This document shows positions 1 through 64,000 of a stretch of 64,000 nucleotides of DNA, one piece after another (position 1 is the first letter of the stretch; each line of letters starts with the position of its first letter). Source of the DNA: a virus. The translations under genes and the position numbers were made by a program. The stretch lies in IMG/VR virus record IMGVR_UViG_3300025012_000079, positions 4,081 through 68,080 of that record, one strand, 5' to 3'. The notes under the pieces are model-generated. The model had not been told where the DNA came from, searched no databases, and saw only the letters and a list, made by a program, of their open reading frames with translations.

Positions 1-53
1 CAAGGGATGGGCGGATAAATGGTATTAAAAACCAACTTAATATGGGGGAAGAG

Positions 54-530
54 ATGAAGAGATTTCTAGGAGTAGCCTTGACCGTTGGCTTGCTGACAAG
101 TTGCACCATAAAGACAGCCGATTATACTATCAATCAGGGCGTTCCTTCTACTTGTGTCCCACAGGTAGCCGGTCAGTATGGAGTAAGTCCCGGACAGAGT
201 GGAGCCGGTTCAACAAATTCTGGTGGTGCAGGAAACACGGTCATCATCATCGAGGACTCTAAGCAGGACTCCAATGCTGACAGTGCACTTGGGGCCTACG
301 GCGGGACAGCTGCAACTGGTGCGATCAAGGACGCGATCAGCAAATTTACGACTGATATGAGCAAAAAGGATTCTGAAAATCCCCAGACAACCACTACTAC
401 TACGACGACTCAAATCAAGGAAGAAGTCAAACCTGTAGAAGTCAAACCTGTAGAAGAAGTTACCGAACCTGAAGGGCTTGAAAATAAAAAACCTATTCCA
501 GGGCAAGGTGAGTTTGAGGAGATTCCATAA
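54..530 (+). CDS. Lipoprotein, unknown function
   Basis: MKRFLGVALTVGLLTS-C signal peptide with lipobox; purine-rich RBS before ATG 54; Thr run and EVKPV repeats at C-terminus. Confidence 0.7.
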   Translation: MKRFLGVALTVGLLTSCTIKTADYTINQGVPSTCVPQVAGQYGVSPGQSGAGSTNSGGAGNTVIIIEDSKQDSNADSALGAYGGTAATGAIKDAISKFTTDMSKKDSENPQTTTTTTTTQIKEEVKPVEVKPVEEVTEPEGLENKKPIPGQGEFEEIP

Positions 531-1213
531 TGCCTACCTGTCCGAAGTGCAATCACACATGGTCTGACGTTCCAAGTCCTGATATCAAGCCATTTCCCTA
601 CAAGGTGACATGGGAGAACGACAGCGATCAGGGCAACGGTGCAGCTTGCATTTTGTTTCGCACCCTGAAAGATTCAGATGTTACATCTGTTACGGTCAAT
701 AATGAATCGGCTCGGAAAGGTAAGCCATATAAGGGTTGTCCGGTATTTCTGATGAGTAAGCCTGGAGATCAGTATGAACGTCCATTAGTCATGGTGATCG
801 TAATGGCAAATGGTCAGAAATATTCTTTCGTAGCTGGAGCCTCAGGAGAAACACCATCAGGACCTATACCAACTGGCGAATACGAGCACAAGGCGACCTA
901 TACCAGTTACGGGGTTCGCAATCAGGGTCGGCAGGCATGGCGAATTCCAAAGAGCGGCAAAGATTTAGGACCAGGTCCGATCAAGTTTGTTTTTACTTCT
1001 GGGAAAACCTTCAGCGTCAAGAACCCCTTGAAAAATTGCCGCGACCAAGAGAATTGTAGTCGAAACTCGAAAGCATCTATGTATGGTTTTGTTTATAAGC
1101 CTGGCATTGGGGCAAATGGAGATGGTGATGATAATACAGGAACCTCACATGGAGGTATTTATCTACATGCTCCATTTGGAGACAGCAGCAAGACTGTAAC
1201 GATGTATTGGTAG
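530..1213 (+). CDS. Hypothetical protein (N-terminal CxxC)
   Basis: 227-aa ORF coupled to upstream stop (TAATG). Confidence 0.6.
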   Translation: MPTCPKCNHTWSDVPSPDIKPFPYKVTWENDSDQGNGAACILFRTLKDSDVTSVTVNNESARKGKPYKGCPVFLMSKPGDQYERPLVMVIVMANGQKYSFVAGASGETPSGPIPTGEYEHKATYTSYGVRNQGRQAWRIPKSGKDLGPGPIKFVFTSGKTFSVKNPLKNCRDQENCSRNSKASMYGFVYKPGIGANGDGDDNTGTSHGGIYLHAPFGDSSKTVTMYW

Positions 1214-1216
1214 TTT

Positions 1217-1441
1217 GTGCCTAAGATTTACCTTTACTTTCTGGAGGGAGAGATGAGGGTGATTGCGGAAGACAGTTTGCAGTTGTTCAAGAAAAATGAC
1301 GAAGGTTTGCATTTTGTCAAGGATCGGTACTGCAAGGAACCTGGACCATGTTTCTCATTCGATGATCATGGTAGAGCCGGTATAAGTTGTGAATGCTTTC
1401 GTTATCAACCAACAGGTGTAAAGATATGTATCAAATTATAA
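1217..1441 (+). CDS. Hypothetical protein
   Basis: 74-aa ORF filling the gap in a tight operon. Confidence 0.4.
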   Translation: MPKIYLYFLEGEMRVIAEDSLQLFKKNDEGLHFVKDRYCKEPGPCFSFDDHGRAGISCECFRYQPTGVKICIKL

Positions 1442-1893
1442 TACTTTTTATTCTACTTGCTGTTTCAACTGCTCATGCCAAGCCTGCGACGGTCGTTAGT
1501 GTCATTGATGGTGATACAATTAAAGTTGTTGATGAGACTGGCCTAACAACTGTTCGGCTTTATGGTATTGATTCTCCTGAAAAGAAACAAGCCTTTGGTC
1601 TTGCAGCCAAGGATTTTGTTGAGGTCATGATCAAGGGTAAGGTTGTTGCTGTTACTCCTGTTGATGTTAAGCATTATGATCGTTATGGACGAACAGTTGC
1701 AGTTGTTATGCTCGGAACGCAATGTGTACAGGAGCAGCTTTTGCTTGCTGGTTATGCTTGGGTTTATCCACAATATTGTAAGAAGTCATTTTGTCAAGCA
1801 TGGGAAAAGCTTCAAGGTATTTCTGCTGGCAATCGTGTTGGGCTGTGGTCTGGTCCTGCTCCGGTGCAGCCTTGGATATGGAGGAAGAAATGA
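1426..1893 (+). CDS. Thermonuclease (SNase-like), secreted
   Basis: VIDGDT, RLYGIDSPE, DRYGRTVA, GYAW, GLW motifs; signal peptide from ATG 1426. Confidence 0.92.
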   Translation: MYQIIILFILLAVSTAHAKPATVVSVIDGDTIKVVDETGLTTVRLYGIDSPEKKQAFGLAAKDFVEVMIKGKVVAVTPVDVKHYDRYGRTVAVVMLGTQCVQEQLLLAGYAWVYPQYCKKSFCQAWEKLQGISAGNRVGLWSGPAPVQPWIWRKK

Positions 1894-2438
1894 ATTTTGT
1901 CAAACTGTCTCATTATGGAGCTGACCTTACTGTTCCAGAGTTTTTAGTTCCACTCTGGCCACATGATTTACCTCCTGAGAAGTGGCCTTCATTTCTTGGT
2001 GCTGGACAAGGATGGGGAGATAAGATAGTTCCTGATCATTTTGGCAAGGCTAGGCTTAATCCTGCAGGACTTTGTCATGATGTAGAATGGGCCTGTTCAG
2101 TAAAGAATTTGAGTGCTTTTTTGGGTGCTAATGGTCGGTTCTTCTTGAATTGTGTATCACTTATTCTTGCTTCAGATATGGATGTATGGCCAAAGATAAA
2201 GACTATGATTTTTGTCAGTGGACTGTATCTTACGGCAGTAAGTACAATGGGAATCTTGTTCTTTTCTTGGTTTATTAAGAATCGTGAGGAAGATGTTGAT
2301 CCTTTGCAGAATCCTATTGTAAAAGATCGATTAAGAAGATTAGCGATAGCGAGGAATAATCACTGGGCGAAGATCCTTGACACTCGGTTACCTGATAATG
2401 AAGATGCTCTTTATAAAGACGATGAAAGGACAATATAA
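1890..2438 (+). CDS. Hypothetical membrane-associated protein (HD motif, DUF1353-like?)
   Basis: ATGA overlap with nuclease stop, GGAGG RBS; GLCHD..AN..F pattern; hydrophobic segment. Confidence 0.5.
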   Translation: MNFVKLSHYGADLTVPEFLVPLWPHDLPPEKWPSFLGAGQGWGDKIVPDHFGKARLNPAGLCHDVEWACSVKNLSAFLGANGRFFLNCVSLILASDMDVWPKIKTMIFVSGLYLTAVSTMGILFFSWFIKNREEDVDPLQNPIVKDRLRRLAIARNNHWAKILDTRLPDNEDALYKDDERTI

Positions 2439-2791
2439 TGACTGAAGAAGTTGACATATATGCCGGACACAGTTATGGGGACCGAGCAGGATCTAGACGG
2501 AGATATAATCTTACAAATGAAGATCTTGAAGCAATCACTGCTATTATCGAGGCTGTAGTTTATAAACAGCAACATACTGATGAGCAATGCAGATTTGCGG
2601 CTATCCAGCCGGGTGATCTCAAGGCAATGGTTGATGCGCATAAGAAATTCACTCTCATGATGGATGATAATAGAACAGTAGTCAGAAGGTTTTTTCTTGT
2701 TCTTATTTTGACTGGAGTAGCAGGAACGACGGTATATGGATATTGGGCAAAGTTTGTTGATGCAGTTAAAAAAGTAACTACTGGCGGATGA
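2438..2791 (+). CDS. Single-TM protein, holin candidate
   Basis: One C-terminal TM helix (FFLVLILTGVAGTTVYGYW); upstream of the hydrolases. Confidence 0.45.
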   Translation: MTEEVDIYAGHSYGDRAGSRRRYNLTNEDLEAITAIIEAVVYKQQHTDEQCRFAAIQPGDLKAMVDAHKKFTLMMDDNRTVVRRFFLVLILTGVAGTTVYGYWAKFVDAVKKVTTGG

Positions 2792-2794
2792 TAT

Positions 2795-3520
2795 ATGATA
2801 CTTAAAGATGGTAGTGAAACTCAAGATCCTCGTTGTGGCTTGATCTTTCAAGCTGATCCTACTGCACCGAATCTTCTTGCTGTCCCACCGATTGATGATG
2901 GTATTGATCTGCGATATCGAGAGTTAATCAGTAAGTATCGAGTAAAGAAATTCAAGGAGCCTTTGCTTAATCAGGGTGATTGGAGTGCTTGTGGTGGATT
3001 TGGATTTGCAGCATTTCTTGAGCATGAACCTGGGATAAGAACTCTTGGAGATGAATGGGCTCTTGAATTTTACTTTAGATGTCAAGATAATGATCAGTGG
3101 CCTGGTTCTGAACGGCCTGGATCGAAGCCAATTAGTTATGGAACTTCTCTTGCAGCCGTAATGCAAACTGCAAAGCAGGAAGGATTAATTGAGTCGTATT
3201 GTCGAGCACGGACTGTTGATGAAGTGATTCGCGGAATTGCTTATTATGGTTCAGCGATACTTGGGCTTGAATGGACTGAGGGTATGATGTATCCGCGAGA
3301 AGTGGATGGATTGAGTACTCCTGGTGGAGAAGTAGTTGGTGGACATTGTTCAGCAGCTACCTTTGTTAATCTATATCATCGAATCATCGGAGGCCCAAAC
3401 TCATGGCCATTGTGGAATCGTATTCGTGGTGGATATTGGGTGATGGATCTTGATGACTTTGCTGAAGTGTTTATGAAGCGCGGTGGAGAATGTGCTTTTG
3501 CAAGGAAGGTGGTGAGTTAA
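2795..3520 (+). CDS. Papain-like (C1) cysteine peptidase
   Basis: NQGDWSACGGF (Gln, Cys), GGHC (His), NSW (Asn), GYW. Confidence 0.8.
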   Translation: MILKDGSETQDPRCGLIFQADPTAPNLLAVPPIDDGIDLRYRELISKYRVKKFKEPLLNQGDWSACGGFGFAAFLEHEPGIRTLGDEWALEFYFRCQDNDQWPGSERPGSKPISYGTSLAAVMQTAKQEGLIESYCRARTVDEVIRGIAYYGSAILGLEWTEGMMYPREVDGLSTPGGEVVGGHCSAATFVNLYHRIIGGPNSWPLWNRIRGGYWVMDLDDFAEVFMKRGGECAFARKVVS

Positions 3521-3921
3521 TGGATATAACACAATCCCTGTTTTGGCTAACTTTGACAATCTATCATGAGGCTAGAGGTGAATCAGTTGTTGGCCAGAAA
3601 GCAGTTGCCAAGGTTATTCTCAATCGGGCGAAGAAAAATAACTGGCCAGTGTCAAATGTTGTGCTGTCGCGGAAACAATTCAGTTGTTTTAACTTGGGGC
3701 TAGATCATCCATCTGTTTGGATTAGAAATGTTGTCACAGCAGCAAAGGTATTGGAAAATGCTCAGGCAGGACTCAATGAATGGCTGGCTGGTGATACACT
3801 TTATGGAGCAACACATTATTACGCTTTATTGGGTATGCCTAATCATCAACCTCCATATTGGGTCAAAGGTATGAAATTCATTGTTGAGATCAAAGGGCAT
3901 CGTTTTTATCGTGAAGGATGA
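3520..3921 (+). CDS. SleB-family cell wall hydrolase (endolysin)
   Basis: TIYHEARGE, AVAKVILNR, QFSC, GATHYY, GHRFY. Confidence 0.9.
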   Translation: MDITQSLFWLTLTIYHEARGESVVGQKAVAKVILNRAKKNNWPVSNVVLSRKQFSCFNLGLDHPSVWIRNVVTAAKVLENAQAGLNEWLAGDTLYGATHYYALLGMPNHQPPYWVKGMKFIVEIKGHRFYREG

Positions 3922-3959
3922 GTTGCTTAACTGGTTTTAATGTTTAATGAGAGTAAATA

Positions 3960-4199
3960 ATGTCATATAAACCTGGTGATTATTTAGTAATCTGTGATCA
4001 ATGCGGCTTCCAAAGATATGCATCTGAATGCCGAATGACTTGGGATAAGTTGTTTGTTTGTGCTGATACATGCTGGGAAGAAAAGCATCCACATTATACT
4101 GATCCGAAGCCGTTAGGCGAGAAGCAAAGTGTTCCTGTGCATAGGCCTGAACCTGAAGAAAATTTTATAACTACACCAATAACTCCAGATGATCTTTAA
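3960..4199 (+). CDS. Small Cys-rich phage protein
   Basis: CDQCGF...C...CWEEKHP..HRPE pattern typical of phage structural operons. Confidence 0.6.
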   Translation: MSYKPGDYLVICDQCGFQRYASECRMTWDKLFVCADTCWEEKHPHYTDPKPLGEKQSVPVHRPEPEENFITTPITPDDL

Positions 4200-4207
4200 G
4201 GCTACTT

Positions 4208-4876
4208 ATGACTACTTTTAGTGAATTAAAAAGTAAAGCTGATGTTCTTGTTGCTGATCCTTCTTTGACTGCTTCTTTAGGTGGTTTTATTAATCAAGGA
4301 GTTTCTGAGATTGCAGGTGGAATGCCATCATTGTTAGATGGAATTGAGAATCCAATACCGAATGCACTTACTCCACCATTACCAGAATTATTTACTATAG
4401 GTACTGTAGCAACTTCAACTACAGCTGCTTATGTAGCTATGCCTACTAATTTTCATCGAGATTTGCAGTTAGTAGTTTCGCCTACAGGAAGTGAGATTGA
4501 TATAGCACATTCGTTTATTGAGTTTGCAGAAACTTATCCGCTGCTGAATAAGGCAGGAAGAATTTCTGAGGCTATTGAACACGGACGGAAATTATATTAT
4601 CAAGGTATTCCTACAAGTGCTGAAACATTAACATTGCATTATTATAGAAAACCTGTTGATATGGTTCTTGATGCTGATGTTCCTGATGGAATTCCTTCTC
4701 ATTTACATATATCTTTGTTAGTGAATTTTGCTGCATGGAAAGCTTGGGAACATATTGAAGATGGTATTGAGGGCGAAACACCAAATACTACTAGATTTAA
4801 AAACAGTTTTCTTAGTGCTATGAGAACACTTGAATTAACAATTCCATCTTATACTCGTGGATTAGCTCTTAGGTAA
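4208..4876 (+). CDS. Putative head-tail adaptor / tail tubular protein A-like
   Basis: Size, position, MPTNF and YYRKP..IPSHLH pattern. Confidence 0.55.
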   Translation: MTTFSELKSKADVLVADPSLTASLGGFINQGVSEIAGGMPSLLDGIENPIPNALTPPLPELFTIGTVATSTTAAYVAMPTNFHRDLQLVVSPTGSEIDIAHSFIEFAETYPLLNKAGRISEAIEHGRKLYYQGIPTSAETLTLHYYRKPVDMVLDADVPDGIPSHLHISLLVNFAAWKAWEHIEDGIEGETPNTTRFKNSFLSAMRTLELTIPSYTRGLALR

Positions 4877-4880
4877 TGTT

Positions 4881-5840
4881 ATGAAACTTTCAATAATCAA
4901 GGGTTCTTCTGGATTACGAACACAGCCAGATCCATCGCGTTCTCCATATTCTCAGGGACAAGGTGGATTTCCTGGACAACTAGGGCTGGTTGATCTTGCT
5001 GCTTGCATGAACATCGACATTACTGATGGCAACATGATCATGCGGAGACGAGGAACTGTTAAGCGTGTTCCTGAGAATGCTCATTCAATTTATCAGATTG
5101 GCCAGTATTGTTTGTTCGTGATAGATAATGGTTTGTGGTTACTTAAGCCAGGGTTTTCTGGGTATGTGCAGATTGCTACCATTACGCCTGCTCCGGTCTG
5201 TTGTGAAGTGGTGGACGGTATTGGTTATTGGAGCAATGGAATACAGAAAGGCAAGATTGTAAATGGAGTTAATCAGCTTTGGGTAAAAGCAGCAACAGTT
5301 TATTCTAACAATCAAACAAGAATATATGAAGACCCGCCGACTGGGAATATTCTAGGATATTGGAATGGTCGAATGTATGTGGCTGGTATAGCTGAAGATC
5401 GAAAGATTGTCAGGTATTCAGAAGCATATGGTCCTGATCTGTTTGCTCCGGCAGATGGATACTTGTCGCTTGAATCTGCAGTAACGATGGTTCGTCCTGT
5501 CGATGGTGGGATTTATATTTCTGAATCAGATAAGACACATTTTGTTTCAGGAGATCAGTTAAAACCAGATTGGAAAGTGGTTGATAATCATCCTGCTTTG
5601 TCGTGGTCAAGCAAGCCAGCAGTTGGGGCAATGTCCATGGGCCAGGATGGAAATTATGTTTGGCAGCCTGGAGGTAAGACTGAGGTTGCTTTCTGGTTGA
5701 CTAATCAAGGCATTATGTTCGGTGATGCATCAGGCAATGTAACAAACATTACGGAGGGAAAAATTAACTTGATTCCTCCTTATACATCAGGTGCGATCCT
5801 CATTGATGGATCAACCTTACTCGCGCAGTTCATCAAATAA
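4881..5840 (+). CDS. Putative tail nozzle/stabilisation protein
   Basis: NIDITDG..RRRG, WNGRMYVA, RYSE beta-rich pattern following the adaptor. Confidence 0.5.
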   Translation: MKLSIIKGSSGLRTQPDPSRSPYSQGQGGFPGQLGLVDLAACMNIDITDGNMIMRRRGTVKRVPENAHSIYQIGQYCLFVIDNGLWLLKPGFSGYVQIATITPAPVCCEVVDGIGYWSNGIQKGKIVNGVNQLWVKAATVYSNNQTRIYEDPPTGNILGYWNGRMYVAGIAEDRKIVRYSEAYGPDLFAPADGYLSLESAVTMVRPVDGGIYISESDKTHFVSGDQLKPDWKVVDNHPALSWSSKPAVGAMSMGQDGNYVWQPGGKTEVAFWLTNQGIMFGDASGNVTNITEGKINLIPPYTSGAILIDGSTLLAQFIK

Positions 5841-5852
5841 AGGAGATGTACA

Positions 5853-6584
5853 ATGGCAATTCGGTTTAGCACAGGTTTACGCGACAAAATGTATGGTACA
5901 GGTCGGGCAACCATTCATGCAGCAAAAGCAGCAAACACGATCAGTTTTGACAATGCAACCGGCGAGATTCGGGATTCTGGCAATGGTCTGCTGACCGCAG
6001 GCTTTCTTGTTGGCGATCTGGTCAAGGCATTTGGTACGGCTAATAACAATACCACGTTCACCATCACTGCTGCTTTAGCTGGCGCATTGACCGTTACTCC
6101 GGCACCGACTACGGAAGCAGCGGGTACGATCTTTGCTATCGTTGCAGCCTCTGGTGGAGCACTTCGTGATATTATGCGGAATTTCGTAATGCGTGAGTAT
6201 TCCGGTTCACAACCTGTTACCGCAGATGCCGCTGTCGGAACTGCGACACTACTGGTAGAATATACTAACAACGGCGGGACGTTTGCTCATGGTGCTGCTG
6301 CAAATGGATTGAACTTTGATGTCTCGTCTGCTGGTGTTATCACGACTGCTGCTGCAGAGACTCCTAAAGGTACTGGGCTTGCAAATGGTACTGCTGGTTG
6401 GATTCGACTTTGTGCTAATCCCGCCGATAATGGCCTTCTCTCAACGACTCTTCCGAGAATTGATATGTCGGTCGGCACGACTTCAGGAGTTGACGCTTTG
6501 GTTGCCACGACTGCAATCCAGTTGGGCAAGACCTATTACCTCAACTCCGGTTCGTTCACCTTCCCGTATCAGTATGGGGTGTAA
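5853..6584 (+). CDS. Virion structural protein
   Basis: AAGGAG RBS; Ala/Gly/Thr-rich; YSGSQP..AD, GTAGWIR. Confidence 0.6.
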   Translation: MAIRFSTGLRDKMYGTGRATIHAAKAANTISFDNATGEIRDSGNGLLTAGFLVGDLVKAFGTANNNTTFTITAALAGALTVTPAPTTEAAGTIFAIVAASGGALRDIMRNFVMREYSGSQPVTADAAVGTATLLVEYTNNGGTFAHGAAANGLNFDVSSAGVITTAAAETPKGTGLANGTAGWIRLCANPADNGLLSTTLPRIDMSVGTTSGVDALVATTAIQLGKTYYLNSGSFTFPYQYGV

Positions 6585-6587
6585 TCC

Positions 6588-7028
6588 ATGAGCGCTTCTC
6601 AATTTGCAGTATTCCACACATTCAAGAACAGGTTAGGACAGAAGCTCATTGACCTCGACAGTGACGATATTCGGTGCGCTCTCATTGCTTCGTCCTGGAC
6701 CCCCGATTTGGCGGCACACGCAAACTGGGCGGATATCTCTGCAAATGAGATTTCCAAGGATGGGTACACGGCTGGTGGCCTTGCGGTAACGAATGAGTCT
6801 TGGACAAATTCAGCAGGAACGCAGACGTGGGACTGTGACGACCCAACCTGGACTGCAGGGGCTTCGGGGATTGCTGCTCGGTATGCTGTGTTCTACGACA
6901 ACACCGATGCGAATAAAACCTTAATTTCTTACAGCCTTCTCGACACCACACCGGCAGACCACAGTGTTACCAGCGGGCAGGTATTTTTGATTACGTTGCC
7001 CGCTACTGGAATTTTCCAAATGGCATAA
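6588..7028 (+). CDS. Virion structural protein
   Basis: IDLDSDDIRCAL, GYTAGG, ARYAVFYD pattern of small tail proteins. Confidence 0.6.
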   Translation: MSASQFAVFHTFKNRLGQKLIDLDSDDIRCALIASSWTPDLAAHANWADISANEISKDGYTAGGLAVTNESWTNSAGTQTWDCDDPTWTAGASGIAARYAVFYDNTDANKTLISYSLLDTTPADHSVTSGQVFLITLPATGIFQMA

Positions 7029-7037
7029 GAGGGTCTG

Positions 7038-8417
7038 ATGGGGCACAGATATTGGAGGATATATATAACTGCTGTCGTAGGAAGTTATTCTGCCATTGCG
7101 GAGGTGGAACTGCGTGAGAGCGTAGGAGGGGCGGACCAGACTGGCGCAGGGACTGCCTCTGCAATCAGCTCCTCGGGCGGTGCCGCTGCCAATGCTGTTG
7201 ATGATAACACGACGACCTACTGGCAGACCGCAGCGAAGACAATCGTGCTTTTGCCCCACTGGTGGAAGTATGATTTCGGCAGCGGTGTAGAAAAAGCCTT
7301 GCTTGAGGTGTCAATAACTCCAAGATCAACGGACTACAACCGCGCTCCCGCAGGGTTCAGCATTGACTGGAGTGATGACAATGTAAACTGGGAAACCGCT
7401 GCCTCATTCACTCATACATGGGTCAATGCCTCCGCGCAGGTCTTTTCTTGGATACCTGCCATTACCCCTGCAACTGCTGACTTAACGTTATCCGGGAACA
7501 TCCCTGCAACTGCTGTCGCTCCGTCAACCGAAGACGTAACCATTACAACCGGGACCCCTGTAGCGACAACAGGGGTCGCTGTTTATCCCTCTTCAGAGGA
7601 ACTTGTATTTACCGGGCAGACTCCGACTGTTTCGGTTGACGTTTCGCCCCGCCCATCAACGGGGCTGATGCGGATTACCGCGCAGACTCCGCTTATCGAA
7701 CAGTTCATGGAGATTGCCGGGACGACTCCGAATATGCGGGGGGCTTTCTTATTTGCCGATACCGTAGAGTTTTCCGGCAACACGGCGCAGATGCAGGGGG
7801 ATTGGGCGTTTGTCTATCCGCACGACTTCGCCGGGGAGACTCCTGCTTCGGCTGGTGTATTTGAGTTCGGCATGGAAATCTCAGGGGAAACGCCTGCCTC
7901 GACCGGCGCGTTCGTCCTTGAGGAAATCCAGTATGCCGACTTCATGGGCAATACTCCGGTTATGCAAGGAGCTTTTGAATTTGGTGCTGAGTTTTCTGGT
8001 AAGACTCCAGTCATGCAAGGAGCGTTTGAGTTAGAAGAAGAAAACTGGGGATCATTCTCTGGCAAGTCTCCAGCAATGTTGGGCAGTTTTGATATTGAAC
8101 AAGCGATAAACTTTGCAGGTTTTTCTCCTGCAATGGAAGGTGCGTTCACTGGTGATTATGAACAGTATGGATCTTTCTCTGGAACGACTCCTGCTATGGA
8201 TGGATCGTTTGATTTTCTTGTCAGTGAATTTTCATTCTCTGGACTAACTCCTGAAATGGATGGTGCGTTTGTTATTGGAGAAGAAACAACAATGGTTTTC
8301 TCTGGTAATACTCCACCATCTGTAGGTGAATTTTTTATTGGAGTTGATTTGCCAACAGATTTTACTACAACCTCAGACGAAATAATCAGATATAGGCGCG
8401 GATATGACAACGGTTAA
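7038..8417 (+). CDS. Tail fibre/appendage: discoidin (F5/8 C)-like domain plus tandem repeats
   Basis: HRYWRIYIT, NAVDD..TYW, WWKYDFG, WSDDNVNW; then FSGxTPxMxGxF repeats. Confidence 0.7.
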   Translation: MGHRYWRIYITAVVGSYSAIAEVELRESVGGADQTGAGTASAISSSGGAAANAVDDNTTTYWQTAAKTIVLLPHWWKYDFGSGVEKALLEVSITPRSTDYNRAPAGFSIDWSDDNVNWETAASFTHTWVNASAQVFSWIPAITPATADLTLSGNIPATAVAPSTEDVTITTGTPVATTGVAVYPSSEELVFTGQTPTVSVDVSPRPSTGLMRITAQTPLIEQFMEIAGTTPNMRGAFLFADTVEFSGNTAQMQGDWAFVYPHDFAGETPASAGVFEFGMEISGETPASTGAFVLEEIQYADFMGNTPVMQGAFEFGAEFSGKTPVMQGAFELEEENWGSFSGKSPAMLGSFDIEQAINFAGFSPAMEGAFTGDYEQYGSFSGTTPAMDGSFDFLVSEFSFSGLTPEMDGAFVIGEETTMVFSGNTPPSVGEFFIGVDLPTDFTTTSDEIIRYRRGYDNG

Positions 8418-8901
8418 AGTTAATCTTAGAAATGGGGCAGTTACTCAGCATTCATATCCTGCTGCTTTCAACTCGTTTACCATGTTTGAAGGCAGACCAT
8501 TAGGTGCAAGTCCTGATGGAATATTTACTTTGGATGGTGGGTTGAAAGATGTTTATACTACCACTTCGGATGAACGAAGCATTTCGGCTTGGTTTGAACT
8601 TGGACCATCTCAACTTGGTGATGATCATGTGAAGCAGGGCAGAAAGTTATATCTTGGAGGAGAATTTACTGGAAGTATGACAATCAAGGTGGATACCCCC
8701 AAGGCGTACGTTCCGACTATGACTTATACTGTGACTCCAAGAGATACAACTCTCGTACAGCATACACTTGAAGTTCCTATAAGTAGCAAGCAGAAAGATG
8801 AATACTGGAAGATTACAGTCGCTAATGTTGCTGGGTCTGACTTTTCGATAGACTTTATTGATGGAATTTTTGTTCTGGTCAATCGTAGGCATGGTTTATG
8901 A
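8404..8901 (+). CDS. Putative tail protein
   Basis: 165-aa ORF overlapping both neighbours. Confidence 0.55.
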   Translation: MTTVKVNLRNGAVTQHSYPAAFNSFTMFEGRPLGASPDGIFTLDGGLKDVYTTTSDERSISAWFELGPSQLGDDHVKQGRKLYLGGEFTGSMTIKVDTPKAYVPTMTYTVTPRDTTLVQHTLEVPISSKQKDEYWKITVANVAGSDFSIDFIDGIFVLVNRRHGL

Positions 8902-10355
8902 ACAAGAATTGGGATGAGATTCGAGGTAAGGCTGAGCGGGAACAAAATGTTCCAACGAAGAATTTTACTCATGACGGCACTCAGTACGCCTTGACCGGCG
9001 ATCACGAACGGGCGCACTCTCATTTTCACGAAGCACGGGCGCACCTTGGCAAGATGAAGATGATCAACGTCAACAATCTTCCCATCATCTCAGGTATCAA
9101 ATATTTTGATGATGGATCGGTAGCTACGTTCAAGGTCGTGCACGGCAAGGAAGATATTCACATCATTTCGCCAATGACACAACTGGGCGGTGAAGTTCCA
9201 CCTGTACCAAAGAAGAGCGTTGATGAGGTTGAGAAGATTGTTCCGGTTATTAGGAGCGATGATAATCTGCACTGGATTGCTTGCCTATCTGGCACGTTTG
9301 AAGGGCCGTACTATTACTTCCCAAATATTCATGAGATACCGGCAACGGCGTTTGACGATAATGTCGAGGCCGATCTGGACAAACAACTCATTTCTGTTGG
9401 GGTCGATCTTATTGAAGATAGCATTGAACCCCCTGGATTGTTTTTCATCGCTCAGACCGGAATTATCCCTGATGAATATGAATGGGTAGACGGAGATTCA
9501 GGTGCAAGCGAGGTAATATCCCTGTTAGGGCAATCCTCGACAACGTGCGGGGGAGCAATGACCTGGTATGAATCTCTTACAGGTATCCACTCAAATTACA
9601 ACACTCAAGACCTTCTGGTTCTTGGAACAGATATAGGCATCCCAAGTTATTCAAGCTCCACCGAAGATGTGAGGTCGAGAAAGTACATAACAAAATCTGG
9701 AGGCTCCGTGCCTCCCCCTCCGTGGACCGATACTTCCCTTGTCGATTCATTTTATTTTGACGATCCACTTTCATCTTTTAGCGAAGGCGATGATTGGATT
9801 AGAACGATAATTAATGAGAGTACAGTTCCTTGGAACTCTCAATATTCAGTAAGGATTGAGTTGGATGCATACGACAACCTTGCAGTCTGTTATAGGTATC
9901 ATGCCTCTTCTTACTATTATCACGGGGCAAGACCGTTTGAACCTTGTTCTGTCCCATTCCCCGACTACGATGTCTTGACGGAATCGATAACACACCAATA
10001 TTGTGATTATTTCAGGGTTGACACTTCAGTATTTCCTTTGCGCGAAGAGTCAGCAGACGCATATCCGCAGTATGAAGGCAACGGGTTGAAGTATTATGGG
10101 CCTGAAAACATGGCGGCTATCACAGGTTTAATGGCGGCGGGGGTCAGGCAGTTCGACAACTTCAGCGACTATATGTACTGCTATGTCGGCCCTAATTCTG
10201 ACAATGCGTTATCGACCACACTATTTCCTTCTATTGATGGTTTGAGTCGGCACGAAATGTCAGGGGTTATGGGTATTTCTGACGCTGATCTTTTAGGCGT
10301 TTTATTTCAAGGTGAGATTTTCCTCGGTTTAATCAAATACGAGATAGAGGCATAA
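8898..10355 (+). CDS. Putative tail protein
   Basis: 485-aa ORF, ATGA overlap, acidic/aromatic C-terminal part. Confidence 0.55.
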   Translation: MNKNWDEIRGKAEREQNVPTKNFTHDGTQYALTGDHERAHSHFHEARAHLGKMKMINVNNLPIISGIKYFDDGSVATFKVVHGKEDIHIISPMTQLGGEVPPVPKKSVDEVEKIVPVIRSDDNLHWIACLSGTFEGPYYYFPNIHEIPATAFDDNVEADLDKQLISVGVDLIEDSIEPPGLFFIAQTGIIPDEYEWVDGDSGASEVISLLGQSSTTCGGAMTWYESLTGIHSNYNTQDLLVLGTDIGIPSYSSSTEDVRSRKYITKSGGSVPPPPWTDTSLVDSFYFDDPLSSFSEGDDWIRTIINESTVPWNSQYSVRIELDAYDNLAVCYRYHASSYYYHGARPFEPCSVPFPDYDVLTESITHQYCDYFRVDTSVFPLREESADAYPQYEGNGLKYYGPENMAAITGLMAAGVRQFDNFSDYMYCYVGPNSDNALSTTLFPSIDGLSRHEMSGVMGISDADLLGVLFQGEIFLGLIKYEIEA

Positions 10356-10356
10356 T

Positions 10357-12333
10357 ATGGCAGGATTAGGATACCCAGCAGACGACTACGTAACAGAAGA
10401 CCCGTTGACTACAGAGGTCACGCACAGCCTGGTGGCTGGCAGATTCGCGCTTTCACAAGATTATGCTGACCAGACATTCAGCACGGCACTAGGATATTTA
10501 GGAAGTGCAGGAGCAGGGACTAGCGTTGACTTTAATTGGGGTCCACCATCTCCGATTACTATTGGCTCGCCAGCGGGCATATCAGGACTAGTGCCGATTA
10601 CTCCAGTCAGTCCGACGATTACACCAATTAACATTTCTCCAGTAATCTTTACTTCAACTGCTCCGGTACTTGAGGATTATGATATTATTCCTCTGAGTGT
10701 TCCTGAGTTTAATGTTCCGCTGCCGAACTTTTTTATACCAGCAGCGCCGACCACACTGCCACCAACCTTTACACAGACTCCACCGGCAGAACTGGCAATT
10801 AATCTTCCATCTGATGCAGAAATACCTGCAGCGCCACCTCTTCCAGTTCTCAGGGAAATCTTACCTCCTGATGAACCAGTATTTGCACTGCCTGAGTTTG
10901 CAGCAATCTTTCCAACTACTGATTTAACATCTCCTGATCTGGTCTATGTCTGGAATGAGGCGGCCTACGATACTGATTTCAATCGGATGCTGAGACTGAA
11001 GATTGAGGACGGGATTCTCAACGGCGGCCAGGGAATGTTGCCGGAAGTCGAGCAGGCCATCTATGATCGAGCGATTACCCGGCTTGACGCGGAATTGCAG
11101 AAAAATGAATTGCTCGCCCTGAACGACTTCGCCTCCAGGGGTTCACGGCTCCCACAAGGAGCATTGGTTGCGAGATTGAGCGAGGCACAACTTCAGAGCG
11201 CGTTTGTCAGGGAGGATCTGACCAGGGACATTATGGTCAAGTCCGCCGACCTCGCCTACCAGTATTCGACGTTCATCATCGACAAGGGCCTGGCGCTTGA
11301 GCAGTCATACATGACGTTATTCAACAACGTCCAGCAGCGGGCCTTCGAGGCATCCAAGGTAACTCTTGAATTCCTCATTCAGGAATATGATATCCGGGTC
11401 AAAGCCTTCTCGGCGCGGCTGGAAGGGTACAAGACCGAAGCAGAGATTTTCAAAGCAAGATTACAGGCTGAACTTGCCAAGGCAGAACTTTACAAGGCAA
11501 CCATCGAAGGAAGGAAACTTTCTATTGAGATGCAAGCCTTGACTGTTGATCTGTATGGTAAACAACTGGCTGCAATCGATACGATGTCGAAAATCTATCT
11601 TGCCAAAGTAGAAGGTCAGAAAGTCATTTCTGAAATTAATGGAATCAGAGTCGAGCAGTTCCGGGCATATGTTGAGGCATACAAAGCACAGATTGAGGGA
11701 GTTACTGCTGAGTACAATCTCTATCAGGCTAAGATTGCTGGAGAGTCTGAAAAAGCTAAGATGTATTCCTATCAAGTTGAGGGATACGGAAAAGTAGTTG
11801 AGGCATATAAGACTCGCAGTGAGATTGATGTTTCAGTACTTGATGCAAAAGTCAAGAAGAGTCAAGGTGAAGTTAATATCTTCATGGCTGAACTTGAAAA
11901 ATATAAAACAGATATTTCAGCAAACGTCAGTCAAGCAGAAATTCAAGCTAAGGCTGAAGGATTGAAACTTCAGGTTTTTGATGGAGAGATTAAGAAATTT
12001 TCCTCGATTGTTGCTGCTTTAGTAGATAGTTATAAAGCTGAAACTTCAGTAGCAATAGCTAACTCAGAGATTCAGTTACGCTATGGTGATATGCTAGCGA
12101 GAATTGAGACAGCACAGGCTGAAATTAATGCAGAACTGATTAAGGCCAAGGCGCAGATTGCCAGTCAACTTGCAGCTGCGGCACTGTCCAGCGTTAGTGC
12201 AGGAGCCAACTTAGGCTATAGCCAGAGCAGAAGTGATAGCAGTGGCAAGAGTAAATCTTATGGTACTTCCGTATCTGATCAATATAGTTTCAGTCAGAGC
12301 ATAACTGAACGCAACTGTTGTAATGGAGAATAA
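10357..12333 (+). CDS. Virion protein, Pro-rich N-terminus plus long coiled coil
   Basis: 658 aa; composition; position before internal proteins. Confidence 0.6.
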   Translation: MAGLGYPADDYVTEDPLTTEVTHSLVAGRFALSQDYADQTFSTALGYLGSAGAGTSVDFNWGPPSPITIGSPAGISGLVPITPVSPTITPINISPVIFTSTAPVLEDYDIIPLSVPEFNVPLPNFFIPAAPTTLPPTFTQTPPAELAINLPSDAEIPAAPPLPVLREILPPDEPVFALPEFAAIFPTTDLTSPDLVYVWNEAAYDTDFNRMLRLKIEDGILNGGQGMLPEVEQAIYDRAITRLDAELQKNELLALNDFASRGSRLPQGALVARLSEAQLQSAFVREDLTRDIMVKSADLAYQYSTFIIDKGLALEQSYMTLFNNVQQRAFEASKVTLEFLIQEYDIRVKAFSARLEGYKTEAEIFKARLQAELAKAELYKATIEGRKLSIEMQALTVDLYGKQLAAIDTMSKIYLAKVEGQKVISEINGIRVEQFRAYVEAYKAQIEGVTAEYNLYQAKIAGESEKAKMYSYQVEGYGKVVEAYKTRSEIDVSVLDAKVKKSQGEVNIFMAELEKYKTDISANVSQAEIQAKAEGLKLQVFDGEIKKFSSIVAALVDSYKAETSVAIANSEIQLRYGDMLARIETAQAEINAELIKAKAQIASQLAAAALSSVSAGANLGYSQSRSDSSGKSKSYGTSVSDQYSFSQSITERNCCNGE

Positions 12334-13678
12334 TATGACACCTGAAGAGAAAAGAAAATTACTGTTAGATCAGGGATTTTCAAACACAGAAGACCTAGGG
12401 ACAGATCGTCAACCAGTAGGATTACAATATCTAGCTGCACCGGAAAATCAAACTGCTTCTTCTCTGCTTGGTCGTGGTGTTCGTAAGATAGGTGGGCCAC
12501 TTGTATCTGGATTAGCAGGAACTGCCATTGATACAGCTGCACTTATTCCTCGGGCACTTGAACGAGTTGGTAATAATATGTATCGAGGCTTTACTGGCCA
12601 GCCGGCAGATACAAGTCCTTTTGTGATGAATGCTACTACGCAAAGTTTTCTCAATGATGACAAGACAACTCCACTTAAAGACATTCCTGGGCAGGCATTT
12701 GCAGCAGATCCTAATGAAATATCAAGGGAGAAACAGAGAAGTCAATCAAAACTTTCTCAACTTTCAGATCGACCTATCACGCAGCCACAAAAACCAATAT
12801 CACAAATTAATAATAGTAATCCAGCTACTGATAATACTTCACCGAGCAGCATTCAGAAACCTGCCCAGTCTAACTTTTTGTATGCTGAAGATACAGAGAG
12901 AATGAATCGGTTAGGTGGAATTAAGGAAATGCTCAGATCTCCGAATCCTGATATTAATTATTCTATGATGAAAGATGAAAAGACTGGTAAGTCTGTAGTC
13001 AGGGAAACTATTAATGGTTCAGGCAATAATAGTGCTCCTGCGCTTGAGCGTCCATTTGTCAGTGCAAAGAAGTTCAGACAGATTATAGGTTATGATGCTA
13101 ATGAAAATCCAATATATAGTACTGGAGCTGCAGAAATGGCTGCTGCTAATGCTGGAATAGTTAGTTACAACGCAGAACAGATGAATGGATATAATAATCG
13201 AAACAATGCTTGGGCAGCTGAAAATGGAACAGTTCCTCTTCAGAATGCTCAGACAAGTGAAGCAATTGCACATGCTAATGAAATACCATTAACAGGTAAA
13301 TCATTACGTGATTATCAATCTGCACAGATTAAAAATATGGGAACTGGTGTAGATAAAGATAATTTTCTTAAAGTTGTTAATCAGGTTCCTTCTGGAGAAG
13401 TTGATCCAGCTACTGGAATGCAGAAGTTTATATCTGAAGAACAATTATATGATATAAGTGCTGGGAAGTTTATTAATCCAAGAAGACAACAAACAGGTCC
13501 GCAAAATGCTATACTTACTGATCTGAATAGTGGACAAAAACCACAAATGATTTATGAGAAATATTTTTCTTCAATGCCTCATGAACAAGCAATTGCAACT
13601 CTTAATAGTATGCCTCCAGGAGAAGCGAGAAAGCAATTGGCAAAGATGCTTAATGACCGATGGAGTAGTGGTAATTAG
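12323..13678 (+). CDS. Putative internal virion (ejection) protein
   Basis: 451 aa, Q/N/A-rich, precedes the largest gene. Confidence 0.5.
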   Translation: MENNMTPEEKRKLLLDQGFSNTEDLGTDRQPVGLQYLAAPENQTASSLLGRGVRKIGGPLVSGLAGTAIDTAALIPRALERVGNNMYRGFTGQPADTSPFVMNATTQSFLNDDKTTPLKDIPGQAFAADPNEISREKQRSQSKLSQLSDRPITQPQKPISQINNSNPATDNTSPSSIQKPAQSNFLYAEDTERMNRLGGIKEMLRSPNPDINYSMMKDEKTGKSVVRETINGSGNNSAPALERPFVSAKKFRQIIGYDANENPIYSTGAAEMAAANAGIVSYNAEQMNGYNNRNNAWAAENGTVPLQNAQTSEAIAHANEIPLTGKSLRDYQSAQIKNMGTGVDKDNFLKVVNQVPSGEVDPATGMQKFISEEQLYDISAGKFINPRRQQTGPQNAILTDLNSGQKPQMIYEKYFSSMPHEQAIATLNSMPPGEARKQLAKMLNDRWSSGN

Positions 13679-13744
13679 TTATCGCTATACTTAATTAGTT
13701 TAATAAATGCACGTAAGTAAAAACTTTTCAGATGAGCGTGATAA

Positions 13745-16700
13745 ATGCCTGAAATAACTGAAAGTCCATATAAGCAGTTTCTTATTGATGAAAAAGAAGA
13801 AAGTCCTTATAAGCAATTTATGGAAGATAGTTCTGCTTCAGCTACTGTTCCAGAAGATGCGCCTGATTTTATTCCTGGAGTGAAGAGAGGTCTACAGAAT
13901 CTTCAGGCATCTGCTTATGGCGCTACTGCTCTTGCAGGGAAAGGACTTAAAGAACTTGGTGCAGAATCTGTTGGACAGTCTATTCAAGATTTTGGTATGG
14001 AAGGATATCAACGAAATATTGAAGAGGCAAAACAATATCCTGCAAAGCATTCCTTTAAAGATATCTATACCGGTAAGACTGGTATTGGTGGTGCTGTTGA
14101 CTGGGCACAAGGAACCTTAGGTGAACTTGTTCCAAGTATGGCTGAAGCTGCGATTGGTGCTGGTATAGGATCTGTTGTTGCTCCTGGTCCAGGTACTGTT
14201 GCCGGAGGTTTGGCAGGTAGAACTTTGCTTAAGAAAGGAATTGATGAAACTGTCAAGCAGTCGATTAAGCGTGGAATTGGAGATTTGACAGAAGCTCAAG
14301 TAAGGAAACAACTTACGGGCCAAGCACTGAAGAAGTTTGGTGGTAAGGTTGGTATTGCCGGTTCAGTTATGCCTCTTGAGTCTGGTGGAATGTACTCAGA
14401 GATGCTGCAAGAAAAGGGCATTGATGCTCCTGAGACTGCCTTGCTGTTCGGAGCTCTGGCAACATCATTAGAATTTGCTGGTGGTAATAGTAAGTTGGTA
14501 GATACTTTTGTTGATGCCTTGAGCAAGGGATCTACTGGAACAGTTAAGAGATCTGCAAAGGAGTTGCTTACAAATATTCCTCAAGAAGCATTGCAGGAAG
14601 GTGGCCAGGAGCTGCTTAGTGTACTTAATACTGTAGCGAATACAGATGAGAAGTTACTGACTGCTGATAATGTTGAACGAATTATTGAGAGTATGGCTGC
14701 AGGTGCAATAGGCGGTGGCGCCGGTGCAGCAGTTAATGCAGGATTCTCTGCACAAGCTAAAGATCCTGGACCTGAAAAGACTGATGCAGAGCTTGAGCTT
14801 GACCGAAGAGCAACTAATATTCTCAATTTGAAAGAAGATGAACTTAGTAAGAGTGTTCAAACTTTAAATGATACTCTTAACTTGAATAAAGAAATTATTG
14901 ATGATCCTTATAAACTTGATCAGAAAGCAAGAGAGTTAAATGTTGATCCGGCTGAACTAATTAGAAAGACTGTTGAGGAGAATAAAAATAATCAAAGTCT
15001 CTTAGATCGGATTAATTCTGGAATCCAGAAGAAAGAAGAACTTGCTAAGAAAGAATATGAAACGCTTTCTCCTGAAGAGAAGCAGGTTAGAGATATTGAA
15101 AATAAATTATCTACTCATAGGTATGAATCTGCAAGCCAACTTAATGAAAGAATTACAAATATTGATAAGGAGATTACAACTCTCTCTGAACAATATAATA
15201 GTAAGTTTGATCCTTATGCATTAGATGCTAAGACTTCACCAAGTGCAGAAGAAAGAAAAGTAATTGAAGATAAACTTATTACATTGAACAAAAGGCGTAA
15301 TGAGTTACTTGATAAAGAAACTCCTGAGGTTAAGAAGGCCTTTGCTCCATACACTACTAGAGATGGTAGGCAGAAATATCTTGAGGAACTTTTTGGTACA
15401 GTAAATGTAGGAGAGAAGGTTGGTATAGAAAAAGATGCTGCTAAATCAGCAGAAGTTATAGAAAGTGAAATAGTTCCAAAATCTATAGCTGATTATGCAA
15501 ATCAAATAATTGCAAATAAATCTCAAGATAGGGCAGCTTTAAATGATCAGGCACCTTCAAGAACTCCTGAAGAAGAACATAATCTAAGGCAAATTCAAGA
15601 TTATGTAAATTATGTAAAGACATATATAAATAATAGTTTTACTCCTGAAGAAAGAAAGATTATTGAAAATTATTGGCAGGGTGTTAAGAAGGAATTGAAT
15701 CTTCGCCAGGAAGAAATGACTCCTGGGACGGAAGCCTTTATGAGGAAGAAGTTCTTTGAGACGCAGCTTGCTAATATTGAAGGTAATGTCAAAAGTGATA
15801 CAGCATCACAAGTTGGGGCAAAGCAAAATGTTGCTCCATCTTTAGCTGAACAAAACAAACGCCAGGCTTGGTTTCAACAAATTGCTAAAGATCTCGGAGA
15901 TGTTCAGGCCACAAATAGGCAGGCAGTTCAAACTGAGGTTCCTAGAAACTTGCCTAGGGGTTTGCAGAGTGGGTTCACTAATGAACAACAAGTTGCAGGT
16001 GCTCCACAGTTTCAAGTAAGTGAATCAAAAGCTTGGACAACACCACAACAAGAAGTATCTAGTGCAGCCACTTCGATTTCATATCCTACTCCAGAGAAAA
16101 AAGCTCCTATTATTTTTAGTGCTTTTAAAGAAGGAAAAATTAAATTAGGTCCAATTAATGCTGATATAGGTGGAGGTAAATTTGATCAAATTACTAATTG
16201 GTTATTTAATAAGGGAATAAAAAATATTGTTTGGGATAGATTTAATCGAGATGATAAACATAATCTTGCAGCAGAATCTTCCTTACGTGGAGGCAAAGCA
16301 GATACAGCAACTATTAGTAATGTATTAAATGTAATACCTACAAAAGAAGGTAGGATTGCAACTATTGCTACAGCATTTGATAGTATTAAGAATGGTGGTA
16401 ATGCATTTTTTTCTATGTATACTGCGCCAAAGTCTGGAGAAGTTAAGAATCGTGATTCTTATCAGACTGGTATGAAGACAGAAGAGTATGTAGCAGAGAT
16501 AGAAGAAGTATTTGGTAAAGGGTTAGTTATAAGAAAAGGGAATATTATTATAGCCACAAAACAACAAAATAATAATTCTCAGTTTCAAGCAACTGAAAAT
16601 CAAGAAGCATTAGGTAAAGTAAGTCTTGATGATATTAAACTAGATTTCCCTGGACAAGAAATAACACAATCTCCTGATGGAATAATATCAGTTAAGTTCA

Positions 16701-19645
16701 AGAATGGCCAAGGATTAACAATTAATAGCATTCAAAATGCTGGTCAAGGATTTGTTAAGTTAGCAATTGAAACTGGGCAAATGTCAAAGGATGGAAAGAT
16801 CCTTGGCATTACAACGGGTAATGAAATTCTTCTTGATGAGAACTTTGCAGACAATAAGACTCTTTGGCATGAAAACAAGCATGTCCTTGACAATCTTGGA
16901 TTGATTACAGAAGCAGATGATAGCGCTTTGAATAGGGAGTTTAACAAGCTGCGAAAGGCAGGTAAGCTTGATTTTGCTCTTAGTACTTATAATGATCCAA
17001 AGAAGAGTGAGAATGAGAATAAGAAGCAGCGGATGGTTGAAAATCGTGCGAACATGTTTGCTCAGATTATGGTCAACAGAGCTGAATATCGCAACACTGC
17101 GTTTGGTAAAGTGATTCAACGAGTAATGGACTTTTTTCAGCAGATGCTAAGCTTTGGTAAGCAGACTGTTTCTGGATTGGCTCGTGAAGTAGAAAGTGGA
17201 AAGCTTTATGATCGTCAAGCTGAGGCACTCCGTGAAGGTATGCCGATGTTCGAGGTTCGTGAAGAAACAGTTCAGAAGATCAGTGATGATGTTTATCAGC
17301 AAATGTTCAGCGAACGAAATAGTTTAGTTCGTACAATCGGCCAGACTCTTCGTATGCGTGGGCATGAAATTAAGCAGCTCATTGACAAGGGATTGGGGTC
17401 TATATCAACTAGGCTTAAGAACGTAGATCCTATGCTCCGTTCAGAAATTAGAAACCTAGACTTTCGGACTGCACAAAAGATTGTAACTGCATTACGGATT
17501 GCACATCCACTCCTGGAGAAGACTAAACAAATGAGTCCGCAAGACAAGTTTGTTTGGGATGCAGCTAGGAGAAACTCAGACGAGGTTAAGATAAAAGAAA
17601 TTGCAGAAAAATACAACATGACCGCTGATCAGGAAAAGCTGCGAGCAGTCTTAGATCAAATTAGACAAGATGCAATTGATGTTGGTTATGATGTTGGTTT
17701 TATCGAAGAATACTGGCCTCGCATAATTAAAGATCAGGAAGGATTCTTGCAGGCTACTAAAGGAATTTCTCAGCGACCAGTTATTACTGATGCAATCAAA
17801 GTTTATGCAGACAAACTTGGAATGACAGTTGAAAAGTTTGAAATTGAGTATCCTGAACAAGCAGCCGATATTGCAAGCAACACAATCCTTGGCAGGAACC
17901 TCGGTATTGGTGGACCAGGCAATATTCAAGCCAGGCAATATGAAACTGTTCCACCAGAATTGAATAAGTTCTACATGGATAGTGATGCAGCATTGATGCA
18001 ATACATCTATAGTATGACAAAGAAAATTGAAGCTAGACGTTTCTTTGGTAAGGTTCCAGAAAGAATAGCAACACTAAAGACTGAGAAGAAACGAAAGCAG
18101 GTAATGCTCACAGAGTATGAAAAATCCAACAATGCTACGCGCATAGAAGATGTTTCTGGTGACTTATTGCGAATCGAACAAGAATTGGATAAGTACAAAC
18201 TTCAGCGTGACTATACTGAGAATATTGGAACATATATTAATGATCTTCGAATGTCTGGTCGAATCCAAGCAGATGATGAAAAAGTAGTTAGAGATATTCT
18301 TGATGCTAGGTTCCATGAGCATGGAGCTACAGGAATAGTTAATGCCTACAAAAATATGTCATACATCGACGTAATGGGTTCGCCAATATCTGCACTGACT
18401 CAGATCGGTGATTTGGCCTGGGCAATGTATGTAGGCAAGGTATGGACACCACGTGGCTTAGCTGATACAATTAAGAATGTCGGTAAAGCCATAACTAAGA
18501 AGTCTGAAATAACTAAGGAAGACCTCGGAATTGAAAGGATAGCTCAGGAGTTTGCAGACGGAACTACGTTGGGGAATGCAGTAAGTTGGGTATTCAAAAA
18601 AGTGCAGCTTGAACGTATTGACTCGATAGGCAAAGAGACATTAATCAACAATGCGTTTAGCAACTACAAAGCTATGGCCAGTACAGAGGCTGGAAGGCAA
18701 GCATTGTTGAAGCAAATCAAACCGATCTTTGGCACACAGTCTGAAAGTGTAATAAATGATTTGCTTGCAGATAATCCTACAGACAACGTTAAGATGTTAC
18801 TGTACCATAGGTTGCTTGACTTTCAACCTGTAGCACTTTCTGAAATGTCAGAGCAATATCTCAAGAGTGGAAATGGTCGAGTATTTTATATGCTCAAGAC
18901 ATACACACTTAAGCAGTTTGATGTCTTCCGAAATGAGGCTTGGCACAAAATTAAAACGGGTGAACGGGATCAGGTTATTGAAGGAATTGGTAACATGATC
19001 AAGCTGGTAAGTTTACTTACACTTGCGAATGCAGGCGCGGATGAACTGAAAGACTGGATGTTGGGGAAAGAAACTAAGTTTGAAGATCACGTGATTGAAA
19101 ACTTCTTAACCATGGGCGGAGCATCAAAGTTTGTAAGGATGCAAACTACTAGGGAAGGTCTTGGCTCTGGATTGATCGGACAGATCTTGCCACCCTTCAG
19201 ATTTGTAAACTCCGTCAGTAAGGATCTTAACCAATTGTATGGATCTTACATTACTGGTGATACAATTGATTTTGATCATGCAAGAATTGTTGAATCCATT
19301 CCGATTGGGGGTAAGATTTATTATTGGCACTACGGACGAGGAGAAGATTATAAAAAGTCTAGCAATGAACAAGAGTTTGGTAAGATCAGTAAGGAAGTAG
19401 ATATATTCAAGAAGCAGCTTGAAAACTCGGAAGACAAGCGAACTTTCTTGAACTCAAACCTGGATGGATTCAAGCAAATGAAATTGCATGAAAACTTTCA
19501 GAGTGCTCTCAATCGGAATCAAGCGGTGATTAATAAGTTGAAAAAGATTGATCAGACAACAAATGTGAGAGAACGCTTGGGCCAGTTGCAGCAGCAACGA
19601 GAGGTGATCTTGAAAAGATATTTTGACGTAACAAATATGGAATAG
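13745..19645 (+). CDS. Large polyvalent internal virion protein with SAM-methyltransferase-like and HExxH domains
   Basis: 1966 aa, last structural gene; Gly/Ala-rich N-terminus; DIGGGK..SNVLNVI; LWHENKH. Confidence 0.7.
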   Translation: MPEITESPYKQFLIDEKEESPYKQFMEDSSASATVPEDAPDFIPGVKRGLQNLQASAYGATALAGKGLKELGAESVGQSIQDFGMEGYQRNIEEAKQYPAKHSFKDIYTGKTGIGGAVDWAQGTLGELVPSMAEAAIGAGIGSVVAPGPGTVAGGLAGRTLLKKGIDETVKQSIKRGIGDLTEAQVRKQLTGQALKKFGGKVGIAGSVMPLESGGMYSEMLQEKGIDAPETALLFGALATSLEFAGGNSKLVDTFVDALSKGSTGTVKRSAKELLTNIPQEALQEGGQELLSVLNTVANTDEKLLTADNVERIIESMAAGAIGGGAGAAVNAGFSAQAKDPGPEKTDAELELDRRATNILNLKEDELSKSVQTLNDTLNLNKEIIDDPYKLDQKARELNVDPAELIRKTVEENKNNQSLLDRINSGIQKKEELAKKEYETLSPEEKQVRDIENKLSTHRYESASQLNERITNIDKEITTLSEQYNSKFDPYALDAKTSPSAEERKVIEDKLITLNKRRNELLDKETPEVKKAFAPYTTRDGRQKYLEELFGTVNVGEKVGIEKDAAKSAEVIESEIVPKSIADYANQIIANKSQDRAALNDQAPSRTPEEEHNLRQIQDYVNYVKTYINNSFTPEERKIIENYWQGVKKELNLRQEEMTPGTEAFMRKKFFETQLANIEGNVKSDTASQVGAKQNVAPSLAEQNKRQAWFQQIAKDLGDVQATNRQAVQTEVPRNLPRGLQSGFTNEQQVAGAPQFQVSESKAWTTPQQEVSSAATSISYPTPEKKAPIIFSAFKEGKIKLGPINADIGGGKFDQITNWLFNKGIKNIVWDRFNRDDKHNLAAESSLRGGKADTATISNVLNVIPTKEGRIATIATAFDSIKNGGNAFFSMYTAPKSGEVKNRDSYQTGMKTEEYVAEIEEVFGKGLVIRKGNIIIATKQQNNNSQFQATENQEALGKVSLDDIKLDFPGQEITQSPDGIISVKFKNGQGLTINSIQNAGQGFVKLAIETGQMSKDGKILGITTGNEILLDENFADNKTLWHENKHVLDNLGLITEADDSALNREFNKLRKAGKLDFALSTYNDPKKSENENKKQRMVENRANMFAQIMVNRAEYRNTAFGKVIQRVMDFFQQMLSFGKQTVSGLAREVESGKLYDRQAEALREGMPMFEVREETVQKISDDVYQQMFSERNSLVRTIGQTLRMRGHEIKQLIDKGLGSISTRLKNVDPMLRSEIRNLDFRTAQKIVTALRIAHPLLEKTKQMSPQDKFVWDAARRNSDEVKIKEIAEKYNMTADQEKLRAVLDQIRQDAIDVGYDVGFIEEYWPRIIKDQEGFLQATKGISQRPVITDAIKVYADKLGMTVEKFEIEYPEQAADIASNTILGRNLGIGGPGNIQARQYETVPPELNKFYMDSDAALMQYIYSMTKKIEARRFFGKVPERIATLKTEKKRKQVMLTEYEKSNNATRIEDVSGDLLRIEQELDKYKLQRDYTENIGTYINDLRMSGRIQADDEKVVRDILDARFHEHGATGIVNAYKNMSYIDVMGSPISALTQIGDLAWAMYVGKVWTPRGLADTIKNVGKAITKKSEITKEDLGIERIAQEFADGTTLGNAVSWVFKKVQLERIDSIGKETLINNAFSNYKAMASTEAGRQALLKQIKPIFGTQSESVINDLLADNPTDNVKMLLYHRLLDFQPVALSEMSEQYLKSGNGRVFYMLKTYTLKQFDVFRNEAWHKIKTGERDQVIEGIGNMIKLVSLLTLANAGADELKDWMLGKETKFEDHVIENFLTMGGASKFVRMQTTREGLGSGLIGQILPPFRFVNSVSKDLNQLYGSYITGDTIDFDHARIVESIPIGGKIYYWHYGRGEDYKKSSNEQEFGKISKEVDIFKKQLENSEDKRTFLNSNLDGFKQMKLHENFQSALNRNQAVINKLKKIDQTTNVRERLGQLQQQREVILKRYFDVTNME

Positions 19646-19653
19646 TAAATAAG

Positions 19654-19697
19654 AAAGCCAGAGCGCATGAAACAGTATGGGTTCTGGCTTTTGTTTT
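19654..19697. terminator. Intrinsic terminator between convergent gene blocks, probably bidirectional
   Basis: AAAGCCAGAGC...GTTCTGGCTTT stem, T tract on right, A-rich on left. Confidence 0.75.
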
Positions 19698-19709
19698 CAT
19701 ATAATTGTA

Positions 19710-20582
19710 TTATAAGAAACTGTTCCAAGGCACCATACTCATGACACGCTGCATATCAGGATGAGCAGACTTAGCTGTTCGTAGTTTTCTGATATGCGTC
19801 CACTCAGCTGCATCTGCTGTGACTACGATCTCAGTCTTCAAGGCATTGGGCAGGACGGCTCTGGCTTGTTGTGGAAACAAGCCGAAAGATAACATCTTAC
19901 TATAGTGTTCCTCAGATTTTCTACAGCTAGATATAAAAATGCTTCTGCAGAAATCCCAATCATCAAACCCAGTAGGCTCAATAAACTCCATATCCTTACC
20001 ACCATAGTTTACATACCTTGTACTTTCTTGGGCAAAACTGCATGGTCTGTGGCGTACCAACTCATGACTGACCCCGCGATCACAGATGAATTTTGCTGCG
20101 TAGCGATGGAGAAGAGTAGGAATCTCATCATATGGACAGGAATCCCACGGAGTATAAATTGGATCAAGCAGCACTATATCAAACAGATCATCATATCTTT
20201 TTGCGAACGCTCGAAAAATTGGATCATCCCAACCAACTATGTTCCCTCTTTGATGCCAGGCAGTAAGACTTCCTCCAACATAAATATAGTCAGAGTTCTG
20301 AATAACATTTAAATATTTTCCAACAACACTGACTATCGTTGATATCAATCCCATAACAATCGTTTCTGGCTGCTTCATTCGTACTACAAAATTCGAGTGC
20401 TCAACCATAGCCAGATGCCCAGCCTTAATCAGTTTCTTGACGAATCCTTCAGCACTATCTTCAGTAATCTTGTCTTCTGACTTGTAGCATGTTCTGCCTG
20501 CCATTTCTATAAACTTGAGTGCTGCATTATATTCTGTCGGGACTGCTCCGAAAAACTCAACGCTTGGTTTGATTATTTTCAT
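19710..20582 (-). CDS. thyX: Flavin-dependent thymidylate synthase
   Basis: AGRTCYKS, GHLAMVEH, RGVSHELVRHRPCSFAQESTRY (RHRx7S), ARAVLP. Confidence 0.95.
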   Translation of the reverse strand: MKIIKPSVEFFGAVPTEYNAALKFIEMAGRTCYKSEDKITEDSAEGFVKKLIKAGHLAMVEHSNFVVRMKQPETIVMGLISTIVSVVGKYLNVIQNSDYIYVGGSLTAWHQRGNIVGWDDPIFRAFAKRYDDLFDIVLLDPIYTPWDSCPYDEIPTLLHRYAAKFICDRGVSHELVRHRPCSFAQESTRYVNYGGKDMEFIEPTGFDDWDFCRSIFISSCRKSEEHYSKMLSFGLFPQQARAVLPNALKTEIVVTADAAEWTHIRKLRTAKSAHPDMQRVMSMVPWNSFL

Positions 20583-20586
20583 ATTC

Positions 20587-20841
20587 TTATTCTCCATCTT
20601 CATGATTTAAGGCTGCTATCAAATCATTATACAAAGCTTCTCTGGGATCAATTATGCAGTCTTTTGGGCTATTCATTAACTGTCCTTTTATTTCAGCTAA
20701 AACTTGTATCTGATAATTGAGATCTTTAATCTTTTCAGTAATTGAAATTATACTTGCTTCTGTTAAGTCTTTATGAAGAAATTCTCGAAGCAATGGAGCA
20801 TAAATACCAGCTCTATCAAGTGTTTTCAGATGTGATTTCAT
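20587..20841 (-). CDS. Hypothetical protein
   Basis: Packed minus-strand ORF. Confidence 0.5.
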   Translation of the reverse strand: MKSHLKTLDRAGIYAPLLREFLHKDLTEASIISITEKIKDLNYQIQVLAEIKGQLMNSPKDCIIDPREALYNDLIAALNHEDGE

Positions 20842-21028
20842 TACTTATTCCTTCAACTATTTTAATACAATCTTTAATTGCCTGTATGGTTGCTGCTGCT
20901 GTAACTCCGTTAGGAATTATTACATTGGCTGCATCTCTAGTTGGTTCGTTTTCACGATCAAGTAAGAAGGCTTGGAGTTTTTGCAGCACTTTATCTTTGA
21001 ATAGCGTTGACATTATTACATTCTCCAC
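20816..21028 (-). CDS. Hypothetical protein
   Basis: Packed minus-strand ORF. Confidence 0.45.
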   Translation of the reverse strand: MENVIMSTLFKDKVLQKLQAFLLDRENEPTRDAANVIIPNGVTAAATIQAIKDCIKIVEGISNEITSENT

Positions 21029-21037
21029 AGTCTAAGA

Positions 21038-21277
21038 TTAAAACCTTATAGACATTGGATCGATAGGTGGTTTGTAATCATAAATCCACTCTTCGATTTT
21101 CCTGATACGAGCTTCAATAGTGAGTTTCTCGAGATTCCCTAAATAGAGTATCCGTTTTGCTCTTATTGCTTTTTGTGTGCAGGATTCACAAATTGTTGGA
21201 TCTGCCTTTCCTGCCTGGCAAAGCACCGTTGCCTCTTTTTTGCATTCTTTACAAATAATCGTTTCAGTGTATGCCAT
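21038..21277 (-). CDS. Small zinc-finger protein
   Basis: Two CxxC pairs; GGAGG RBS. Confidence 0.55.
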   Translation of the reverse strand: MAYTETIICKECKKEATVLCQAGKADPTICESCTQKAIRAKRILYLGNLEKLTIEARIRKIEEWIYDYKPPIDPMSIRF

Positions 21278-21307
21278 TATGACACCCTCCAGGTGTAGTT
21301 AATCACT

Positions 21308-21544
21308 TCAGCTTTTGCATGGAACTTCTGATTCAGTAGAATTGCCAGTTTTAATCACAGTTTGTTTTACAGGCTTAGTAAAAGCTTTGCCAAGTTTCTT
21401 CTCTGTTATATAGCCAAGCGTAGCATTTAATCTCTTAACCATGCCAGCTAGCCAGTCTCCATGAGATTTGAACTGTAATAATTCGCATTCGTCTAGAGCA
21501 TTTTGTAAATCTAGTTCAGTTAGTTTTTTCATAAATTTATTCAC
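21308..21544 (-). CDS. Hypothetical protein
   Basis: Overlaps upstream stop. Confidence 0.5.
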   Translation of the reverse strand: MNKFMKKLTELDLQNALDECELLQFKSHGDWLAGMVKRLNATLGYITEKKLGKAFTKPVKQTVIKTGNSTESEVPCKS

Positions 21545-21738
21545 TTAGACTCTGTTACTAATTGCCATGATCTAATAGTTGCTTTAGCTCCACGTCTGGT
21601 TTTAAGTTTTAATTTATCACATCTTCCAGTATGATAAGCAACTAATTCTGCTGCTCGTTTTTCAGTTGCACAAGTAGATGCAACATAATGCATACCTTTT
21701 CCCCACTGGATAGTGATTATAAACTTTTGAATTTCCAT
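21541..21738 (-). CDS. Hypothetical protein
   Basis: AAGGA RBS, packed. Confidence 0.5.
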   Translation of the reverse strand: MEIQKFIITIQWGKGMHYVASTCATEKRAAELVAYHTGRCDKLKLKTRRGAKATIRSWQLVTESK

Positions 21739-21746
21739 AAATATCC

Positions 21747-22079
21747 TTATTCATGCATGATTATTTTATCAAACTCTTGGGTTTCTTCAGCTAATTTTGT
21801 ATAAAGCATCCCTGCATAGTGTGCAATCTTTAGCAAGTCAAGCCTCTGTTGGCCTTCACGAGAGTTCTTTCCATAACGATTTAGATATTTTTTCATTTGG
21901 GTGATGAAATCAGATTCGCTAAATTCCGAACATTGATCTGATCCCTTATCTCCGTATTGTGGAACTGTGTAGGATTCAATATGGTTAAAGACGTTATTAG
22001 CAAATTTATGCCATTCAGCTGCTCGTAATGAAGGACCTGAATCATAATCTTCTTCTGATGGACAAGGATCAATTTGCAT
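21747..22079 (-). CDS. DUF3310-like phage protein
   Basis: KY..RYGK...DLLKIAHY motif; GGAG RBS. Confidence 0.5.
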   Translation of the reverse strand: MQIDPCPSEEDYDSGPSLRAAEWHKFANNVFNHIESYTVPQYGDKGSDQCSEFSESDFITQMKKYLNRYGKNSREGQQRLDLLKIAHYAGMLYTKLAEETQEFDKIIMHE

Positions 22080-22259
22080 AGTTAAGCTCCATTATTATGT
22101 TTTTCTATTTTTGCTACAATATCTTTCAAACCTTTTTCAATCTTATAAAGTCTTTCAAGCTCGTTGGCTGCTTGTAATCTTGCTGTACGTAATTCATGTT
22201 CATCAATACCGTATGGGTTTCGCAAGTAAGATAACATTATATTTCTATCCATATCCATC

Positions 22260-22451
22260 TTAATTATCCTCTATGATATCATCTAAACCAAAAAACTTAT
22301 GGCCTAAGCAAGAATTTAAAACTACTGTCCATAGTTGTCCATTCCATCTTATATGTGTAAAGCCTCCTTGACTAAATTCTTCTGCTGCTTCTGGTAAAAG
22401 GCAAAGAGATTCATTATCAATATCACTACCATCTGTAATAAATATTTTCAT
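22260..22451 (-). CDS. Hypothetical protein (AT-rich)
   Basis: GAGG RBS in upstream gene end. Confidence 0.45.
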   Translation of the reverse strand: MKIFITDGSDIDNESLCLLPEAAEEFSQGGFTHIRWNGQLWTVVLNSCLGHKFFGLDDIIEDN

Positions 22452-22452
22452 A

Positions 22453-23076
22453 TTAACCCTCTAAGTTCAGAGTAACAATTCCTCTATTCACCAACTCAAA
22501 AAAGCACCTCTTAGTTGCACTGATATCTGCATATGCATCATGAGCGCCATCGAAGCATTCACCAAATAAGTGTTCATGCAACTCGGTCAGCTTGGGCCAT
22601 TTTGGTTTGCCAGCCTTGTTTTTCAATCCACACATTTTTACCACATTCTTATCTTTCATAGTACAATGGTTTGGGAGATCCAAGTAGAAAGCAGACCTAG
22701 CTTCATCAGTTAGGTTATCAAGGTTGCGTTCCATCATCTGGTAAACGTAGCTCCAATCAAATGCAAAGTTATGACAGACAACTAAGTCTGCCTGCCTGAG
22801 CAGTAATCCAAATTGTTCGGCAGCTTCAAGTTCTTCAATACCTTCAGTGTCGGCTCTTTCAATGGTGATGCCATGCACTTCTTGAGCATAATAATTCATT
22901 GAACGGCCATTACTTTTTATGATGACATTCATTTGATCAAATTCTTCTTCTTGGCTGGCAAGAATTGCTCCGATCTGTACTGTCCAGGCTTGCTCAGGGT
23001 CATTGGCAGGCAGAGCTTTTTTAATAAAGTCGGAAGTTTCTGTGTCGAAAAAGAGTACTTTAGTTTGTTCATTCAT
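22453..23076 (-). CDS. DEDDh 3'-5' exonuclease (DnaQ-like)
   Basis: FDTET, VHGI, HNFAFD, AHDAYAD. Confidence 0.9.
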   Translation of the reverse strand: MNEQTKVLFFDTETSDFIKKALPANDPEQAWTVQIGAILASQEEEFDQMNVIIKSNGRSMNYYAQEVHGITIERADTEGIEELEAAEQFGLLLRQADLVVCHNFAFDWSYVYQMMERNLDNLTDEARSAFYLDLPNHCTMKDKNVVKMCGLKNKAGKPKWPKLTELHEHLFGECFDGAHDAYADISATKRCFFELVNRGIVTLNLEG

Positions 23077-23095
23077 TCAAATGCTCCTTTTTTAA

Positions 23096-23362
23096 TTATA
23101 TTAATTTTCTAAGTGCTAATGATATATCATGAAATGCTTCGGCTTCAATATAAAATTCCATACTAATACCTTCATTGTATGTAGTTCCTATAGACTCTCC
23201 TCGATCTTCATCAATTCCATCACAATATTCTTTATAATAATTATCTAGTGCTTTACATGCTTGGATTAACTCTGCGAGAGCATTTTTCTCTGGAGTTTCA
23301 TTTAATAAATCTATTGCATAATCTATATATGCTTTTGCATTAGTTAATTTTTGTACGATCAT
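23096..23362 (-). CDS. Hypothetical protein (AT-rich)
   Basis: Abuts helicase stop, GGAG RBS. Confidence 0.5.
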   Translation of the reverse strand: MIVQKLTNAKAYIDYAIDLLNETPEKNALAELIQACKALDNYYKEYCDGIDEDRGESIGTTYNEGISMEFYIEAEAFHDISLALRKLI

Positions 23363-24634
23363 TTAGTTTTTCTCCATTTGATTTTTAATAACATTCCTAT
23401 CCATCAATTTGAATATTGTTCTATCAAGATATGTTGGATCACGAATCTTTTGTTTCTTCTTAATGGTGGTATATCTACAAGTTGTGGCAGAATTCTCTGC
23501 TTTAAGTATCCCAGATTGTTCAGCCATTTCAACATAGCCACGTAGCTGAGGTATGTTGTCTACATCCAGGTGAAAGTTTCTAACCAGTTCTGTCCACTCA
23601 AAAGATTCGTGACTATCAATAAATGAAAGTATCTTTGCATAGATGTTAGCCTGACTGGATAAACCAAGTCCATAGAAAGCGTTTGGCATCTCAAGTTCAG
23701 TTGCTTGCATTATTGCTAGGGCTTTCTCGAAGTGTTCAGCCGTGATGATCATGTTGTCAGATTCTGCGGCACAGACAAGCATGCAAACCTTATTCAAATG
23801 AAGTGGTCGCCTATGATTATAGCCTAAGAATCGCTCACTAGGAACTCCTGACTCGTCATAATCTTGCTCATACCAGCGAACATAAGTTTTGAGAAAATCC
23901 TTACTTAGGGTGAACTGGCCAGATAAGTTTGCAATTTCTTGCAGGTCGTTTTCTAACTTTTTTTGTGTATCTTCCTCCTCTTCAGTCAAGAACTGCAAGG
24001 CTCTTCTCTGCTTTGGGCCCTGACCAACTACGAAAATAATCCGAGATATCAGGCCACCACCAACTGCGTCTTGACTCAGCTTAGATTGCAACAAACTAGG
24101 AGTTATACAACCAAAAAGCGTTAGCCAACAATTGGATATGTCTTCAGTCTTTCTGGCGAGAGTTTTATACTTCCAAGTATCCGCACAATCAAACAGGTCA
24201 GTCAGGGATGCGAGTAGCATCTGATCTCTATCGTTCAAAAAGACTTGGAATTCTTCTGACCAGATTGATACGCTCTTATGCTTGCGAGTTAATCCAGCAT
24301 GATCAACATAAGTATCTTCGCTGTCCATGAGTTCTTTGTACAATGCCTGGGTTGAGCCTAGCGAATCTGCACCAATATTAACATCTAGTTTCTGTACAAA
24401 GCTCTTTGCAATTTTCATGGCTGTGCCTTTCCGTCCTCCAGGTGGACCGACAAGAGATACGAATAAGTTAGGATAAACATAACCCCGAAGTGCGCCCCAG
24501 TTACAATAGCACTTTCTTCGCAAGGCAGAACTAATGGCTGTTAGTCCGCTCCACAAATGATATAGTTCTGGTGGCTCTGTTCGCTGTGTGTACTTCATGT
24601 AGTGTGATAACCAATTATCTAATTGCCTCGACAT
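23363..24634 (-). CDS. P-loop NTPase, DUF3987-like putative replicative helicase
   Basis: PNLFVSLVGPPGGRKGT (Walker A), SEEF, GGLISR; next to polA. Confidence 0.7.
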   Translation of the reverse strand: MSRQLDNWLSHYMKYTQRTEPPELYHLWSGLTAISSALRRKCYCNWGALRGYVYPNLFVSLVGPPGGRKGTAMKIAKSFVQKLDVNIGADSLGSTQALYKELMDSEDTYVDHAGLTRKHKSVSIWSEEFQVFLNDRDQMLLASLTDLFDCADTWKYKTLARKTEDISNCWLTLFGCITPSLLQSKLSQDAVGGGLISRIIFVVGQGPKQRRALQFLTEEEEDTQKKLENDLQEIANLSGQFTLSKDFLKTYVRWYEQDYDESGVPSERFLGYNHRRPLHLNKVCMLVCAAESDNMIITAEHFEKALAIMQATELEMPNAFYGLGLSSQANIYAKILSFIDSHESFEWTELVRNFHLDVDNIPQLRGYVEMAEQSGILKAENSATTCRYTTIKKKQKIRDPTYLDRTIFKLMDRNVIKNQMEKN

Positions 24635-24699
24635 GAAAAGGTTCCTTGAATAGCGACATACGATTGTTGAATGGGCTTTCCCATTTTATTATCTCTTAA

Positions 24700-24894
24700 T
24701 TAAAAACCTATCTTCTCAATTGCTTTATCACATTCTTTATAACATAATAAACAACCTATTCTACAATCAAAATAAATATTATGCTTTTTACAGAAGATAT
24801 GAAATATTCCTTTAGTAGTTTCATTTCCAAAGTCATCTTTAATATTTGTGTTTAAATTTTTAATATTTTCCTTTGTAATTATTGGTATAAGCAT
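24700..24894 (-). CDS. Small AT-rich protein ending in a copy of the PolA C-terminus
   Basis: Last 11 residues ECDKAIEKIGF identical to PolA; CxxH..C..CxxC. Confidence 0.45.
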   Translation of the reverse strand: MLIPIITKENIKNLNTNIKDDFGNETTKGIFHIFCKKHNIYFDCRIGCLLCYKECDKAIEKIGF

Positions 24895-24896
24895 AA

Positions 24897-27419
24897 TTAA
24901 AATCCTATCTTCTCAATAGCCTTGTCACATTCTTCCTGAGTAAACTTGCTGATTTCAGCCGTGTTACCGGCCCATTGAGTACCCACCTTAGCATCCAAGC
25001 CAATTGTGAAACTCTTTCCCTTATACGTGAATGTATGTGTCAAGTGATCTTTAATAATTAACAAAATTTGAGGTAAGTTTGAAATCTGGCTTTTATGAAA
25101 TCTAAATACAAACGAATCATGAACAGTTGTCATGCAACGAATGTCAAAACCATCTTTGCCGAGCCTGGGATCATTCACTACTTTAATCATTCCACGATTG
25201 AGCAACTCTGCTACGGTTGATTGAGGCTTGTAACTATAGGCATTTCTGAATAGTGCTGCATTCATTTCACCTAAGAATCGGCGAGGCCGGCCAAATAAGT
25301 TGTAAAGAACCCTGTTTTTCTGTACTTCTTCTTCGATTGATCTATGCCAGCGTTTGAGTCCAGGAAAGCGATCAGAATAATTATCGAGAAGTCGTTTACA
25401 TTCTGATTGAGACATAAAAACTTCTTCTTTTGCAAGATTGTCAGAGAATGTTTGAGGTCCCATGCTATAGTTAGATGCGTGTACAACCTTCTTGCCCATG
25501 TAACGCATGGTAGATTTCTGATCAGCCTTTTTATTCTTTGCCTCATAAATAACTTCTTCAATTGGAACGCCAAAAATTTTGCTTGCATTAAAACTATGCA
25601 CATCAATCCCTGATTCGAATGATTGAATCATGTTGGCATCTTGAGTAAGGTATGCAACTACATGAGCTTCAGCCTTAGCAAGATCACACTCACACATAAT
25701 CCAATCAGGATCAGCAATGAGATAATATTTAAACATATAAGGCTGGTTTTGCAGATTTGTTCCTGTACCTTGGTAAGTCTGTTCTGTAGCAATACGTCCT
25801 GAAACTGTGCCAGTTATTTTATGATTACATCTAATTTTATCATCTTCATCTACAGTAACATTAAAGTAAGTAGATAAAAGCTTTTGATATTTTCGCATTT
25901 TAATAATAAGTCTAGCTTCTTCAGAACCCTTAATGCCTTTCTTTGCTATTCTATGCATGGCTACAGCATCACAAGAGATCGCTCCAGTTTTGCGATTAAC
26001 ATATGGCTTGATCATGCAAATGCCATAAAAATACGCAATCATTTGCTTTGATGAACCTTGGTTAAGTTCTTTACCAGTTAATTTATTTAACTTATATTGA
26101 AGAAGTCTAAGTATTCTTTCAAGGGCTTTTTTTCTTTTACTAATTTCTTTCTGATCAGTCAGGATTCCGTTGAATTCCATTTCTATGAGTGGCTTATGGA
26201 GGTTCATTGTATAATCCATAGCATCCATAGAATCGAATTCACTTAACTCTTCAAGGAGTTTCTCAGTTATTGGCAATAAGTAGGCTGAGTCTTTGGCATT
26301 ATAAGTCCAGTATTGTGGCCAGTTTTTGATAGCCTTAAGGTGCGATTGCTTACCTTCGTCCTTATAGTATGGAAAGTATGTGTAGGTCGAAGTTAGATAA
26401 TCAAGCCCCTTTGGAAGTTCAGTATAGCATATATGTTGTGCAAGCATTGTATCAAAATAAAAGTTATCTGTTTTAATCATCATGGTACGGAAAGTAAACA
26501 TGATGTCGAACATTCCATTTTGACAAATCTTACCGATAGCTTCATCATTAAGTATTTCGGCTAGGCCAATCCATATCTTTATCTCTTCTGCTGTTGCCCA
26601 ATAGTTGCCCTGGTTGTTCATTAGAGGCACAGACATGGAGAGGATCTTGTTATCGTGATATACAGCCAATGAGTAGCAGGTAATAAATTCTGGCGTAGCC
26701 TCGATGTCAAATGCTACATATTGCTTTGTCTTAATCAATGCGTAGAACTGCATGATTTCTTCAAAGCTAGGCTTGATTTTTATTTCTACATTATCAACTA
26801 GCAATTCTGGATCTTCAATGATCCGCAGAGCTTTTGTAAAGTCTGCAATCATTGTATAGAAGTGAATAGGCTGCCCGTATGGGAGGGTGAAAGATGGATG
26901 ATAAGACAAACCGATTATCTTGCCTGCCAGTTTTTCTTTTAAGTGTGGGAAGTCTTCAGCATGGTAGAATGAACCGCGATACTTTGTGATTGAATCAAAC
27001 TTAGGTTCATCCAGCAATAGTCTCATTGGAGTTGCACCGAGCAACATTATGACTTTGCCTGGAAATTGAGCAAGCTCATCAATTAATGCTGCTTGCAACT
27101 TGCTCCAGTTTGGATGGCGGTAGCCTTTATCTGTCCATAAGACAGCGGTATTGTTTTTTGGAAACTTGGCTTTGCAAGCATTAGTTAGATAGATTTTATA
27201 TCTTGCTAGTCTGACGGCTGCACAGATGCGATTAAGCTGAGATCCTGTCGGCCCGACGAATGGTTCGTTCTTCAGGACTTCGATTTCGCCTGGAGCTTCG
27301 CCAACCATGGCGATTTCGGCAGTAAGTATGTTATCAGTTGGAGCGCACTCTACAGCTAATGCATTGAAAGAACCTTCTTTCTGCGGAGATGCTGTAGTTG
27401 ATATGCTTGGGATTATCAT
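24897..27419 (-). CDS. polA: Family A DNA polymerase with N-terminal uracil-DNA glycosylase (family 4-like) domain
   Basis: UDG: GEAPG, PFVG, TN, YHPS; exo: FDIE, QNGMFD, YNAKD; pol: GR, NLQN, DLAKAE, RYMGKKVVHASNY, VHDS. Confidence 0.93.
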   Translation of the reverse strand: MIIPSISTTASPQKEGSFNALAVECAPTDNILTAEIAMVGEAPGEIEVLKNEPFVGPTGSQLNRICAAVRLARYKIYLTNACKAKFPKNNTAVLWTDKGYRHPNWSKLQAALIDELAQFPGKVIMLLGATPMRLLLDEPKFDSITKYRGSFYHAEDFPHLKEKLAGKIIGLSYHPSFTLPYGQPIHFYTMIADFTKALRIIEDPELLVDNVEIKIKPSFEEIMQFYALIKTKQYVAFDIEATPEFITCYSLAVYHDNKILSMSVPLMNNQGNYWATAEEIKIWIGLAEILNDEAIGKICQNGMFDIMFTFRTMMIKTDNFYFDTMLAQHICYTELPKGLDYLTSTYTYFPYYKDEGKQSHLKAIKNWPQYWTYNAKDSAYLLPITEKLLEELSEFDSMDAMDYTMNLHKPLIEMEFNGILTDQKEISKRKKALERILRLLQYKLNKLTGKELNQGSSKQMIAYFYGICMIKPYVNRKTGAISCDAVAMHRIAKKGIKGSEEARLIIKMRKYQKLLSTYFNVTVDEDDKIRCNHKITGTVSGRIATEQTYQGTGTNLQNQPYMFKYYLIADPDWIMCECDLAKAEAHVVAYLTQDANMIQSFESGIDVHSFNASKIFGVPIEEVIYEAKNKKADQKSTMRYMGKKVVHASNYSMGPQTFSDNLAKEEVFMSQSECKRLLDNYSDRFPGLKRWHRSIEEEVQKNRVLYNLFGRPRRFLGEMNAALFRNAYSYKPQSTVAELLNRGMIKVVNDPRLGKDGFDIRCMTTVHDSFVFRFHKSQISNLPQILLIIKDHLTHTFTYKGKSFTIGLDAKVGTQWAGNTAEISKFTQEECDKAIEKIGF

Positions 27420-27454
27420 AAAATTCCTATTAACTTGTATTAAATTATTGTATT

Positions 27455-27643
27455 TTAATATCCATCTTCATCCATCAAGTACATTGTTTGAATATCCATA
27501 TCACTAAAGGATTCATCATCACCCTTAAGATCAATATAAATAAAAGAAGCTTCTTTATTTAATCTTTTATTTAACTTTTTATAGATATTTAATTCTTTAT
27601 CCTTAGTTGATATAGTTAATATACTAGGAATTTTCATATTCAA
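27455..27643 (-). CDS. Hypothetical protein (AT-rich)
   Basis: Packed ORF, GAGG RBS. Confidence 0.4.
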   Translation of the reverse strand: MNMKIPSILTISTKDKELNIYKKLNKRLNKEASFIYIDLKGDDESFSDMDIQTMYLMDEDGY

Positions 27644-27843
27644 TCCTCATATGTTTGCTCATAATGAGTAGCACATTTTTCAACATCATACCATGTATTA
27701 AAATCACCAATAGGTTTTCCATTATCTTTAAATTTAAATCCGGCAGCTTTTAAAATAAATCTTATATGTACAGCCAGTGATGTATGAGGTACAGTAATAT
27801 TTTGTATTTCATAATCTGTAATAACTTTATGAACTGTTTTCAT
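27640..27843 (-). CDS. Hypothetical protein (AT-rich)
   Basis: ATGA overlap. Confidence 0.5.
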   Translation of the reverse strand: MKTVHKVITDYEIQNITVPHTSLAVHIRFILKAAGFKFKDNGKPIGDFNTWYDVEKCATHYEQTYED

Positions 27844-28109
27844 ATCCTATCCTTTGTCAATGCTCCTGGGTTCGGAGCTTTTATTTCCTGTTTACAGTCT
27901 AAGCAAAGATAAGAACGAACCCGGATAACATTTGCACTGATGATGTTGATAGCAAAGTTATAGTTTGGCTCATTTTTATAGCCGTTTGGCCAGCTCTTGG
28001 AGGCAAATCCTATTTCGAGTGGCACGATGTTTTTGTGTAGGCAACAGTTAGAACCAGGCGTGATGGGAGCTTTCTGTTCGGATAGTTGGCCTACTTTATA
28101 TTTTGTCAT
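27840..28109 (-). CDS. Hypothetical protein (CxH..CxxC)
   Basis: Packed ORF. Confidence 0.5.
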   Translation of the reverse strand: MTKYKVGQLSEQKAPITPGSNCCLHKNIVPLEIGFASKSWPNGYKNEPNYNFAINIISANVIRVRSYLCLDCKQEIKAPNPGALTKDRI

Positions 28110-28303
28110 AACTTAATCCCATTTAACTCTTGTATTTAGCCCATGGAAGTAATTCAATAAAATGTTTATTATGCATTTTCCAATATCTCCAATCACTATC
28201 AACACTCATAAACTCAATTAAAGCAGTTCCTATAATTGGTATTATAATAAATGGAAAAAATATTATTCTTAATAAAAACATAATTATATATTTTATAATC
28301 ATA

Positions 28304-29734
28304 TTAAAGTCCTTCTACTTCAGCAGTTATCCCAAGATAATTTTCAAGCCGCTGATAAAATTCTGGAATATACTTCTGGCTCTTATCACAACCAACTGGC
28401 ATCATTTTTTCTTTAGCTGCACTAATTAAGCAGTTACCAGATCCAGCAAAGAGACTCATAAATAATGTGCCAGGCTTACCTAATGCTTTTAAGAAATGAT
28501 CATAAAGCTCTATAGGCTTTTCCCACTGGTGAATGCGTTGACTAGAGCTGACTGTACTTATGTTAATTGAAGATGATAAGCTAGGAGTATTGAACTGTGC
28601 ATTTCCCTTACGCAGCAAGAGGAACATTTCCCAGTTGCTCACCATGTTTGTTTTCGGCTTATTGGTGCTGCCACCAACTTTGTTCCATGAACCGGGAGAC
28701 TGAACGCCAAACCCGATCTCTCGTGCAATATTGTTAATCTGTATAAAATGTTCTTTGCCTGTCCAGACTAAAGCCCAACTACAGTCAAGCATCTTTTCAT
28801 ATACTAAGGGAAGATAATTGAAGTAGAAATCATAAAGTTCTTTTTCATCCCAGTCTTGGGCTTTGCATTCGATCTTGTTTGTCTTACCATAGTTATCGTT
28901 AAAGTCAATCGCATATGGTGGATCGAGTTCTACCATTCCCACAGAGTTGTTAGGAATCTTGTCGAGGAAAGTTTTGTAATTTTCAGCTACATAAATTACT
29001 TGGATGTTAGATCTGATTGGTTCTTGCTCATCGTTAAGGTCTTCATCATCTTCATCAAACTCGGTGAGTCTTTCCTTGGCTTGCTTGGTTTTCTCAAACA
29101 CATTCTGAGTTACAGTATTTTTTATCGGTGCTGTCATGGTTCCGTTTTGCAGAGCAACTAAACGCCCTTTTTCAGCATCGGTAAAACTTCCCATTCGCTG
29201 AAGTGCTTTAGCTTGTTCACCAAGAGCTTTGTAGGCTTCTTTAGCTCGGCCTTTAGTAGACTGTTCTTTCAGGATTGGAAAGACTTTTAGGGCTTCTGCG
29301 AAGGCAAGATCAGTAGATAATCCACCGAGACTGCACTTGAGCCTCTTGGCTGTTTCTCTATAGCCCCAAGATTTGTTTTCCTTGCCTGCGGCTTCTACCC
29401 AATAGTTGTGCAGTTTATACTTGAGGTCTATTTCCTCATGCCATAGAAATTCCTTTCGGTCCATATTACTAAGGAGTTCGATCAAGAAATGATCATCTTC
29501 AGTAATGCCGTCAAATACTCGGACTTCAATGGTTTCTCGCCCAAGCTTTTTAAATGCTTCAATGCGGTGAAGGCCATCGATTAGGACGTTATTTGAATCT
29601 ATGAGAATCGCATGAAGTTGGCCGACCATTGAGATTGAATCAGCTAAGCTGGAGATGTCACCGACTGCTGAACGTGCGCGATCTTTGATGATAATGTCTG
29701 AAATGTTACGTTCTTCTATCTGGAAGAGTTGCAT
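28304..29734 (-). CDS. ParB/Srx domain + HTH + amino-DNA methyltransferase (beta class)
   Basis: LIDGLHR, SNMDRKEF, HTH-like YRETAKRLKCSLGGLS; DPPY, HQWEKP, FAGSG. Confidence 0.88.
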   Translation of the reverse strand: MQLFQIEERNISDIIIKDRARSAVGDISSLADSISMVGQLHAILIDSNNVLIDGLHRIEAFKKLGRETIEVRVFDGITEDDHFLIELLSNMDRKEFLWHEEIDLKYKLHNYWVEAAGKENKSWGYRETAKRLKCSLGGLSTDLAFAEALKVFPILKEQSTKGRAKEAYKALGEQAKALQRMGSFTDAEKGRLVALQNGTMTAPIKNTVTQNVFEKTKQAKERLTEFDEDDEDLNDEQEPIRSNIQVIYVAENYKTFLDKIPNNSVGMVELDPPYAIDFNDNYGKTNKIECKAQDWDEKELYDFYFNYLPLVYEKMLDCSWALVWTGKEHFIQINNIAREIGFGVQSPGSWNKVGGSTNKPKTNMVSNWEMFLLLRKGNAQFNTPSLSSSINISTVSSSQRIHQWEKPIELYDHFLKALGKPGTLFMSLFAGSGNCLISAAKEKMMPVGCDKSQKYIPEFYQRLENYLGITAEVEGL

Positions 29735-29754
29735 AGCTTTACCTTATTGTAAAA

Positions 29755-30012
29755 TTAAAATTTATTCCATGGAGTACTTAATGCAATTCTTAAAACTTCT
29801 TTTAAAGCTCTATATTCTTTTACTTCTTTTACCAATGATTGAATCTCTCTTGCCATTGAATAAACAGCATTATCATATTCTCCAGCATCACCACAATTAT
29901 AACCCCAAAAATATGAATGATTTCTATCTTCTAGAGCTTTATTAATTTCCTCTAAGGCTTTTACAGCTACTCGTTTGGATATCATATGCCTATTAAATTG
30001 AGGATCTCTCAT
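29755..30012 (-). CDS. Hypothetical protein (AT-rich)
   Basis: Packed ORF. Confidence 0.5.
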   Translation of the reverse strand: MRDPQFNRHMISKRVAVKALEEINKALEDRNHSYFWGYNCGDAGEYDNAVYSMAREIQSLVKEVKEYRALKEVLRIALSTPWNKF

Positions 30013-30021
30013 AGCTTTAAC

Positions 30022-30324
30022 CTAGTTTAAATTTTGAAACTGCCTCTTGATTAACTCTATTTGAGCTGCTGAAAGTTTGCCAAGCAAGTCTGTTGCATTC
30101 TTGGTTGGATCAGCCAGCATCTTCTTGCCTTTCTTTGTTCCAGAGTTCTTAGAGATGTTCTTCATGGCAGACTTGGTAATCTTTTGAGACTTAACAAGTG
30201 CTGCATTCAGCGCAGATGTTCGCATAGTCCGAACGCGTTCAATCAGTCTGGCTTGCTCTGGATAAGACATTTCTAAGAATGATCGGCAGTAAATACGATC
30301 CATTAGTGGCATAATTTGCTCCAT
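30022..30324 (-). CDS. Basic hypothetical protein
   Basis: Packed ORF. Confidence 0.55.
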   Translation of the reverse strand: MEQIMPLMDRIYCRSFLEMSYPEQARLIERVRTMRTSALNAALVKSQKITKSAMKNISKNSGTKKGKKMLADPTKNATDLLGKLSAAQIELIKRQFQNLN

Positions 30325-30566
30325 TAAAATGGATAAACTTCTAACTTAGAAAAGATTCTATTGAAATCTTCCTTTGACATCCAGTAAGAAATTGATTTAA
30401 TTCCTTCCATAAAACCTTTAAGCATTTCTTCTGGAGTCATATCGTCAGTAGATGTAATAACTCCATATCCTGGGGCATAAATAGTAAGTTCTAATCTATT
30501 AGACATTTCACCGATAGACACTTCTGTTCCTTTTGAATCTGTTAATATTATATATTCAGATCCCAT
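30324..30566 (-). CDS. Hypothetical protein
   Basis: GAGGAG RBS. Confidence 0.5.
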   Translation of the reverse strand: MGSEYIILTDSKGTEVSIGEMSNRLELTIYAPGYGVITSTDDMTPEEMLKGFMEGIKSISYWMSKEDFNRIFSKLEVYPF

Positions 30567-30578
30567 AACTATTCTCCT

Positions 30579-30797
30579 CTATTCCTCAATTCCAGGCAAA
30601 GTTAATGCCTTTCCCTTGTACATATAATCAAGAATCTCATTCAGCTTGCCCCCATTAATGATGCTTTTCAGCGAAAGGAATATTTGCCTGAACAGTTTTG
30701 TCTGCTGTCCATGATGGAAGTGTTCCTGGACTTGTTCATACAAGTCTTTATCTATTCGTGCAGTTACTTTACATTCTTCTTTAAGCATTTTGTTCAC
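30579..30797 (-). CDS. Possible ribbon-helix-helix DNA-binding protein
   Basis: KVTARIDKDLYEQV strand-helix pattern. Confidence 0.45.
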   Translation of the reverse strand: MNKMLKEECKVTARIDKDLYEQVQEHFHHGQQTKLFRQIFLSLKSIINGGKLNEILDYMYKGKALTLPGIEE

Positions 30798-30816
30798 CGT
30801 AATAAGTTAAAAAGAA

Positions 30817-31026
30817 TTAAACTTCTATATAGTTATCTTCAAAAAACTTTTTTGCAACATACCATTTATCATTTGGATTATTTGGATTAATTGCAATCAT
30901 TCCTCCTTCTTCTGGAGTATCTTCAGGACTAACTGAAATACCTGCTAAATCTTCTCCAAGTATATATGGGCGCATAGGCTGAACATTCTTTTTTCTGTAA
31001 TTTTTAAATTGGCTACGATTTTCCAT
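30817..31026 (-). CDS. Small phage protein
   Basis: AGGAG RBS; YRKK..PMRPY..WYVAKKFFEDNY. Confidence 0.55.
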   Translation of the reverse strand: MENRSQFKNYRKKNVQPMRPYILGEDLAGISVSPEDTPEEGGMIAINPNNPNDKWYVAKKFFEDNYIEV

Positions 31027-31027
31027 T

Positions 31028-32794
31028 TTAATTTTGCTCCTTTTGCAGTAATGTAAAAAGTTGTTCCTCAGTTATTTGAGGGATGTTGTAACGAGTTGCC
31101 TTTTCTATCTTGGTTCTGCCTGGCTCAGTACCAATGACTAAGTAATTTGTTTCCCTTGTTACTCCAGATGAAAATTCATATCCATAACCATTCAAAATTT
31201 CTACCATAGTCTCTCGTGACTGGCTTAATGATCCTGTAATGCAATAAATTGCTTTCGCTTCACTAGGGAGTGCTGCAAAAGAGAAGTTTTTCATCTCTTT
31301 AATTGCTTTAGTATAAATAGTAGCTGCTTCAATAAAGCTGCGTTTGGCATTATCAGTTATGTGAATGTTAATCTGGCCGGTCTTTAAATATTGACAAAGC
31401 CGCAGAGATGACTTATAAGCTAATCCTGGTAAGCCAAGTCCAGCTACAAAGTGTGCCATTGTGCATTGATTATTCATTGAAAATACTTGCTCAGCGATGT
31501 TGCTATAAATTGTTACTCCGATTGTATTTATTATGTCTGGTACAAGATCATAGCTAAGCGGATCAAGTAAGGCCCAAGGCTTGGTGCTAAGAACTGAATA
31601 ACATTTTTCATTCTGAAGTAGTTTTTCTATAATGCCTTCGCCAACTCCGTCGATTTTTATTCCCTTTTGAGAATAGAAATATGCAATAGATACGATCAAC
31701 TTAGCTATGCAGTTGTTTCCATTACATACAAGATGTACTCCCGCAAACTGAAGAATTTCATTACATTTTGGACATTTTTTTGGAAGTTGTTCTAATGTAA
31801 GATGTTCATAAGAATTTTTTACTTCTATAATTTTTGGAATAATCTCACCTGCTTTACCCACAGATATAATTGCTCCAGAATGTATTTTCTTTTTAATAAG
31901 CCACTCTGCATTATTACCTGTTACTCGATTATTAGTTGTGCCACAAAGCTCGATTGATTCATAAACAACTGTTGGTATTGCCCTGCCGAGCCGTGATATA
32001 TTCCATTCAATATTAACAACTTTTGTTTCCTTGACTTGGATAGGAGGCTTCCAAGCTATACTCCAGTTATTGGTCTGACCATTATTACCGGCAACCAGCC
32101 TAACTTTTTCATCTGCAACCTTGATCATCAAGCCATCCATAGGATAGATCTTTGACCAGTTACTATATGTCTCAAGTAGAAATTCTCCCATAGCTTCTAA
32201 GCTACCGGAGTAGGTATACTCTTCGAATAGGTTGCCATGATTATGTGGGATCGCTGTCATCATTGCAGAAGGCTTGTCATATTTGCGGTCTAGCCAGCCA
32301 GCAACTACATTACGCGGGTTGGCTCCATAGGATGGATTCCACTCGCTCAGAGGGATAAGAATCTCGACTGGTTGGAAATGCCTAAGCTGGAATGGAAACG
32401 TAATGTATGGCATTAAGTGAGTTATATCTCGTCCACATCTACCATCGCCTTCAAGAGTTATGTTTATTCCAGTATCTGTAAGTGTTACAACTGCTGCACA
32501 GCCATCGTATTTGGGCTCAATCTGAAGTTTGTAACTGCCAAACCTTGTAAGAAACGGTTTAAGATCGAGCATGTTAAATGCTTTGTTCGTTCCATAGATT
32601 GGGTGCTTATGCCAGGCTTTGCCTGTAAGAGCAGTCCGGCCTTGCGCGGTATGGTAAAGGATATTATTATGTGGGTCTATTGCATAAAGTTGTTGCCAAA
32701 GCAAATCATATTCAGAGTCTGTCATGAATGGTATGCCAGATGCATAGGCCATGTTTGCTTGGGAGATTTCTTTTATGAGTTGTTCATGAGTCAT
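31028..32794 (-). CDS. ligA: NAD-dependent DNA ligase
   Basis: DSEYD, EPKYDG, DGLMIK, IAWK, GEIIPKI, C4 zinc finger, C-terminal BRCT. Confidence 0.92.
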   Translation of the reverse strand: MTHEQLIKEISQANMAYASGIPFMTDSEYDLLWQQLYAIDPHNNILYHTAQGRTALTGKAWHKHPIYGTNKAFNMLDLKPFLTRFGSYKLQIEPKYDGCAAVVTLTDTGINITLEGDGRCGRDITHLMPYITFPFQLRHFQPVEILIPLSEWNPSYGANPRNVVAGWLDRKYDKPSAMMTAIPHNHGNLFEEYTYSGSLEAMGEFLLETYSNWSKIYPMDGLMIKVADEKVRLVAGNNGQTNNWSIAWKPPIQVKETKVVNIEWNISRLGRAIPTVVYESIELCGTTNNRVTGNNAEWLIKKKIHSGAIISVGKAGEIIPKIIEVKNSYEHLTLEQLPKKCPKCNEILQFAGVHLVCNGNNCIAKLIVSIAYFYSQKGIKIDGVGEGIIEKLLQNEKCYSVLSTKPWALLDPLSYDLVPDIINTIGVTIYSNIAEQVFSMNNQCTMAHFVAGLGLPGLAYKSSLRLCQYLKTGQINIHITDNAKRSFIEAATIYTKAIKEMKNFSFAALPSEAKAIYCITGSLSQSRETMVEILNGYGYEFSSGVTRETNYLVIGTEPGRTKIEKATRYNIPQITEEQLFTLLQKEQN

Positions 32795-32797
32795 AAC

Positions 32798-33037
32798 TTA
32801 TTTCTCCTTATCTGGCCAATCAAGGCTATTAGCATAATCTATAGCTGCTTTAGTAGAATTTTCAATTTCAGTATCTATTTTATTAGAAATTTCTACTGTA
32901 ACTCTGAGATTACCAGTATCGTGATTAAAAACAACTTTACGATTATGATTATTGGTAAACAGCCACTTTAGATAAGATTGTTCAAAATCAGTTTCTGGAA
33001 GTATTGTTACACCATTTACTATCGACTTTATTTCCAT
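32798..33037 (-). CDS. Hypothetical protein
   Basis: GGGAG RBS. Confidence 0.5.
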   Translation of the reverse strand: MEIKSIVNGVTILPETDFEQSYLKWLFTNNHNRKVVFNHDTGNLRVTVEISNKIDTEIENSTKAAIDYANSLDWPDKEK

Positions 33038-33199
33038 TGATTCTCCCTTAAGAGATATTTATCTTTGCTAAACATTAATATTTTAGCAGATTAATTCTTA
33101 GTAAAGATAAATAAAAATAAAAGTTGTCGTTCAAATACTTGCGAACCATTCAACAGGTTGTTCATAAGTGAACGACAAGTTTTATTTGTTAAAATAAAT

Positions 33200-33269
33200 G
33201 GGGGCCTCGCCAGAGAATAATAGCTGAATCTACTATTCCCTGACTAAAATATTCCCCCGACCGCGAGGT
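33200..33269 (-). ncRNA. Candidate pseudoknotted structured RNA
   Basis: CCTCGC/GCGAGG and GGGGG/CCCCC interleaved around a 13-bp hairpin with G-U pairs on the minus strand. Confidence 0.4.
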
Positions 33270-33592
33270 TGTCACCAATAATACAGTTGAAGTGTGCACC
33301 TTCATTCAGTTTACCATATTATGGTCAAGAACTTTCTTGCTTAATCCAATATCTTGTAGGCGTCACATCAGCGCCTCGTTCAGAATGACATTGTTCCGGC
33401 AATGCCAGACCTAGCTAACTGAAAGTGGTAACTAGACTCTAATATCGAATTAAACTTGATCATAAATCTCCTTAGTTAAAATGAGTGGATAGTCTGTAGT
33501 TTCGTATCACTTAATCTCAGCCTCGGTTAGACATCACGGCCAGGTTCTACTGGTAGCAGACTGTTTACCTATTCCACTCATAACTTTATTAA

Positions 33593-34015
33593 TTAAACTA
33601 CTCTTGCAATTTCATTTCTCGGCTGACCAACTCGAACCGGATTACCATCATCGTCTGTGCTCATGCCATCGTTATAACTGAGTTCAGCCGTAAAATTGAG
33701 GCCGACCAAATCAGATTCGTCAGTTTCCTGGTCTGGATCAAGCCCAAGTGCACGGAGAAAATCTTTTACCATTCTCCACATTAGGTTGTTTTTTTCCTCA
33801 TCATCGCCCTGATAATCTTTGTAGTTACCATACCAGAGAGTGTGAAAAATAGTTGATGCATTATCCTCTCCGTCAATGTTAATAATCAGCTGACAACCAT
33901 ATCTGCCAGTTCGCTGAGACTTGGTCTCTTTGACCTTAGAGATAGTCAAGTCATACTCGCCAGCTTCAATGGGTGCTTTGTCAGGAATTTCGGACAGATT
34001 AGGAATCATAGACAT
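33593..34015 (-). CDS. Putative single-stranded DNA-binding protein (DUF669-like)
   Basis: GEYDLTI..VK..KS..G, FLRALG, LVG..F, RNEI; downstream of Sak4-like gene. Confidence 0.65.
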   Translation of the reverse strand: MSMIPNLSEIPDKAPIEAGEYDLTISKVKETKSQRTGRYGCQLIINIDGEDNASTIFHTLWYGNYKDYQGDDEEKNNLMWRMVKDFLRALGLDPDQETDESDLVGLNFTAELSYNDGMSTDDDGNPVRVGQPRNEIARVV

Positions 34016-34141
34016 AGTTAGTACTCCTTTAAATTGATTTTTTTTTTGCTGCTTGATCAAAGAACTATTCTTCGATCAAAAGTTAGTTGATTTGATTTAA
34101 TTGTTAGTTTTTGTTTTCGCTGTCTTGTTTTCTCCTTTTAT

Positions 34142-34345
34142 TTATTTTTGATTTTTTTGGTTAACGTATTCATCTGTATTAGGCTTTTTGCCTGTGACCG
34201 TTACTACAAAGTCAAGCTCTCCTTCTGAGTTTACTGAAATAGAATTAAAAATTGCACTCATAAATTGATCTTTATCTACATACTCATCATTAATGTCAAA
34301 ACATATAATGTCGTTATAACTTTTTGGTTTGAATCCAATTTTCAT
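34142..34345 (-). CDS. Hypothetical protein
   Basis: AAAGGAG RBS. Confidence 0.55.
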   Translation of the reverse strand: MKIGFKPKSYNDIICFDINDEYVDKDQFMSAIFNSISVNSEGELDFVVTVTGKKPNTDEYVNQKNQK

Positions 34346-34376
34346 AATTAAAACTCCTTTAATTAATCTAATTTAA

Positions 34377-34820
34377 TTACTCATTCACATTAGCAATCAT
34401 TGCAGCTTCGAAATGCTTTGTAAAGTTATCTAAAAAATAATTTTTCTTCCGAATCAAATCTTCTACTTCCTTCTCCTTTGCTGCAATTTCACGATCCATC
34501 TTGACAATAACATCACTCTTATTAAAGATCAGGTCTGATTCACGACATGGGGCAATGTCAACTTCTTTTGAATCACTATTAAAATATACAAACTTAATAG
34601 ATGCTTCATTGTAGCTAATTTTGAGATAAGCTACAGTAATGGTTGGCAAATCTTTGAAGTTATCAAATCCTACAATGATGCCAGGACATACAACTTTTTC
34701 AGCATATTCTTTGATTAGAACATTTACCTTAGCCCCGATTCTGTACTCGGAAATAATTTTCGCACTGCTCATATCAACTTCAAACTTTACACCATTAATT
34801 TCCACGATTTGCTTTTCCAT
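34377..34820 (-). CDS. Hypothetical phage protein
   Basis: AAAGGAG RBS, 147 aa. Confidence 0.65.
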   Translation of the reverse strand: MEKQIVEINGVKFEVDMSSAKIISEYRIGAKVNVLIKEYAEKVVCPGIIVGFDNFKDLPTITVAYLKISYNEASIKFVYFNSDSKEVDIAPCRESDLIFNKSDVIVKMDREIAAKEKEVEDLIRKKNYFLDNFTKHFEAAMIANVNE

Positions 34821-34847
34821 AATTAAAACTCCTTTAATTAAGCTGAT

Positions 34848-35057
34848 TTATCTATCTTCATTGAAGTCAATTACTTTCATATCTTTGACAGTTTCGTCAA
34901 CAAAGCCATTTACTACTGGATCTGATTGAAGATTAATAACAGTTATTTTTATTTTTCCACGATGATGCATTCCTTCACATAATGAATTAGCCATTTGATG
35001 CGCTAAGTTTACATCAGAATCAGCTTCATAAATTATAAGACGTGAGATTCTTGGCAT
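34848..35057 (-). CDS. Hypothetical protein
   Basis: GAGGT RBS. Confidence 0.5.
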   Translation of the reverse strand: MPRISRLIIYEADSDVNLAHQMANSLCEGMHHRGKIKITVINLQSDPVVNGFVDETVKDMKVIDFNEDR

Positions 35058-35073
35058 AATAACATACCTCTAG

Positions 35074-35880
35074 TTAAGCTGAAATTGCTTGTGGAATAAC
35101 TGTTTTGCCTGCCAAATATGCTGCTGCCAGCTGATCCATTGAAATGCCTTCAACCTTTGGCATATCAAACACTCGAGACTTTGCTTCAAATGCAAGTTTT
35201 TCTGTAAAGAATATCTGCCTCTTAGTTCCTTGTGTCGTCAGCAAGTAGGCTTCGTCAAAATCAGCAGCCAATAACTGCCTGAATTGCCCATTTACTGCTG
35301 GATATCTTGCTACTACTTTTTGATCAGAATTCATGAGCGTGTGCAGATGGACTGTGACTGCAACTGCACAAGGAAGTTCCTGGAGTGAACTTACCAAAGT
35401 ACTCATCCAGTTCAATAATTGGCCCCAATGAGCAGGTGACATGCCCATCTTCATGTCGATCTTTTTACCGATGCCGCTTGGAGTAATACCAGACTTCTTT
35501 TCAATTTCATGGATTGCCTTCTTGTTTGCATTAGTAAGTGAGTCCAGAACTAACATGCCTGACTGTTCCTTCAGCCACTGGAATAAACCATTCTTTTCAT
35601 CCTCCTGGAATGTCCGCCAAAAATCGGAAAAGAGCAAAGAGTCAGCGGAAAAGTTATCAATTGTAATGTCATTCCTGCTGCCCATGATTTTTTCAACTGT
35701 TTTTTCACCTCCCTTATCAAAAAGATAATAATGAAGCGGGCCTTTAGTATATGTTGCCGTGAAGTGAGTCTTCCCTGAACCTGAGTTTCCAGTCAGCAAG
35801 AATTTGAGGTTAAAATATCGTTTCTTCTCAACTAACTTTGTCTTGTTGAAATTTGGTGGTGTCGCTACTTGTGGGTTCAT
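35074..35880 (-). CDS. Sak4-like (AAA_24) ATPase / annealing protein
   Basis: GNSGSGKT, LVLDSLT, WG, AKSR; between nuclease and SSB genes. Confidence 0.75.
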   Translation of the reverse strand: MNPQVATPPNFNKTKLVEKKRYFNLKFLLTGNSGSGKTHFTATYTKGPLHYYLFDKGGEKTVEKIMGSRNDITIDNFSADSLLFSDFWRTFQEDEKNGLFQWLKEQSGMLVLDSLTNANKKAIHEIEKKSGITPSGIGKKIDMKMGMSPAHWGQLLNWMSTLVSSLQELPCAVAVTVHLHTLMNSDQKVVARYPAVNGQFRQLLAADFDEAYLLTTQGTKRQIFFTEKLAFEAKSRVFDMPKVEGISMDQLAAAYLAGKTVIPQAISA

Positions 35881-35934
35881 TTAAAACTCCTTTAAATGAC
35901 TGTTAATAAAGAAATTACTTTTTTAATTCTTCAC

Positions 35935-36405
35935 TTAAGGTAATAAGTGAATTTTTGGATTCCTTTGAGGTGACTCAAAGCTTCCAAGTCTTACTGTTAC
36001 TTGTACAAGCCAATTATCTGGAGCATTATTGTCAGGTGCATTTTTTCCTGCTTCAAACCATCCAGGATCTTTATTATTTTCTTCTTTAGCTTCTGGTCTA
36101 CGCCTCCATATTACCAAATCTCCTGGATTCCATGCTTTTTGAACATCATTCCACACATGTTTAAATAGGGTATAAACAATAGCAAGATCTGACAGTCTCC
36201 CTTTAGTTACATACCCAAAAACAACATGATAAATATTTTTAATTGATCCATCATCCATTTCAAAACTTTCATACGCCTTATTTGACATTACTGGATATAC
36301 AAAATATTGATTGGCAATTTTTTGTTCCAAATCTTGTATCATTGTACCAATATGAAAATTATCAATTTTTTGTGGATCATCAAGTATTGGAATAATTAAT
36401 TTCAT
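35935..36405 (-). CDS. Hypothetical protein
   Basis: AAAGGA RBS, 156 aa. Confidence 0.55.
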   Translation of the reverse strand: MKLIIPILDDPQKIDNFHIGTMIQDLEQKIANQYFVYPVMSNKAYESFEMDDGSIKNIYHVVFGYVTKGRLSDLAIVYTLFKHVWNDVQKAWNPGDLVIWRRRPEAKEENNKDPGWFEAGKNAPDNNAPDNWLVQVTVRLGSFESPQRNPKIHLLP

Positions 36406-36563
36406 AATTAAAAATCCTTTATATGTTATTATTAACTTAATATATGCATATCTATATATAAATTAATACGTATAATAATAAGTATTATAAATAAACTTAA
36501 TGTTATTCCAGACATTAAAATAATAATGTAATTAATCATTTAAAACTCCTTTAAATGAATTAA

Positions 36564-37115
36564 TTAGGCTTTCTTGTAATCCAAAACTAGCTTAACAAGT
36601 TCAGGATCAGCCTCTATGATTTTAATTAACTGTTTTAAATTTTCAGTTAGCTTTTCCAGACTCCAATTGTTAATTTTTGTAAGTTTTTCCTCAACAGCAG
36701 AGAGTTTTTCTATATGAGTTTTGATACTCTCAGAGGTTGAAAGCATCTTATCTTTAAAACGTTTTTCTGTATCTGAGAACTTCTTTTCAATCTCTTCATA
36801 CTTAGTCTCTGCTTCGTTAGAAATAGTTGAGAGAATTTCGTATGCTTTGTCAGCATGAACTTTTGCTTGAACAGCCATATCGTCCATACTTTCAAGAACT
36901 GTCTGAATCTCTCGTTTCTGTGCTTCAGCAATGGTTAGGATTAATTTATCTGGTTCAAGAACAGCAGCTTCTTTTTTGAGATATTCTACAAGACTTTCAG
37001 AGAGCTTACATTCAAGCATTTTATCATCTGCAAGATTGCTTTTGATATTGATACTGTTCTTGTCTCTCCAAGAATCTCCAGGTTCAATTCTGTAAGATAT
37101 GGTGAATGTTTGCAT
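36564..37115 (-). CDS. Coiled-coil hypothetical protein
   Basis: AAAGGAG RBS, 183 aa. Confidence 0.6.
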   Translation of the reverse strand: MQTFTISYRIEPGDSWRDKNSINIKSNLADDKMLECKLSESLVEYLKKEAAVLEPDKLILTIAEAQKREIQTVLESMDDMAVQAKVHADKAYEILSTISNEAETKYEEIEKKFSDTEKRFKDKMLSTSESIKTHIEKLSAVEEKLTKINNWSLEKLTENLKQLIKIIEADPELVKLVLDYKKA

Positions 37116-37307
37116 TTAAAACTCCTTTAAATGATAGTAATCTTAGACTTCACTCAACCTTTGTTTAGCATTTCTTTAAAACATTTTAAATCTCCAACCT
37201 TATCTACCAATTATAATTATCAGTAAACACTACTACTAAAATAATAATAATTGCTGCAATTGCCATAGTAATGTAAAATCCTTTTGCAGTTCCTGGAAAT
37301 AACATAA

Positions 37308-38279
37308 TTACACCTCCATCAATCTCTGTTTAGTCTTTGCCTCGTGGAGTTCCGGGTCCCATTCAGAATAAATAAAACCTTGAGGCGCCTTTTCCATCCA
37401 ATGAAGCGGATTATTTCGGAGCCGACAAAGATCGTAATAAGGACAAACTGAGCTAAAAGTCGTACAAGCATAGCCTGGATTCCTGTGGAAGGATTGCAAT
37501 ACATCCGAGCGTTCTCGGCAGTTGATTTTATCTTCTTCAAGTAGGTTTAAGTTATGCTGAATCTCATTTGCATAATGACAAAGATCAGACAGGAAGTGTT
37601 CAATCGCAGCGGATCGTTTGTTGATCGTAATTGGGACGAAGTCAATCTTGCTTTTCTGGCAAAGAGCTACACGATAAGTAATGGTTGGGATTTTATCATA
37701 AAAAATTCTGCCAGCGGTTAAGTAACCGTCTGACTGGAATGACATTTCAAAAGTTTGTGGTGTCGTAGAGTAGATAGCTTTAGCGGTTTTATGGTCGAGA
37801 ATATCGATTCCGTTGTCACCGCTGGAAAAGATTAAGTCAATGCGGCCAATATAATTTGGCAGCTTCAAGCCTTTTACAGATAGGTCAATAGAAAATGGTG
37901 CTTCAACAGCCAGGATGGAACGATTTTTTACATCACTTACGAGAAAGCGATCCCAATAACCCTTGTACATGTTAGCTGCATGTCCGGGAGACTTTGGGAA
38001 AATTGCATCTTCATTCTTCCAAAATGGTTCGCCGTCAAGCTTCCAGAGCTTATGGAATGCTTTGATAGAGATTTCAGTTGCATCAAGAACAGATGGTGAA
38101 GAATCCTTAATTAAGATGTTATAAGTAGCTTCTAGGCCGTAATGCCAGCAGCTTCCAAACACAAGATGAATGGATTGTCCGGCTGGTTTGAGGTTCATTA
38201 CATATTGAAAAAGGAACCTGCGTGGACACGTGAGATAGGTTGATAATGCACTGTAGTCTATTTTTTCGTAAAAATTCAT
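37308..38279 (-). CDS. PD-(D/E)xK exonuclease (RecB/Cas4-like)
   Basis: YS..CPRRF, FGSCWH, VE..GRIDLI..DHKT, Q..Y, C-terminal Cys cluster. Confidence 0.85.
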   Translation of the reverse strand: MNFYEKIDYSALSTYLTCPRRFLFQYVMNLKPAGQSIHLVFGSCWHYGLEATYNILIKDSSPSVLDATEISIKAFHKLWKLDGEPFWKNEDAIFPKSPGHAANMYKGYWDRFLVSDVKNRSILAVEAPFSIDLSVKGLKLPNYIGRIDLIFSSGDNGIDILDHKTAKAIYSTTPQTFEMSFQSDGYLTAGRIFYDKIPTITYRVALCQKSKIDFVPITINKRSAAIEHFLSDLCHYANEIQHNLNLLEEDKINCRERSDVLQSFHRNPGYACTTFSSVCPYYDLCRLRNNPLHWMEKAPQGFIYSEWDPELHEAKTKQRLMEV

Positions 38280-38307
38280 TTGAGAAATCCTCTCGTTGAA
38301 CTTAATG

Positions 38308-38344
38308 AAAAAGTGGGGCTATAAGATATCCTTCCTATAGCCCC
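38308..38344 (-). terminator. Intrinsic terminator closing the RNA operon
   Basis: GGGGCTATAG...TTATAGCCCC followed by ACTTTTT on the minus strand. Confidence 0.8.
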
Positions 38345-38396
38345 GGGATTGTTTTCGTATACAAACGAAATTTTCCTAGGATAATATTTTCATTTA

Positions 38397-38550
38397 ATAT
38401 CAGATGTTAAACTAAATACTTGCCACTCTACCACTGAGTTACCTTGCCTTAATTAATAAGATAAATACATTTAGTTGTTATTTACCTTATCAATGGAGGC
38501 AAGAATAGGAATTGAACCTATGACTGCAAGTTATATTTTAGATCTGATAT
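38397..38550 (-). ncRNA. Circularly permuted tRNA-like RNA (YrlA/Y-RNA-like)
   Basis: T arm ATAGG-TTCAATT-CCTAT plus TCTTGCC-T-CCA comes first; GGCAAGG-TA-ACTC-AGTGGTA-GAGT-G-GCAAGT follows a linker hairpin; ends pair as ATATCAGAT/ATCTGATAT. Confidence 0.8.
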
Positions 38551-38649
38551 AAACTAATAATTATTTCCTCTATGGAACATACTGAAGGGTCAATAAACTT
38601 TTGCCATATATACTCTACTGATGACTCTACTAACACTGGCCCTTATAAA

Positions 38650-39399
38650 TTAGTTATTAATAAATTTAAAAATCTCTTCTCCAATATTAATGTTTAGTGT
38701 TTCAGTTGTATTAGCCCGCTGACGGGCTTTTTTAAATGCTCGAATAAGTTTGTCGATCTTTTCAAGCAAAATTGATTTTTCTGCTGGTGAAATCATTCCA
38801 GACCAAGAATTGGTTATATACTTACCAATATTGTTTACTTTAGATACTTCTTTTACTTGTGCTGGATGCTCTTTTGTTGCTTCATATAAAACAACTGGTT
38901 CTACGACAGTCTCAGTTCTTAGTTTCTCAATTGGCTTTGCTGCCTTATAGATGTTTTTTCCTATTGATGTATCAAGTTCCCAAGAAATTCCAGGAGCTAA
39001 TGTTGGAATGGCTTCATAAACAGTTCGAAGATATTTTAATCTTGTTTCCATTCCAAGTAAGAATGTTGCTGGTAAGTTAGTACCAAGTGTAATTCCATCT
39101 ACGATCAAATCTGCTTTAGCAACTTGATTTGTAGCTTCTTTCTGGAGAATAGCATCAAAATAACGTACTTCAGTTTTCTGCATATGAGATAATTTATCTT
39201 TTACAGTAGTATCGATTGCTTTTTCTTCTTCTGGATAATCAATACCGTCTTCGATAAATGCTTCATATCGTCGATGCTGTCCCAGGAAGTGATCTGACTT
39301 CTTGGTAAAGGTATTCTTAGTTTCTTCAATAATCTTTTTATGTGCCCCTTCAAGATCACCTTCAACAGCAAGTAACTCATGCAATAATGACTTTTTCAT
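38650..39399 (-). CDS. Conserved helical protein flanked by structured RNAs
   Basis: AGGAG RBS; LHELLAVE, N..AKADL, PAT.LL..E, IPTL.P, LYEAT.EHPAQV, WSG, KKARQRAN. Confidence 0.75.
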   Translation of the reverse strand: MKKSLLHELLAVEGDLEGAHKKIIEETKNTFTKKSDHFLGQHRRYEAFIEDGIDYPEEEKAIDTTVKDKLSHMQKTEVRYFDAILQKEATNQVAKADLIVDGITLGTNLPATFLLGMETRLKYLRTVYEAIPTLAPGISWELDTSIGKNIYKAAKPIEKLRTETVVEPVVLYEATKEHPAQVKEVSKVNNIGKYITNSWSGMISPAEKSILLEKIDKLIRAFKKARQRANTTETLNINIGEEIFKFINN

Positions 39400-39437
39400 T
39401 CTAATCTCCTATACTAAAACTAAGCTGGTATTAAGAA

Positions 39438-39523
39438 GCCGATTCCAACATCGTCATGCTGGCGATACCTGTCAATTCAGGTCGAATGGTGCGCATGGAC
39501 TTGCTATCCAATGCGTTTCCGGC
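39438..39523 (-). ncRNA. Candidate four-way-junction RNA in the leader of the 249-aa gene
   Basis: GCCGG/TCGGC closing stem around three hairpins. Confidence 0.5.
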
Positions 39524-39539
39524 AGTAGAAGTTAAAAAC

Positions 39540-39713
39540 TTTAGTGATGCAGGACTCGAACCTGCATCCACTCGGTTAATACGACTTGTATCTGTGGCAA
39601 AGTCTACTTCCACATAACTACTAACCTCATCTCTTGGCCTTGGCAGTAGCTTGCTGTACCTCTCGATTGTGGCCTAACGTCTCGGGCGTCTACCAGTTTC
39701 GCCACTCACTAAA
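39540..39713 (-). ncRNA. tRNA-like RNA with a long insert replacing anticodon/variable arms
   Basis: TTTAGTGA/TCACTAAA ends; GTGGCGAAACTGGTAGACGC D arm; GCAGG-TTCGAGT-CCTGC T arm; no encoded CCA. Confidence 0.65.
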
Positions 39714-39723
39714 TTAAAACTGA

Positions 39724-40086
39724 TTACCGATTGTTGAACTGGGCCAGAACTGCATCACGAACTTCCGGAGGCAGATTGCCAAGTGCTTCCAAAGCTTTCT
39801 CCTCGGGAGTCTTAGTAATCCGCAGGGTCGGCTTCCAGTCGCTGAAATCCTCGGCTGCGATAGCCTCGTCAGTATTGCTGAACTCGTTATTGTCGTCTTT
39901 CTCTTCCAGCTTACGACGAATAACTGCGCGGAAACTGACCTTCAGCTGGTTCTTTACCATGTTCACGGTAAGATCCTCACCGAGAGCCTGTACCATCTCC
40001 TCGATAGTTCCGAGGTTAAGAACTGCCGGCTCAGTTACAGTAATTTCCCTGCTGGCCTGGTTGCTAACTACTTTGATCATGCTCAT
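39724..40086 (-). CDS. Hypothetical protein, first gene of the RNA operon
   Basis: AGGAG RBS; similar to 52643..53056. Confidence 0.7.
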   Translation of the reverse strand: MSMIKVVSNQASREITVTEPAVLNLGTIEEMVQALGEDLTVNMVKNQLKVSFRAVIRRKLEEKDDNNEFSNTDEAIAAEDFSDWKPTLRITKTPEEKALEALGNLPPEVRDAVLAQFNNR

Positions 40087-40193
40087 TTTTGAATCTCCTA
40101 ATTAGGGGTTTGTAGAATGGGCGATATGCCCGACTTGAAAACGGCTTTTTACGGCCCTTGGTGCTTTCCGGTAAAATCCGGTATTGTTCGGTA

Positions 40194-40222
40194 ACAGTAA
40201 CATAAAGAATCGCCCTTGTCAA
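40194..40222 (-). promoter_or_regulatory. Sigma70-type promoter
   Basis: TTGACA-N17-TACTGT, TGn extension, A-rich upstream. Confidence 0.7.
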
Positions 40223-40640
40223 CAGATTTCTTTATTTTTTTAGCCTTTTTACTATTTCATAAAATCCTTAAACACTTATTCAATCTATAGGTAAAGCTAA
40301 GTTATTTATCCAAACTTGTAATAACATTTCTATTAGAGAATGGTTGCAAAGCTGCTTGGTCAATCGGAGGTGTTGGATACAATTGATCGATGAGAAGTAC
40401 AAATAATCCTATGATTATAAAAGATGTGAGAAAAAGCAAAGTATTTTTTATTGTCTTCATTTTACCCTCCAAATATGTAATCTAGCTATTCGCATTATTT
40501 TTATATCATTTTCGTAAGAGCTTTTACTTTTTCGTGTAAAAAAAGAATTAATGTTACACAAGCGAGTAAGAATAGCATGAAGTATTCGAGTAATCTTTCG
40601 CACATTGATACCTCCGTTAGTTTAGCTGCTTATTGAATTA

Positions 40641-40838
40641 TCAAGTACGAGTATTCCATTTCTTAAGCATTACAGTACGAAACTGCTCAATTGTATCATC
40701 ATCTTCTTCACACTCAAAATGCATATTGCAATTACGACAATGAATATGATCACAGGTATGTGGTTCCCATCCTTCCCAGCCATCACCGCACCATTGAACA
40801 TCTGCTCCACAGAATGGACATGGCTTTAGATCATTCAT
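40641..40838 (-). CDS. Lar-family (restriction alleviation-like) zinc-ribbon protein
   Basis: LKPCPFCG..C..C..WNTR. Confidence 0.7.
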   Translation of the reverse strand: MNDLKPCPFCGADVQWCGDGWEGWEPHTCDHIHCRNCNMHFECEEDDDTIEQFRTVMLKKWNTRT

Positions 40839-40841
40839 AGT

Positions 40842-41105
40842 TTATTTATCCTTATTAACTTTTTGTACAACTTCATCAAGTGCTTTCGTCTCATTAGTAA
40901 CATCAATCAACATGTAGGATTTTCCTCCTTGAACTACTTTACAAATGCCTAAAGCATCAACAGTTACGACAGGCACGAGGTTTGCTCTTTCTTTCAGTTC
41001 GGCTATCATCTTATTCTTTTCTAAATCAGCCTTAGCTACAAAGAATATTATAACAGCCCAAAAAAGGATCTTAATAGTCAAATCTATTATTTTATCTTTA
41101 TGCAT
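40842..41105 (-). CDS. Small membrane-anchored protein
   Basis: N-terminal TM helix. Confidence 0.5.
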   Translation of the reverse strand: MHKDKIIDLTIKILFWAVIIFFVAKADLEKNKMIAELKERANLVPVVTVDALGICKVVQGGKSYMLIDVTNETKALDEVVQKVNKDK

Positions 41106-41106
41106 A

Positions 41107-41391
41107 TTAATCTAATCCCTTATCTGTGGGTAGTACTTCCTTAATGATCGGATCAATGATTTGAAGACTACCAACAAGCTCAGCAAGTTTTTTAGATATG
41201 CTAGAAATAGTATCGGCTTTAGAGGCTAAAGTATAAAGTTGATCATACATCTCAGACACTTTAATGAGTTGGCCTACTTTTAACTTTGCTGTTGAATCAG
41301 CAAATTCTGAATAATAACCAGTTAAATTAGAAAGTTCTTTTCTTGATGCCTCTAGTATAAAACCATTTTCTGTTTTACCTATAATTCTCAT
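41107..41391 (-). CDS. Hypothetical protein
   Basis: AAGGAG RBS. Confidence 0.55.
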   Translation of the reverse strand: MRIIGKTENGFILEASRKELSNLTGYYSEFADSTAKLKVGQLIKVSEMYDQLYTLASKADTISSISKKLAELVGSLQIIDPIIKEVLPTDKGLD

Positions 41392-41964
41392 TTTATAAGT
41401 TCTCCTTTTAATTTAGGTTATTTGTTATCTAAGTTAATTAACTCAGCTTTATAACATTGAGCATTTATATAAACTCCGCCTAAAGCATTACATTTAGATA
41501 TTCTTTTATCTGTATAAAAGATACTAAAAATTACTAATACAATTAAGAAAATCATTGTAGCTGTCAACAACTTTTCCATAGCTTATTTCTCTAAGTTATT
41601 TGTTAATAATTAATATTCTTCTATTAGTATCTGTAACAAAATAAATCAGTTCGTTTGGCCGCTTGTTGATGGCATGTTTATGATTCCAGGCATAAAAAGT
41701 TTCGCCGCGAGAAGTCTGGTAAAGGTTCATTCCGAGGAGTTCTGGCAAGAATTTGCGCTTTATCACCTTTTAAGCCTCCTTCTCAGTTAGAATAAATATT
41801 GATTCATAGAAAGCATGAATTGCCATTGCTATCTCAATAGTGCTTTTACCTTTCATTAGGTCAAGCATAACAGATATGCAGATTTCACAAGATAAGCCTT
41901 CTCGATATAGTGTAATTATTTTCTTGAGTTGTCGTTTGTTCATAGGTTAGGCTCCTTAATTGTT

Positions 41965-42261
41965 TTAGCTAAGCTGGCGAATAAGCTGCTGTCGTGCAAC
42001 TTTCAGTATTTCGCCCTTCTTTTCTTCCGAGAGTTTCCAGTAATAATAATCATCAGCATGACAGATGGTTGTCCACCAACCAGTTTGAAGGTAATTGTTA
42101 GTAAATTGGCAATACCTGCCACTATATTCTAAGGCATGATAAAACGAAACATAGGTATAACCAACAGGCCAGCCTCCTGTATTATCAATTGCTTGCATGA
42201 AATCTTCCATTTTCATGCCTGGATGTGTGTGAATCAACTCTATTCGAATTAAATTTTTCAT
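41965..42261 (-). CDS. Hypothetical protein
   Basis: GGAGG RBS. Confidence 0.5.
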   Translation of the reverse strand: MKNLIRIELIHTHPGMKMEDFMQAIDNTGGWPVGYTYVSFYHALEYSGRYCQFTNNYLQTGWWTTICHADDYYYWKLSEEKKGEILKVARQQLIRQLS

Positions 42262-42262
42262 A

Positions 42263-43813
42263 TTAATGACCCTCCTTAAACCCTAATTCAAGTATATTTG
42301 GAATATCTTCATCAAAATTAGAATTAATATTACGTTCAGTCATTTGATCTACTTGCCATTGTTCATAAGCAACCTTTCGAGCCTTATCAAAAGTGTGAGG
42401 CCAACAAGCTTCACATTTGCTCACATCGAGTTGATGCAATGCTCGACTGGCAGCTACATATAATATGTTGGTTTCTTCAGTTGTTGGATTCCCCTGATCA
42501 GACGGAATTTTGAAATCATTTGCCAGCCTCACTCTAGACCATTCTAAACCTTTTGCTTTATGTGCAGTAGTTATAGTTACATCGGCTTCGTTTGGATCTT
42601 CTACAGTTGATTCAAGAATAGATAGTAAGCGCTCCCTGCCATAGAGTTCGATTAATTTGAGGATAGGCTTAATATCCCCGCCCATCGGAGAATTGGCATA
42701 TTCAACAAGATCAACAAAGTTCTTAAAAAGGAATAGGTCTGGATGATTTGAATATCCCTGGAGCTTGAGCTGAATTATAGAGTTGATAAGGTATGTAAGT
42801 TGTTGCGTTCCTCCAAGGATGTGGACTGATAGATTTTTTCCAAGAGCTTCGATTGTTTCTGCAATAATTCCTTTGTTTGTCCTGCATAGGATGGCATCCA
42901 CAGCTGGAAGTGGCTCGTAATGAATTGAAGAAGTAACATCATCGTTGCCGTGAAATGGAACATAGTCAAATTGATATGGATAGTAGCCAGTAATTATGGT
43001 GTTTGCCATACTTGCGATGTTTTCCCCAAAACGGAAACTTCTAGTAATGTAGAGCTTTGCCAGATTGTCATCCTGGAGTGCATTAACGGCTCCACGCCAA
43101 CTGTAGATTTGCTGGAAACAGTCGCCAACAAATATTTTCTGGCAACTTTGATTCTTGATAACTTGTGCAATAACTGGGTTGCTGTCTTGATATTCGTCAA
43201 AGAAGATAAAATCTTTGTTAATTATTGGATTTGTGAGTGCCCAGATTTTCAAATACACATCATGGGTGATTGGCATAGGCTTATTAACATTTGCCATTTC
43301 GTTAAATACAAGATTTGCGTGTTGCACAAGATCCTCACGCATAATATCTAGGTCGGCATCCTGAAGAATTGTTAATCTGGGCAAATGTTTGTACTGAATA
43401 ACTTCGTCGCTGGAATAGCAATATTTGCGAATCGTATTGAGAATGAGATAACCCTTGTTGGCTGGACTATTATAAAGTTGCCATTCACCGATATCGAAAG
43501 TATCCGCTAGTTGTTTACCTGTCAATTTGCTAAGCTTCTTCTTGTATTTGTAGCCGACTGCTCCATAGGCAAGCGCATGGCCAGTTTTGCACATTATGTT
43601 GCTGGAAAACTTGGTTGCAGCTTCTTGAGCGAGAAGCTTGTTGAATGAAATGGACAAGCCATATCCTGACATTTTGCGAGCCATTGCAAGCAACAAGAAG
43701 GTTTTGCCACTTCCAGGAGGAGCCTGGATAGCATAATTGTTTCCGTCAAGAATTGTGTTGACATGTGCTTCTTGTTCGGTGGTAAGAGTTTTACCTTTGT
43801 ATTTCATTACCAT
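42263..43813 (-). CDS. UvrD/Rep-like superfamily 1 helicase
   Basis: APPGSGKT, DEYQD, VGD..QQIYSWRGA, RSFRFG, LCRTN, TAHKAKGLEW, YVAASRA. Confidence 0.92.
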   Translation of the reverse strand: MVMKYKGKTLTTEQEAHVNTILDGNNYAIQAPPGSGKTFLLLAMARKMSGYGLSISFNKLLAQEAATKFSSNIMCKTGHALAYGAVGYKYKKKLSKLTGKQLADTFDIGEWQLYNSPANKGYLILNTIRKYCYSSDEVIQYKHLPRLTILQDADLDIMREDLVQHANLVFNEMANVNKPMPITHDVYLKIWALTNPIINKDFIFFDEYQDSNPVIAQVIKNQSCQKIFVGDCFQQIYSWRGAVNALQDDNLAKLYITRSFRFGENIASMANTIITGYYPYQFDYVPFHGNDDVTSSIHYEPLPAVDAILCRTNKGIIAETIEALGKNLSVHILGGTQQLTYLINSIIQLKLQGYSNHPDLFLFKNFVDLVEYANSPMGGDIKPILKLIELYGRERLLSILESTVEDPNEADVTITTAHKAKGLEWSRVRLANDFKIPSDQGNPTTEETNILYVAASRALHQLDVSKCEACWPHTFDKARKVAYEQWQVDQMTERNINSNFDEDIPNILELGFKEGH

Positions 43814-43823
43814 AGCGTTACCT

Positions 43824-44039
43824 TTATATTTTATGGAGCTGTATTCCTAAAGAAGCACAATAAGACATTAACTGTATAACAGCTAATTCTTTAGCTCTCT
43901 TATGCTGGCATTCTTCCTCAGTCATGTTAGCTATTCTTTCTCGCTCTTTTTGAATACGATTTTCACGTTCAATGATAGTCTTTTCAATTGCAACTGCTTT
44001 TCGATGATCAAAAGTTCCACGTCGTTTAGCTTGCCCCAT
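43824..44039 (-). CDS. Hypothetical protein
   Basis: MGQAKRRGT start; TAATG coupling. Confidence 0.55.
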   Translation of the reverse strand: MGQAKRRGTFDHRKAVAIEKTIIERENRIQKERERIANMTEEECQHKRAKELAVIQLMSYCASLGIQLHKI

Positions 44040-44278
44040 TAAATATCTCCGTAGTCATAATAATCTGGTTCATCCATCTCAGCATCCGGCACATCTACCT
44101 CGCAGCAATCCGTTACAGGTGAGCCATAATCAGATGGATAGTGAATGCCTGCTTGGCCAGCTGTGCAATGAGTGCCAGAATAGCTAAATGAGTCGTCTAA
44201 GGCAATTATGCGACAGGGCTGATGGCAAGCTGGGCAAAGAAAGTTAGTTGGTGTCTTATAATGTGGAAGGTTTTTCAT
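44039..44278 (-). CDS. Cys-rich hypothetical protein
   Basis: Packed ORF. Confidence 0.5.
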   Translation of the reverse strand: MKNLPHYKTPTNFLCPACHQPCRIIALDDSFSYSGTHCTAGQAGIHYPSDYGSPVTDCCEVDVPDAEMDEPDYYDYGDI

Positions 44279-44283
44279 GGTGA

Positions 44284-44559
44284 TTATTTATTACTTAACC
44301 AGTTGTTAAACTTCTTTTCACTTCCCCAACAGGGACTTGGTGCTTCATTATATAAGAAGCCTATGTAAGCTGGCAGATTTTGAATGTTTTCGTCATCTGC
44401 ATGTTCAATAGCACCACGAAGATCATTTTTAAGAACTGCTGAGAGAAAACCTCCTGGTTTAATGTGTCCTTCAATGTAACGCTCCAATCCATGCATCATA
44501 CGTTCAGGGATGTAAAAAGTACGAAAAGAATATTGTTCATTCTTAGTGAAGTCCCACAT
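44284..44559 (-). CDS. Small phage protein
   Basis: PGGFLSAVLKNDL..AD..N, CWGS. Confidence 0.6.
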   Translation of the reverse strand: MWDFTKNEQYSFRTFYIPERMMHGLERYIEGHIKPGGFLSAVLKNDLRGAIEHADDENIQNLPAYIGFLYNEAPSPCWGSEKKFNNWLSNK

Positions 44560-44573
44560 AATAGTGCCCCTTT

Positions 44574-44762
44574 TTACATTAGATCGGTTAAATAATCTGG
44601 CTCTAGGCCAAAGTATTCTTCACATATATTTTCAGCGGATTCAAGAGCATTAAAAGCTATGTATTCTTGCAAGGCTTCCCTGGCTTGCTTGATTATGCCT
44701 TGTGCTTCAAGTGAAGAGATGCCATCACGTCGCATTAGAACTTCTTTAATAGATTCGCACAT
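44574..44762 (-). CDS. Small phage protein
   Basis: GGAGG RBS; LMRRDG..FGLEPDY. Confidence 0.6.
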   Translation of the reverse strand: MCESIKEVLMRRDGISSLEAQGIIKQAREALQEYIAFNALESAENICEEYFGLEPDYLTDLM

Positions 44763-44894
44763 AACAACCTCCGTTAGTATTGAACTACTGGTTCTTGTTA
44801 TGAGATGGTGTGTTGATAATCCATTTCTCCTGCAATACCAAATAAGACTAAGATTATAATGTATGCAAGGAGTTTGAATATTAATTTCATTGAT

Positions 44895-45155
44895 TTACTC
44901 CAGATCAGTTAAATGCATTCTCCTGGTTACTTTGGTTTGGCTGAATTTCTGCCTTACAAAGTCTATAGATTCTTGACTTGGTGGAGATTTTGGATCTTGG
45001 CAAAGATAAATAATTCCGTAGTAAAAAGTAAGTTTGATAAGCTGACTAGTTGTTGTTAATTCAGCTGGATCAATGCCTTTAGCCAGTAGGCCGTCACGTG
45101 CTTTGGCAAGGTCTTCAATAGTCATGCGAGTTGAAACTACGCGGGCTTTACTCAT
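44895..45155 (-). CDS. RHH-like protein (paralog family)
   Basis: VVSTRM..DLAKA..SQLIK. Confidence 0.5.
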   Translation of the reverse strand: MSKARVVSTRMTIEDLAKARDGLLAKGIDPAELTTTSQLIKLTFYYGIIYLCQDPKSPPSQESIDFVRQKFSQTKVTRRMHLTDLE

Positions 45156-45182
45156 GGGTGGGTTCCTTTAATTGATTGATTG

Positions 45183-45491
45183 TTAGTATTTACCAAAAGA
45201 ACATAGATTCCAGTGCTGTTCTAAATCTTGTTTATATTCTTCAGTGCTTATCCAACTCCTAGCCTCTTCTTCTGTTTCAAATACTCGATTAAGATTGTTT
45301 ACATAGGATTCATTTTCATATTCAATACCAATATCAGACAAGTACCAGTCATAAGTGAAATCTGTTCTGAAATTATGTACTGTAGCTTTAGGTATCATTA
45401 TAGCTTCAAATTGTATTGCTGATATTGAACCAACACATACTGCATAATATGTTTTACAAATAACAATGTTGTTTACGTGTATTCTTTTCAT
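45183..45491 (-). CDS. Hypothetical protein (AT-rich)
   Basis: GAGGT RBS before MKRIH. Confidence 0.5.
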   Translation of the reverse strand: MKRIHVNNIVICKTYYAVCVGSISAIQFEAIMIPKATVHNFRTDFTYDWYLSDIGIEYENESYVNNLNRVFETEEEARSWISTEEYKQDLEQHWNLCSFGKY

Positions 45492-45492
45492 A

Positions 45493-45774
45493 TTATACCT
45501 CTTGATGAGTGACTTTTTCCTCATCTGCTAAGGATGCCAGGTTGATTTCTTTCTTTTTTGGATTGATGATAAAGATCTGGATTTCTTGCATAATGTCTTG
45601 GTCAACTTCATCTGTTTGACCAATGGTCATTTTTGCCAGGTAATCTGTGTAGAGGATCTTAACCAGTTGGCTAAGGCTTGTAAGTTGGAAGTTCGGCTCC
45701 AGGCTGCGAACAATCTGAAGGCCACGAGCAAGCTGATGGTTAGTGAGACGAAATGTTATGATTGGACTGCTCAT
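45493..45774 (-). CDS. RHH-like protein (paralog family)
   Basis: MSSPIITFRL..QLAR..LEP..SLSQ. Confidence 0.55.
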   Translation of the reverse strand: MSSPIITFRLTNHQLARGLQIVRSLEPNFQLTSLSQLVKILYTDYLAKMTIGQTDEVDQDIMQEIQIFIINPKKKEINLASLADEEKVTHQEV

Positions 45775-45776
45775 GA

Positions 45777-46223
45777 TTAATTACCAATAGTTTGAGTTGC
45801 TTTAAAGGTTTGGATGATAGCTTGTTGTTGTTCTTTACTTAGGGTTGAAAGAATCTGCTGGCAAAGCAGTTCAATATTGACTGGTTCACTGGTTTTTGGC
45901 ACCCTAATTTTGGTTGATTCCTTCATTTTGATTGCATGTTTATTCATGTTGAGATTGTAATCTATGGCCTGGTAAATGCTGGCTACTTCTTTCCAGGCTT
46001 CATAAGCTTTATGGTATGTGGCCTGAGTAGTTTCTTTTTCCTTATTCAGGGGGATGAGTTTAGCTTTGGTAGATTCTAACAATGCGGATAGTTCTTTCTG
46101 GTAGCAAGTCTTGCAAAGATGTTCGGACAGTCCAATCTTGCTAATGTTATGAATTTCTTTTTCTGTTAAGTTGAAGCCGATTGCTTCATTGAGAGTGTTG
46201 CAAACTGGACAGAGTTTTTTCAT
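45777..46223 (-). CDS. Zinc-finger/coiled-coil protein
   Basis: CPVC..CKTC; AAGGAG RBS. Confidence 0.6.
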   Translation of the reverse strand: MKKLCPVCNTLNEAIGFNLTEKEIHNISKIGLSEHLCKTCYQKELSALLESTKAKLIPLNKEKETTQATYHKAYEAWKEVASIYQAIDYNLNMNKHAIKMKESTKIRVPKTSEPVNIELLCQQILSTLSKEQQQAIIQTFKATQTIGN

Positions 46224-46234
46224 ATTTAAGCTCC

Positions 46235-46558
46235 TTAAAATGGACAGCCTTCGAAATCTCCAAGACCTCTTTGTTTATATAATATTATTCCAGTAGTTTT
46301 TATTTCTTTAATAATCTCAAAGATTTCATCTAAGCTCTCTGCAAAACCTAAGCAACAAGCACCTTCAGTTTTTTCTTCTTCATTTAAGGGAGCAAATTTA
46401 TATCCATTATTTGTAACTAATGAAAAGCTCCAGTAAGATATTATATTTTTATCTAAGTCTATTTTCTTAATATATGCTGGCATTGTATCACCATTTCTAA
46501 ATACATAGATAAACTCGTGACCTTGGAAAGACATAATATCTTCTGCTGTCATTGTCAT
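46235..46558 (-). CDS. Hypothetical protein (AT-rich)
   Basis: GGAGG RBS, TAATG coupling. Confidence 0.55.
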   Translation of the reverse strand: MTMTAEDIMSFQGHEFIYVFRNGDTMPAYIKKIDLDKNIISYWSFSLVTNNGYKFAPLNEEEKTEGACCLGFAESLDEIFEIIKEIKTTGIILYKQRGLGDFEGCPF

Positions 46559-46794
46559 TATGACCTCCGTAAGACTGCAAATATTTCATTACTGTGGGAT
46601 TGCTTAGTCAGGGTTTGTTTCTGAAATTTCAAGGTGTTGCCAGCTTTGAGCCAGTTAATCAGTTCAAAGTATGTCACATTGGCAAGATACTTCCATCCCA
46701 TATGGGTTCCAAATCTGTTGTAGAAACGAATCGTTTTGCCTTTCATAATTGTAACATGGCCTCCTAAGTGTGAATTTATGTAATGGGCGTTCAC
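46558..46794 (-). CDS. Hypothetical protein
   Basis: Packed ORF; start uncertain. Confidence 0.45.
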   Translation of the reverse strand: MNAHYINSHLGGHVTIMKGKTIRFYNRFGTHMGWKYLANVTYFELINWLKAGNTLKFQKQTLTKQSHSNEIFAVLRRS

Positions 46795-46809
46795 AGATGA
46801 ACAGCGAAA

Positions 46810-47370
46810 CTAAACATTTGGTAATATGACAGGGTCAGAAATTTTTTTTATTTTCTTCATTTTGTAGTGATAACAATCATTTGGAAGATATTCAGTTTCT
46901 ATTTCAACAAATTTTAATAACTTGTTATTAAGTATACAAGGACTACAAGTTATATCTGATGCAACTGGTGCAGGGATATGCTTTTCAGGTGTGAATTTGT
47001 ATGCTTCTTTCCATGAAGCAATTGAAAGTTCGTGAAGCTTACTATCAATACTATCTTTCCAACAACTGTCATGATTACTTGCATTTGTAAAGTTTTCTAC
47101 AATTAGAGCATTTATTTCAGAACTCCATCTAAAAGTATTATCTATTGAAATAAATACTTTATGTGGTTTAACTACAATAATATGAACATTATTTCGATCA
47201 CTATTTTTCCATTTTTCATGGTAAGTATTTCCATTCTTTTCATATCCATGCTGATTGCATGATATTTCTATTTTAAAATAAATACCTTGGTTATTTTTCA
47301 TATTACGATTATCTATTACCAATTGTTGAGCTAAACAATAAATCCAATTATAAGTTGCTCGATTTTCCAT
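46810..47370 (-). CDS. Hypothetical protein (AT-rich)
   Basis: AAGGAG RBS, 186 aa. Confidence 0.6.
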   Translation of the reverse strand: MENRATYNWIYCLAQQLVIDNRNMKNNQGIYFKIEISCNQHGYEKNGNTYHEKWKNSDRNNVHIIVVKPHKVFISIDNTFRWSSEINALIVENFTNASNHDSCWKDSIDSKLHELSIASWKEAYKFTPEKHIPAPVASDITCSPCILNNKLLKFVEIETEYLPNDCYHYKMKKIKKISDPVILPNV

Positions 47371-47555
47371 TTTATAATCTCCTTACTGAATGTTGATCTT
47401 AATCTCTATGTCATCAGCAAGCACTATGCCCATATTAATTGCTGCATAAACTTCATCTTCGCCGAACAGAATAATTGCAATCAATAAGAAATCATGCTTG
47501 AATGGATCAGTTATAAGCCAGTCGATGATGTTCATGTTTGCTTCTTGGTTGAATA

Positions 47556-47768
47556 TTACATTTTGGATGGATGAACTTGCAGAGCCTCAACAATTGGCTG
47601 GAATACTTCCTTTGCTTCGTTAATTCCAAAGAAGACTAGCAAAGCAACTGTAGCTATTGCACCAATTGCCCAAAGAATTCCCAGACAAATAGACTCAGTA
47701 TGCATGGCTTCAAGAGGTGTGAAATGGTTCTTATTGCTACTTGGATTAGATTTCATGTCTGTCTCCAT
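47556..47768 (-). CDS. Small membrane protein
   Basis: One TM helix. Confidence 0.45.
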   Translation of the reverse strand: METDMKSNPSSNKNHFTPLEAMHTESICLGILWAIGAIATVALLVFFGINEAKEVFQPIVEALQVHPSKM

Positions 47769-47849
47769 TGTTGAGGTTATTAAATTGACTAACTCATAAC
47801 CAGGTCAAAACATTAAAATTGCAAGGGCTTTGACCTGGTGATTAGGTAG

Positions 47850-48242
47850 TTAATTTAAAGAAGAAAGCTCTTTTTCAAGATCTTCCAAAGATTTGCCTTT
47901 ATCAATATCTCCTTTCTTTTCAGTGATTAAAGACTTCAAATATTGCTTTCTCTGAATAAGGGCAAGCTCATTTTCCCTGGATTCAATTTCTGCTTGCTTA
48001 GTAGTAATAATATCTTTTACCAATTCAAGCTTTTCACGCAAAACATTGGTAACATTATTACTGGTGGAAACGAAATCCTCTTCACCTGCATCTTTGATTT
48101 GTTTGTTAATACTTTTTGCAACATCATTAAGATTTGCTCTGCGTGAAGTGAGAGGAAGATCAAATAAATCTTCAACCATAACTGAACCTTGAATAGTCTC
48201 AAAACGCCACTTTTCAATTGCTGCTTTCTTGTACAGTTCCAT
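47850..48242 (-). CDS. Phage coiled-coil protein
   Basis: AAGGAG RBS; RF....G...VEDLFDLPL. Confidence 0.7.
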   Translation of the reverse strand: MELYKKAAIEKWRFETIQGSVMVEDLFDLPLTSRRANLNDVAKSINKQIKDAGEEDFVSTSNNVTNVLREKLELVKDIITTKQAEIESRENELALIQRKQYLKSLITEKKGDIDKGKSLEDLEKELSSLN

Positions 48243-48257
48243 AATGTTCTCCTTGTA

Positions 48258-50267
48258 TTAGAATTGTACCTTGATGGTACGGTTGAAAGATCCGCTTACC
48301 TTAATGATTATTTCATCAGGCTGAGTGAATGAAAAACCAAGTCCAGAAAGCTGATTATTTGAGCTTGATACTGTCATTTTATTGCCAAGGACTTCGAAGA
48401 CTTTTCTATGGGTTTTTAAATCCCCCTTAAGGAATTCATTGAAAAATCCTCTTGGGGTTTCTAAGTTTAAACATTTATCCAATATAAAGAATATATGCTT
48501 GTTTCCGTGCATAGAAGAATTTTCCCAATAATTTGGTGAGTACATAATCATTTTGGTTTTGTGAAACTTGGTTGTTTTAATTCCCCATACTGTTACTTCT
48601 GATTCTTGGTGAGGAAGACTACTTATTATTGAAAAAGTTCCATTTTCGTCAAGCCTAACTTCTACAAAAGTGACTTCTTCATCATTTCTTAATCCTTTAG
48701 AATATGAAAAGGTAAAAAGCTTTCCCTCAAGTTCAAGCTCTGCTCTGATTGGATTCAGCATATTGTCTCTTTGCTGATAGTTGTGAATGTAAAACTTATA
48801 AGTACCTGGAAGCATTTTGCATTTATTTGTATAGATGATGTTTTCTACTGGCTTTTCTCTATGTCCATCTATACCATTAGCATCTACGTCGAGTATTCCA
48901 GATGATGGAAAGCACAGTCTAACGGAAGTATAATAAATATGATTTTTTGGTTCTTGGCAATGTATATCTAAATCTGTTTTTCCATCCCAGGCAGCTGAAA
49001 ATCTCATTATTACGTTCTCTGTCCTCCCACCGGCAATTTTAACTCTTTCTTTTATTGAATCAGTTACATTACCATTATATACGTGACAAAAGTTATTTTC
49101 CCACTGAAACAAAGATGGTGCAGAAGCATCTTCTGGAGCAATTAAACTCATAAGTTTGTTTTGATGTTTGTTTTCAAACAAAATTTCTATACTTTCTGCA
49201 TTTGGAATTACTCCAGATACGAAATCTTCTATTGATATTTTGTCAATCTTATTTAGGTTTTGTGGTAAATTTGAATGATCACTTAATAGTAAGTCAAATG
49301 GACTGCTTTTCATTACAGACTTGATTGAACGGTCGGCAAAGATAACATCATTAATACTTATATCTTCAGCAACTGCAAATCTTCTTTGTAATGAGTTTTC
49401 TAAGCCAAGTTCAATAATTTTCTCTTGTGCTTGTTTGATCATTTTTGGTGTTATAACTGCTGAAGGTCTCTGATAGTTTTGTGGAGCAACTTTTGATTCG
49501 TAAGCACTTACGGCAATGTTAATATCTTTTCCTTCAGAAAGATCAACTAACAATGTTCCAATTACTGTGTTTCTTATTCTTACTGAAGATGCTTTGATAT
49601 TTTGCCAAGGAAAGATTGCTTTGTTTTCTGTAGCAAGATATTGTTTTTGATAAATATCAAAATCTTTTACTAAGTTAAGGAATTCTGAGCCTCTGTATAT
49701 TGAATTTTGATTAATTAGGTCAATTACAGTTTCTACAGCATCGGGATTGATTTCTGTTAATGCTCGTTTGAACATTTCTGCATTTGTATTTGATTCACTA
49801 AATTTGGTTCCAATAATTGAATCTTTGCAAACAAGTTGTTTAGGCATAGCTGAATAGAAGTGATGCCAAGTTATAGCCTCATTATAATTGTCTTTATTTG
49901 GCTTTCTTCCAGCACTAGATTCTGTAGTAAGAAAAATACTTTCAATTGTACTGGCTTCTACGAGTATTGCTAGTTTTGATGCCACTTGATTGTAAGGAAA
50001 TTCAAGGTTTGGAAGATTCCAGATTGATATCTGCTTTTCATCTTGAATTGCCACAACATTGCCGATTGCTTTAATGAAGCTGCGGCAAGCCTGGCAATCA
50101 TGTTCTGATCTTTGTCGAAATATTTTATTTGTACCTTCAGGAAAAGCTTTTAAGTATTCAGAATAAAGAGTTTCTCCAGATATTGTTGTGCGGAAAAGGT
50201 TTGATTTGTTAGAGAGAAGTTGAAAGTTGCTATTTATTGCTTCTGCAAATGGTGAAAAGTCACTCAT
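48258..50267 (-). CDS. Large early protein of unknown function
   Basis: 669 aa; EHDCQACRSF; DLDIH..LDVD..PVENI (YfaP-like). Confidence 0.75.
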   Translation of the reverse strand: MSDFSPFAEAINSNFQLLSNKSNLFRTTISGETLYSEYLKAFPEGTNKIFRQRSEHDCQACRSFIKAIGNVVAIQDEKQISIWNLPNLEFPYNQVASKLAILVEASTIESIFLTTESSAGRKPNKDNYNEAITWHHFYSAMPKQLVCKDSIIGTKFSESNTNAEMFKRALTEINPDAVETVIDLINQNSIYRGSEFLNLVKDFDIYQKQYLATENKAIFPWQNIKASSVRIRNTVIGTLLVDLSEGKDINIAVSAYESKVAPQNYQRPSAVITPKMIKQAQEKIIELGLENSLQRRFAVAEDISINDVIFADRSIKSVMKSSPFDLLLSDHSNLPQNLNKIDKISIEDFVSGVIPNAESIEILFENKHQNKLMSLIAPEDASAPSLFQWENNFCHVYNGNVTDSIKERVKIAGGRTENVIMRFSAAWDGKTDLDIHCQEPKNHIYYTSVRLCFPSSGILDVDANGIDGHREKPVENIIYTNKCKMLPGTYKFYIHNYQQRDNMLNPIRAELELEGKLFTFSYSKGLRNDEEVTFVEVRLDENGTFSIISSLPHQESEVTVWGIKTTKFHKTKMIMYSPNYWENSSMHGNKHIFFILDKCLNLETPRGFFNEFLKGDLKTHRKVFEVLGNKMTVSSSNNQLSGLGFSFTQPDEIIIKVSGSFNRTIKVQF

Positions 50268-50398
50268 GATGTTTCTCCTTGTCTAGGAATGTTGATCTAA
50301 AGGCTAATTAAAATACTTTTATTTAATACTTACCAGAATGACATCCTTCATCACGCCCTGGCCATACCATTTGTGAGGTTCTGGATAGTGTATAGTAT

Positions 50399-50427
50399 AG
50401 TGTACCGTATACAATAGGGTTTGTCAA
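50399..50427 (-). promoter_or_regulatory. Sigma70-type promoter
   Basis: TTGACA-N17-TACACT. Confidence 0.7.
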
Positions 50428-50683
50428 CGGAAAAACACGTGTACGGTTTACGGTTGTGGCGGGTGCTACGTTGTGGTAGTTGGTCGGTGGCGTGTATATA
50501 GTATGGTGGCTGGGCTGAATAGGGCCAGGAAAGGCGTAGGATGCCCGTAGCAGGCCGGACCGGGAAAACGGGTATGGTGGTATGTCCGTGTAGCGGATGG
50601 CGTGTTGGTCGTTCTGGCGTGTTGGCGGGCATAACGGAAAAACTGTGTAATTTCACTACGTTATGCCCGTCCATTCGTTGTGC

Positions 50684-51262
50684 TTATTCCTCGCTATCAA
50701 TCCAATCTTTCGGCGGGCTGAAATCAGTTATAGTTGATATTTCTGACTCTGTGTTATTCGGATCATGAAATTCTGATGGTTTGAGGCGAGTTTGTCTTGT
50801 TTGAAAAGATAACTCTATTTGGGTATCAATCTCTTTTTCTTTTAATTCTTGTGCTTCTTTTAATGCATGTTCACGTCTGAGCTGCTCGAAGAGTCTGGCG
50901 TCTTCGATATCTCTTTGTATTTGTTGGGCTGATTTCTGTGCCTGTTCTTTTATCTGAAATTCTTGCTGTGCCTGGAATGGTTGAGATTGTGCCTTTGCTT
51001 GTGCCATAATCTGCCGAATGGTTGTATATGGGTCGATTCGATCTACAGGCAGAGAGATGATTGTCTCAATGGCTTTTATGTCTGCTTGAGCACATTCTAA
51101 CGATGTGTGGATTGAATGCTTTGATATCCAGTCGATGATTATTAGCTTGGCTGCCTGGGATAATGATGCTATTGGTTGGTCGGGTTCAAGAGTGACGAGT
51201 ATTCTTAATGCTTTGGCGAGTTGGTAATGGTTTAGGCGAAAGGACATGTGAGGGCTTGACAT
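50684..51262 (-). CDS. RHH-like protein with Q/E-rich coiled coil
   Basis: GGAG RBS before MSSPHMSFRL; the longer ORF runs through promoter repeats. Confidence 0.65.
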   Translation of the reverse strand: MSSPHMSFRLNHYQLAKALRILVTLEPDQPIASLSQAAKLIIIDWISKHSIHTSLECAQADIKAIETIISLPVDRIDPYTTIRQIMAQAKAQSQPFQAQQEFQIKEQAQKSAQQIQRDIEDARLFEQLRREHALKEAQELKEKEIDTQIELSFQTRQTRLKPSEFHDPNNTESEISTITDFSPPKDWIDSEE

Positions 51263-51304
51263 AATGGTTGCTCCGTTAGTTGAGGTTGTGGTGCGTTGGT
51301 CGGT

Positions 51305-51880
51305 TGGTGACCTGTGGTGACGCTTGGTGACAGTATAGCACGGGTTGGTGACGTTTGTCAAGGGTTTGGTTACGGGTGGTGACATTTTTTGGTGACGGAT
51401 GGTTATGTTTTGGTGCCGTTTGGTGACGTTTGGTGACAGGTTGCTTGTGTAAGTGGTTGATATTGTTGGGGAATTTGAGGGCTGTGTACGGTTGGCGTCA
51501 AAAGAGTCCACGCGTACACCTCCCCCCCGTCTCTGGACCTCGTATTTAAGTATTTAATAAAAAAATTAAATACTAAAACAGACACCCCTCTCCCTTCATG
51601 ACACAGGGGGGTGGTGTACGGTTGGACACTATTGGCCACTTTTGGACACACAGGTTCGTAACTCTTTGAAATAATTACCTTTTTCTAGCTTACCTGTGGC
51701 CATGTGGTGCCAATACGGTGACAGCCGGTGCCAATTATGCGTGTCCAGCCGGTGCCTACTGGTGACAGGTGTATACGTTTAGTGTCCGTTTGGTGCCATT
51801 TATGTGTGTCCAAGTGTCCACCTTTGGACACCTTTGGTCACGTTTGATTACGGTTGTCACCACCTGGACACCCTTGGTCG
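51305..51880. repeat. Heptamer repeat arrays around an AT-rich core (candidate origin/operator)
   Basis: TGGTGAC x8 at about 10-bp phase; TGGACAC/GTGTCC/GGTGCC repeats; AT-rich core 51542-51578. Confidence 0.7.
51332..51361 (-). promoter_or_regulatory. Sigma70-type promoter embedded in heptamer repeats
   Basis: TTGACA-N18-TATACT with TGn. Confidence 0.65.
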
Positions 51881-51986
51881 TGTTATTCCTGTTCACCATC
51901 GAACAGCCATACAACCATCATATAATCGCTAGTCATGCAAGCAAGGTTGTTAGGCATTTTACAGGTTGTTAGGCATTAGCAATAAG

Positions 51987-52022
51987 AAAAGCCCGAAAAG
52001 GTTACAGGAACCTAATCGGGCT
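51987..52022 (-). terminator. Intrinsic terminator
   Basis: AGCCCGA..AGGTT/AACCT..TCGGGCT then TTTCTT on the minus strand. Confidence 0.6.
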
Positions 52023-52247
52023 AGACTGATAACAGGTTGTTAGGCTTTTTTATTGTTTCATTCTTTAGTTAAAATTCTTATTACTATATCACAAATAACC
52101 TTTTCCAATTCACTATCAGTGTAGAACATTTCATCTGCCCAATTATTAGCCTCAATACGTTTTTTGTCTGGATGCCAGTCTTTAGATTCCTGGATAACCT
52201 GTACAGCTACTTCAATCATCTTTTCATAAGTTGTCATTATATCACCT

Positions 52248-52463
52248 TTATCTAGTCAGTTCAATACAAATGCCCGTCTGAATGGCCTTGTTGTATCGTT
52301 CAGGCATCAGGCCAAGATATTGTAAGACCCGGCTAACATTATGGCAGTCTTGACATAAGATGCACCGGACAATTTTCATCTCCTCACGATCTGAAGTCAA
52401 CTTAATTGCTTTAGCAAAACTAATGCCATAAGAAACATCCTTTGCAAGCTTAGTAATTTTCAT
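52248..52463 (-). CDS. Hypothetical protein
   Basis: 71-aa ORF. Confidence 0.45.
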   Translation of the reverse strand: MKITKLAKDVSYGISFAKAIKLTSDREEMKIVRCILCQDCHNVSRVLQYLGLMPERYNKAIQTGICIELTR

Positions 52464-52642
52464 GGTTTCACCAGGTGGAAGTCAACTTCATTAAATTGCT
52501 GATACCATGCTTCGATAACCCATTCAGGCAGATAAGGGGCTGATTTACGATTAAAGAAAGCTATGAATCGTTTAGAATATTGCATGGCTACACCTCCAGG
52601 CTCGGGCACAATCGCATGGACTATGCCCGAGTTGAATGGTTG

Positions 52643-53056
52643 CTAATTGTTAGCCGACATACCTGCGATAATTGCCGCAAGTTGTTCCGGGCTAAGTTTG
52701 GCCATTGCCTCAATTGCTTTCTGTTCGTCACTCTTGGCGCTTGCCGGACGTTCAGCAGCTTCCCATTTCATCTTGTCCACGTTTTCTTGACCAAGCTCAG
52801 GCGACCATTCGGCACCTTTCTTTGTTGCCTTAAAGGTTGCTCGTGCATCAATAAGTTTTGCCTGTACACCTTTCTGCAAACATGCATGAAGGCATCCGCT
52901 TTCCTTTGCCCAAGCAACCAACTTTTCCTCGTCGCTAAATTGTTCGCTTGTCGGAAAGATTCTTCTTGGCAAAGTGTGCTGTACCATGATGCCAACCGCC
53001 GGGACTGAAGTCTCTGTTTTCAACGTATCCAGTGTTACAAAAATAGATTGTGCCAT
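52643..53056 (-). CDS. Early hypothetical protein
   Basis: AAAGGAG RBS; similar to 39724..40086. Confidence 0.7.
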   Translation of the reverse strand: MAQSIFVTLDTLKTETSVPAVGIMVQHTLPRRIFPTSEQFSDEEKLVAWAKESGCLHACLQKGVQAKLIDARATFKATKKGAEWSPELGQENVDKMKWEAAERPASAKSDEQKAIEAMAKLSPEQLAAIIAGMSANN

Positions 53057-53120
53057 GATAAAACTCCTTTATGATGGTTAGACTACGAGTGGCCAGAACC
53101 ATTTCCAGCCTGACAATTAC

Positions 53121-53511
53121 TGTTTATCACCTGTGGAAAGGTATGTCAAGTTTATTTATCCAAAAGTTTACCTATAAGTTTTGTCAATTCTCTATCTGTC
53201 TTTTCACCATAATCTTTAACAAATCTTTCCCTTTCTTCTTTTGGTAATACAGCGCAATGATGAATACAAGCAAATATTACCATCTGTTCAAGTTGTGGTA
53301 ATTGGTTCAATATTTCTCTTGTCGTCATGATATTCTCCGTTGCAAAGGTTTGACCGCTCTAACTATCCCGTTTCAGCCAACTATAAATCTTAATCATGTT
53401 TACTTGTACCAAACGGGGAAAGTCTTGTCAAGAATTATTTTGCACCTTGTTTCATTTCCCAATTGCTTGACCTTTCCCAATTACAATACTTCCCCATGTT
53501 CAGGCTGTCAA
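53121..53511 (-). promoter_or_regulatory. Three tandem leftward sigma70-type promoters
   Basis: TTGACA at 53149, 53431, 53511, each behind AAATAA; N17 then TAAACA, TACAAG, TATTGT. Confidence 0.6.
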
Positions 53512-54115
53512 GATTTATTTTGCATGTCCATTCTGCCTGGTACACCTTGCCTGGTCATTGGCAATATAGCCTGGTACAACTTGTATGATGCTCGACAGTC
53601 TGCCAGGACCATCATGTTAAAATATTTCCCTTGTTGGATTGTTCCACAGTTTGCCAGGATTACCTGCTTGCCTGGTGTAACTCTTGTATGATTGCGACGT
53701 ATGTCGCGGGAACAATCTTTCTTGTGTGTAACCTGCTTGCGTGTGGATGCCTCGATCTCTCTGTAGTGGATTAGGCTTTCTATATAGAGTTGCAGAAATA
53801 ACCAACTTCACATTGCCGTCAATCCGGACAATTACCAACCTCGTTCATAAATGAACATCAAGTAGGGAACAATTAAACTGGCATAAGTAATCAACTTGGT
53901 TTACATAGAAACTTGGTAGCCTTAGCAAAACAGCCAGCCCTTAGATATTATAGGAGGCTCAATATGTTTGCCGGCATTATGGAAAAAGCAGGAAAATTAA
54001 GTCCTTATGCATTTTAATATTGACCTTTTCACTATAATATGTCAACGTAAAATAAGACAATTCCAAAAGGTTCACAACATCCATTTAACCCACTTCACCT
54101 GTAAAGCTGTCAACC

Positions 54116-54802
54116 ATGTTGAAAGAACTCAAATCTCAGCACCGCAACATAATTCAGATGGCCTTTAATGGTTATAAGAATCAGGAAATCGCTGAGCGTC
54201 TTGGCATGGCACAATCATCCGTATCTACAATTCTGCGTTCACCGTTAGGTCAAGCTTACTTAAATGGCCTTCAAGACAGGGCGCACGAAGCAACTTTGGA
54301 CGTTCGTAAAAAGCTAGTCAGCCTCAACAAGGAGGCGCTAGCAACCTTCGAGCATCTTCTCAACTCGAGTTCCCGCAAAGCTGTTCCAGCATCCGTACAG
54401 TTTAATGCAGCCAAAGATGTGCTTGATCGCAATGGTTATAAGGCTCCAGATCGTTTGAACATCGACATGACGCTGCAAACCAAAACTGATGAAGAACTCG
54501 ATGCTGAGATAGCTGCAATCGAAGAAGCTATCAACCGTACTGGTGGTAAAAATCTTCCAGAGATTAAAAAATCCTTACGACAAAACTTATCATTTACGAC
54601 CATTCCTCTTACTTCAGATCATGCTGTTGTCACGAATACTGCCAACGAGGATGATTTATCTCTGGAAGATTTGTTCTGTACTGAAGAACAAGCTGGCCTA
54701 TTTATTCCTGACGAATCTTTTGAAGAGCCCCTTCTGATGGAAGACACCTCAATTTTAGAAGACCTATCATTTGATCCCTTTCACAATATTAAAAGGTCAT
54801 AA
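54116..54802 (+). CDS. Putative terminase small subunit
   Basis: N-terminal HTH (NQEIAERLGMAQSSVS), AAKDVLDRNG; coupled to TerL. Confidence 0.7.
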   Translation: MLKELKSQHRNIIQMAFNGYKNQEIAERLGMAQSSVSTILRSPLGQAYLNGLQDRAHEATLDVRKKLVSLNKEALATFEHLLNSSSRKAVPASVQFNAAKDVLDRNGYKAPDRLNIDMTLQTKTDEELDAEIAAIEEAINRTGGKNLPEIKKSLRQNLSFTTIPLTSDHAVVTNTANEDDLSLEDLFCTEEQAGLFIPDESFEEPLLMEDTSILEDLSFDPFHNIKRS

Positions 54803-56271
54803 TGATGGATCTTTCCCACCTTGATAGAGACCGCAAAGAGCAATACCTCAAACTATTGCAAGCCAAAAACATTCGGATCAAGCAAAATAAGATAGTCCAG
54901 TATTATCCAGATGACGGCGAGCTGAGTCGGCATAACTACCCTAAGCACATGCAGTTCTTTGCAGCCGGCAGCACATTTAGTGAACGCTGTATCATGGCTG
55001 CAAACCGAATTGGAAAAAGCGAAGGAATTGGTGCATACGAAACAACTCTTCATGCCACCGGAAGATATCCTGCTTGGTGGACTGGAAAGCGTTTCACCAA
55101 ACCAGTTTCCATCTGGGCCTGTGGAACAACCAGTACAACTGCCAGGGACATCGTACAATATAAGCTTATTGGCAATCCTGAAGAGTATGGTACTGGACTC
55201 ATACCAGAAAAGTATATAATAAAGACATCTCCTAAGGCCGGCGGAGTTGCGAACGCCATAGACATGATATTGGTCAAGCATATCTCTGGTGGCATATCTC
55301 GGATTAAGATCAAGTCTTATGCAGAAGGCCGCAAGTCTTTTGAAGGCACAGAGCAGGATTTAATTTGGCTGGATGAAGAATGTCCATTGCCAATCTATAC
55401 TGAATGTATAACCAGGACCATGACAACGAATGGTCTAATCATGCTTACCTTCACACCGTTAGAGGGCCTAACTGATACTGTTCTTCAGTTTATGCCAAAC
55501 GGAAAGATTGAGGATAATCAAGAAGGCAGTAAGTTCCTTATTCAAGCTACATGGGATGATGCTCCACACTTAACCAAAGAACAGAAAGACAAACTCTGGG
55601 CAGCCTTACCACCACATCAACGTGACGCCAGGTCGAAAGGCGTTCCGCAGTTGGGAGCTGGTGCAATTTATCCAATCCTCGAAAGTAATATTACAGTCGC
55701 TGATTTTGCCATCCCAGATCATTGGCTCCGTTGCTATGCGTTGGATGTAGGCTGGAAGAAGACTGCAACTGTTTGGGCAGCCACAGATCCTACCAGCAAC
55801 ATAACTTATCTGTATTCCGAATATTATCAGGGCCAACAGTTGCCACTGATCCATGCGGATGCTATTAAGGCTCGAGGAAATTGGATTCCAGGCGTAGTTG
55901 ATTCAGCTGCACATGGACGCAGTCAAGATGATGGTAAGCAACTTTTTGAACAATACCTAGGATTAGGTCTTGACCTCGAAAATGCTAACAAATCTGTTGA
56001 AGCCGGCTTATATGCTGTATGGCAAATGCTTAGTACCAACCGATTGAAAGTATTTGGTTCGTTGGTTAATTGGTTTTCAGAGTTCAGGATTTATCGCCGG
56101 GATGAGAATGGGCAGATAGTTAAAGATCGCGATCACCTTATGGACTGCACTCGATATCTAGTTATGTCTGGCCTCAAGCGAGCGATCGCCAAGCCATATT
56201 GGGAATTTCAGGCATGGGAAGAAAGCGAACTTTACAATCATCAAGAAGCAAGTCTGGTTACAGGTTATTAA
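54802..56271 (+). CDS. terL: Terminase large subunit (P22-like)
   Basis: AANRIGKS, WLDEE, LTFTP, ALDVG, DHLMDCTRY. Confidence 0.93.
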   Translation: MMDLSHLDRDRKEQYLKLLQAKNIRIKQNKIVQYYPDDGELSRHNYPKHMQFFAAGSTFSERCIMAANRIGKSEGIGAYETTLHATGRYPAWWTGKRFTKPVSIWACGTTSTTARDIVQYKLIGNPEEYGTGLIPEKYIIKTSPKAGGVANAIDMILVKHISGGISRIKIKSYAEGRKSFEGTEQDLIWLDEECPLPIYTECITRTMTTNGLIMLTFTPLEGLTDTVLQFMPNGKIEDNQEGSKFLIQATWDDAPHLTKEQKDKLWAALPPHQRDARSKGVPQLGAGAIYPILESNITVADFAIPDHWLRCYALDVGWKKTATVWAATDPTSNITYLYSEYYQGQQLPLIHADAIKARGNWIPGVVDSAAHGRSQDDGKQLFEQYLGLGLDLENANKSVEAGLYAVWQMLSTNRLKVFGSLVNWFSEFRIYRRDENGQIVKDRDHLMDCTRYLVMSGLKRAIAKPYWEFQAWEESELYNHQEASLVTGY

Positions 56272-56285
56272 GCAATGAGAACATT

Positions 56286-56666
56286 ATGAAAGGTGAAAAG
56301 ATTCTTGGAGAGTTCGAGCTTGGTCTTAGAAGAGTAAAACTAATTGCTATGCAAGAAAGTGGTGGGAGTCTTACTTGTTTACCAAAATCAGGATCAGCTG
56401 AAATTAGAGTGGGTATTAAAACTAATAAGTGGCATGAATGCCTTTCTGTTTTAATGCATGAATCTATTGAATTTGTTTGTATTGAAATGGGTTTCAGATT
56501 TTATCCAAACTTAGATATGTCAAGAGATTCTAATAGACTTTACTTCTTTTTTCAGCATAGTGACTTTTCAGAAATCATAGCAAGAGCAGGTGAGTTTGTT
56601 GCTTCTGCAAGTAAGCCACTTAAAAAGTTTTGGAGAAAAGAAAATGACAAAAGTAATCAGAGTTGA
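56286..56666 (+). CDS. Hypothetical protein (LMHE motif)
   Basis: AT-rich ORF between terL and portal; start uncertain. Confidence 0.5.
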   Translation: MKGEKILGEFELGLRRVKLIAMQESGGSLTCLPKSGSAEIRVGIKTNKWHECLSVLMHESIEFVCIEMGFRFYPNLDMSRDSNRLYFFFQHSDFSEIIARAGEFVASASKPLKKFWRKENDKSNQS

Positions 56667-56814
56667 GAAAGCAGACACAAGCGACGAAGTCGCCTACACA
56701 TATTTTCACTCTACTTGCTCTTTACGGAATACTAATAAAATAATTTAAAATTTTTAACAGGTAAACCAGGTTCCTGAATAAATCTGGTATTAAAATTCTT
56801 TGGAGGTAAAACCC

Positions 56815-56982
56815 ATGGAAAAGAAAATTGAAGAGGCAATAAAATTATTGGCTGAAAGAATTACTAAAGATGTAAAATCAGATGATGCATTAAAACTTAC
56901 TCAAGCAGCATCGAATCTTGCTCATGTATTAGCGATAAAAGCAGATATTACACAGACACAAAGTAAATTAAATTCTAAATAA
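56815..56982 (+). CDS. Small hypothetical protein
   Basis: GGAGGT RBS. Confidence 0.5.
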   Translation: MEKKIEEAIKLLAERITKDVKSDDALKLTQAASNLAHVLAIKADITQTQSKLNSK

Positions 56983-57009
56983 TATATTTGACTCTGCAGG
57001 AAATTAATA

Positions 57010-59220
57010 ATGGCTAATAATGGTTTTGAATTTCCTGTAGAGGAACTTGTTGATCCAGGCAATCCAGCGACTCCGATGGCGAATGCAATTATAGCTGGCC
57101 AAGCGACGAAGTCGCCTACACGAACCAACTCAACCCTTAATACCGGCAGTAATCTACCAGACGATGAACAGGCAAGCTTAATGGGTCAAGTTCCATTTTG
57201 GGCAACTGAAGAACCCATCGAAGATATTATAAATCCAGTTCAAGTTGATCCTATGATGACTGCTCTGGTTGAGAAAGAAGCCCTGCGTGCTGAAGCAGTT
57301 GTCCTCATCACAAACTTGGCAGATAAACAAAATAAGGAAACCTTAGCAGATATTACGACAAAAGTACTAGAAGGCTACAAGCTCGATCTAGCTAGCCGCA
57401 CAGAATGGGAAGCACTTAATGTGCAGATCATTGACCTAGCGAAGCTGCTCGTAAAGAAAAAGGTTTATGCTGGTGAGGTCGTTGCCAATGTTAAGTACCC
57501 CTTAATAATTAATGCATGTATCCAGTTTGCTGCCAGAGCATATCCAGAACTTATCAAAGGTAACGAAGTTGTCAAAGGTAAAGTAGTTGGATCTGATCCG
57601 GACAATATTAAGTTCGACAAAGCTCAACGAATTTCGCAGTTTATGTCTTTCCAGCTTCTGTCACTAATGGAAGATTGGGAAGAGGGCGTTGATCAGCTAC
57701 TTTTTACGTTACCAGCAATTGGTTGTGTATTTAAAAAGAGTTACTTCGATGCAATTGAACGGAAGTCAGTATCTCAGATAGTCTTCGCTGATGATTTGGT
57801 TGTAAATTATTTTGCCGAATCACTTGAGAGGGCTCCACGAGTTACACATAGAATCTATTTGTATCATAATGAAATCGTTGAGCGCATCAATTCTGGGATC
57901 TTTATCAAGTTTGATGTAGCAGAACTTGGACAAGCAACTAGCGATAAGACTGCCGATGTAGATGAAGATACTCCACATTTGTTTCTTGAACAACATCGGT
58001 GGTACGACCTAGATGGTGATGGCTATCAAGAACCGTATGTAGTAACTGTCCATGATCAATCACAGAAGTTAGTTCGCATATCACCTCGGTTTGCTACGGA
58101 TGGAATTATTCGTAAGTCTGATGAAGCTGGAGTAGTTGATCCGAACGGACCGATTGTTAAGATCATCCCGGAGCAATATTTTACTCGATTTATTTTCATG
58201 CCTGCGATTGATGGCGGCTTTTATGGTATGGGGTTTGGCTCTCTTTTGATGAGCAGCAACTCTGCTATAAACACAGTTATTAATCAGCTTCTCGATGCCG
58301 GGACGTTATCAAATCGACAGTCTGGTTTCCTAGGGAGAGGACTTAAGCTCGGTAGTGGCAAATCCATTCAAGTCAAATCTGGCGAATGGAAACCAGTTGA
58401 TGCTACCGGAGATGATCTGCGCAAGAATATCTTCCCCATGCCAGTACGTGAGCCCAGTAATGTTCTCTTCCAATTGCTCGGCCTGTTAATCGAGAGTGGC
58501 AAAGAACTTGCCGGCATGACAGAGATTCTTGCTGGTAACTCTCCAGGCGCAAATGTTCCGGCTGAATCGGTACTTGCATTGATCGAGCAGGGACTGCAAG
58601 TCTATAGTGCAATCCACAAGCGGTTGTATCGTAGCCAGTATAAAGAGTTCATAAAGTTACGGAGGTTGAATGCTCTTTATCTAGACCAGATGACTTATAG
58701 TGTTGTCCTGGATGATAGTGCTGCAATTGTTCAGGCTGACTTCTCTAGTGCCGATTTCGATGTTGTTCCGGTTAGTGATCCGAACAGCACGACAATGATG
58801 CAGAGGTTGCTCAAGGCAAAAGCTATGCTAGAGTTGCGAGGCCAAGGACTTAATGATCAGGAAATCTTGCGGCAATACTTACTTGCACTTGATATCGAAG
58901 ATGTTGAGCGGTTCTTTCCTGTAGAAGATCAATCTGATCCTGAGAAAGAATTAACTGTGAAGAAATTGCAAGTCGAAGTTGATGAACTGAATGCGAAAAT
59001 TGAAAAGCTTAGAGCAGAAACTCAAAAGATTTTAGCAGAGATTCCAAAGGCTCAACTTGAACAAGAGAAGACCATTGAAGAAATGGATAATGATAAGATA
59101 GATTTAGCTCTTAAAGATAAGCAAATTTCTGGGCAACTTGAGCTTGGGCGAAGTCAGCAAAGCTTAGGCAAAGCACCTGGTGGATTAAAAGAAAGCACGG
59201 TGAAACGTGAATATAGTTAA
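57010..59220 (+). CDS. Portal protein
   Basis: 736 aa after TerL; QFAARA, FKKSYFD, LEQH, GFYGMG, NQLLDAGTL; C-terminal coiled coil. Confidence 0.85.
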   Translation: MANNGFEFPVEELVDPGNPATPMANAIIAGQATKSPTRTNSTLNTGSNLPDDEQASLMGQVPFWATEEPIEDIINPVQVDPMMTALVEKEALRAEAVVLITNLADKQNKETLADITTKVLEGYKLDLASRTEWEALNVQIIDLAKLLVKKKVYAGEVVANVKYPLIINACIQFAARAYPELIKGNEVVKGKVVGSDPDNIKFDKAQRISQFMSFQLLSLMEDWEEGVDQLLFTLPAIGCVFKKSYFDAIERKSVSQIVFADDLVVNYFAESLERAPRVTHRIYLYHNEIVERINSGIFIKFDVAELGQATSDKTADVDEDTPHLFLEQHRWYDLDGDGYQEPYVVTVHDQSQKLVRISPRFATDGIIRKSDEAGVVDPNGPIVKIIPEQYFTRFIFMPAIDGGFYGMGFGSLLMSSNSAINTVINQLLDAGTLSNRQSGFLGRGLKLGSGKSIQVKSGEWKPVDATGDDLRKNIFPMPVREPSNVLFQLLGLLIESGKELAGMTEILAGNSPGANVPAESVLALIEQGLQVYSAIHKRLYRSQYKEFIKLRRLNALYLDQMTYSVVLDDSAAIVQADFSSADFDVVPVSDPNSTTMMQRLLKAKAMLELRGQGLNDQEILRQYLLALDIEDVERFFPVEDQSDPEKELTVKKLQVEVDELNAKIEKLRAETQKILAEIPKAQLEQEKTIEEMDNDKIDLALKDKQISGQLELGRSQQSLGKAPGGLKESTVKREYS

Positions 59221-59229
59221 GGAGACAAT

Positions 59230-59397
59230 ATGGATGAATTAGGAAAGAAAAAGAAGAGCACGTTTTCTTTTTTACGTGCACTTGGTTTGGGTAAAAACAA
59301 GAATGATGCTCCAGACAAGAATGTTTTTTATGCTGGGAATGTAACAACTGCTGCAAATAAGAGAAAGAAAGAATTGGAGAAAGCTAATCAAGACTAA
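59230..59397 (+). CDS. Small basic protein (55 aa, not in the ORF track)
   Basis: AAGGAG RBS; MDELGKKKKS...ANQD. Confidence 0.5.
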   Translation: MDELGKKKKSTFSFLRALGLGKNKNDAPDKNVFYAGNVTTAANKRKKELEKANQD

Positions 59398-59407
59398 GGA
59401 TATCACG

Positions 59408-59662
59408 ATGCTAACCAGTGAACAATTCCAAGAGTGGAAAAATCATCCAGTAACGAAAGAGCTTTTTGCTGAGCTTAAAAAGACTAGGCAGTCCATAGTT
59501 GATCAGCTTGCTAATGGAAATAGCATAGGTCCAGATGCACAGGCAACACATGGATTTACTAACAGAGCAGTTGGCCAAATAAACGGCCTGGATCAGCTTC
59601 TTAATATTTCTTTTGAAGGTGACTCTGTAGAGAATGAAGTTGATGAGATAAGTGGTTATTGA
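59408..59662 (+). CDS. Small head-module protein
   Basis: FQEWKNHPVT pattern; between portal and GroES. Confidence 0.65.
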   Translation: MLTSEQFQEWKNHPVTKELFAELKKTRQSIVDQLANGNSIGPDAQATHGFTNRAVGQINGLDQLLNISFEGDSVENEVDEISGY

Positions 59663-59692
59663 GAATAACAATTATTTAAAAGGGTAATAATT

Positions 59693-60028
59693 ATGAGTGA
59701 CGAACACATTATGGATATTAATCAATCTGGTATTATTCCGACTGGCGGGCATTTGTTAGTACTTCCTGAAAAGGTTGAAGAAAAGACTAAGGGCGGAATC
59801 TATTTGCCTGAGACAATTCGGGAAAAAGAACAGCAAGCAGCTACAGTCGGCACCTTGATTGCCATCGGCCCCACTGCCTGGAAAGACCTTGATGACGGAG
59901 TAGCCTGGGCGGAAGTAGGCGATAAGATTAGTTACTCCCGATATGCTGGCGTGTCAATGCCTGGCAAGGATGATGAATCTTATGTATTGATTAATGACAA
60001 TGATGTTTTGGCTCGGTTACTCTTTTAA
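59693..60028 (+). CDS. groES: Co-chaperonin GroES
   Basis: PTGGHLLV, EEKTKGGIYLP, AIGP, VGD, YAG, DVLA. Confidence 0.92.
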   Translation: MSDEHIMDINQSGIIPTGGHLLVLPEKVEEKTKGGIYLPETIREKEQQAATVGTLIAIGPTAWKDLDDGVAWAEVGDKISYSRYAGVSMPGKDDESYVLINDNDVLARLLF

Positions 60029-60040
60029 ATAGGTGTTATT

Positions 60041-60988
60041 ATGGCAGAAGAATTTGTGCAAGACATTATTATGGCAGCCGAAGCAACTGATAGTTCTTCT
60101 ACAGAAGCAACAGACAGCACTGGTAAGTCCAGCGAATCTGTTGTGGTAGCCAGCTCTGGTGATGATCAATCTTCCAATCAAACGAAAACCCCTAATGGTA
60201 ATGCTGATTCTGATCAAACCAAGATTGCTCCTTCTGTAGAAGAACTTGCTTCACAACTTGGCTGGCGTGCTGATCATGTAGGTGAAGATGCAGTTGATGC
60301 AGTCACATATATTCTGAGGTCGAAAGACATTCAGAAGGCAATGAGTAAGCATAACAAAGATTTAAAGGAGAACCTTAGTGCTGTTCAGGCATCTGTAAAT
60401 GCATTGAAGGAACACAATGAGAAAGTTTATCAAACTGAAGTTAAAAAACTAACTGCTGAAATAGAAACTCTTAAGAAGGAACGCAAGTCGGCTATTGAGC
60501 TTGCTGATGTTGATAAAGTTGAAGAATTGGATGCACAGATCGAGGCTAAGAAAAATGATCTTGCTGCGCCAAAAATTAATGATAGTAGCAAGTCTGGTAC
60601 TGTTGAAAATCCTGTCTATGACGAGTGGATTACGGATAATCAATGGTACTTGGAAGACAATGAGATGGCACAGTTCGCTGATAGTGTGGCGCAGAATTAT
60701 GTAGGTGCTCCTCTTCCGAGGATTTATGCACTGGTACGGCAGAAAGTTCAGGAGGTTTTTCCAGAAAAGTTTGCTTCTAACAAACCTGGAACAGTTGCCA
60801 ATGTTGTAACGAAACCAATCGGGCCTGTTTCTCCAGTTGACAAAGGATCAAACAATAAAGGTGCCTCAACTTCTTTCAGTAAAGCTGATCTGACGCCTGA
60901 CCAAGTTAGTATCATGAATCAATTTGTTCGCGGAGGAATTATGTCCGAAGAACAATACATTAAAGATATTGCAAGTATGCAAGAATAA
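60041..60988 (+). CDS. Putative capsid scaffolding protein
   Basis: Acidic N-terminus, coiled coil, W...N.W; position. Confidence 0.7.
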   Translation: MAEEFVQDIIMAAEATDSSSTEATDSTGKSSESVVVASSGDDQSSNQTKTPNGNADSDQTKIAPSVEELASQLGWRADHVGEDAVDAVTYILRSKDIQKAMSKHNKDLKENLSAVQASVNALKEHNEKVYQTEVKKLTAEIETLKKERKSAIELADVDKVEELDAQIEAKKNDLAAPKINDSSKSGTVENPVYDEWITDNQWYLEDNEMAQFADSVAQNYVGAPLPRIYALVRQKVQEVFPEKFASNKPGTVANVVTKPIGPVSPVDKGSNNKGASTSFSKADLTPDQVSIMNQFVRGGIMSEEQYIKDIASMQE

Positions 60989-61003
60989 TAAGAGGATTAT
61001 GTT

Positions 61004-61417
61004 ATGACAGAGCAGGCAAATAAAATAGAGAGTGTTAAAAGCGAGCAACCGCGTAAGAGAATTCCTCTTGGATCGAGGAATATCTTGACTGCACCGAAGA
61101 AGGTCGGTTTCGTGCGCCGATTTGTTAATGACACTGGAGATCGCATTCAGATGTTTAAGGCTGCTGGATGGAACGCTGTTGATGATGGCTCACCTGTTGG
61201 AGACTCGAAGATTGGAAGGCCTACTCAAATTGGTAGTACCACCAACCCGAGTGTAGGTAACAATCAAAGGGCTGTTCTAATGGAGATCCCAGAAGAGATT
61301 TATGAGGCAGACCGAGCCGAATCACAAGCCAAGATTAGTGAGGTAGAAAGCCAAATTAAGCGGAACTCTCGTGGCGAGGGTAAAGATGGCTTGTCTGGAA
61401 GTGTGACTATTTCGTAA
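61004..61417 (+). CDS. Head-module protein
   Basis: GFVRRFVND..RI..GW, LMEIP. Confidence 0.65.
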   Translation: MTEQANKIESVKSEQPRKRIPLGSRNILTAPKKVGFVRRFVNDTGDRIQMFKAAGWNAVDDGSPVGDSKIGRPTQIGSTTNPSVGNNQRAVLMEIPEEIYEADRAESQAKISEVESQIKRNSRGEGKDGLSGSVTIS

Positions 61418-61445
61418 AATTTAAATTTTTGTTGAGGTAAAAAAT

Positions 61446-62042
61446 ATGGCAAATCTTGATACTCCTTTCGGTTTTAAACCGGTAAAACATTTAAACGGGT
61501 CTCCTTGGAACGGTCAGGCAAATGTTTATTACATTCCGTCTACGGATAACGTAGCTACTTTTAAAGGTGATGCAGTTAAAAGTGCTGGATCTGCAGATAC
61601 TACTGGCAAGTATCCTACTGTCACTCAAGCTACTGCTGGTGCTGCAGTGAGAGGTGTTATAATTGGTTTTGGTGATAATCCTTATGTGATGATTCAGGCT
61701 GATACTCCGCTTCGTGCATATCGTCCGGCAGCTACTGCAATGTATTGCCTGGTAGTTGATGATCCTCAGGTTATTTTTGAAGTCCAAGAAGATAGTGATG
61801 CCAACTCTATTACTGCTGCAATGGTTGGACTTTCTACTAACTTTGTAGTTGGCTCCGGCTCAACGGCTACTGGCAAGTCTGCCATGGAACTTGACTCCAG
61901 CGATACTGCAACTGACACCAGTGGTAATTGTAGAATTTTGCGGTTGGCTAATCGAGAAGATAACGAGCTTGGTGATTATGCCAAGTGGGAAATTCTTTTC
62001 GGAGAGCATGAGCTTGGCCTGACTATTTCAACTGATGTTTAA
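61446..62042 (+). CDS. Putative capsid decoration protein
   Basis: MAN.D.PFGFKP, V.DDP..FEVQ; directly upstream of capsid gene. Confidence 0.65.
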   Translation: MANLDTPFGFKPVKHLNGSPWNGQANVYYIPSTDNVATFKGDAVKSAGSADTTGKYPTVTQATAGAAVRGVIIGFGDNPYVMIQADTPLRAYRPAATAMYCLVVDDPQVIFEVQEDSDANSITAAMVGLSTNFVVGSGSTATGKSAMELDSSDTATDTSGNCRILRLANREDNELGDYAKWEILFGEHELGLTISTDV

Positions 62043-62094
62043 TTAGTTGGCTTTTAACTTTGGCTATTTAATCATCATTTAAAGGAGCATACAA

Positions 62095-63018
62095 ATGAGT
62101 ATTATTACTACTAGTAATTTTGCAAAAGATCTTGTGCCTGGTGTAAAGACTTGGTTCGGACAGAAATATAAAGAGTATCCGATTGAATATTTGGACATTT
62201 TTGAAAAAACTAACTCTACAAAGGCTTTCGAAGAGGAAGCTGGCGTAACTGGTTTTGGTCTTGCGGCTGTAAAGACTGAAGGTGCAGGGATTGCGTATGA
62301 TGAGCAGGAGCAGGGCTTTGTTAGTCGCTACACTCATGTAACGTACGGCCTCGGGTTTATTATTACTCGGGAAATGTACGAAGATGGCATTGCAGTAACA
62401 GTCGCGCTGCGTCGTGCAAATGCACTTGCCTTCTCCATCCGGCAGACCAAAGAGATTATTGGCGCGAACGTTCTCAATCGGGCATTTACCTCTACTTATA
62501 CTATGGGAACTAATAGTGATGGCAAGGAGCTTTGTGCTACTGATCATCCGAATAAGTCCGGCGGAACTTGGCGTAATGAACTTGCTACTGCCGCAGATCT
62601 TAGTGAAGCTGCTCTCGAGCAGGCTTGCATTGATATTGCTGCGTTCACAACTGATCGTGGACTTAAGATTGCGATTATGCCCCAGAAGTTGATCATCCCG
62701 ACTGCTCTTGAGTTTGACGCTATGCGGATTCTCGAATCTATTGGACAGTCCGGCACAGCAAATAATGATATCAATGCTATTCGGGCATCGAAGAAGTTTC
62801 CACAAGGCATTGCTGTGAATCATTACTTGACGGATAGTGATGCATGGTTTATTAAGACTAACTGTCCAGACGGCCTGAAGTATATGGAACGTCGGCCGGA
62901 TGCGTTTGGTACTGAGAATGACTTCGATACTGAGAATGCCAAGTTCAAAGCAACTTTCCGTGGTTCGTTTGGTTGGTCTGATCCGCGAGGTATTTTTGGT
63001 TCTCCTGGTGCTGCATAA
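62095..63018 (+). CDS. Major capsid protein
   Basis: AAAGGAG RBS; K.EG....D, ITREMYED, PQKLIIP, AWF, GWSDPRG. Confidence 0.88.
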   Translation: MSIITTSNFAKDLVPGVKTWFGQKYKEYPIEYLDIFEKTNSTKAFEEEAGVTGFGLAAVKTEGAGIAYDEQEQGFVSRYTHVTYGLGFIITREMYEDGIAVTVALRRANALAFSIRQTKEIIGANVLNRAFTSTYTMGTNSDGKELCATDHPNKSGGTWRNELATAADLSEAALEQACIDIAAFTTDRGLKIAIMPQKLIIPTALEFDAMRILESIGQSGTANNDINAIRASKKFPQGIAVNHYLTDSDAWFIKTNCPDGLKYMERRPDAFGTENDFDTENAKFKATFRGSFGWSDPRGIFGSPGAA

Positions 63019-63175
63019 TAACTTGGTGTTCATAAGTGAACAGCCAAGACTAACGCTGGCAACTGACCGTTCTTTGTGATGAGCTTAGAACGGTCTTAAT
63101 AAAGTGGGTAAATGAAAGTTAAAATCTTTCAGGCAGTTCTTTGAGATAAGAAGAATTGTTCCAGTGGAGGAAATT

Positions 63176-64000
63176 ATGGGTGTAACAAACTTTCCAAACG
63201 GCATTACATGTGATACTTCCAGAAATAGATCTATGGCAGCTGGATCAACGGTTCCTGCATCTGGACTTGCTGGATACAATCCCGGCTGTACATTCACTAA
63301 GACTGATGTAGCTCTTGGACAAGCGGCTCAATGGATAAATATGGGCACTGCTGCATCGTGCTTGTTTGTTCCTGTTGGTCCTACTTATGGTTATGGGATC
63401 AAGTTGGCTGAGGGGCCAGTTACTTCTGCCGGAGGTGATACTACTGAAGTAATTACCAGAAGTGGACTAATTCTTTCCACTGACATAGCTATTGTTAATC
63501 ATGAAGTTTCTGATGATAATGATCAGATAGTCTCTGCTATAGCTACTGATAGTACAATTACTATTGTAGGTAGTGCAGATCCTAGTACAGCGCATGGATA
63601 TGATTATGCATTGCTGAGGAATAGATGTATTCCTGAGTGGGATATTGTAGCTGCAGGAACTCATACTACGGCTGGCGGTGCTGCTGCTGAGGCTATTACA
63701 GTTGCAGGCGTGCTTGCTACTGATATGGCTTTTGTTAATTATGGTGCAACAAATGATACTGATACTATTAGTGATATAGTTTGTACTGCTAATACTATTA
63801 CGGTAACTTGTTCTGCTGATCCAAGCACTGTTCACAGTCTTCACTATGTTGTTATCAGACCTCGTGGAACGTTCAAGCCAAGTCATTATATTGCATATGC
63901 AGGTACTCATACCACTGTTGGTGGTGCAGCGGCTGAAGCAGTTACTATTTCTGGTGCTCTTGCAACTGATATTCCTATCGTCATTTATAATACTACGAAT
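63176..64000 (+). CDS. Virion decoration/fibre protein with tandem ~80-aa repeats (runs off the window)
   Basis: GGAGG RBS; open to window end; repeated T.GG...E.I...G.L.TD..SADPST.H. Confidence 0.7.
   Translation, partial: MGVTNFPNGITCDTSRNRSMAAGSTVPASGLAGYNPGCTFTKTDVALGQAAQWINMGTAASCLFVPVGPTYGYGIKLAEGPVTSAGGDTTEVITRSGLILSTDIAIVNHEVSDDNDQIVSAIATDSTITIVGSADPSTAHGYDYALLRNRCIPEWDIVAAGTHTTAGGAAAEAITVAGVLATDMAFVNYGATNDTDTISDIVCTANTITVTCSADPSTVHSLHYVVIRPRGTFKPSHYIAYAGTHTTVGGAAAEAVTISGALATDIPIVIYNTTN

Follow-up and report, generated by a model that had tools for sequence, protein, structure and literature searches.

Dispersed palindromes as candidate parS-like sites of a ParB-HTH-methyltransferase fusion in an uncultured phage and its relatives

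Introduction

The stoperators of phage L5 are asymmetric 13-bp sites for gp71, the repressor of a temperate phage, and they are oriented with transcription. KorB is both a repressor and a partition protein, with IncC as its ParA partner. In the accessible part of PMC11790492, KorB is described as loading at dispersed OB palindromes on RK2 and sliding as a CTP clamp; parS and NBS, the sites of ParB and Noc, are given as 16-bp palindromes in the portion available of PMC11109969. Fusions of a ParB-CTPase domain to an N6_N4 methyltransferase are frequent in phages and prophages and are among the commonest of the phage ParB fusions, but they have no known role, which is left open as 'perhaps in anti-defense' in the accessible text of the survey (PMC12704722). 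We found no cognate palindrome named for such phage fusions in the literature searched, including the part of that survey available to us.

This report concerns a window of 64,000 nucleotides, which is most of the 68,080-bp record of an uncultured phage (IMGVR_UViG_3300025012_000079). The window encodes a fusion with the same domain architecture as those in the survey (PMC12704722, as far as accessible), and it contains a palindrome that resembles the sites of the ParB family in several respects. As in ParB-parS and Noc-NBS, the protein has a ParB-CTPase fold and, after it, a ParB-type HTH, and the candidate site is a 14-16-bp palindrome; its outer YGTT...AACR is similar to parS (TGTTTCACGTGAAACA, as quoted in the initial annotation). 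In a lineage of 44-47-kb phages the parB-like gene itself contains a site, another likeness to ParB-parS. Unlike parS, the phage site has an unconstrained center of 4-5 bp and extra outer half-sites, and the sites are distributed at even intervals along the genome of a lytic-type phage and do not cluster near an origin.

The number of sites is reminiscent of KorB and OB, where many copies of one palindrome lie on a mobile replicon of 60 kb; this phage has five in 68 kb and its relatives have 3-10. However, KorB has no enzymatic domain, whereas the phage protein carries a methyltransferase. That C-terminal half, with DPPY ahead of FAGSG, is like the beta-class enzymes DpnA, M.MboIIA, M.RsrI and CcrM, from which it differs in being fused to a ParB N-domain and HTH. 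The L5 stoperators are also copies of one short site dispersed within and between the genes of a phage in a preferred orientation. The core of the site described here is palindromic, however, and its orientation bias follows the genome and not the gene strand. No lysogeny genes were found in the ORFs scanned.

The ParB-HTH-methyltransferase

28304..29734, minus strand: ParB N-domain, ParB-type HTH and beta-class N6/N4 DNA methyltransferase, 476 aa (PHROGs, Pfam, PDB profiles and AF2 fold)

The initial annotation had read this gene as a ParB-HTH-methyltransferase, and PHROGs, Pfam, PDB profile and fold searches confirm that architecture. The PHROG ParB-like matches span residues 5-125. In the PDB profile searches the N-domain matched ParB (4umk, 9e-6) and Noc (7ng0/7nfu, 1.4e-5), and the alignments made from sequence only ended at about residue 108. 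The AF2 model of residues 1-250 has a pLDDT of 76, rising to about 90 over residues 101-170, and Foldseek aligned it over 146-254 columns with ParB, Noc, KorB and pNOB8 ParB, all with a probability of 1.00. These alignments run past the N-domain (249-254 columns for pNOB8 ParB-N, 203-221 for KorB and 190 for C. crescentus ParB); KorB 8qa9 ranks second among the structural matches of the N-terminal 250 aa (E 4.5e-7, 221 columns). The model thus has a predicted N-terminal ParB-CTPase (ParB/Srx) fold followed by a ParB/KorB-type HTH.

The HTH sequence WGYRETAKRLKCSLGGLSTDLAFAEALKVFP is conserved among the orthologues. S135 and the stretch L139-S-T-D-L143, where the recognition helix starts, are invariant in 17 orthologues of 38-97% identity, all of which come from genomes with GTTCA sites. 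In Box II the protein in the window has GLHR (LIDGLHR) instead of the GERR of the GERRxRA motif, a difference from ParB that makes canonical CTP switching doubtful in this phage. G[LAF][HRN]R occupies this position in 11/11 orthologues of the clade with a 4-base spacer in its palindrome, while GERR is kept in six orthologues of genomes with a 5-base spacer and in genomes G042 and G043.

Residues ~260-476 are the N6_N4 methyltransferase, which stands in place of the C-terminal dimerization domain of ParB. The Pfam N6_N4_Mtase match has a value of 3e-12 (PF01555, 47.4 bits against a cut-off of 26.7), and the PDB profile matches of this half are DpnA (1e-7), MboIIA, RsrI and CcrM. The motif order is that of the beta class, with VELDPPYAI (DPPY) ahead of FAGSGNCLISA; the orthologue in G023 has DPLY in place of DPPY. 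A ParA, which the ParB-parS systems have, gave no family match in PHROGs and Pfam among ORF sets of 60, 31, 24, 14 and 24 proteins, in which the very small ORFs are partly represented.

The palindrome in the window

Five sites are present in the window:

Site B, 15973..15986: GTTCACTAATGAAC, inside the CDS of a 1966-aa virion protein (13745-19645, plus strand)
Site C, 33160..33173: GTTCATAAGTGAAC, in a 555-bp gap between minus-strand genes, a DUF669-like gene and the ligase block
Site D, 46789..46802: GTTCACAGATGAAC, in a short gap between two minus-strand early genes
Site E, 53843..53856: GTTCATAAATGAAC, about 260 bp upstream of terS
Site A, 63028..63041: GTTCATAAGTGAAC, 10 bases past the stop of the major capsid gene

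The positions and sequences of these five matches agree with the initial annotation, and its estimate of about 0.02 chance occurrences per 64 kb was of the right order: GTTCAYNNRTGAAC has five exact copies, compared with 0.01 expected from 100 dinucleotide-preserving shuffles (maximum one). The full 68,080-bp record contains the same five copies and none besides. Tolerating one mismatch adds no site (0.66 expected), and so the near match listed at 51891 (GTTCACCATCGAAC) must have at least two mismatches; it also lacks the TGAAC half-site and was rejected as a member. The two half-sites GTTCA and TGAAC are separated by four bases at all five sites, and no pair with a spacer of 0-3 or 5-9 bases occurs in the window. 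The proposed extension to a 16-bp YGTTCA..TGAACR holds up well among 63 non-redundant sites from relatives, where position -1 is C or T in 59 and position +15 is A or G in 61.

The sites lie 7-21 kb apart. Their spacing is more even than random, with the widest gaps falling short of those in random placement (Fisher P = 1.2e-5 over seven genomes, which are partly related). Such regularity would fit sites that each act over a limited stretch of DNA.

Conservation in related phages

GTTCA-N4/N5-TGAAC is present in 3-8 copies in every relative examined, and the copies are at conserved places, i.e., behind the capsid gene, ahead of or within terS, and in the giant virion gene. The strict pattern was matched in 16 of 22 related records. 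With the relaxed GTTCA-N4/5-TGAAC, each of the 10 relatives with the same replication module has 5-7 sites, where chance would give about 0.08 per genome, and the relaxed pattern is also present in 8/8 and 4/4 further records; these counts overstate the number of independent events because the sites in related genomes are homologous. The enrichment and conservation that had been put forward as a check of the motif are therefore both seen, the first in the window and the second in the number and position of the sites in relatives.

Site B has a counterpart in the corresponding giant gene of 10/10 genomes. Its DNA encodes S-x-F-x-N-E-Q-Q-V amid protein sequence that is otherwise not conserved, and in the giant gene of G015 the left half-site is read in a different frame and the DNA half-sites are still kept. 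A palindrome also lies inside the ParB-methyltransferase gene itself in G023, G031, G032 and G033. Judging from these comparisons, the retention of sites inside both genes points to selection at the DNA level. A role of the giant gene in a virion RNA polymerase or hairpin promoter system was considered and dropped, as there was no PDB or family support for it.

Site C has counterparts between the ligase and DUF669 homologues of G000, G001, G003, G004, G005, G008, G009 and G011, and site D is homologous in G001, G003 and G004. A counterpart of site E is upstream of or inside terS in most relatives, and a site is similarly placed in G023, G032, G033, G035, G036 and the Desulfofustis phage. Eight of 10 genomes have a counterpart of site A after the capsid stop, with a spacer of 4 or 5. 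In G005 the contig ends within this post-capsid element, and in G007 no element directly follows the capsid stop and a site is found 91 bases downstream. A separate, variable terminator-like hairpin is present further downstream of site A.

Distant lineages have other palindromes

Homologues of the fusion with 23-32% identity come from phages with other dispersed palindromes and other recognition helices. The copy number is 6-10 per complete or near-complete genome.

Desulfofustis phage: helix SISRDLK, palindrome GTCCCA-N3-TGGGAC, 6 exact and 3 near copies (0 in 200 simulations)
G034: helix SVHQDLQ, palindrome TGAATAA-N3-TTATTCA, 10 copies
G036: helix TVSMDIK, palindrome TGGGG-N7-CCCCA, 8 copies
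G035, G038, G039 and G040: helix S-(L/I)-(I/V)-(K/Q)-D-(I/M)-Q (SLIQDMQ in G040), palindrome TGGTA-N7-TACCA, 7, 5, 3 and 2 copies

In these pairs, the type of motif changes together with the lineage of the fusion protein. The co-occurrence of motif and gene in relatives, which the initial annotation had suggested as a check, is thus seen with exceptions. For example, G037 has six copies of GTTCA-N5-TGAAC, yet its helix is SISMDMN, and G042 and G043 combine GERR and L145 with a 4-base spacer. The latter two also break a link between spacer length and Box II/F145 that had held in 17 orthologues, and we rejected that link. No palindrome with at least three copies was found in the partial loci L249, L250, L263, L264, L266/L267 and L270, and the palindrome of the L251 type was not found in G041.

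A possible function for the sites

The comparative evidence favors a reader encoded by the phage, and this fusion in particular, over a host box or a promoter-bound operator. Whether the palindromes are parS-like cognate sites of the ParB-HTH-methyltransferase is, from the sequences compared here, a question on which we are about evenly divided. The complete series of loading, sliding and methylation, which is argued by analogy with ParB and KorB, is clearly more doubtful.

The palindrome would be the core of a site of about 26-30 bp, approximately ACTTGGT-GTTCA-N4-TGAAC-AsCAAGT, that is read as double-stranded DNA by a dimeric phage protein, most likely the fusion encoded at 28304-29734. A pair of HTHs may bind the two half-sites, after which the N-domains would engage, presumably in a nucleotide-dependent manner at least in the relatives that keep GERR. 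The protein could then move away from the site along the DNA in the manner of ParB and KorB, and the fused beta-class methyltransferase would thereby modify phage DNA preferentially in cis. The sites would serve as points of entry or anchoring every 7-21 kb, which would place the whole phage chromosome within reach.

Although it is less likely than not, this may be a feature of a broad group of uncultured tailed phages with self-targeting modification, in which a clamp-methyltransferase loads at regularly spaced, lineage-specific palindromes and methylates in cis. Host DNA, being without the sites, would be left alone by the fusion protein. The site and the recognition helix would evolve together, and this would have produced at least six dialects of the site, namely GTTCA-N4, GTTCA-N5, GTCCCA-N3, TGGTA-N7, TGGGG-N7 and TGAATAA-N3.

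New here are candidate cognate sites for the fusions of several lineages, with their number, their spacing and the HTH residues that vary in parallel. If the proposal is correct, loading of the ParB/parS type would extend from segregation (ParB), nucleoid occlusion (Noc) and silencing (KorB) to the delivery of a DNA-modifying enzyme, which would explain a fast and selective self-modification of phage DNA. The pairs of site and helix would also be a natural data set for the recognition code of ParB-type HTHs and a source of orthogonal ParB/parS pairs.

Other readings of the palindromes

Three neighboring or rival DNA-binding candidates have to be considered along with the fusion:

54116..54802, plus strand: small terminase subunit TerS, with an N-terminal HTH of the sigma70-r4/LuxR type; rival reader
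30579..30797, minus strand: conserved 72-aa protein, probably ribbon-helix-helix (RHH); minor rival reader or partner
27840..28109, minus strand: conserved Cys-rich (CCxH...CxxC) 89-aa protein beside the ParB-methyltransferase gene

Because the TerS HTH and the 72-aa protein are inherited together with the motif, the fusion is the best candidate for the reader and not a proven one. The ParB-methyltransferase, the TerS N-terminal domain and the 72-aa protein are found together in the closer lineages, for the most part along with the 89-aa protein. Presence and absence cannot remove TerS from the list, since its N-terminal domain co-occurs with the motif in the distant lineages as well.

The fusion may bind the palindromes for another purpose, such as KorB-like silencing or timing, or the compaction or organization of replicating phage DNA, with the methyltransferase acting independently; we regard this as unlikely, although it has several points in its favor. 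Several of the sites lie at the edges of operons (ahead of terS, behind the capsid gene and in gaps between early genes), the 72-aa neighbor could serve as a clamp-lock partner, and KorB, as described in the available part of PMC11790492, offers a precedent for dispersed operators with long-range repression. However, sites are also inside long ORFs far from promoters. The promoter scan carried little information, with counts at the level of shuffles (53 found and 53.2 expected; 59 found and 69.3 expected) and promoter-like sequences neither enriched nor associated with the sites; the terminator scan was at shuffle level too. The regular spacing fits coverage of the genome better than control of promoters. 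In addition, the methyltransferase fusion is kept in homologues down to 23% identity, a sign that the enzyme contributes to the function.

A second reading, which we consider improbable, is that the palindromes are sites for the TerS HTH, pac-like or otherwise related to packaging and co-oriented with its direction. The N-terminal ~110-130 aa of TerS are conserved (37-49% identity) in phages whose TerL proteins are not detectably related, and this HTH was present in every motif-bearing lineage checked, including distant ones. Most genomes have a site just upstream of or inside terS. Furthermore, one of the two flanks of a site is the stronger, and which one it is stays mostly constant relative to the genome (26/33 sites, and 7/7 in G023) irrespective of gene strand, as would be the case for a packaging-linked signal. 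This co-oriented asymmetry is without explanation in a symmetric ParB dimer.

Several observations nevertheless weigh against TerS. Its recognition helix differs greatly between genomes in which the GTTCA half-site is the same, and G031 and G034 have no site near terS. Pac sites are typically single, whereas there are 5-10 evenly spaced copies here, 4-9 of them away from terS. Nor is there support for the sites as ends of genomes or contigs: 2/38 contig ends are within 350 bp of a site and 1.5 are expected, a count that excludes G005, whose end falls inside a half-site.

Even less probable is a signal in the structure or cleavage of the nucleic acid, i.e., a hairpin in RNA or single-stranded DNA with a part in processing, attenuation or priming, or a strand-specific nick site like those of T5-like phages. 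The post-capsid site folds well (-8.9 kcal/mol, z -5.2), homologous places have a spacer of either 4 or 5, the asymmetric, mostly co-oriented flanks noted above would suit such a signal, and an NAD-dependent ligase is conserved in the module. However, the energies of the five window sites are uneven (-2.6 to -8.9 kcal/mol), with one no better than shuffles, and the palindrome core alone accounts for -2.3 kcal/mol. Cognate flanks pair no better than swapped ones (3.16 and 3.50 pairs; MFE -7.18 and -7.74 kcal/mol), so that the excess of flank pairing that would mark a selected hairpin or terminator is absent from the cognate sites, and an extended hairpin was rejected. Since the flanks lack compensatory pairing, the element is better viewed as a sequence-specific DNA site than as a selected hairpin. 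The stem is invariant without covariation, and the central (loop) bases occur in both orientations regardless of the transcribed strand. Among the window sites a T-run is found only at 33160, on the non-coding strand. Rfam had no match for the element, and the ORFs scanned included no nickase, HNH or HUH gene.

We give slightly less credence still to operators of a small phage regulator, either the 72-aa RHH-like protein or the 89-aa protein as a zinc-binding one. Both are conserved beside the ParB-methyltransferase gene in the 60-68-kb and 44-47-kb lineages; the 72-aa gene is two to four genes away from it and the 89-aa protein is syntenic in G023. The AF2 model of the 72-aa protein (pLDDT 88) resembles RHH DNA-binding proteins, which are most of its top matches in VIA-align. 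However, these matches are weak (Z <= 3.8), and the protein had no match in Pfam, PDB sequences or Foldseek; the 89-aa protein matched neither protein families nor PDB entries. In the 72-aa protein, the beta-strand predicted to read DNA differs (KVTARI, KATVKI, KATFRI and NAAFRV) among genomes whose GTTCA half-site is unchanged. Neither protein was recovered by its profile in the Desulfofustis phage, even though dispersed palindromes are present there, and lone sites within long ORFs would be unusual for operators.

That the phage exploits a box of some host transcription factor or nucleoid protein is scarcely credible. No point speaks directly for it, the motif shifts from one phage lineage to another along with phage proteins, and the GTTCA palindrome persists in phages of 33-50% G+C that differ in their structural modules.

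Phylogeny of the spacer change

The change from a spacer of 5 to one of 4 is a single event on the tree. The clade with the 4-base spacer is monophyletic in the tree of the ParB-methyltransferase (98/96). In the polymerase tree, the G016 lineage was nested inside this clade under a quick mixture model, and under LG+G4 the 4-spacer rows formed one clade with a support of 94. The polymerase tree is therefore ambiguous, and a comparison of the two trees as a means of choosing the reader was dropped because it did not discriminate. Megablast found no close cultured phage; the best match of the TerL protein is that of EBPR podovirus 1, with 52.6% identity.

The palindrome and the genome that carries it

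Five matches to the palindrome GTTCAYNNRTGAAC are present in the window, starting at 15973, 33160, 46789, 53843 and 63028. All five positions of the initial annotation were thus found again by pattern search, far above the chance level (a mean of 0.01 and a maximum of 1 in 100 dinucleotide-preserving shuffles of the window). The "near match" that it placed at 51891 does not belong to the family, because a search of the window with one mismatch allowed yields no additional site. In the window, GTTCA faces TGAAC exclusively at a spacer of four bases, and the 4 kb of the record outside the window contain no further site.

The 68,080-bp record (G000) is complete according to CheckV, and the window spans its bases 4081-68080. 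The first ~140 bases of this record recur, apart from one mismatch, as its last ~140 bases (window end 63860-64000), which implies a circularly permuted or terminally redundant genome; although classed as linear, the record is probably a circular assembly or one with terminal redundancy. The repeated end sequence is located in a repeated coding segment. ORF calling and scans against PHROGs and Pfam describe a tailed phage with two blocks, a plus-strand structural block and a convergent minus-strand replication/early block:

Structural block, plus strand: terS, terL, portal, GroES-like gene and capsid gene, on to a 1966-aa virion protein
Replication/early block, minus strand: thymidylate-synthase-like gene (19710-20603, partial match to PHROG 85), DnaQ-like exonuclease, primase, family-A polymerase, ParB-methyltransferase
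Replication/early block, further genes, minus strand: NAD ligase, DUF669-like gene, Sak4-like ATPase, exonuclease, helicase

In the scanned ORFs, neither a lysogeny gene nor an RNA polymerase, ParA or nickase was detected. Megablast found no close cultured relative, and the best TerL match is EBPR podovirus 1 (52.6% identity). The sequencing runs that contain the phage sequence are labelled as groundwater metagenomes.

Conservation of the sites

Seventy-nine related viral loci were collected via TerL. The strict pattern is present in 16 of 22 related records; four of the six without it have a TerL identity of 52% or less, and the other two, G015 and G016, are at 74%. These two have a 5-base spacer throughout (six and seven sites) and none with a spacer of four. 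Ten same-family relatives have five to seven GTTCA-Nn-TGAAC sites each, with one spacer length per genome, where about 0.08 per genome would be expected (0.6-0.96 per spacer, summed across 11 genomes). G013, which has TerL alone in common, has no such site. Some lineages (G008 and G011) favor an AAAA/TTTT center.

The sites occupy homologous places: right behind the capsid gene stop, within or upstream of terS, in the gap that separates the ligase from the DUF669-like gene, in the early region, close to the convergence point and inside the giant virion gene (13745-19645, plus strand). The last site translates as S-x-F-x-N-E-Q-Q-V in surroundings that cannot be aligned. In G015, with its 5-base spacer, the left half is in a different frame and both DNA half-sites are kept, and selection is therefore on the DNA. 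The giant gene and its homologues range from 907 to 3422 aa and always have one palindrome copy, ~680-990 codons in; the family has one weak PHROG hit and no PDB hit.

The ParB-HTH-methyltransferase

28304-29734, minus strand: fusion protein, the candidate reader of the palindrome

PHROGs and Pfam assign this protein a ParB-like N-terminus and an N6_N4 methyltransferase. A profile of its orthologues matches ParB and Noc structures over residues 17-108, and DpnA, MboIIA, RsrI and CcrM over the C-terminal half. An AF2 model of residues 1-250, built from 17 sequences (mean pLDDT 76; ~90 across 101-170), matches pNOB8 ParB-N (E 9e-8, 249 columns) and KorB (4.5e-7, 221 columns) in Foldseek, together with Noc and the ParB proteins of Myxococcus, Caulobacter and Thermus. 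These matches span the N-domain and the HTH DNA-binding domain, and so the name ParB-HTH-methyltransferase given earlier is correct. Box II, the nucleotide-binding motif, is GLHR rather than the canonical GERR. In the HTH, S135 and L139-S-T-D-L143 are invariant among 17 orthologues of 38-97% identity. The G023 orthologue (L164) has the opposite combination to the window protein, with motif IV as DPLY and Box II as GERR, compared to DPPY and GLHR.

Sites and protein changing together

Retrieval with the fusion protein led to 44-47-kb phages (G023 and G030-G033) with an orthologue of 41-56% identity. They have in common with the window phage the replication module, a 72-aa protein, mostly also an 89-aa protein, and the N-terminal ~110-130 residues of TerS, but not TerL, portal, capsid or the giant gene (E of 1e-4 or better). 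All of them have GTTCA-N5-TGAAC (7, 4, 6, 2+1 and 8 copies, respectively) in analogous places, i.e., behind a 438-446-aa gene, near terS and inside a long tail-region gene; in four of them, a site is within the ParB-methyltransferase gene itself. More distant homologues have different helices and different palindromes.

Distant homologues (identity to the window protein; helix; palindrome; copies)
Desulfofustis phage LS06-2018-MD01; 25.6%; SISRDLK; GTCCCA-N3-TGGGAC; 6 exact and 3 near (0 in 200 simulations)
G034; 23%; SVHQDLQ; TGAATAA-N3-TTATTCA; 10
G036; 27%; TVSMDIK; TGGGG-N7-CCCCA; 8
G035, G038, G039, G040; 26-27%; SLIKDIQ, TIIQDIQ, SLVKDIQ, SLIQDMQ; TGGTA-N7-TACCA; 7, 5, 3, 2

Most of these palindromes have a common frame, CTAT-TGxxxAA...TTxxxCA-ATAG, which points to a single site family with a variable specificity core.

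The ParB-like methyltransferases of Mel-JY34, MW202489 and G013 align over the N-domain only, and Caulobacter phage Kuura has no fusion-protein hit; none of these four has a comparable multi-copy dispersed palindrome. MW202489.1 (L220), in which the ParB-N-domain methyltransferase adjoins the polymerase, has three dispersed GGTTTAC-N6-GTAAACC sites (475, 18883 and 38794; adjusted P 5.6e-4), possibly a further site dialect in a GC-rich lineage.

Several observations speak against the link. For example, G037 has six copies of GTTCA-N5-TGAAC in 25 kb, yet its helix is SISMDMN. In G042 and G043, GERR and L145 occur together with a 4-base spacer, which breaks a tie of spacer length to Box II/F145 that had held in 17 orthologues; the spacer change is one event on the tree. 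No exact palindrome of at least three copies was found in the partial loci L249, L250, L263, L264, L266/L267 and L270, and the G036-type site is missing from 15 kb of G041.

Spacing and a proposed mechanism

When complete genomes were treated as circles and the largest gap between sites was compared with random placement, most had a smaller gap than random (P of 0.004 in G009, 0.007 in G024, 0.007 in the Desulfofustis phage with nine sites, 0.026 in G023 and 0.07 in G000). Fisher's method gives P=1.2e-5 for seven genomes, four of which are members of a single family and have homologous sites; with each family represented once (G000 or G009, G023, G034 and Desulfofustis), the value is ~1e-3 to 1e-4, calculated by hand. 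Such even spacing, even at the cost of placing sites inside long ORFs, is in keeping with a factor of limited range around each site.

The most economical reading of these patterns is that the palindromes are the cognate parS-like sites recognized by the ParB-HTH-methyltransferase. If this protein works like ParB and KorB, a pair of HTHs would bind the half-sites, after which the N-domains would engage; the protein would depart along the DNA, and the fused methyltransferase would modify the phage DNA in cis. We infer this mechanism from the analogy with the two proteins, and the degenerate Box II, the polar flanks and the exceptions given above weigh against it. KorB is described as loading at OB, closing as a CTP clamp and sliding as far as 1.5 kb to its targets (PMC11790492). 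In the recent literature, a 2025 survey reports an enrichment of ParB-CTPase folds fused to N6_N4 methyltransferases, of unknown role, among phages and prophages (PMC12704722), a 2026 paper shows that an activator of phage thymine dioxygenases is ParB-like but lacks an obvious DNA-binding domain (PMC13229309), and a 2026 preprint looked at the plasmid ParB-like HerB and found no parS-like repeat (10.64898/2026.07.07.736705). Searches of open-access main texts turned up no assignment of cognate DNA sites to a ParB-methyltransferase fusion. The candidate site-reader pair would be of the ParB/parS type, but its effector, a methyltransferase, and its evenly spaced, genome-wide layout would be new.

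Alternative explanations

Five alternatives were weighed, in order of their odds. The first keeps the fusion protein as the one that binds the palindromes and gives it a regulatory or organizing role.

The second is that the palindromes are TerS/packaging sites. The proteins that enter here and below are:

54116-54802, plus strand: TerS, N-terminal ~130 residues a sigma70-r4/LuxR-type HTH, C-terminal part lineage-specific
27840-28109, minus strand: 89-aa Cys-rich CCxH...CxxC protein
30022-30324, minus strand: 100-aa helical protein
30579-30797, minus strand: 72-aa protein, probable ribbon-helix-helix

All motif-bearing lineages that were checked, among them the Desulfofustis phage, G034, G035 and G036, have the TerS N-terminal family, and therefore a presence/absence comparison does not discriminate between TerS and the fusion protein. 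The ~130 residues of this family are 37-49% identical (profile E of 1e-14 to 1e-17) among phages that have no detectably related large terminase. However, the TerS recognition helix varies among the 17-orthologue genomes, where S135 and L139-L143 of the fusion HTH are invariant.

Third, the palindromes could be nick sites or structures. The five window sites fold as single-stranded DNA at -2.6 to -8.9 kcal/mol, and flanking bases extend the symmetry: among 63 non-redundant sites, Y occupies position -1 in 59 and R occupies +15 in 61, the right flank continues as G, C, C/A, A (+19 is A in 56), and its mirror image on the left is less pronounced. The resulting 26-30-bp consensus, ACTTGGT-GTTCA-N4-TGAAC-AsCAAGT, is palindromic but imperfect. 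In 85 non-redundant sites, cognate flanks form 3.16 pairs, compared to 3.50 with right flanks swapped, and the fold energies are -7.18 and -7.74 kcal/mol, respectively (-2.3 for the core alone). A selected hairpin does not fit this lack of excess pairing, the uneven energies, an invariant stem in which covariation was never observed among the sites, a center found in either orientation regardless of the transcribed strand, and no Rfam match. The palindrome fits a duplex-DNA site of a sequence-specific protein. Once genomes are co-oriented, the better-conserved flank is mostly on the same side, in the minus-strand block too (26 of 33 sites; 7 of 7 in G023; 34 versus 7 in the clade with the 4-base spacer, by a simple index with per-genome rows summed by hand), although these counts are not independent because the sites are homologous.

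The fourth alternative is an operator of a small regulator. Three small proteins, the 72-, 89- and 100-aa proteins, are conserved around the ParB-methyltransferase gene and have no family assignment; in the 72-aa protein, the strand predicted to read DNA varies among the 17-orthologue genomes that share the invariant positions of the fusion HTH. A host box comes last in likelihood.

Other features

Behind the capsid-gene palindrome, at 63042-63130, is a second, terminator-like hairpin, present at homologous places in each genome; unlike the invariant palindrome, its stem has a wholly different sequence in each. Three genes look like accessory insertions, being present in G000 and absent from all ten relatives compared:

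47850-50267, 38650-39399, minus strand: 669-aa phrog_1735 protein, its 130-aa neighbor phrog_2018 and a DUF7873 protein

Vi1-like phages of Salmonella and Erwinia encode hypothetical proteins with 43% identity to the 669-aa protein.
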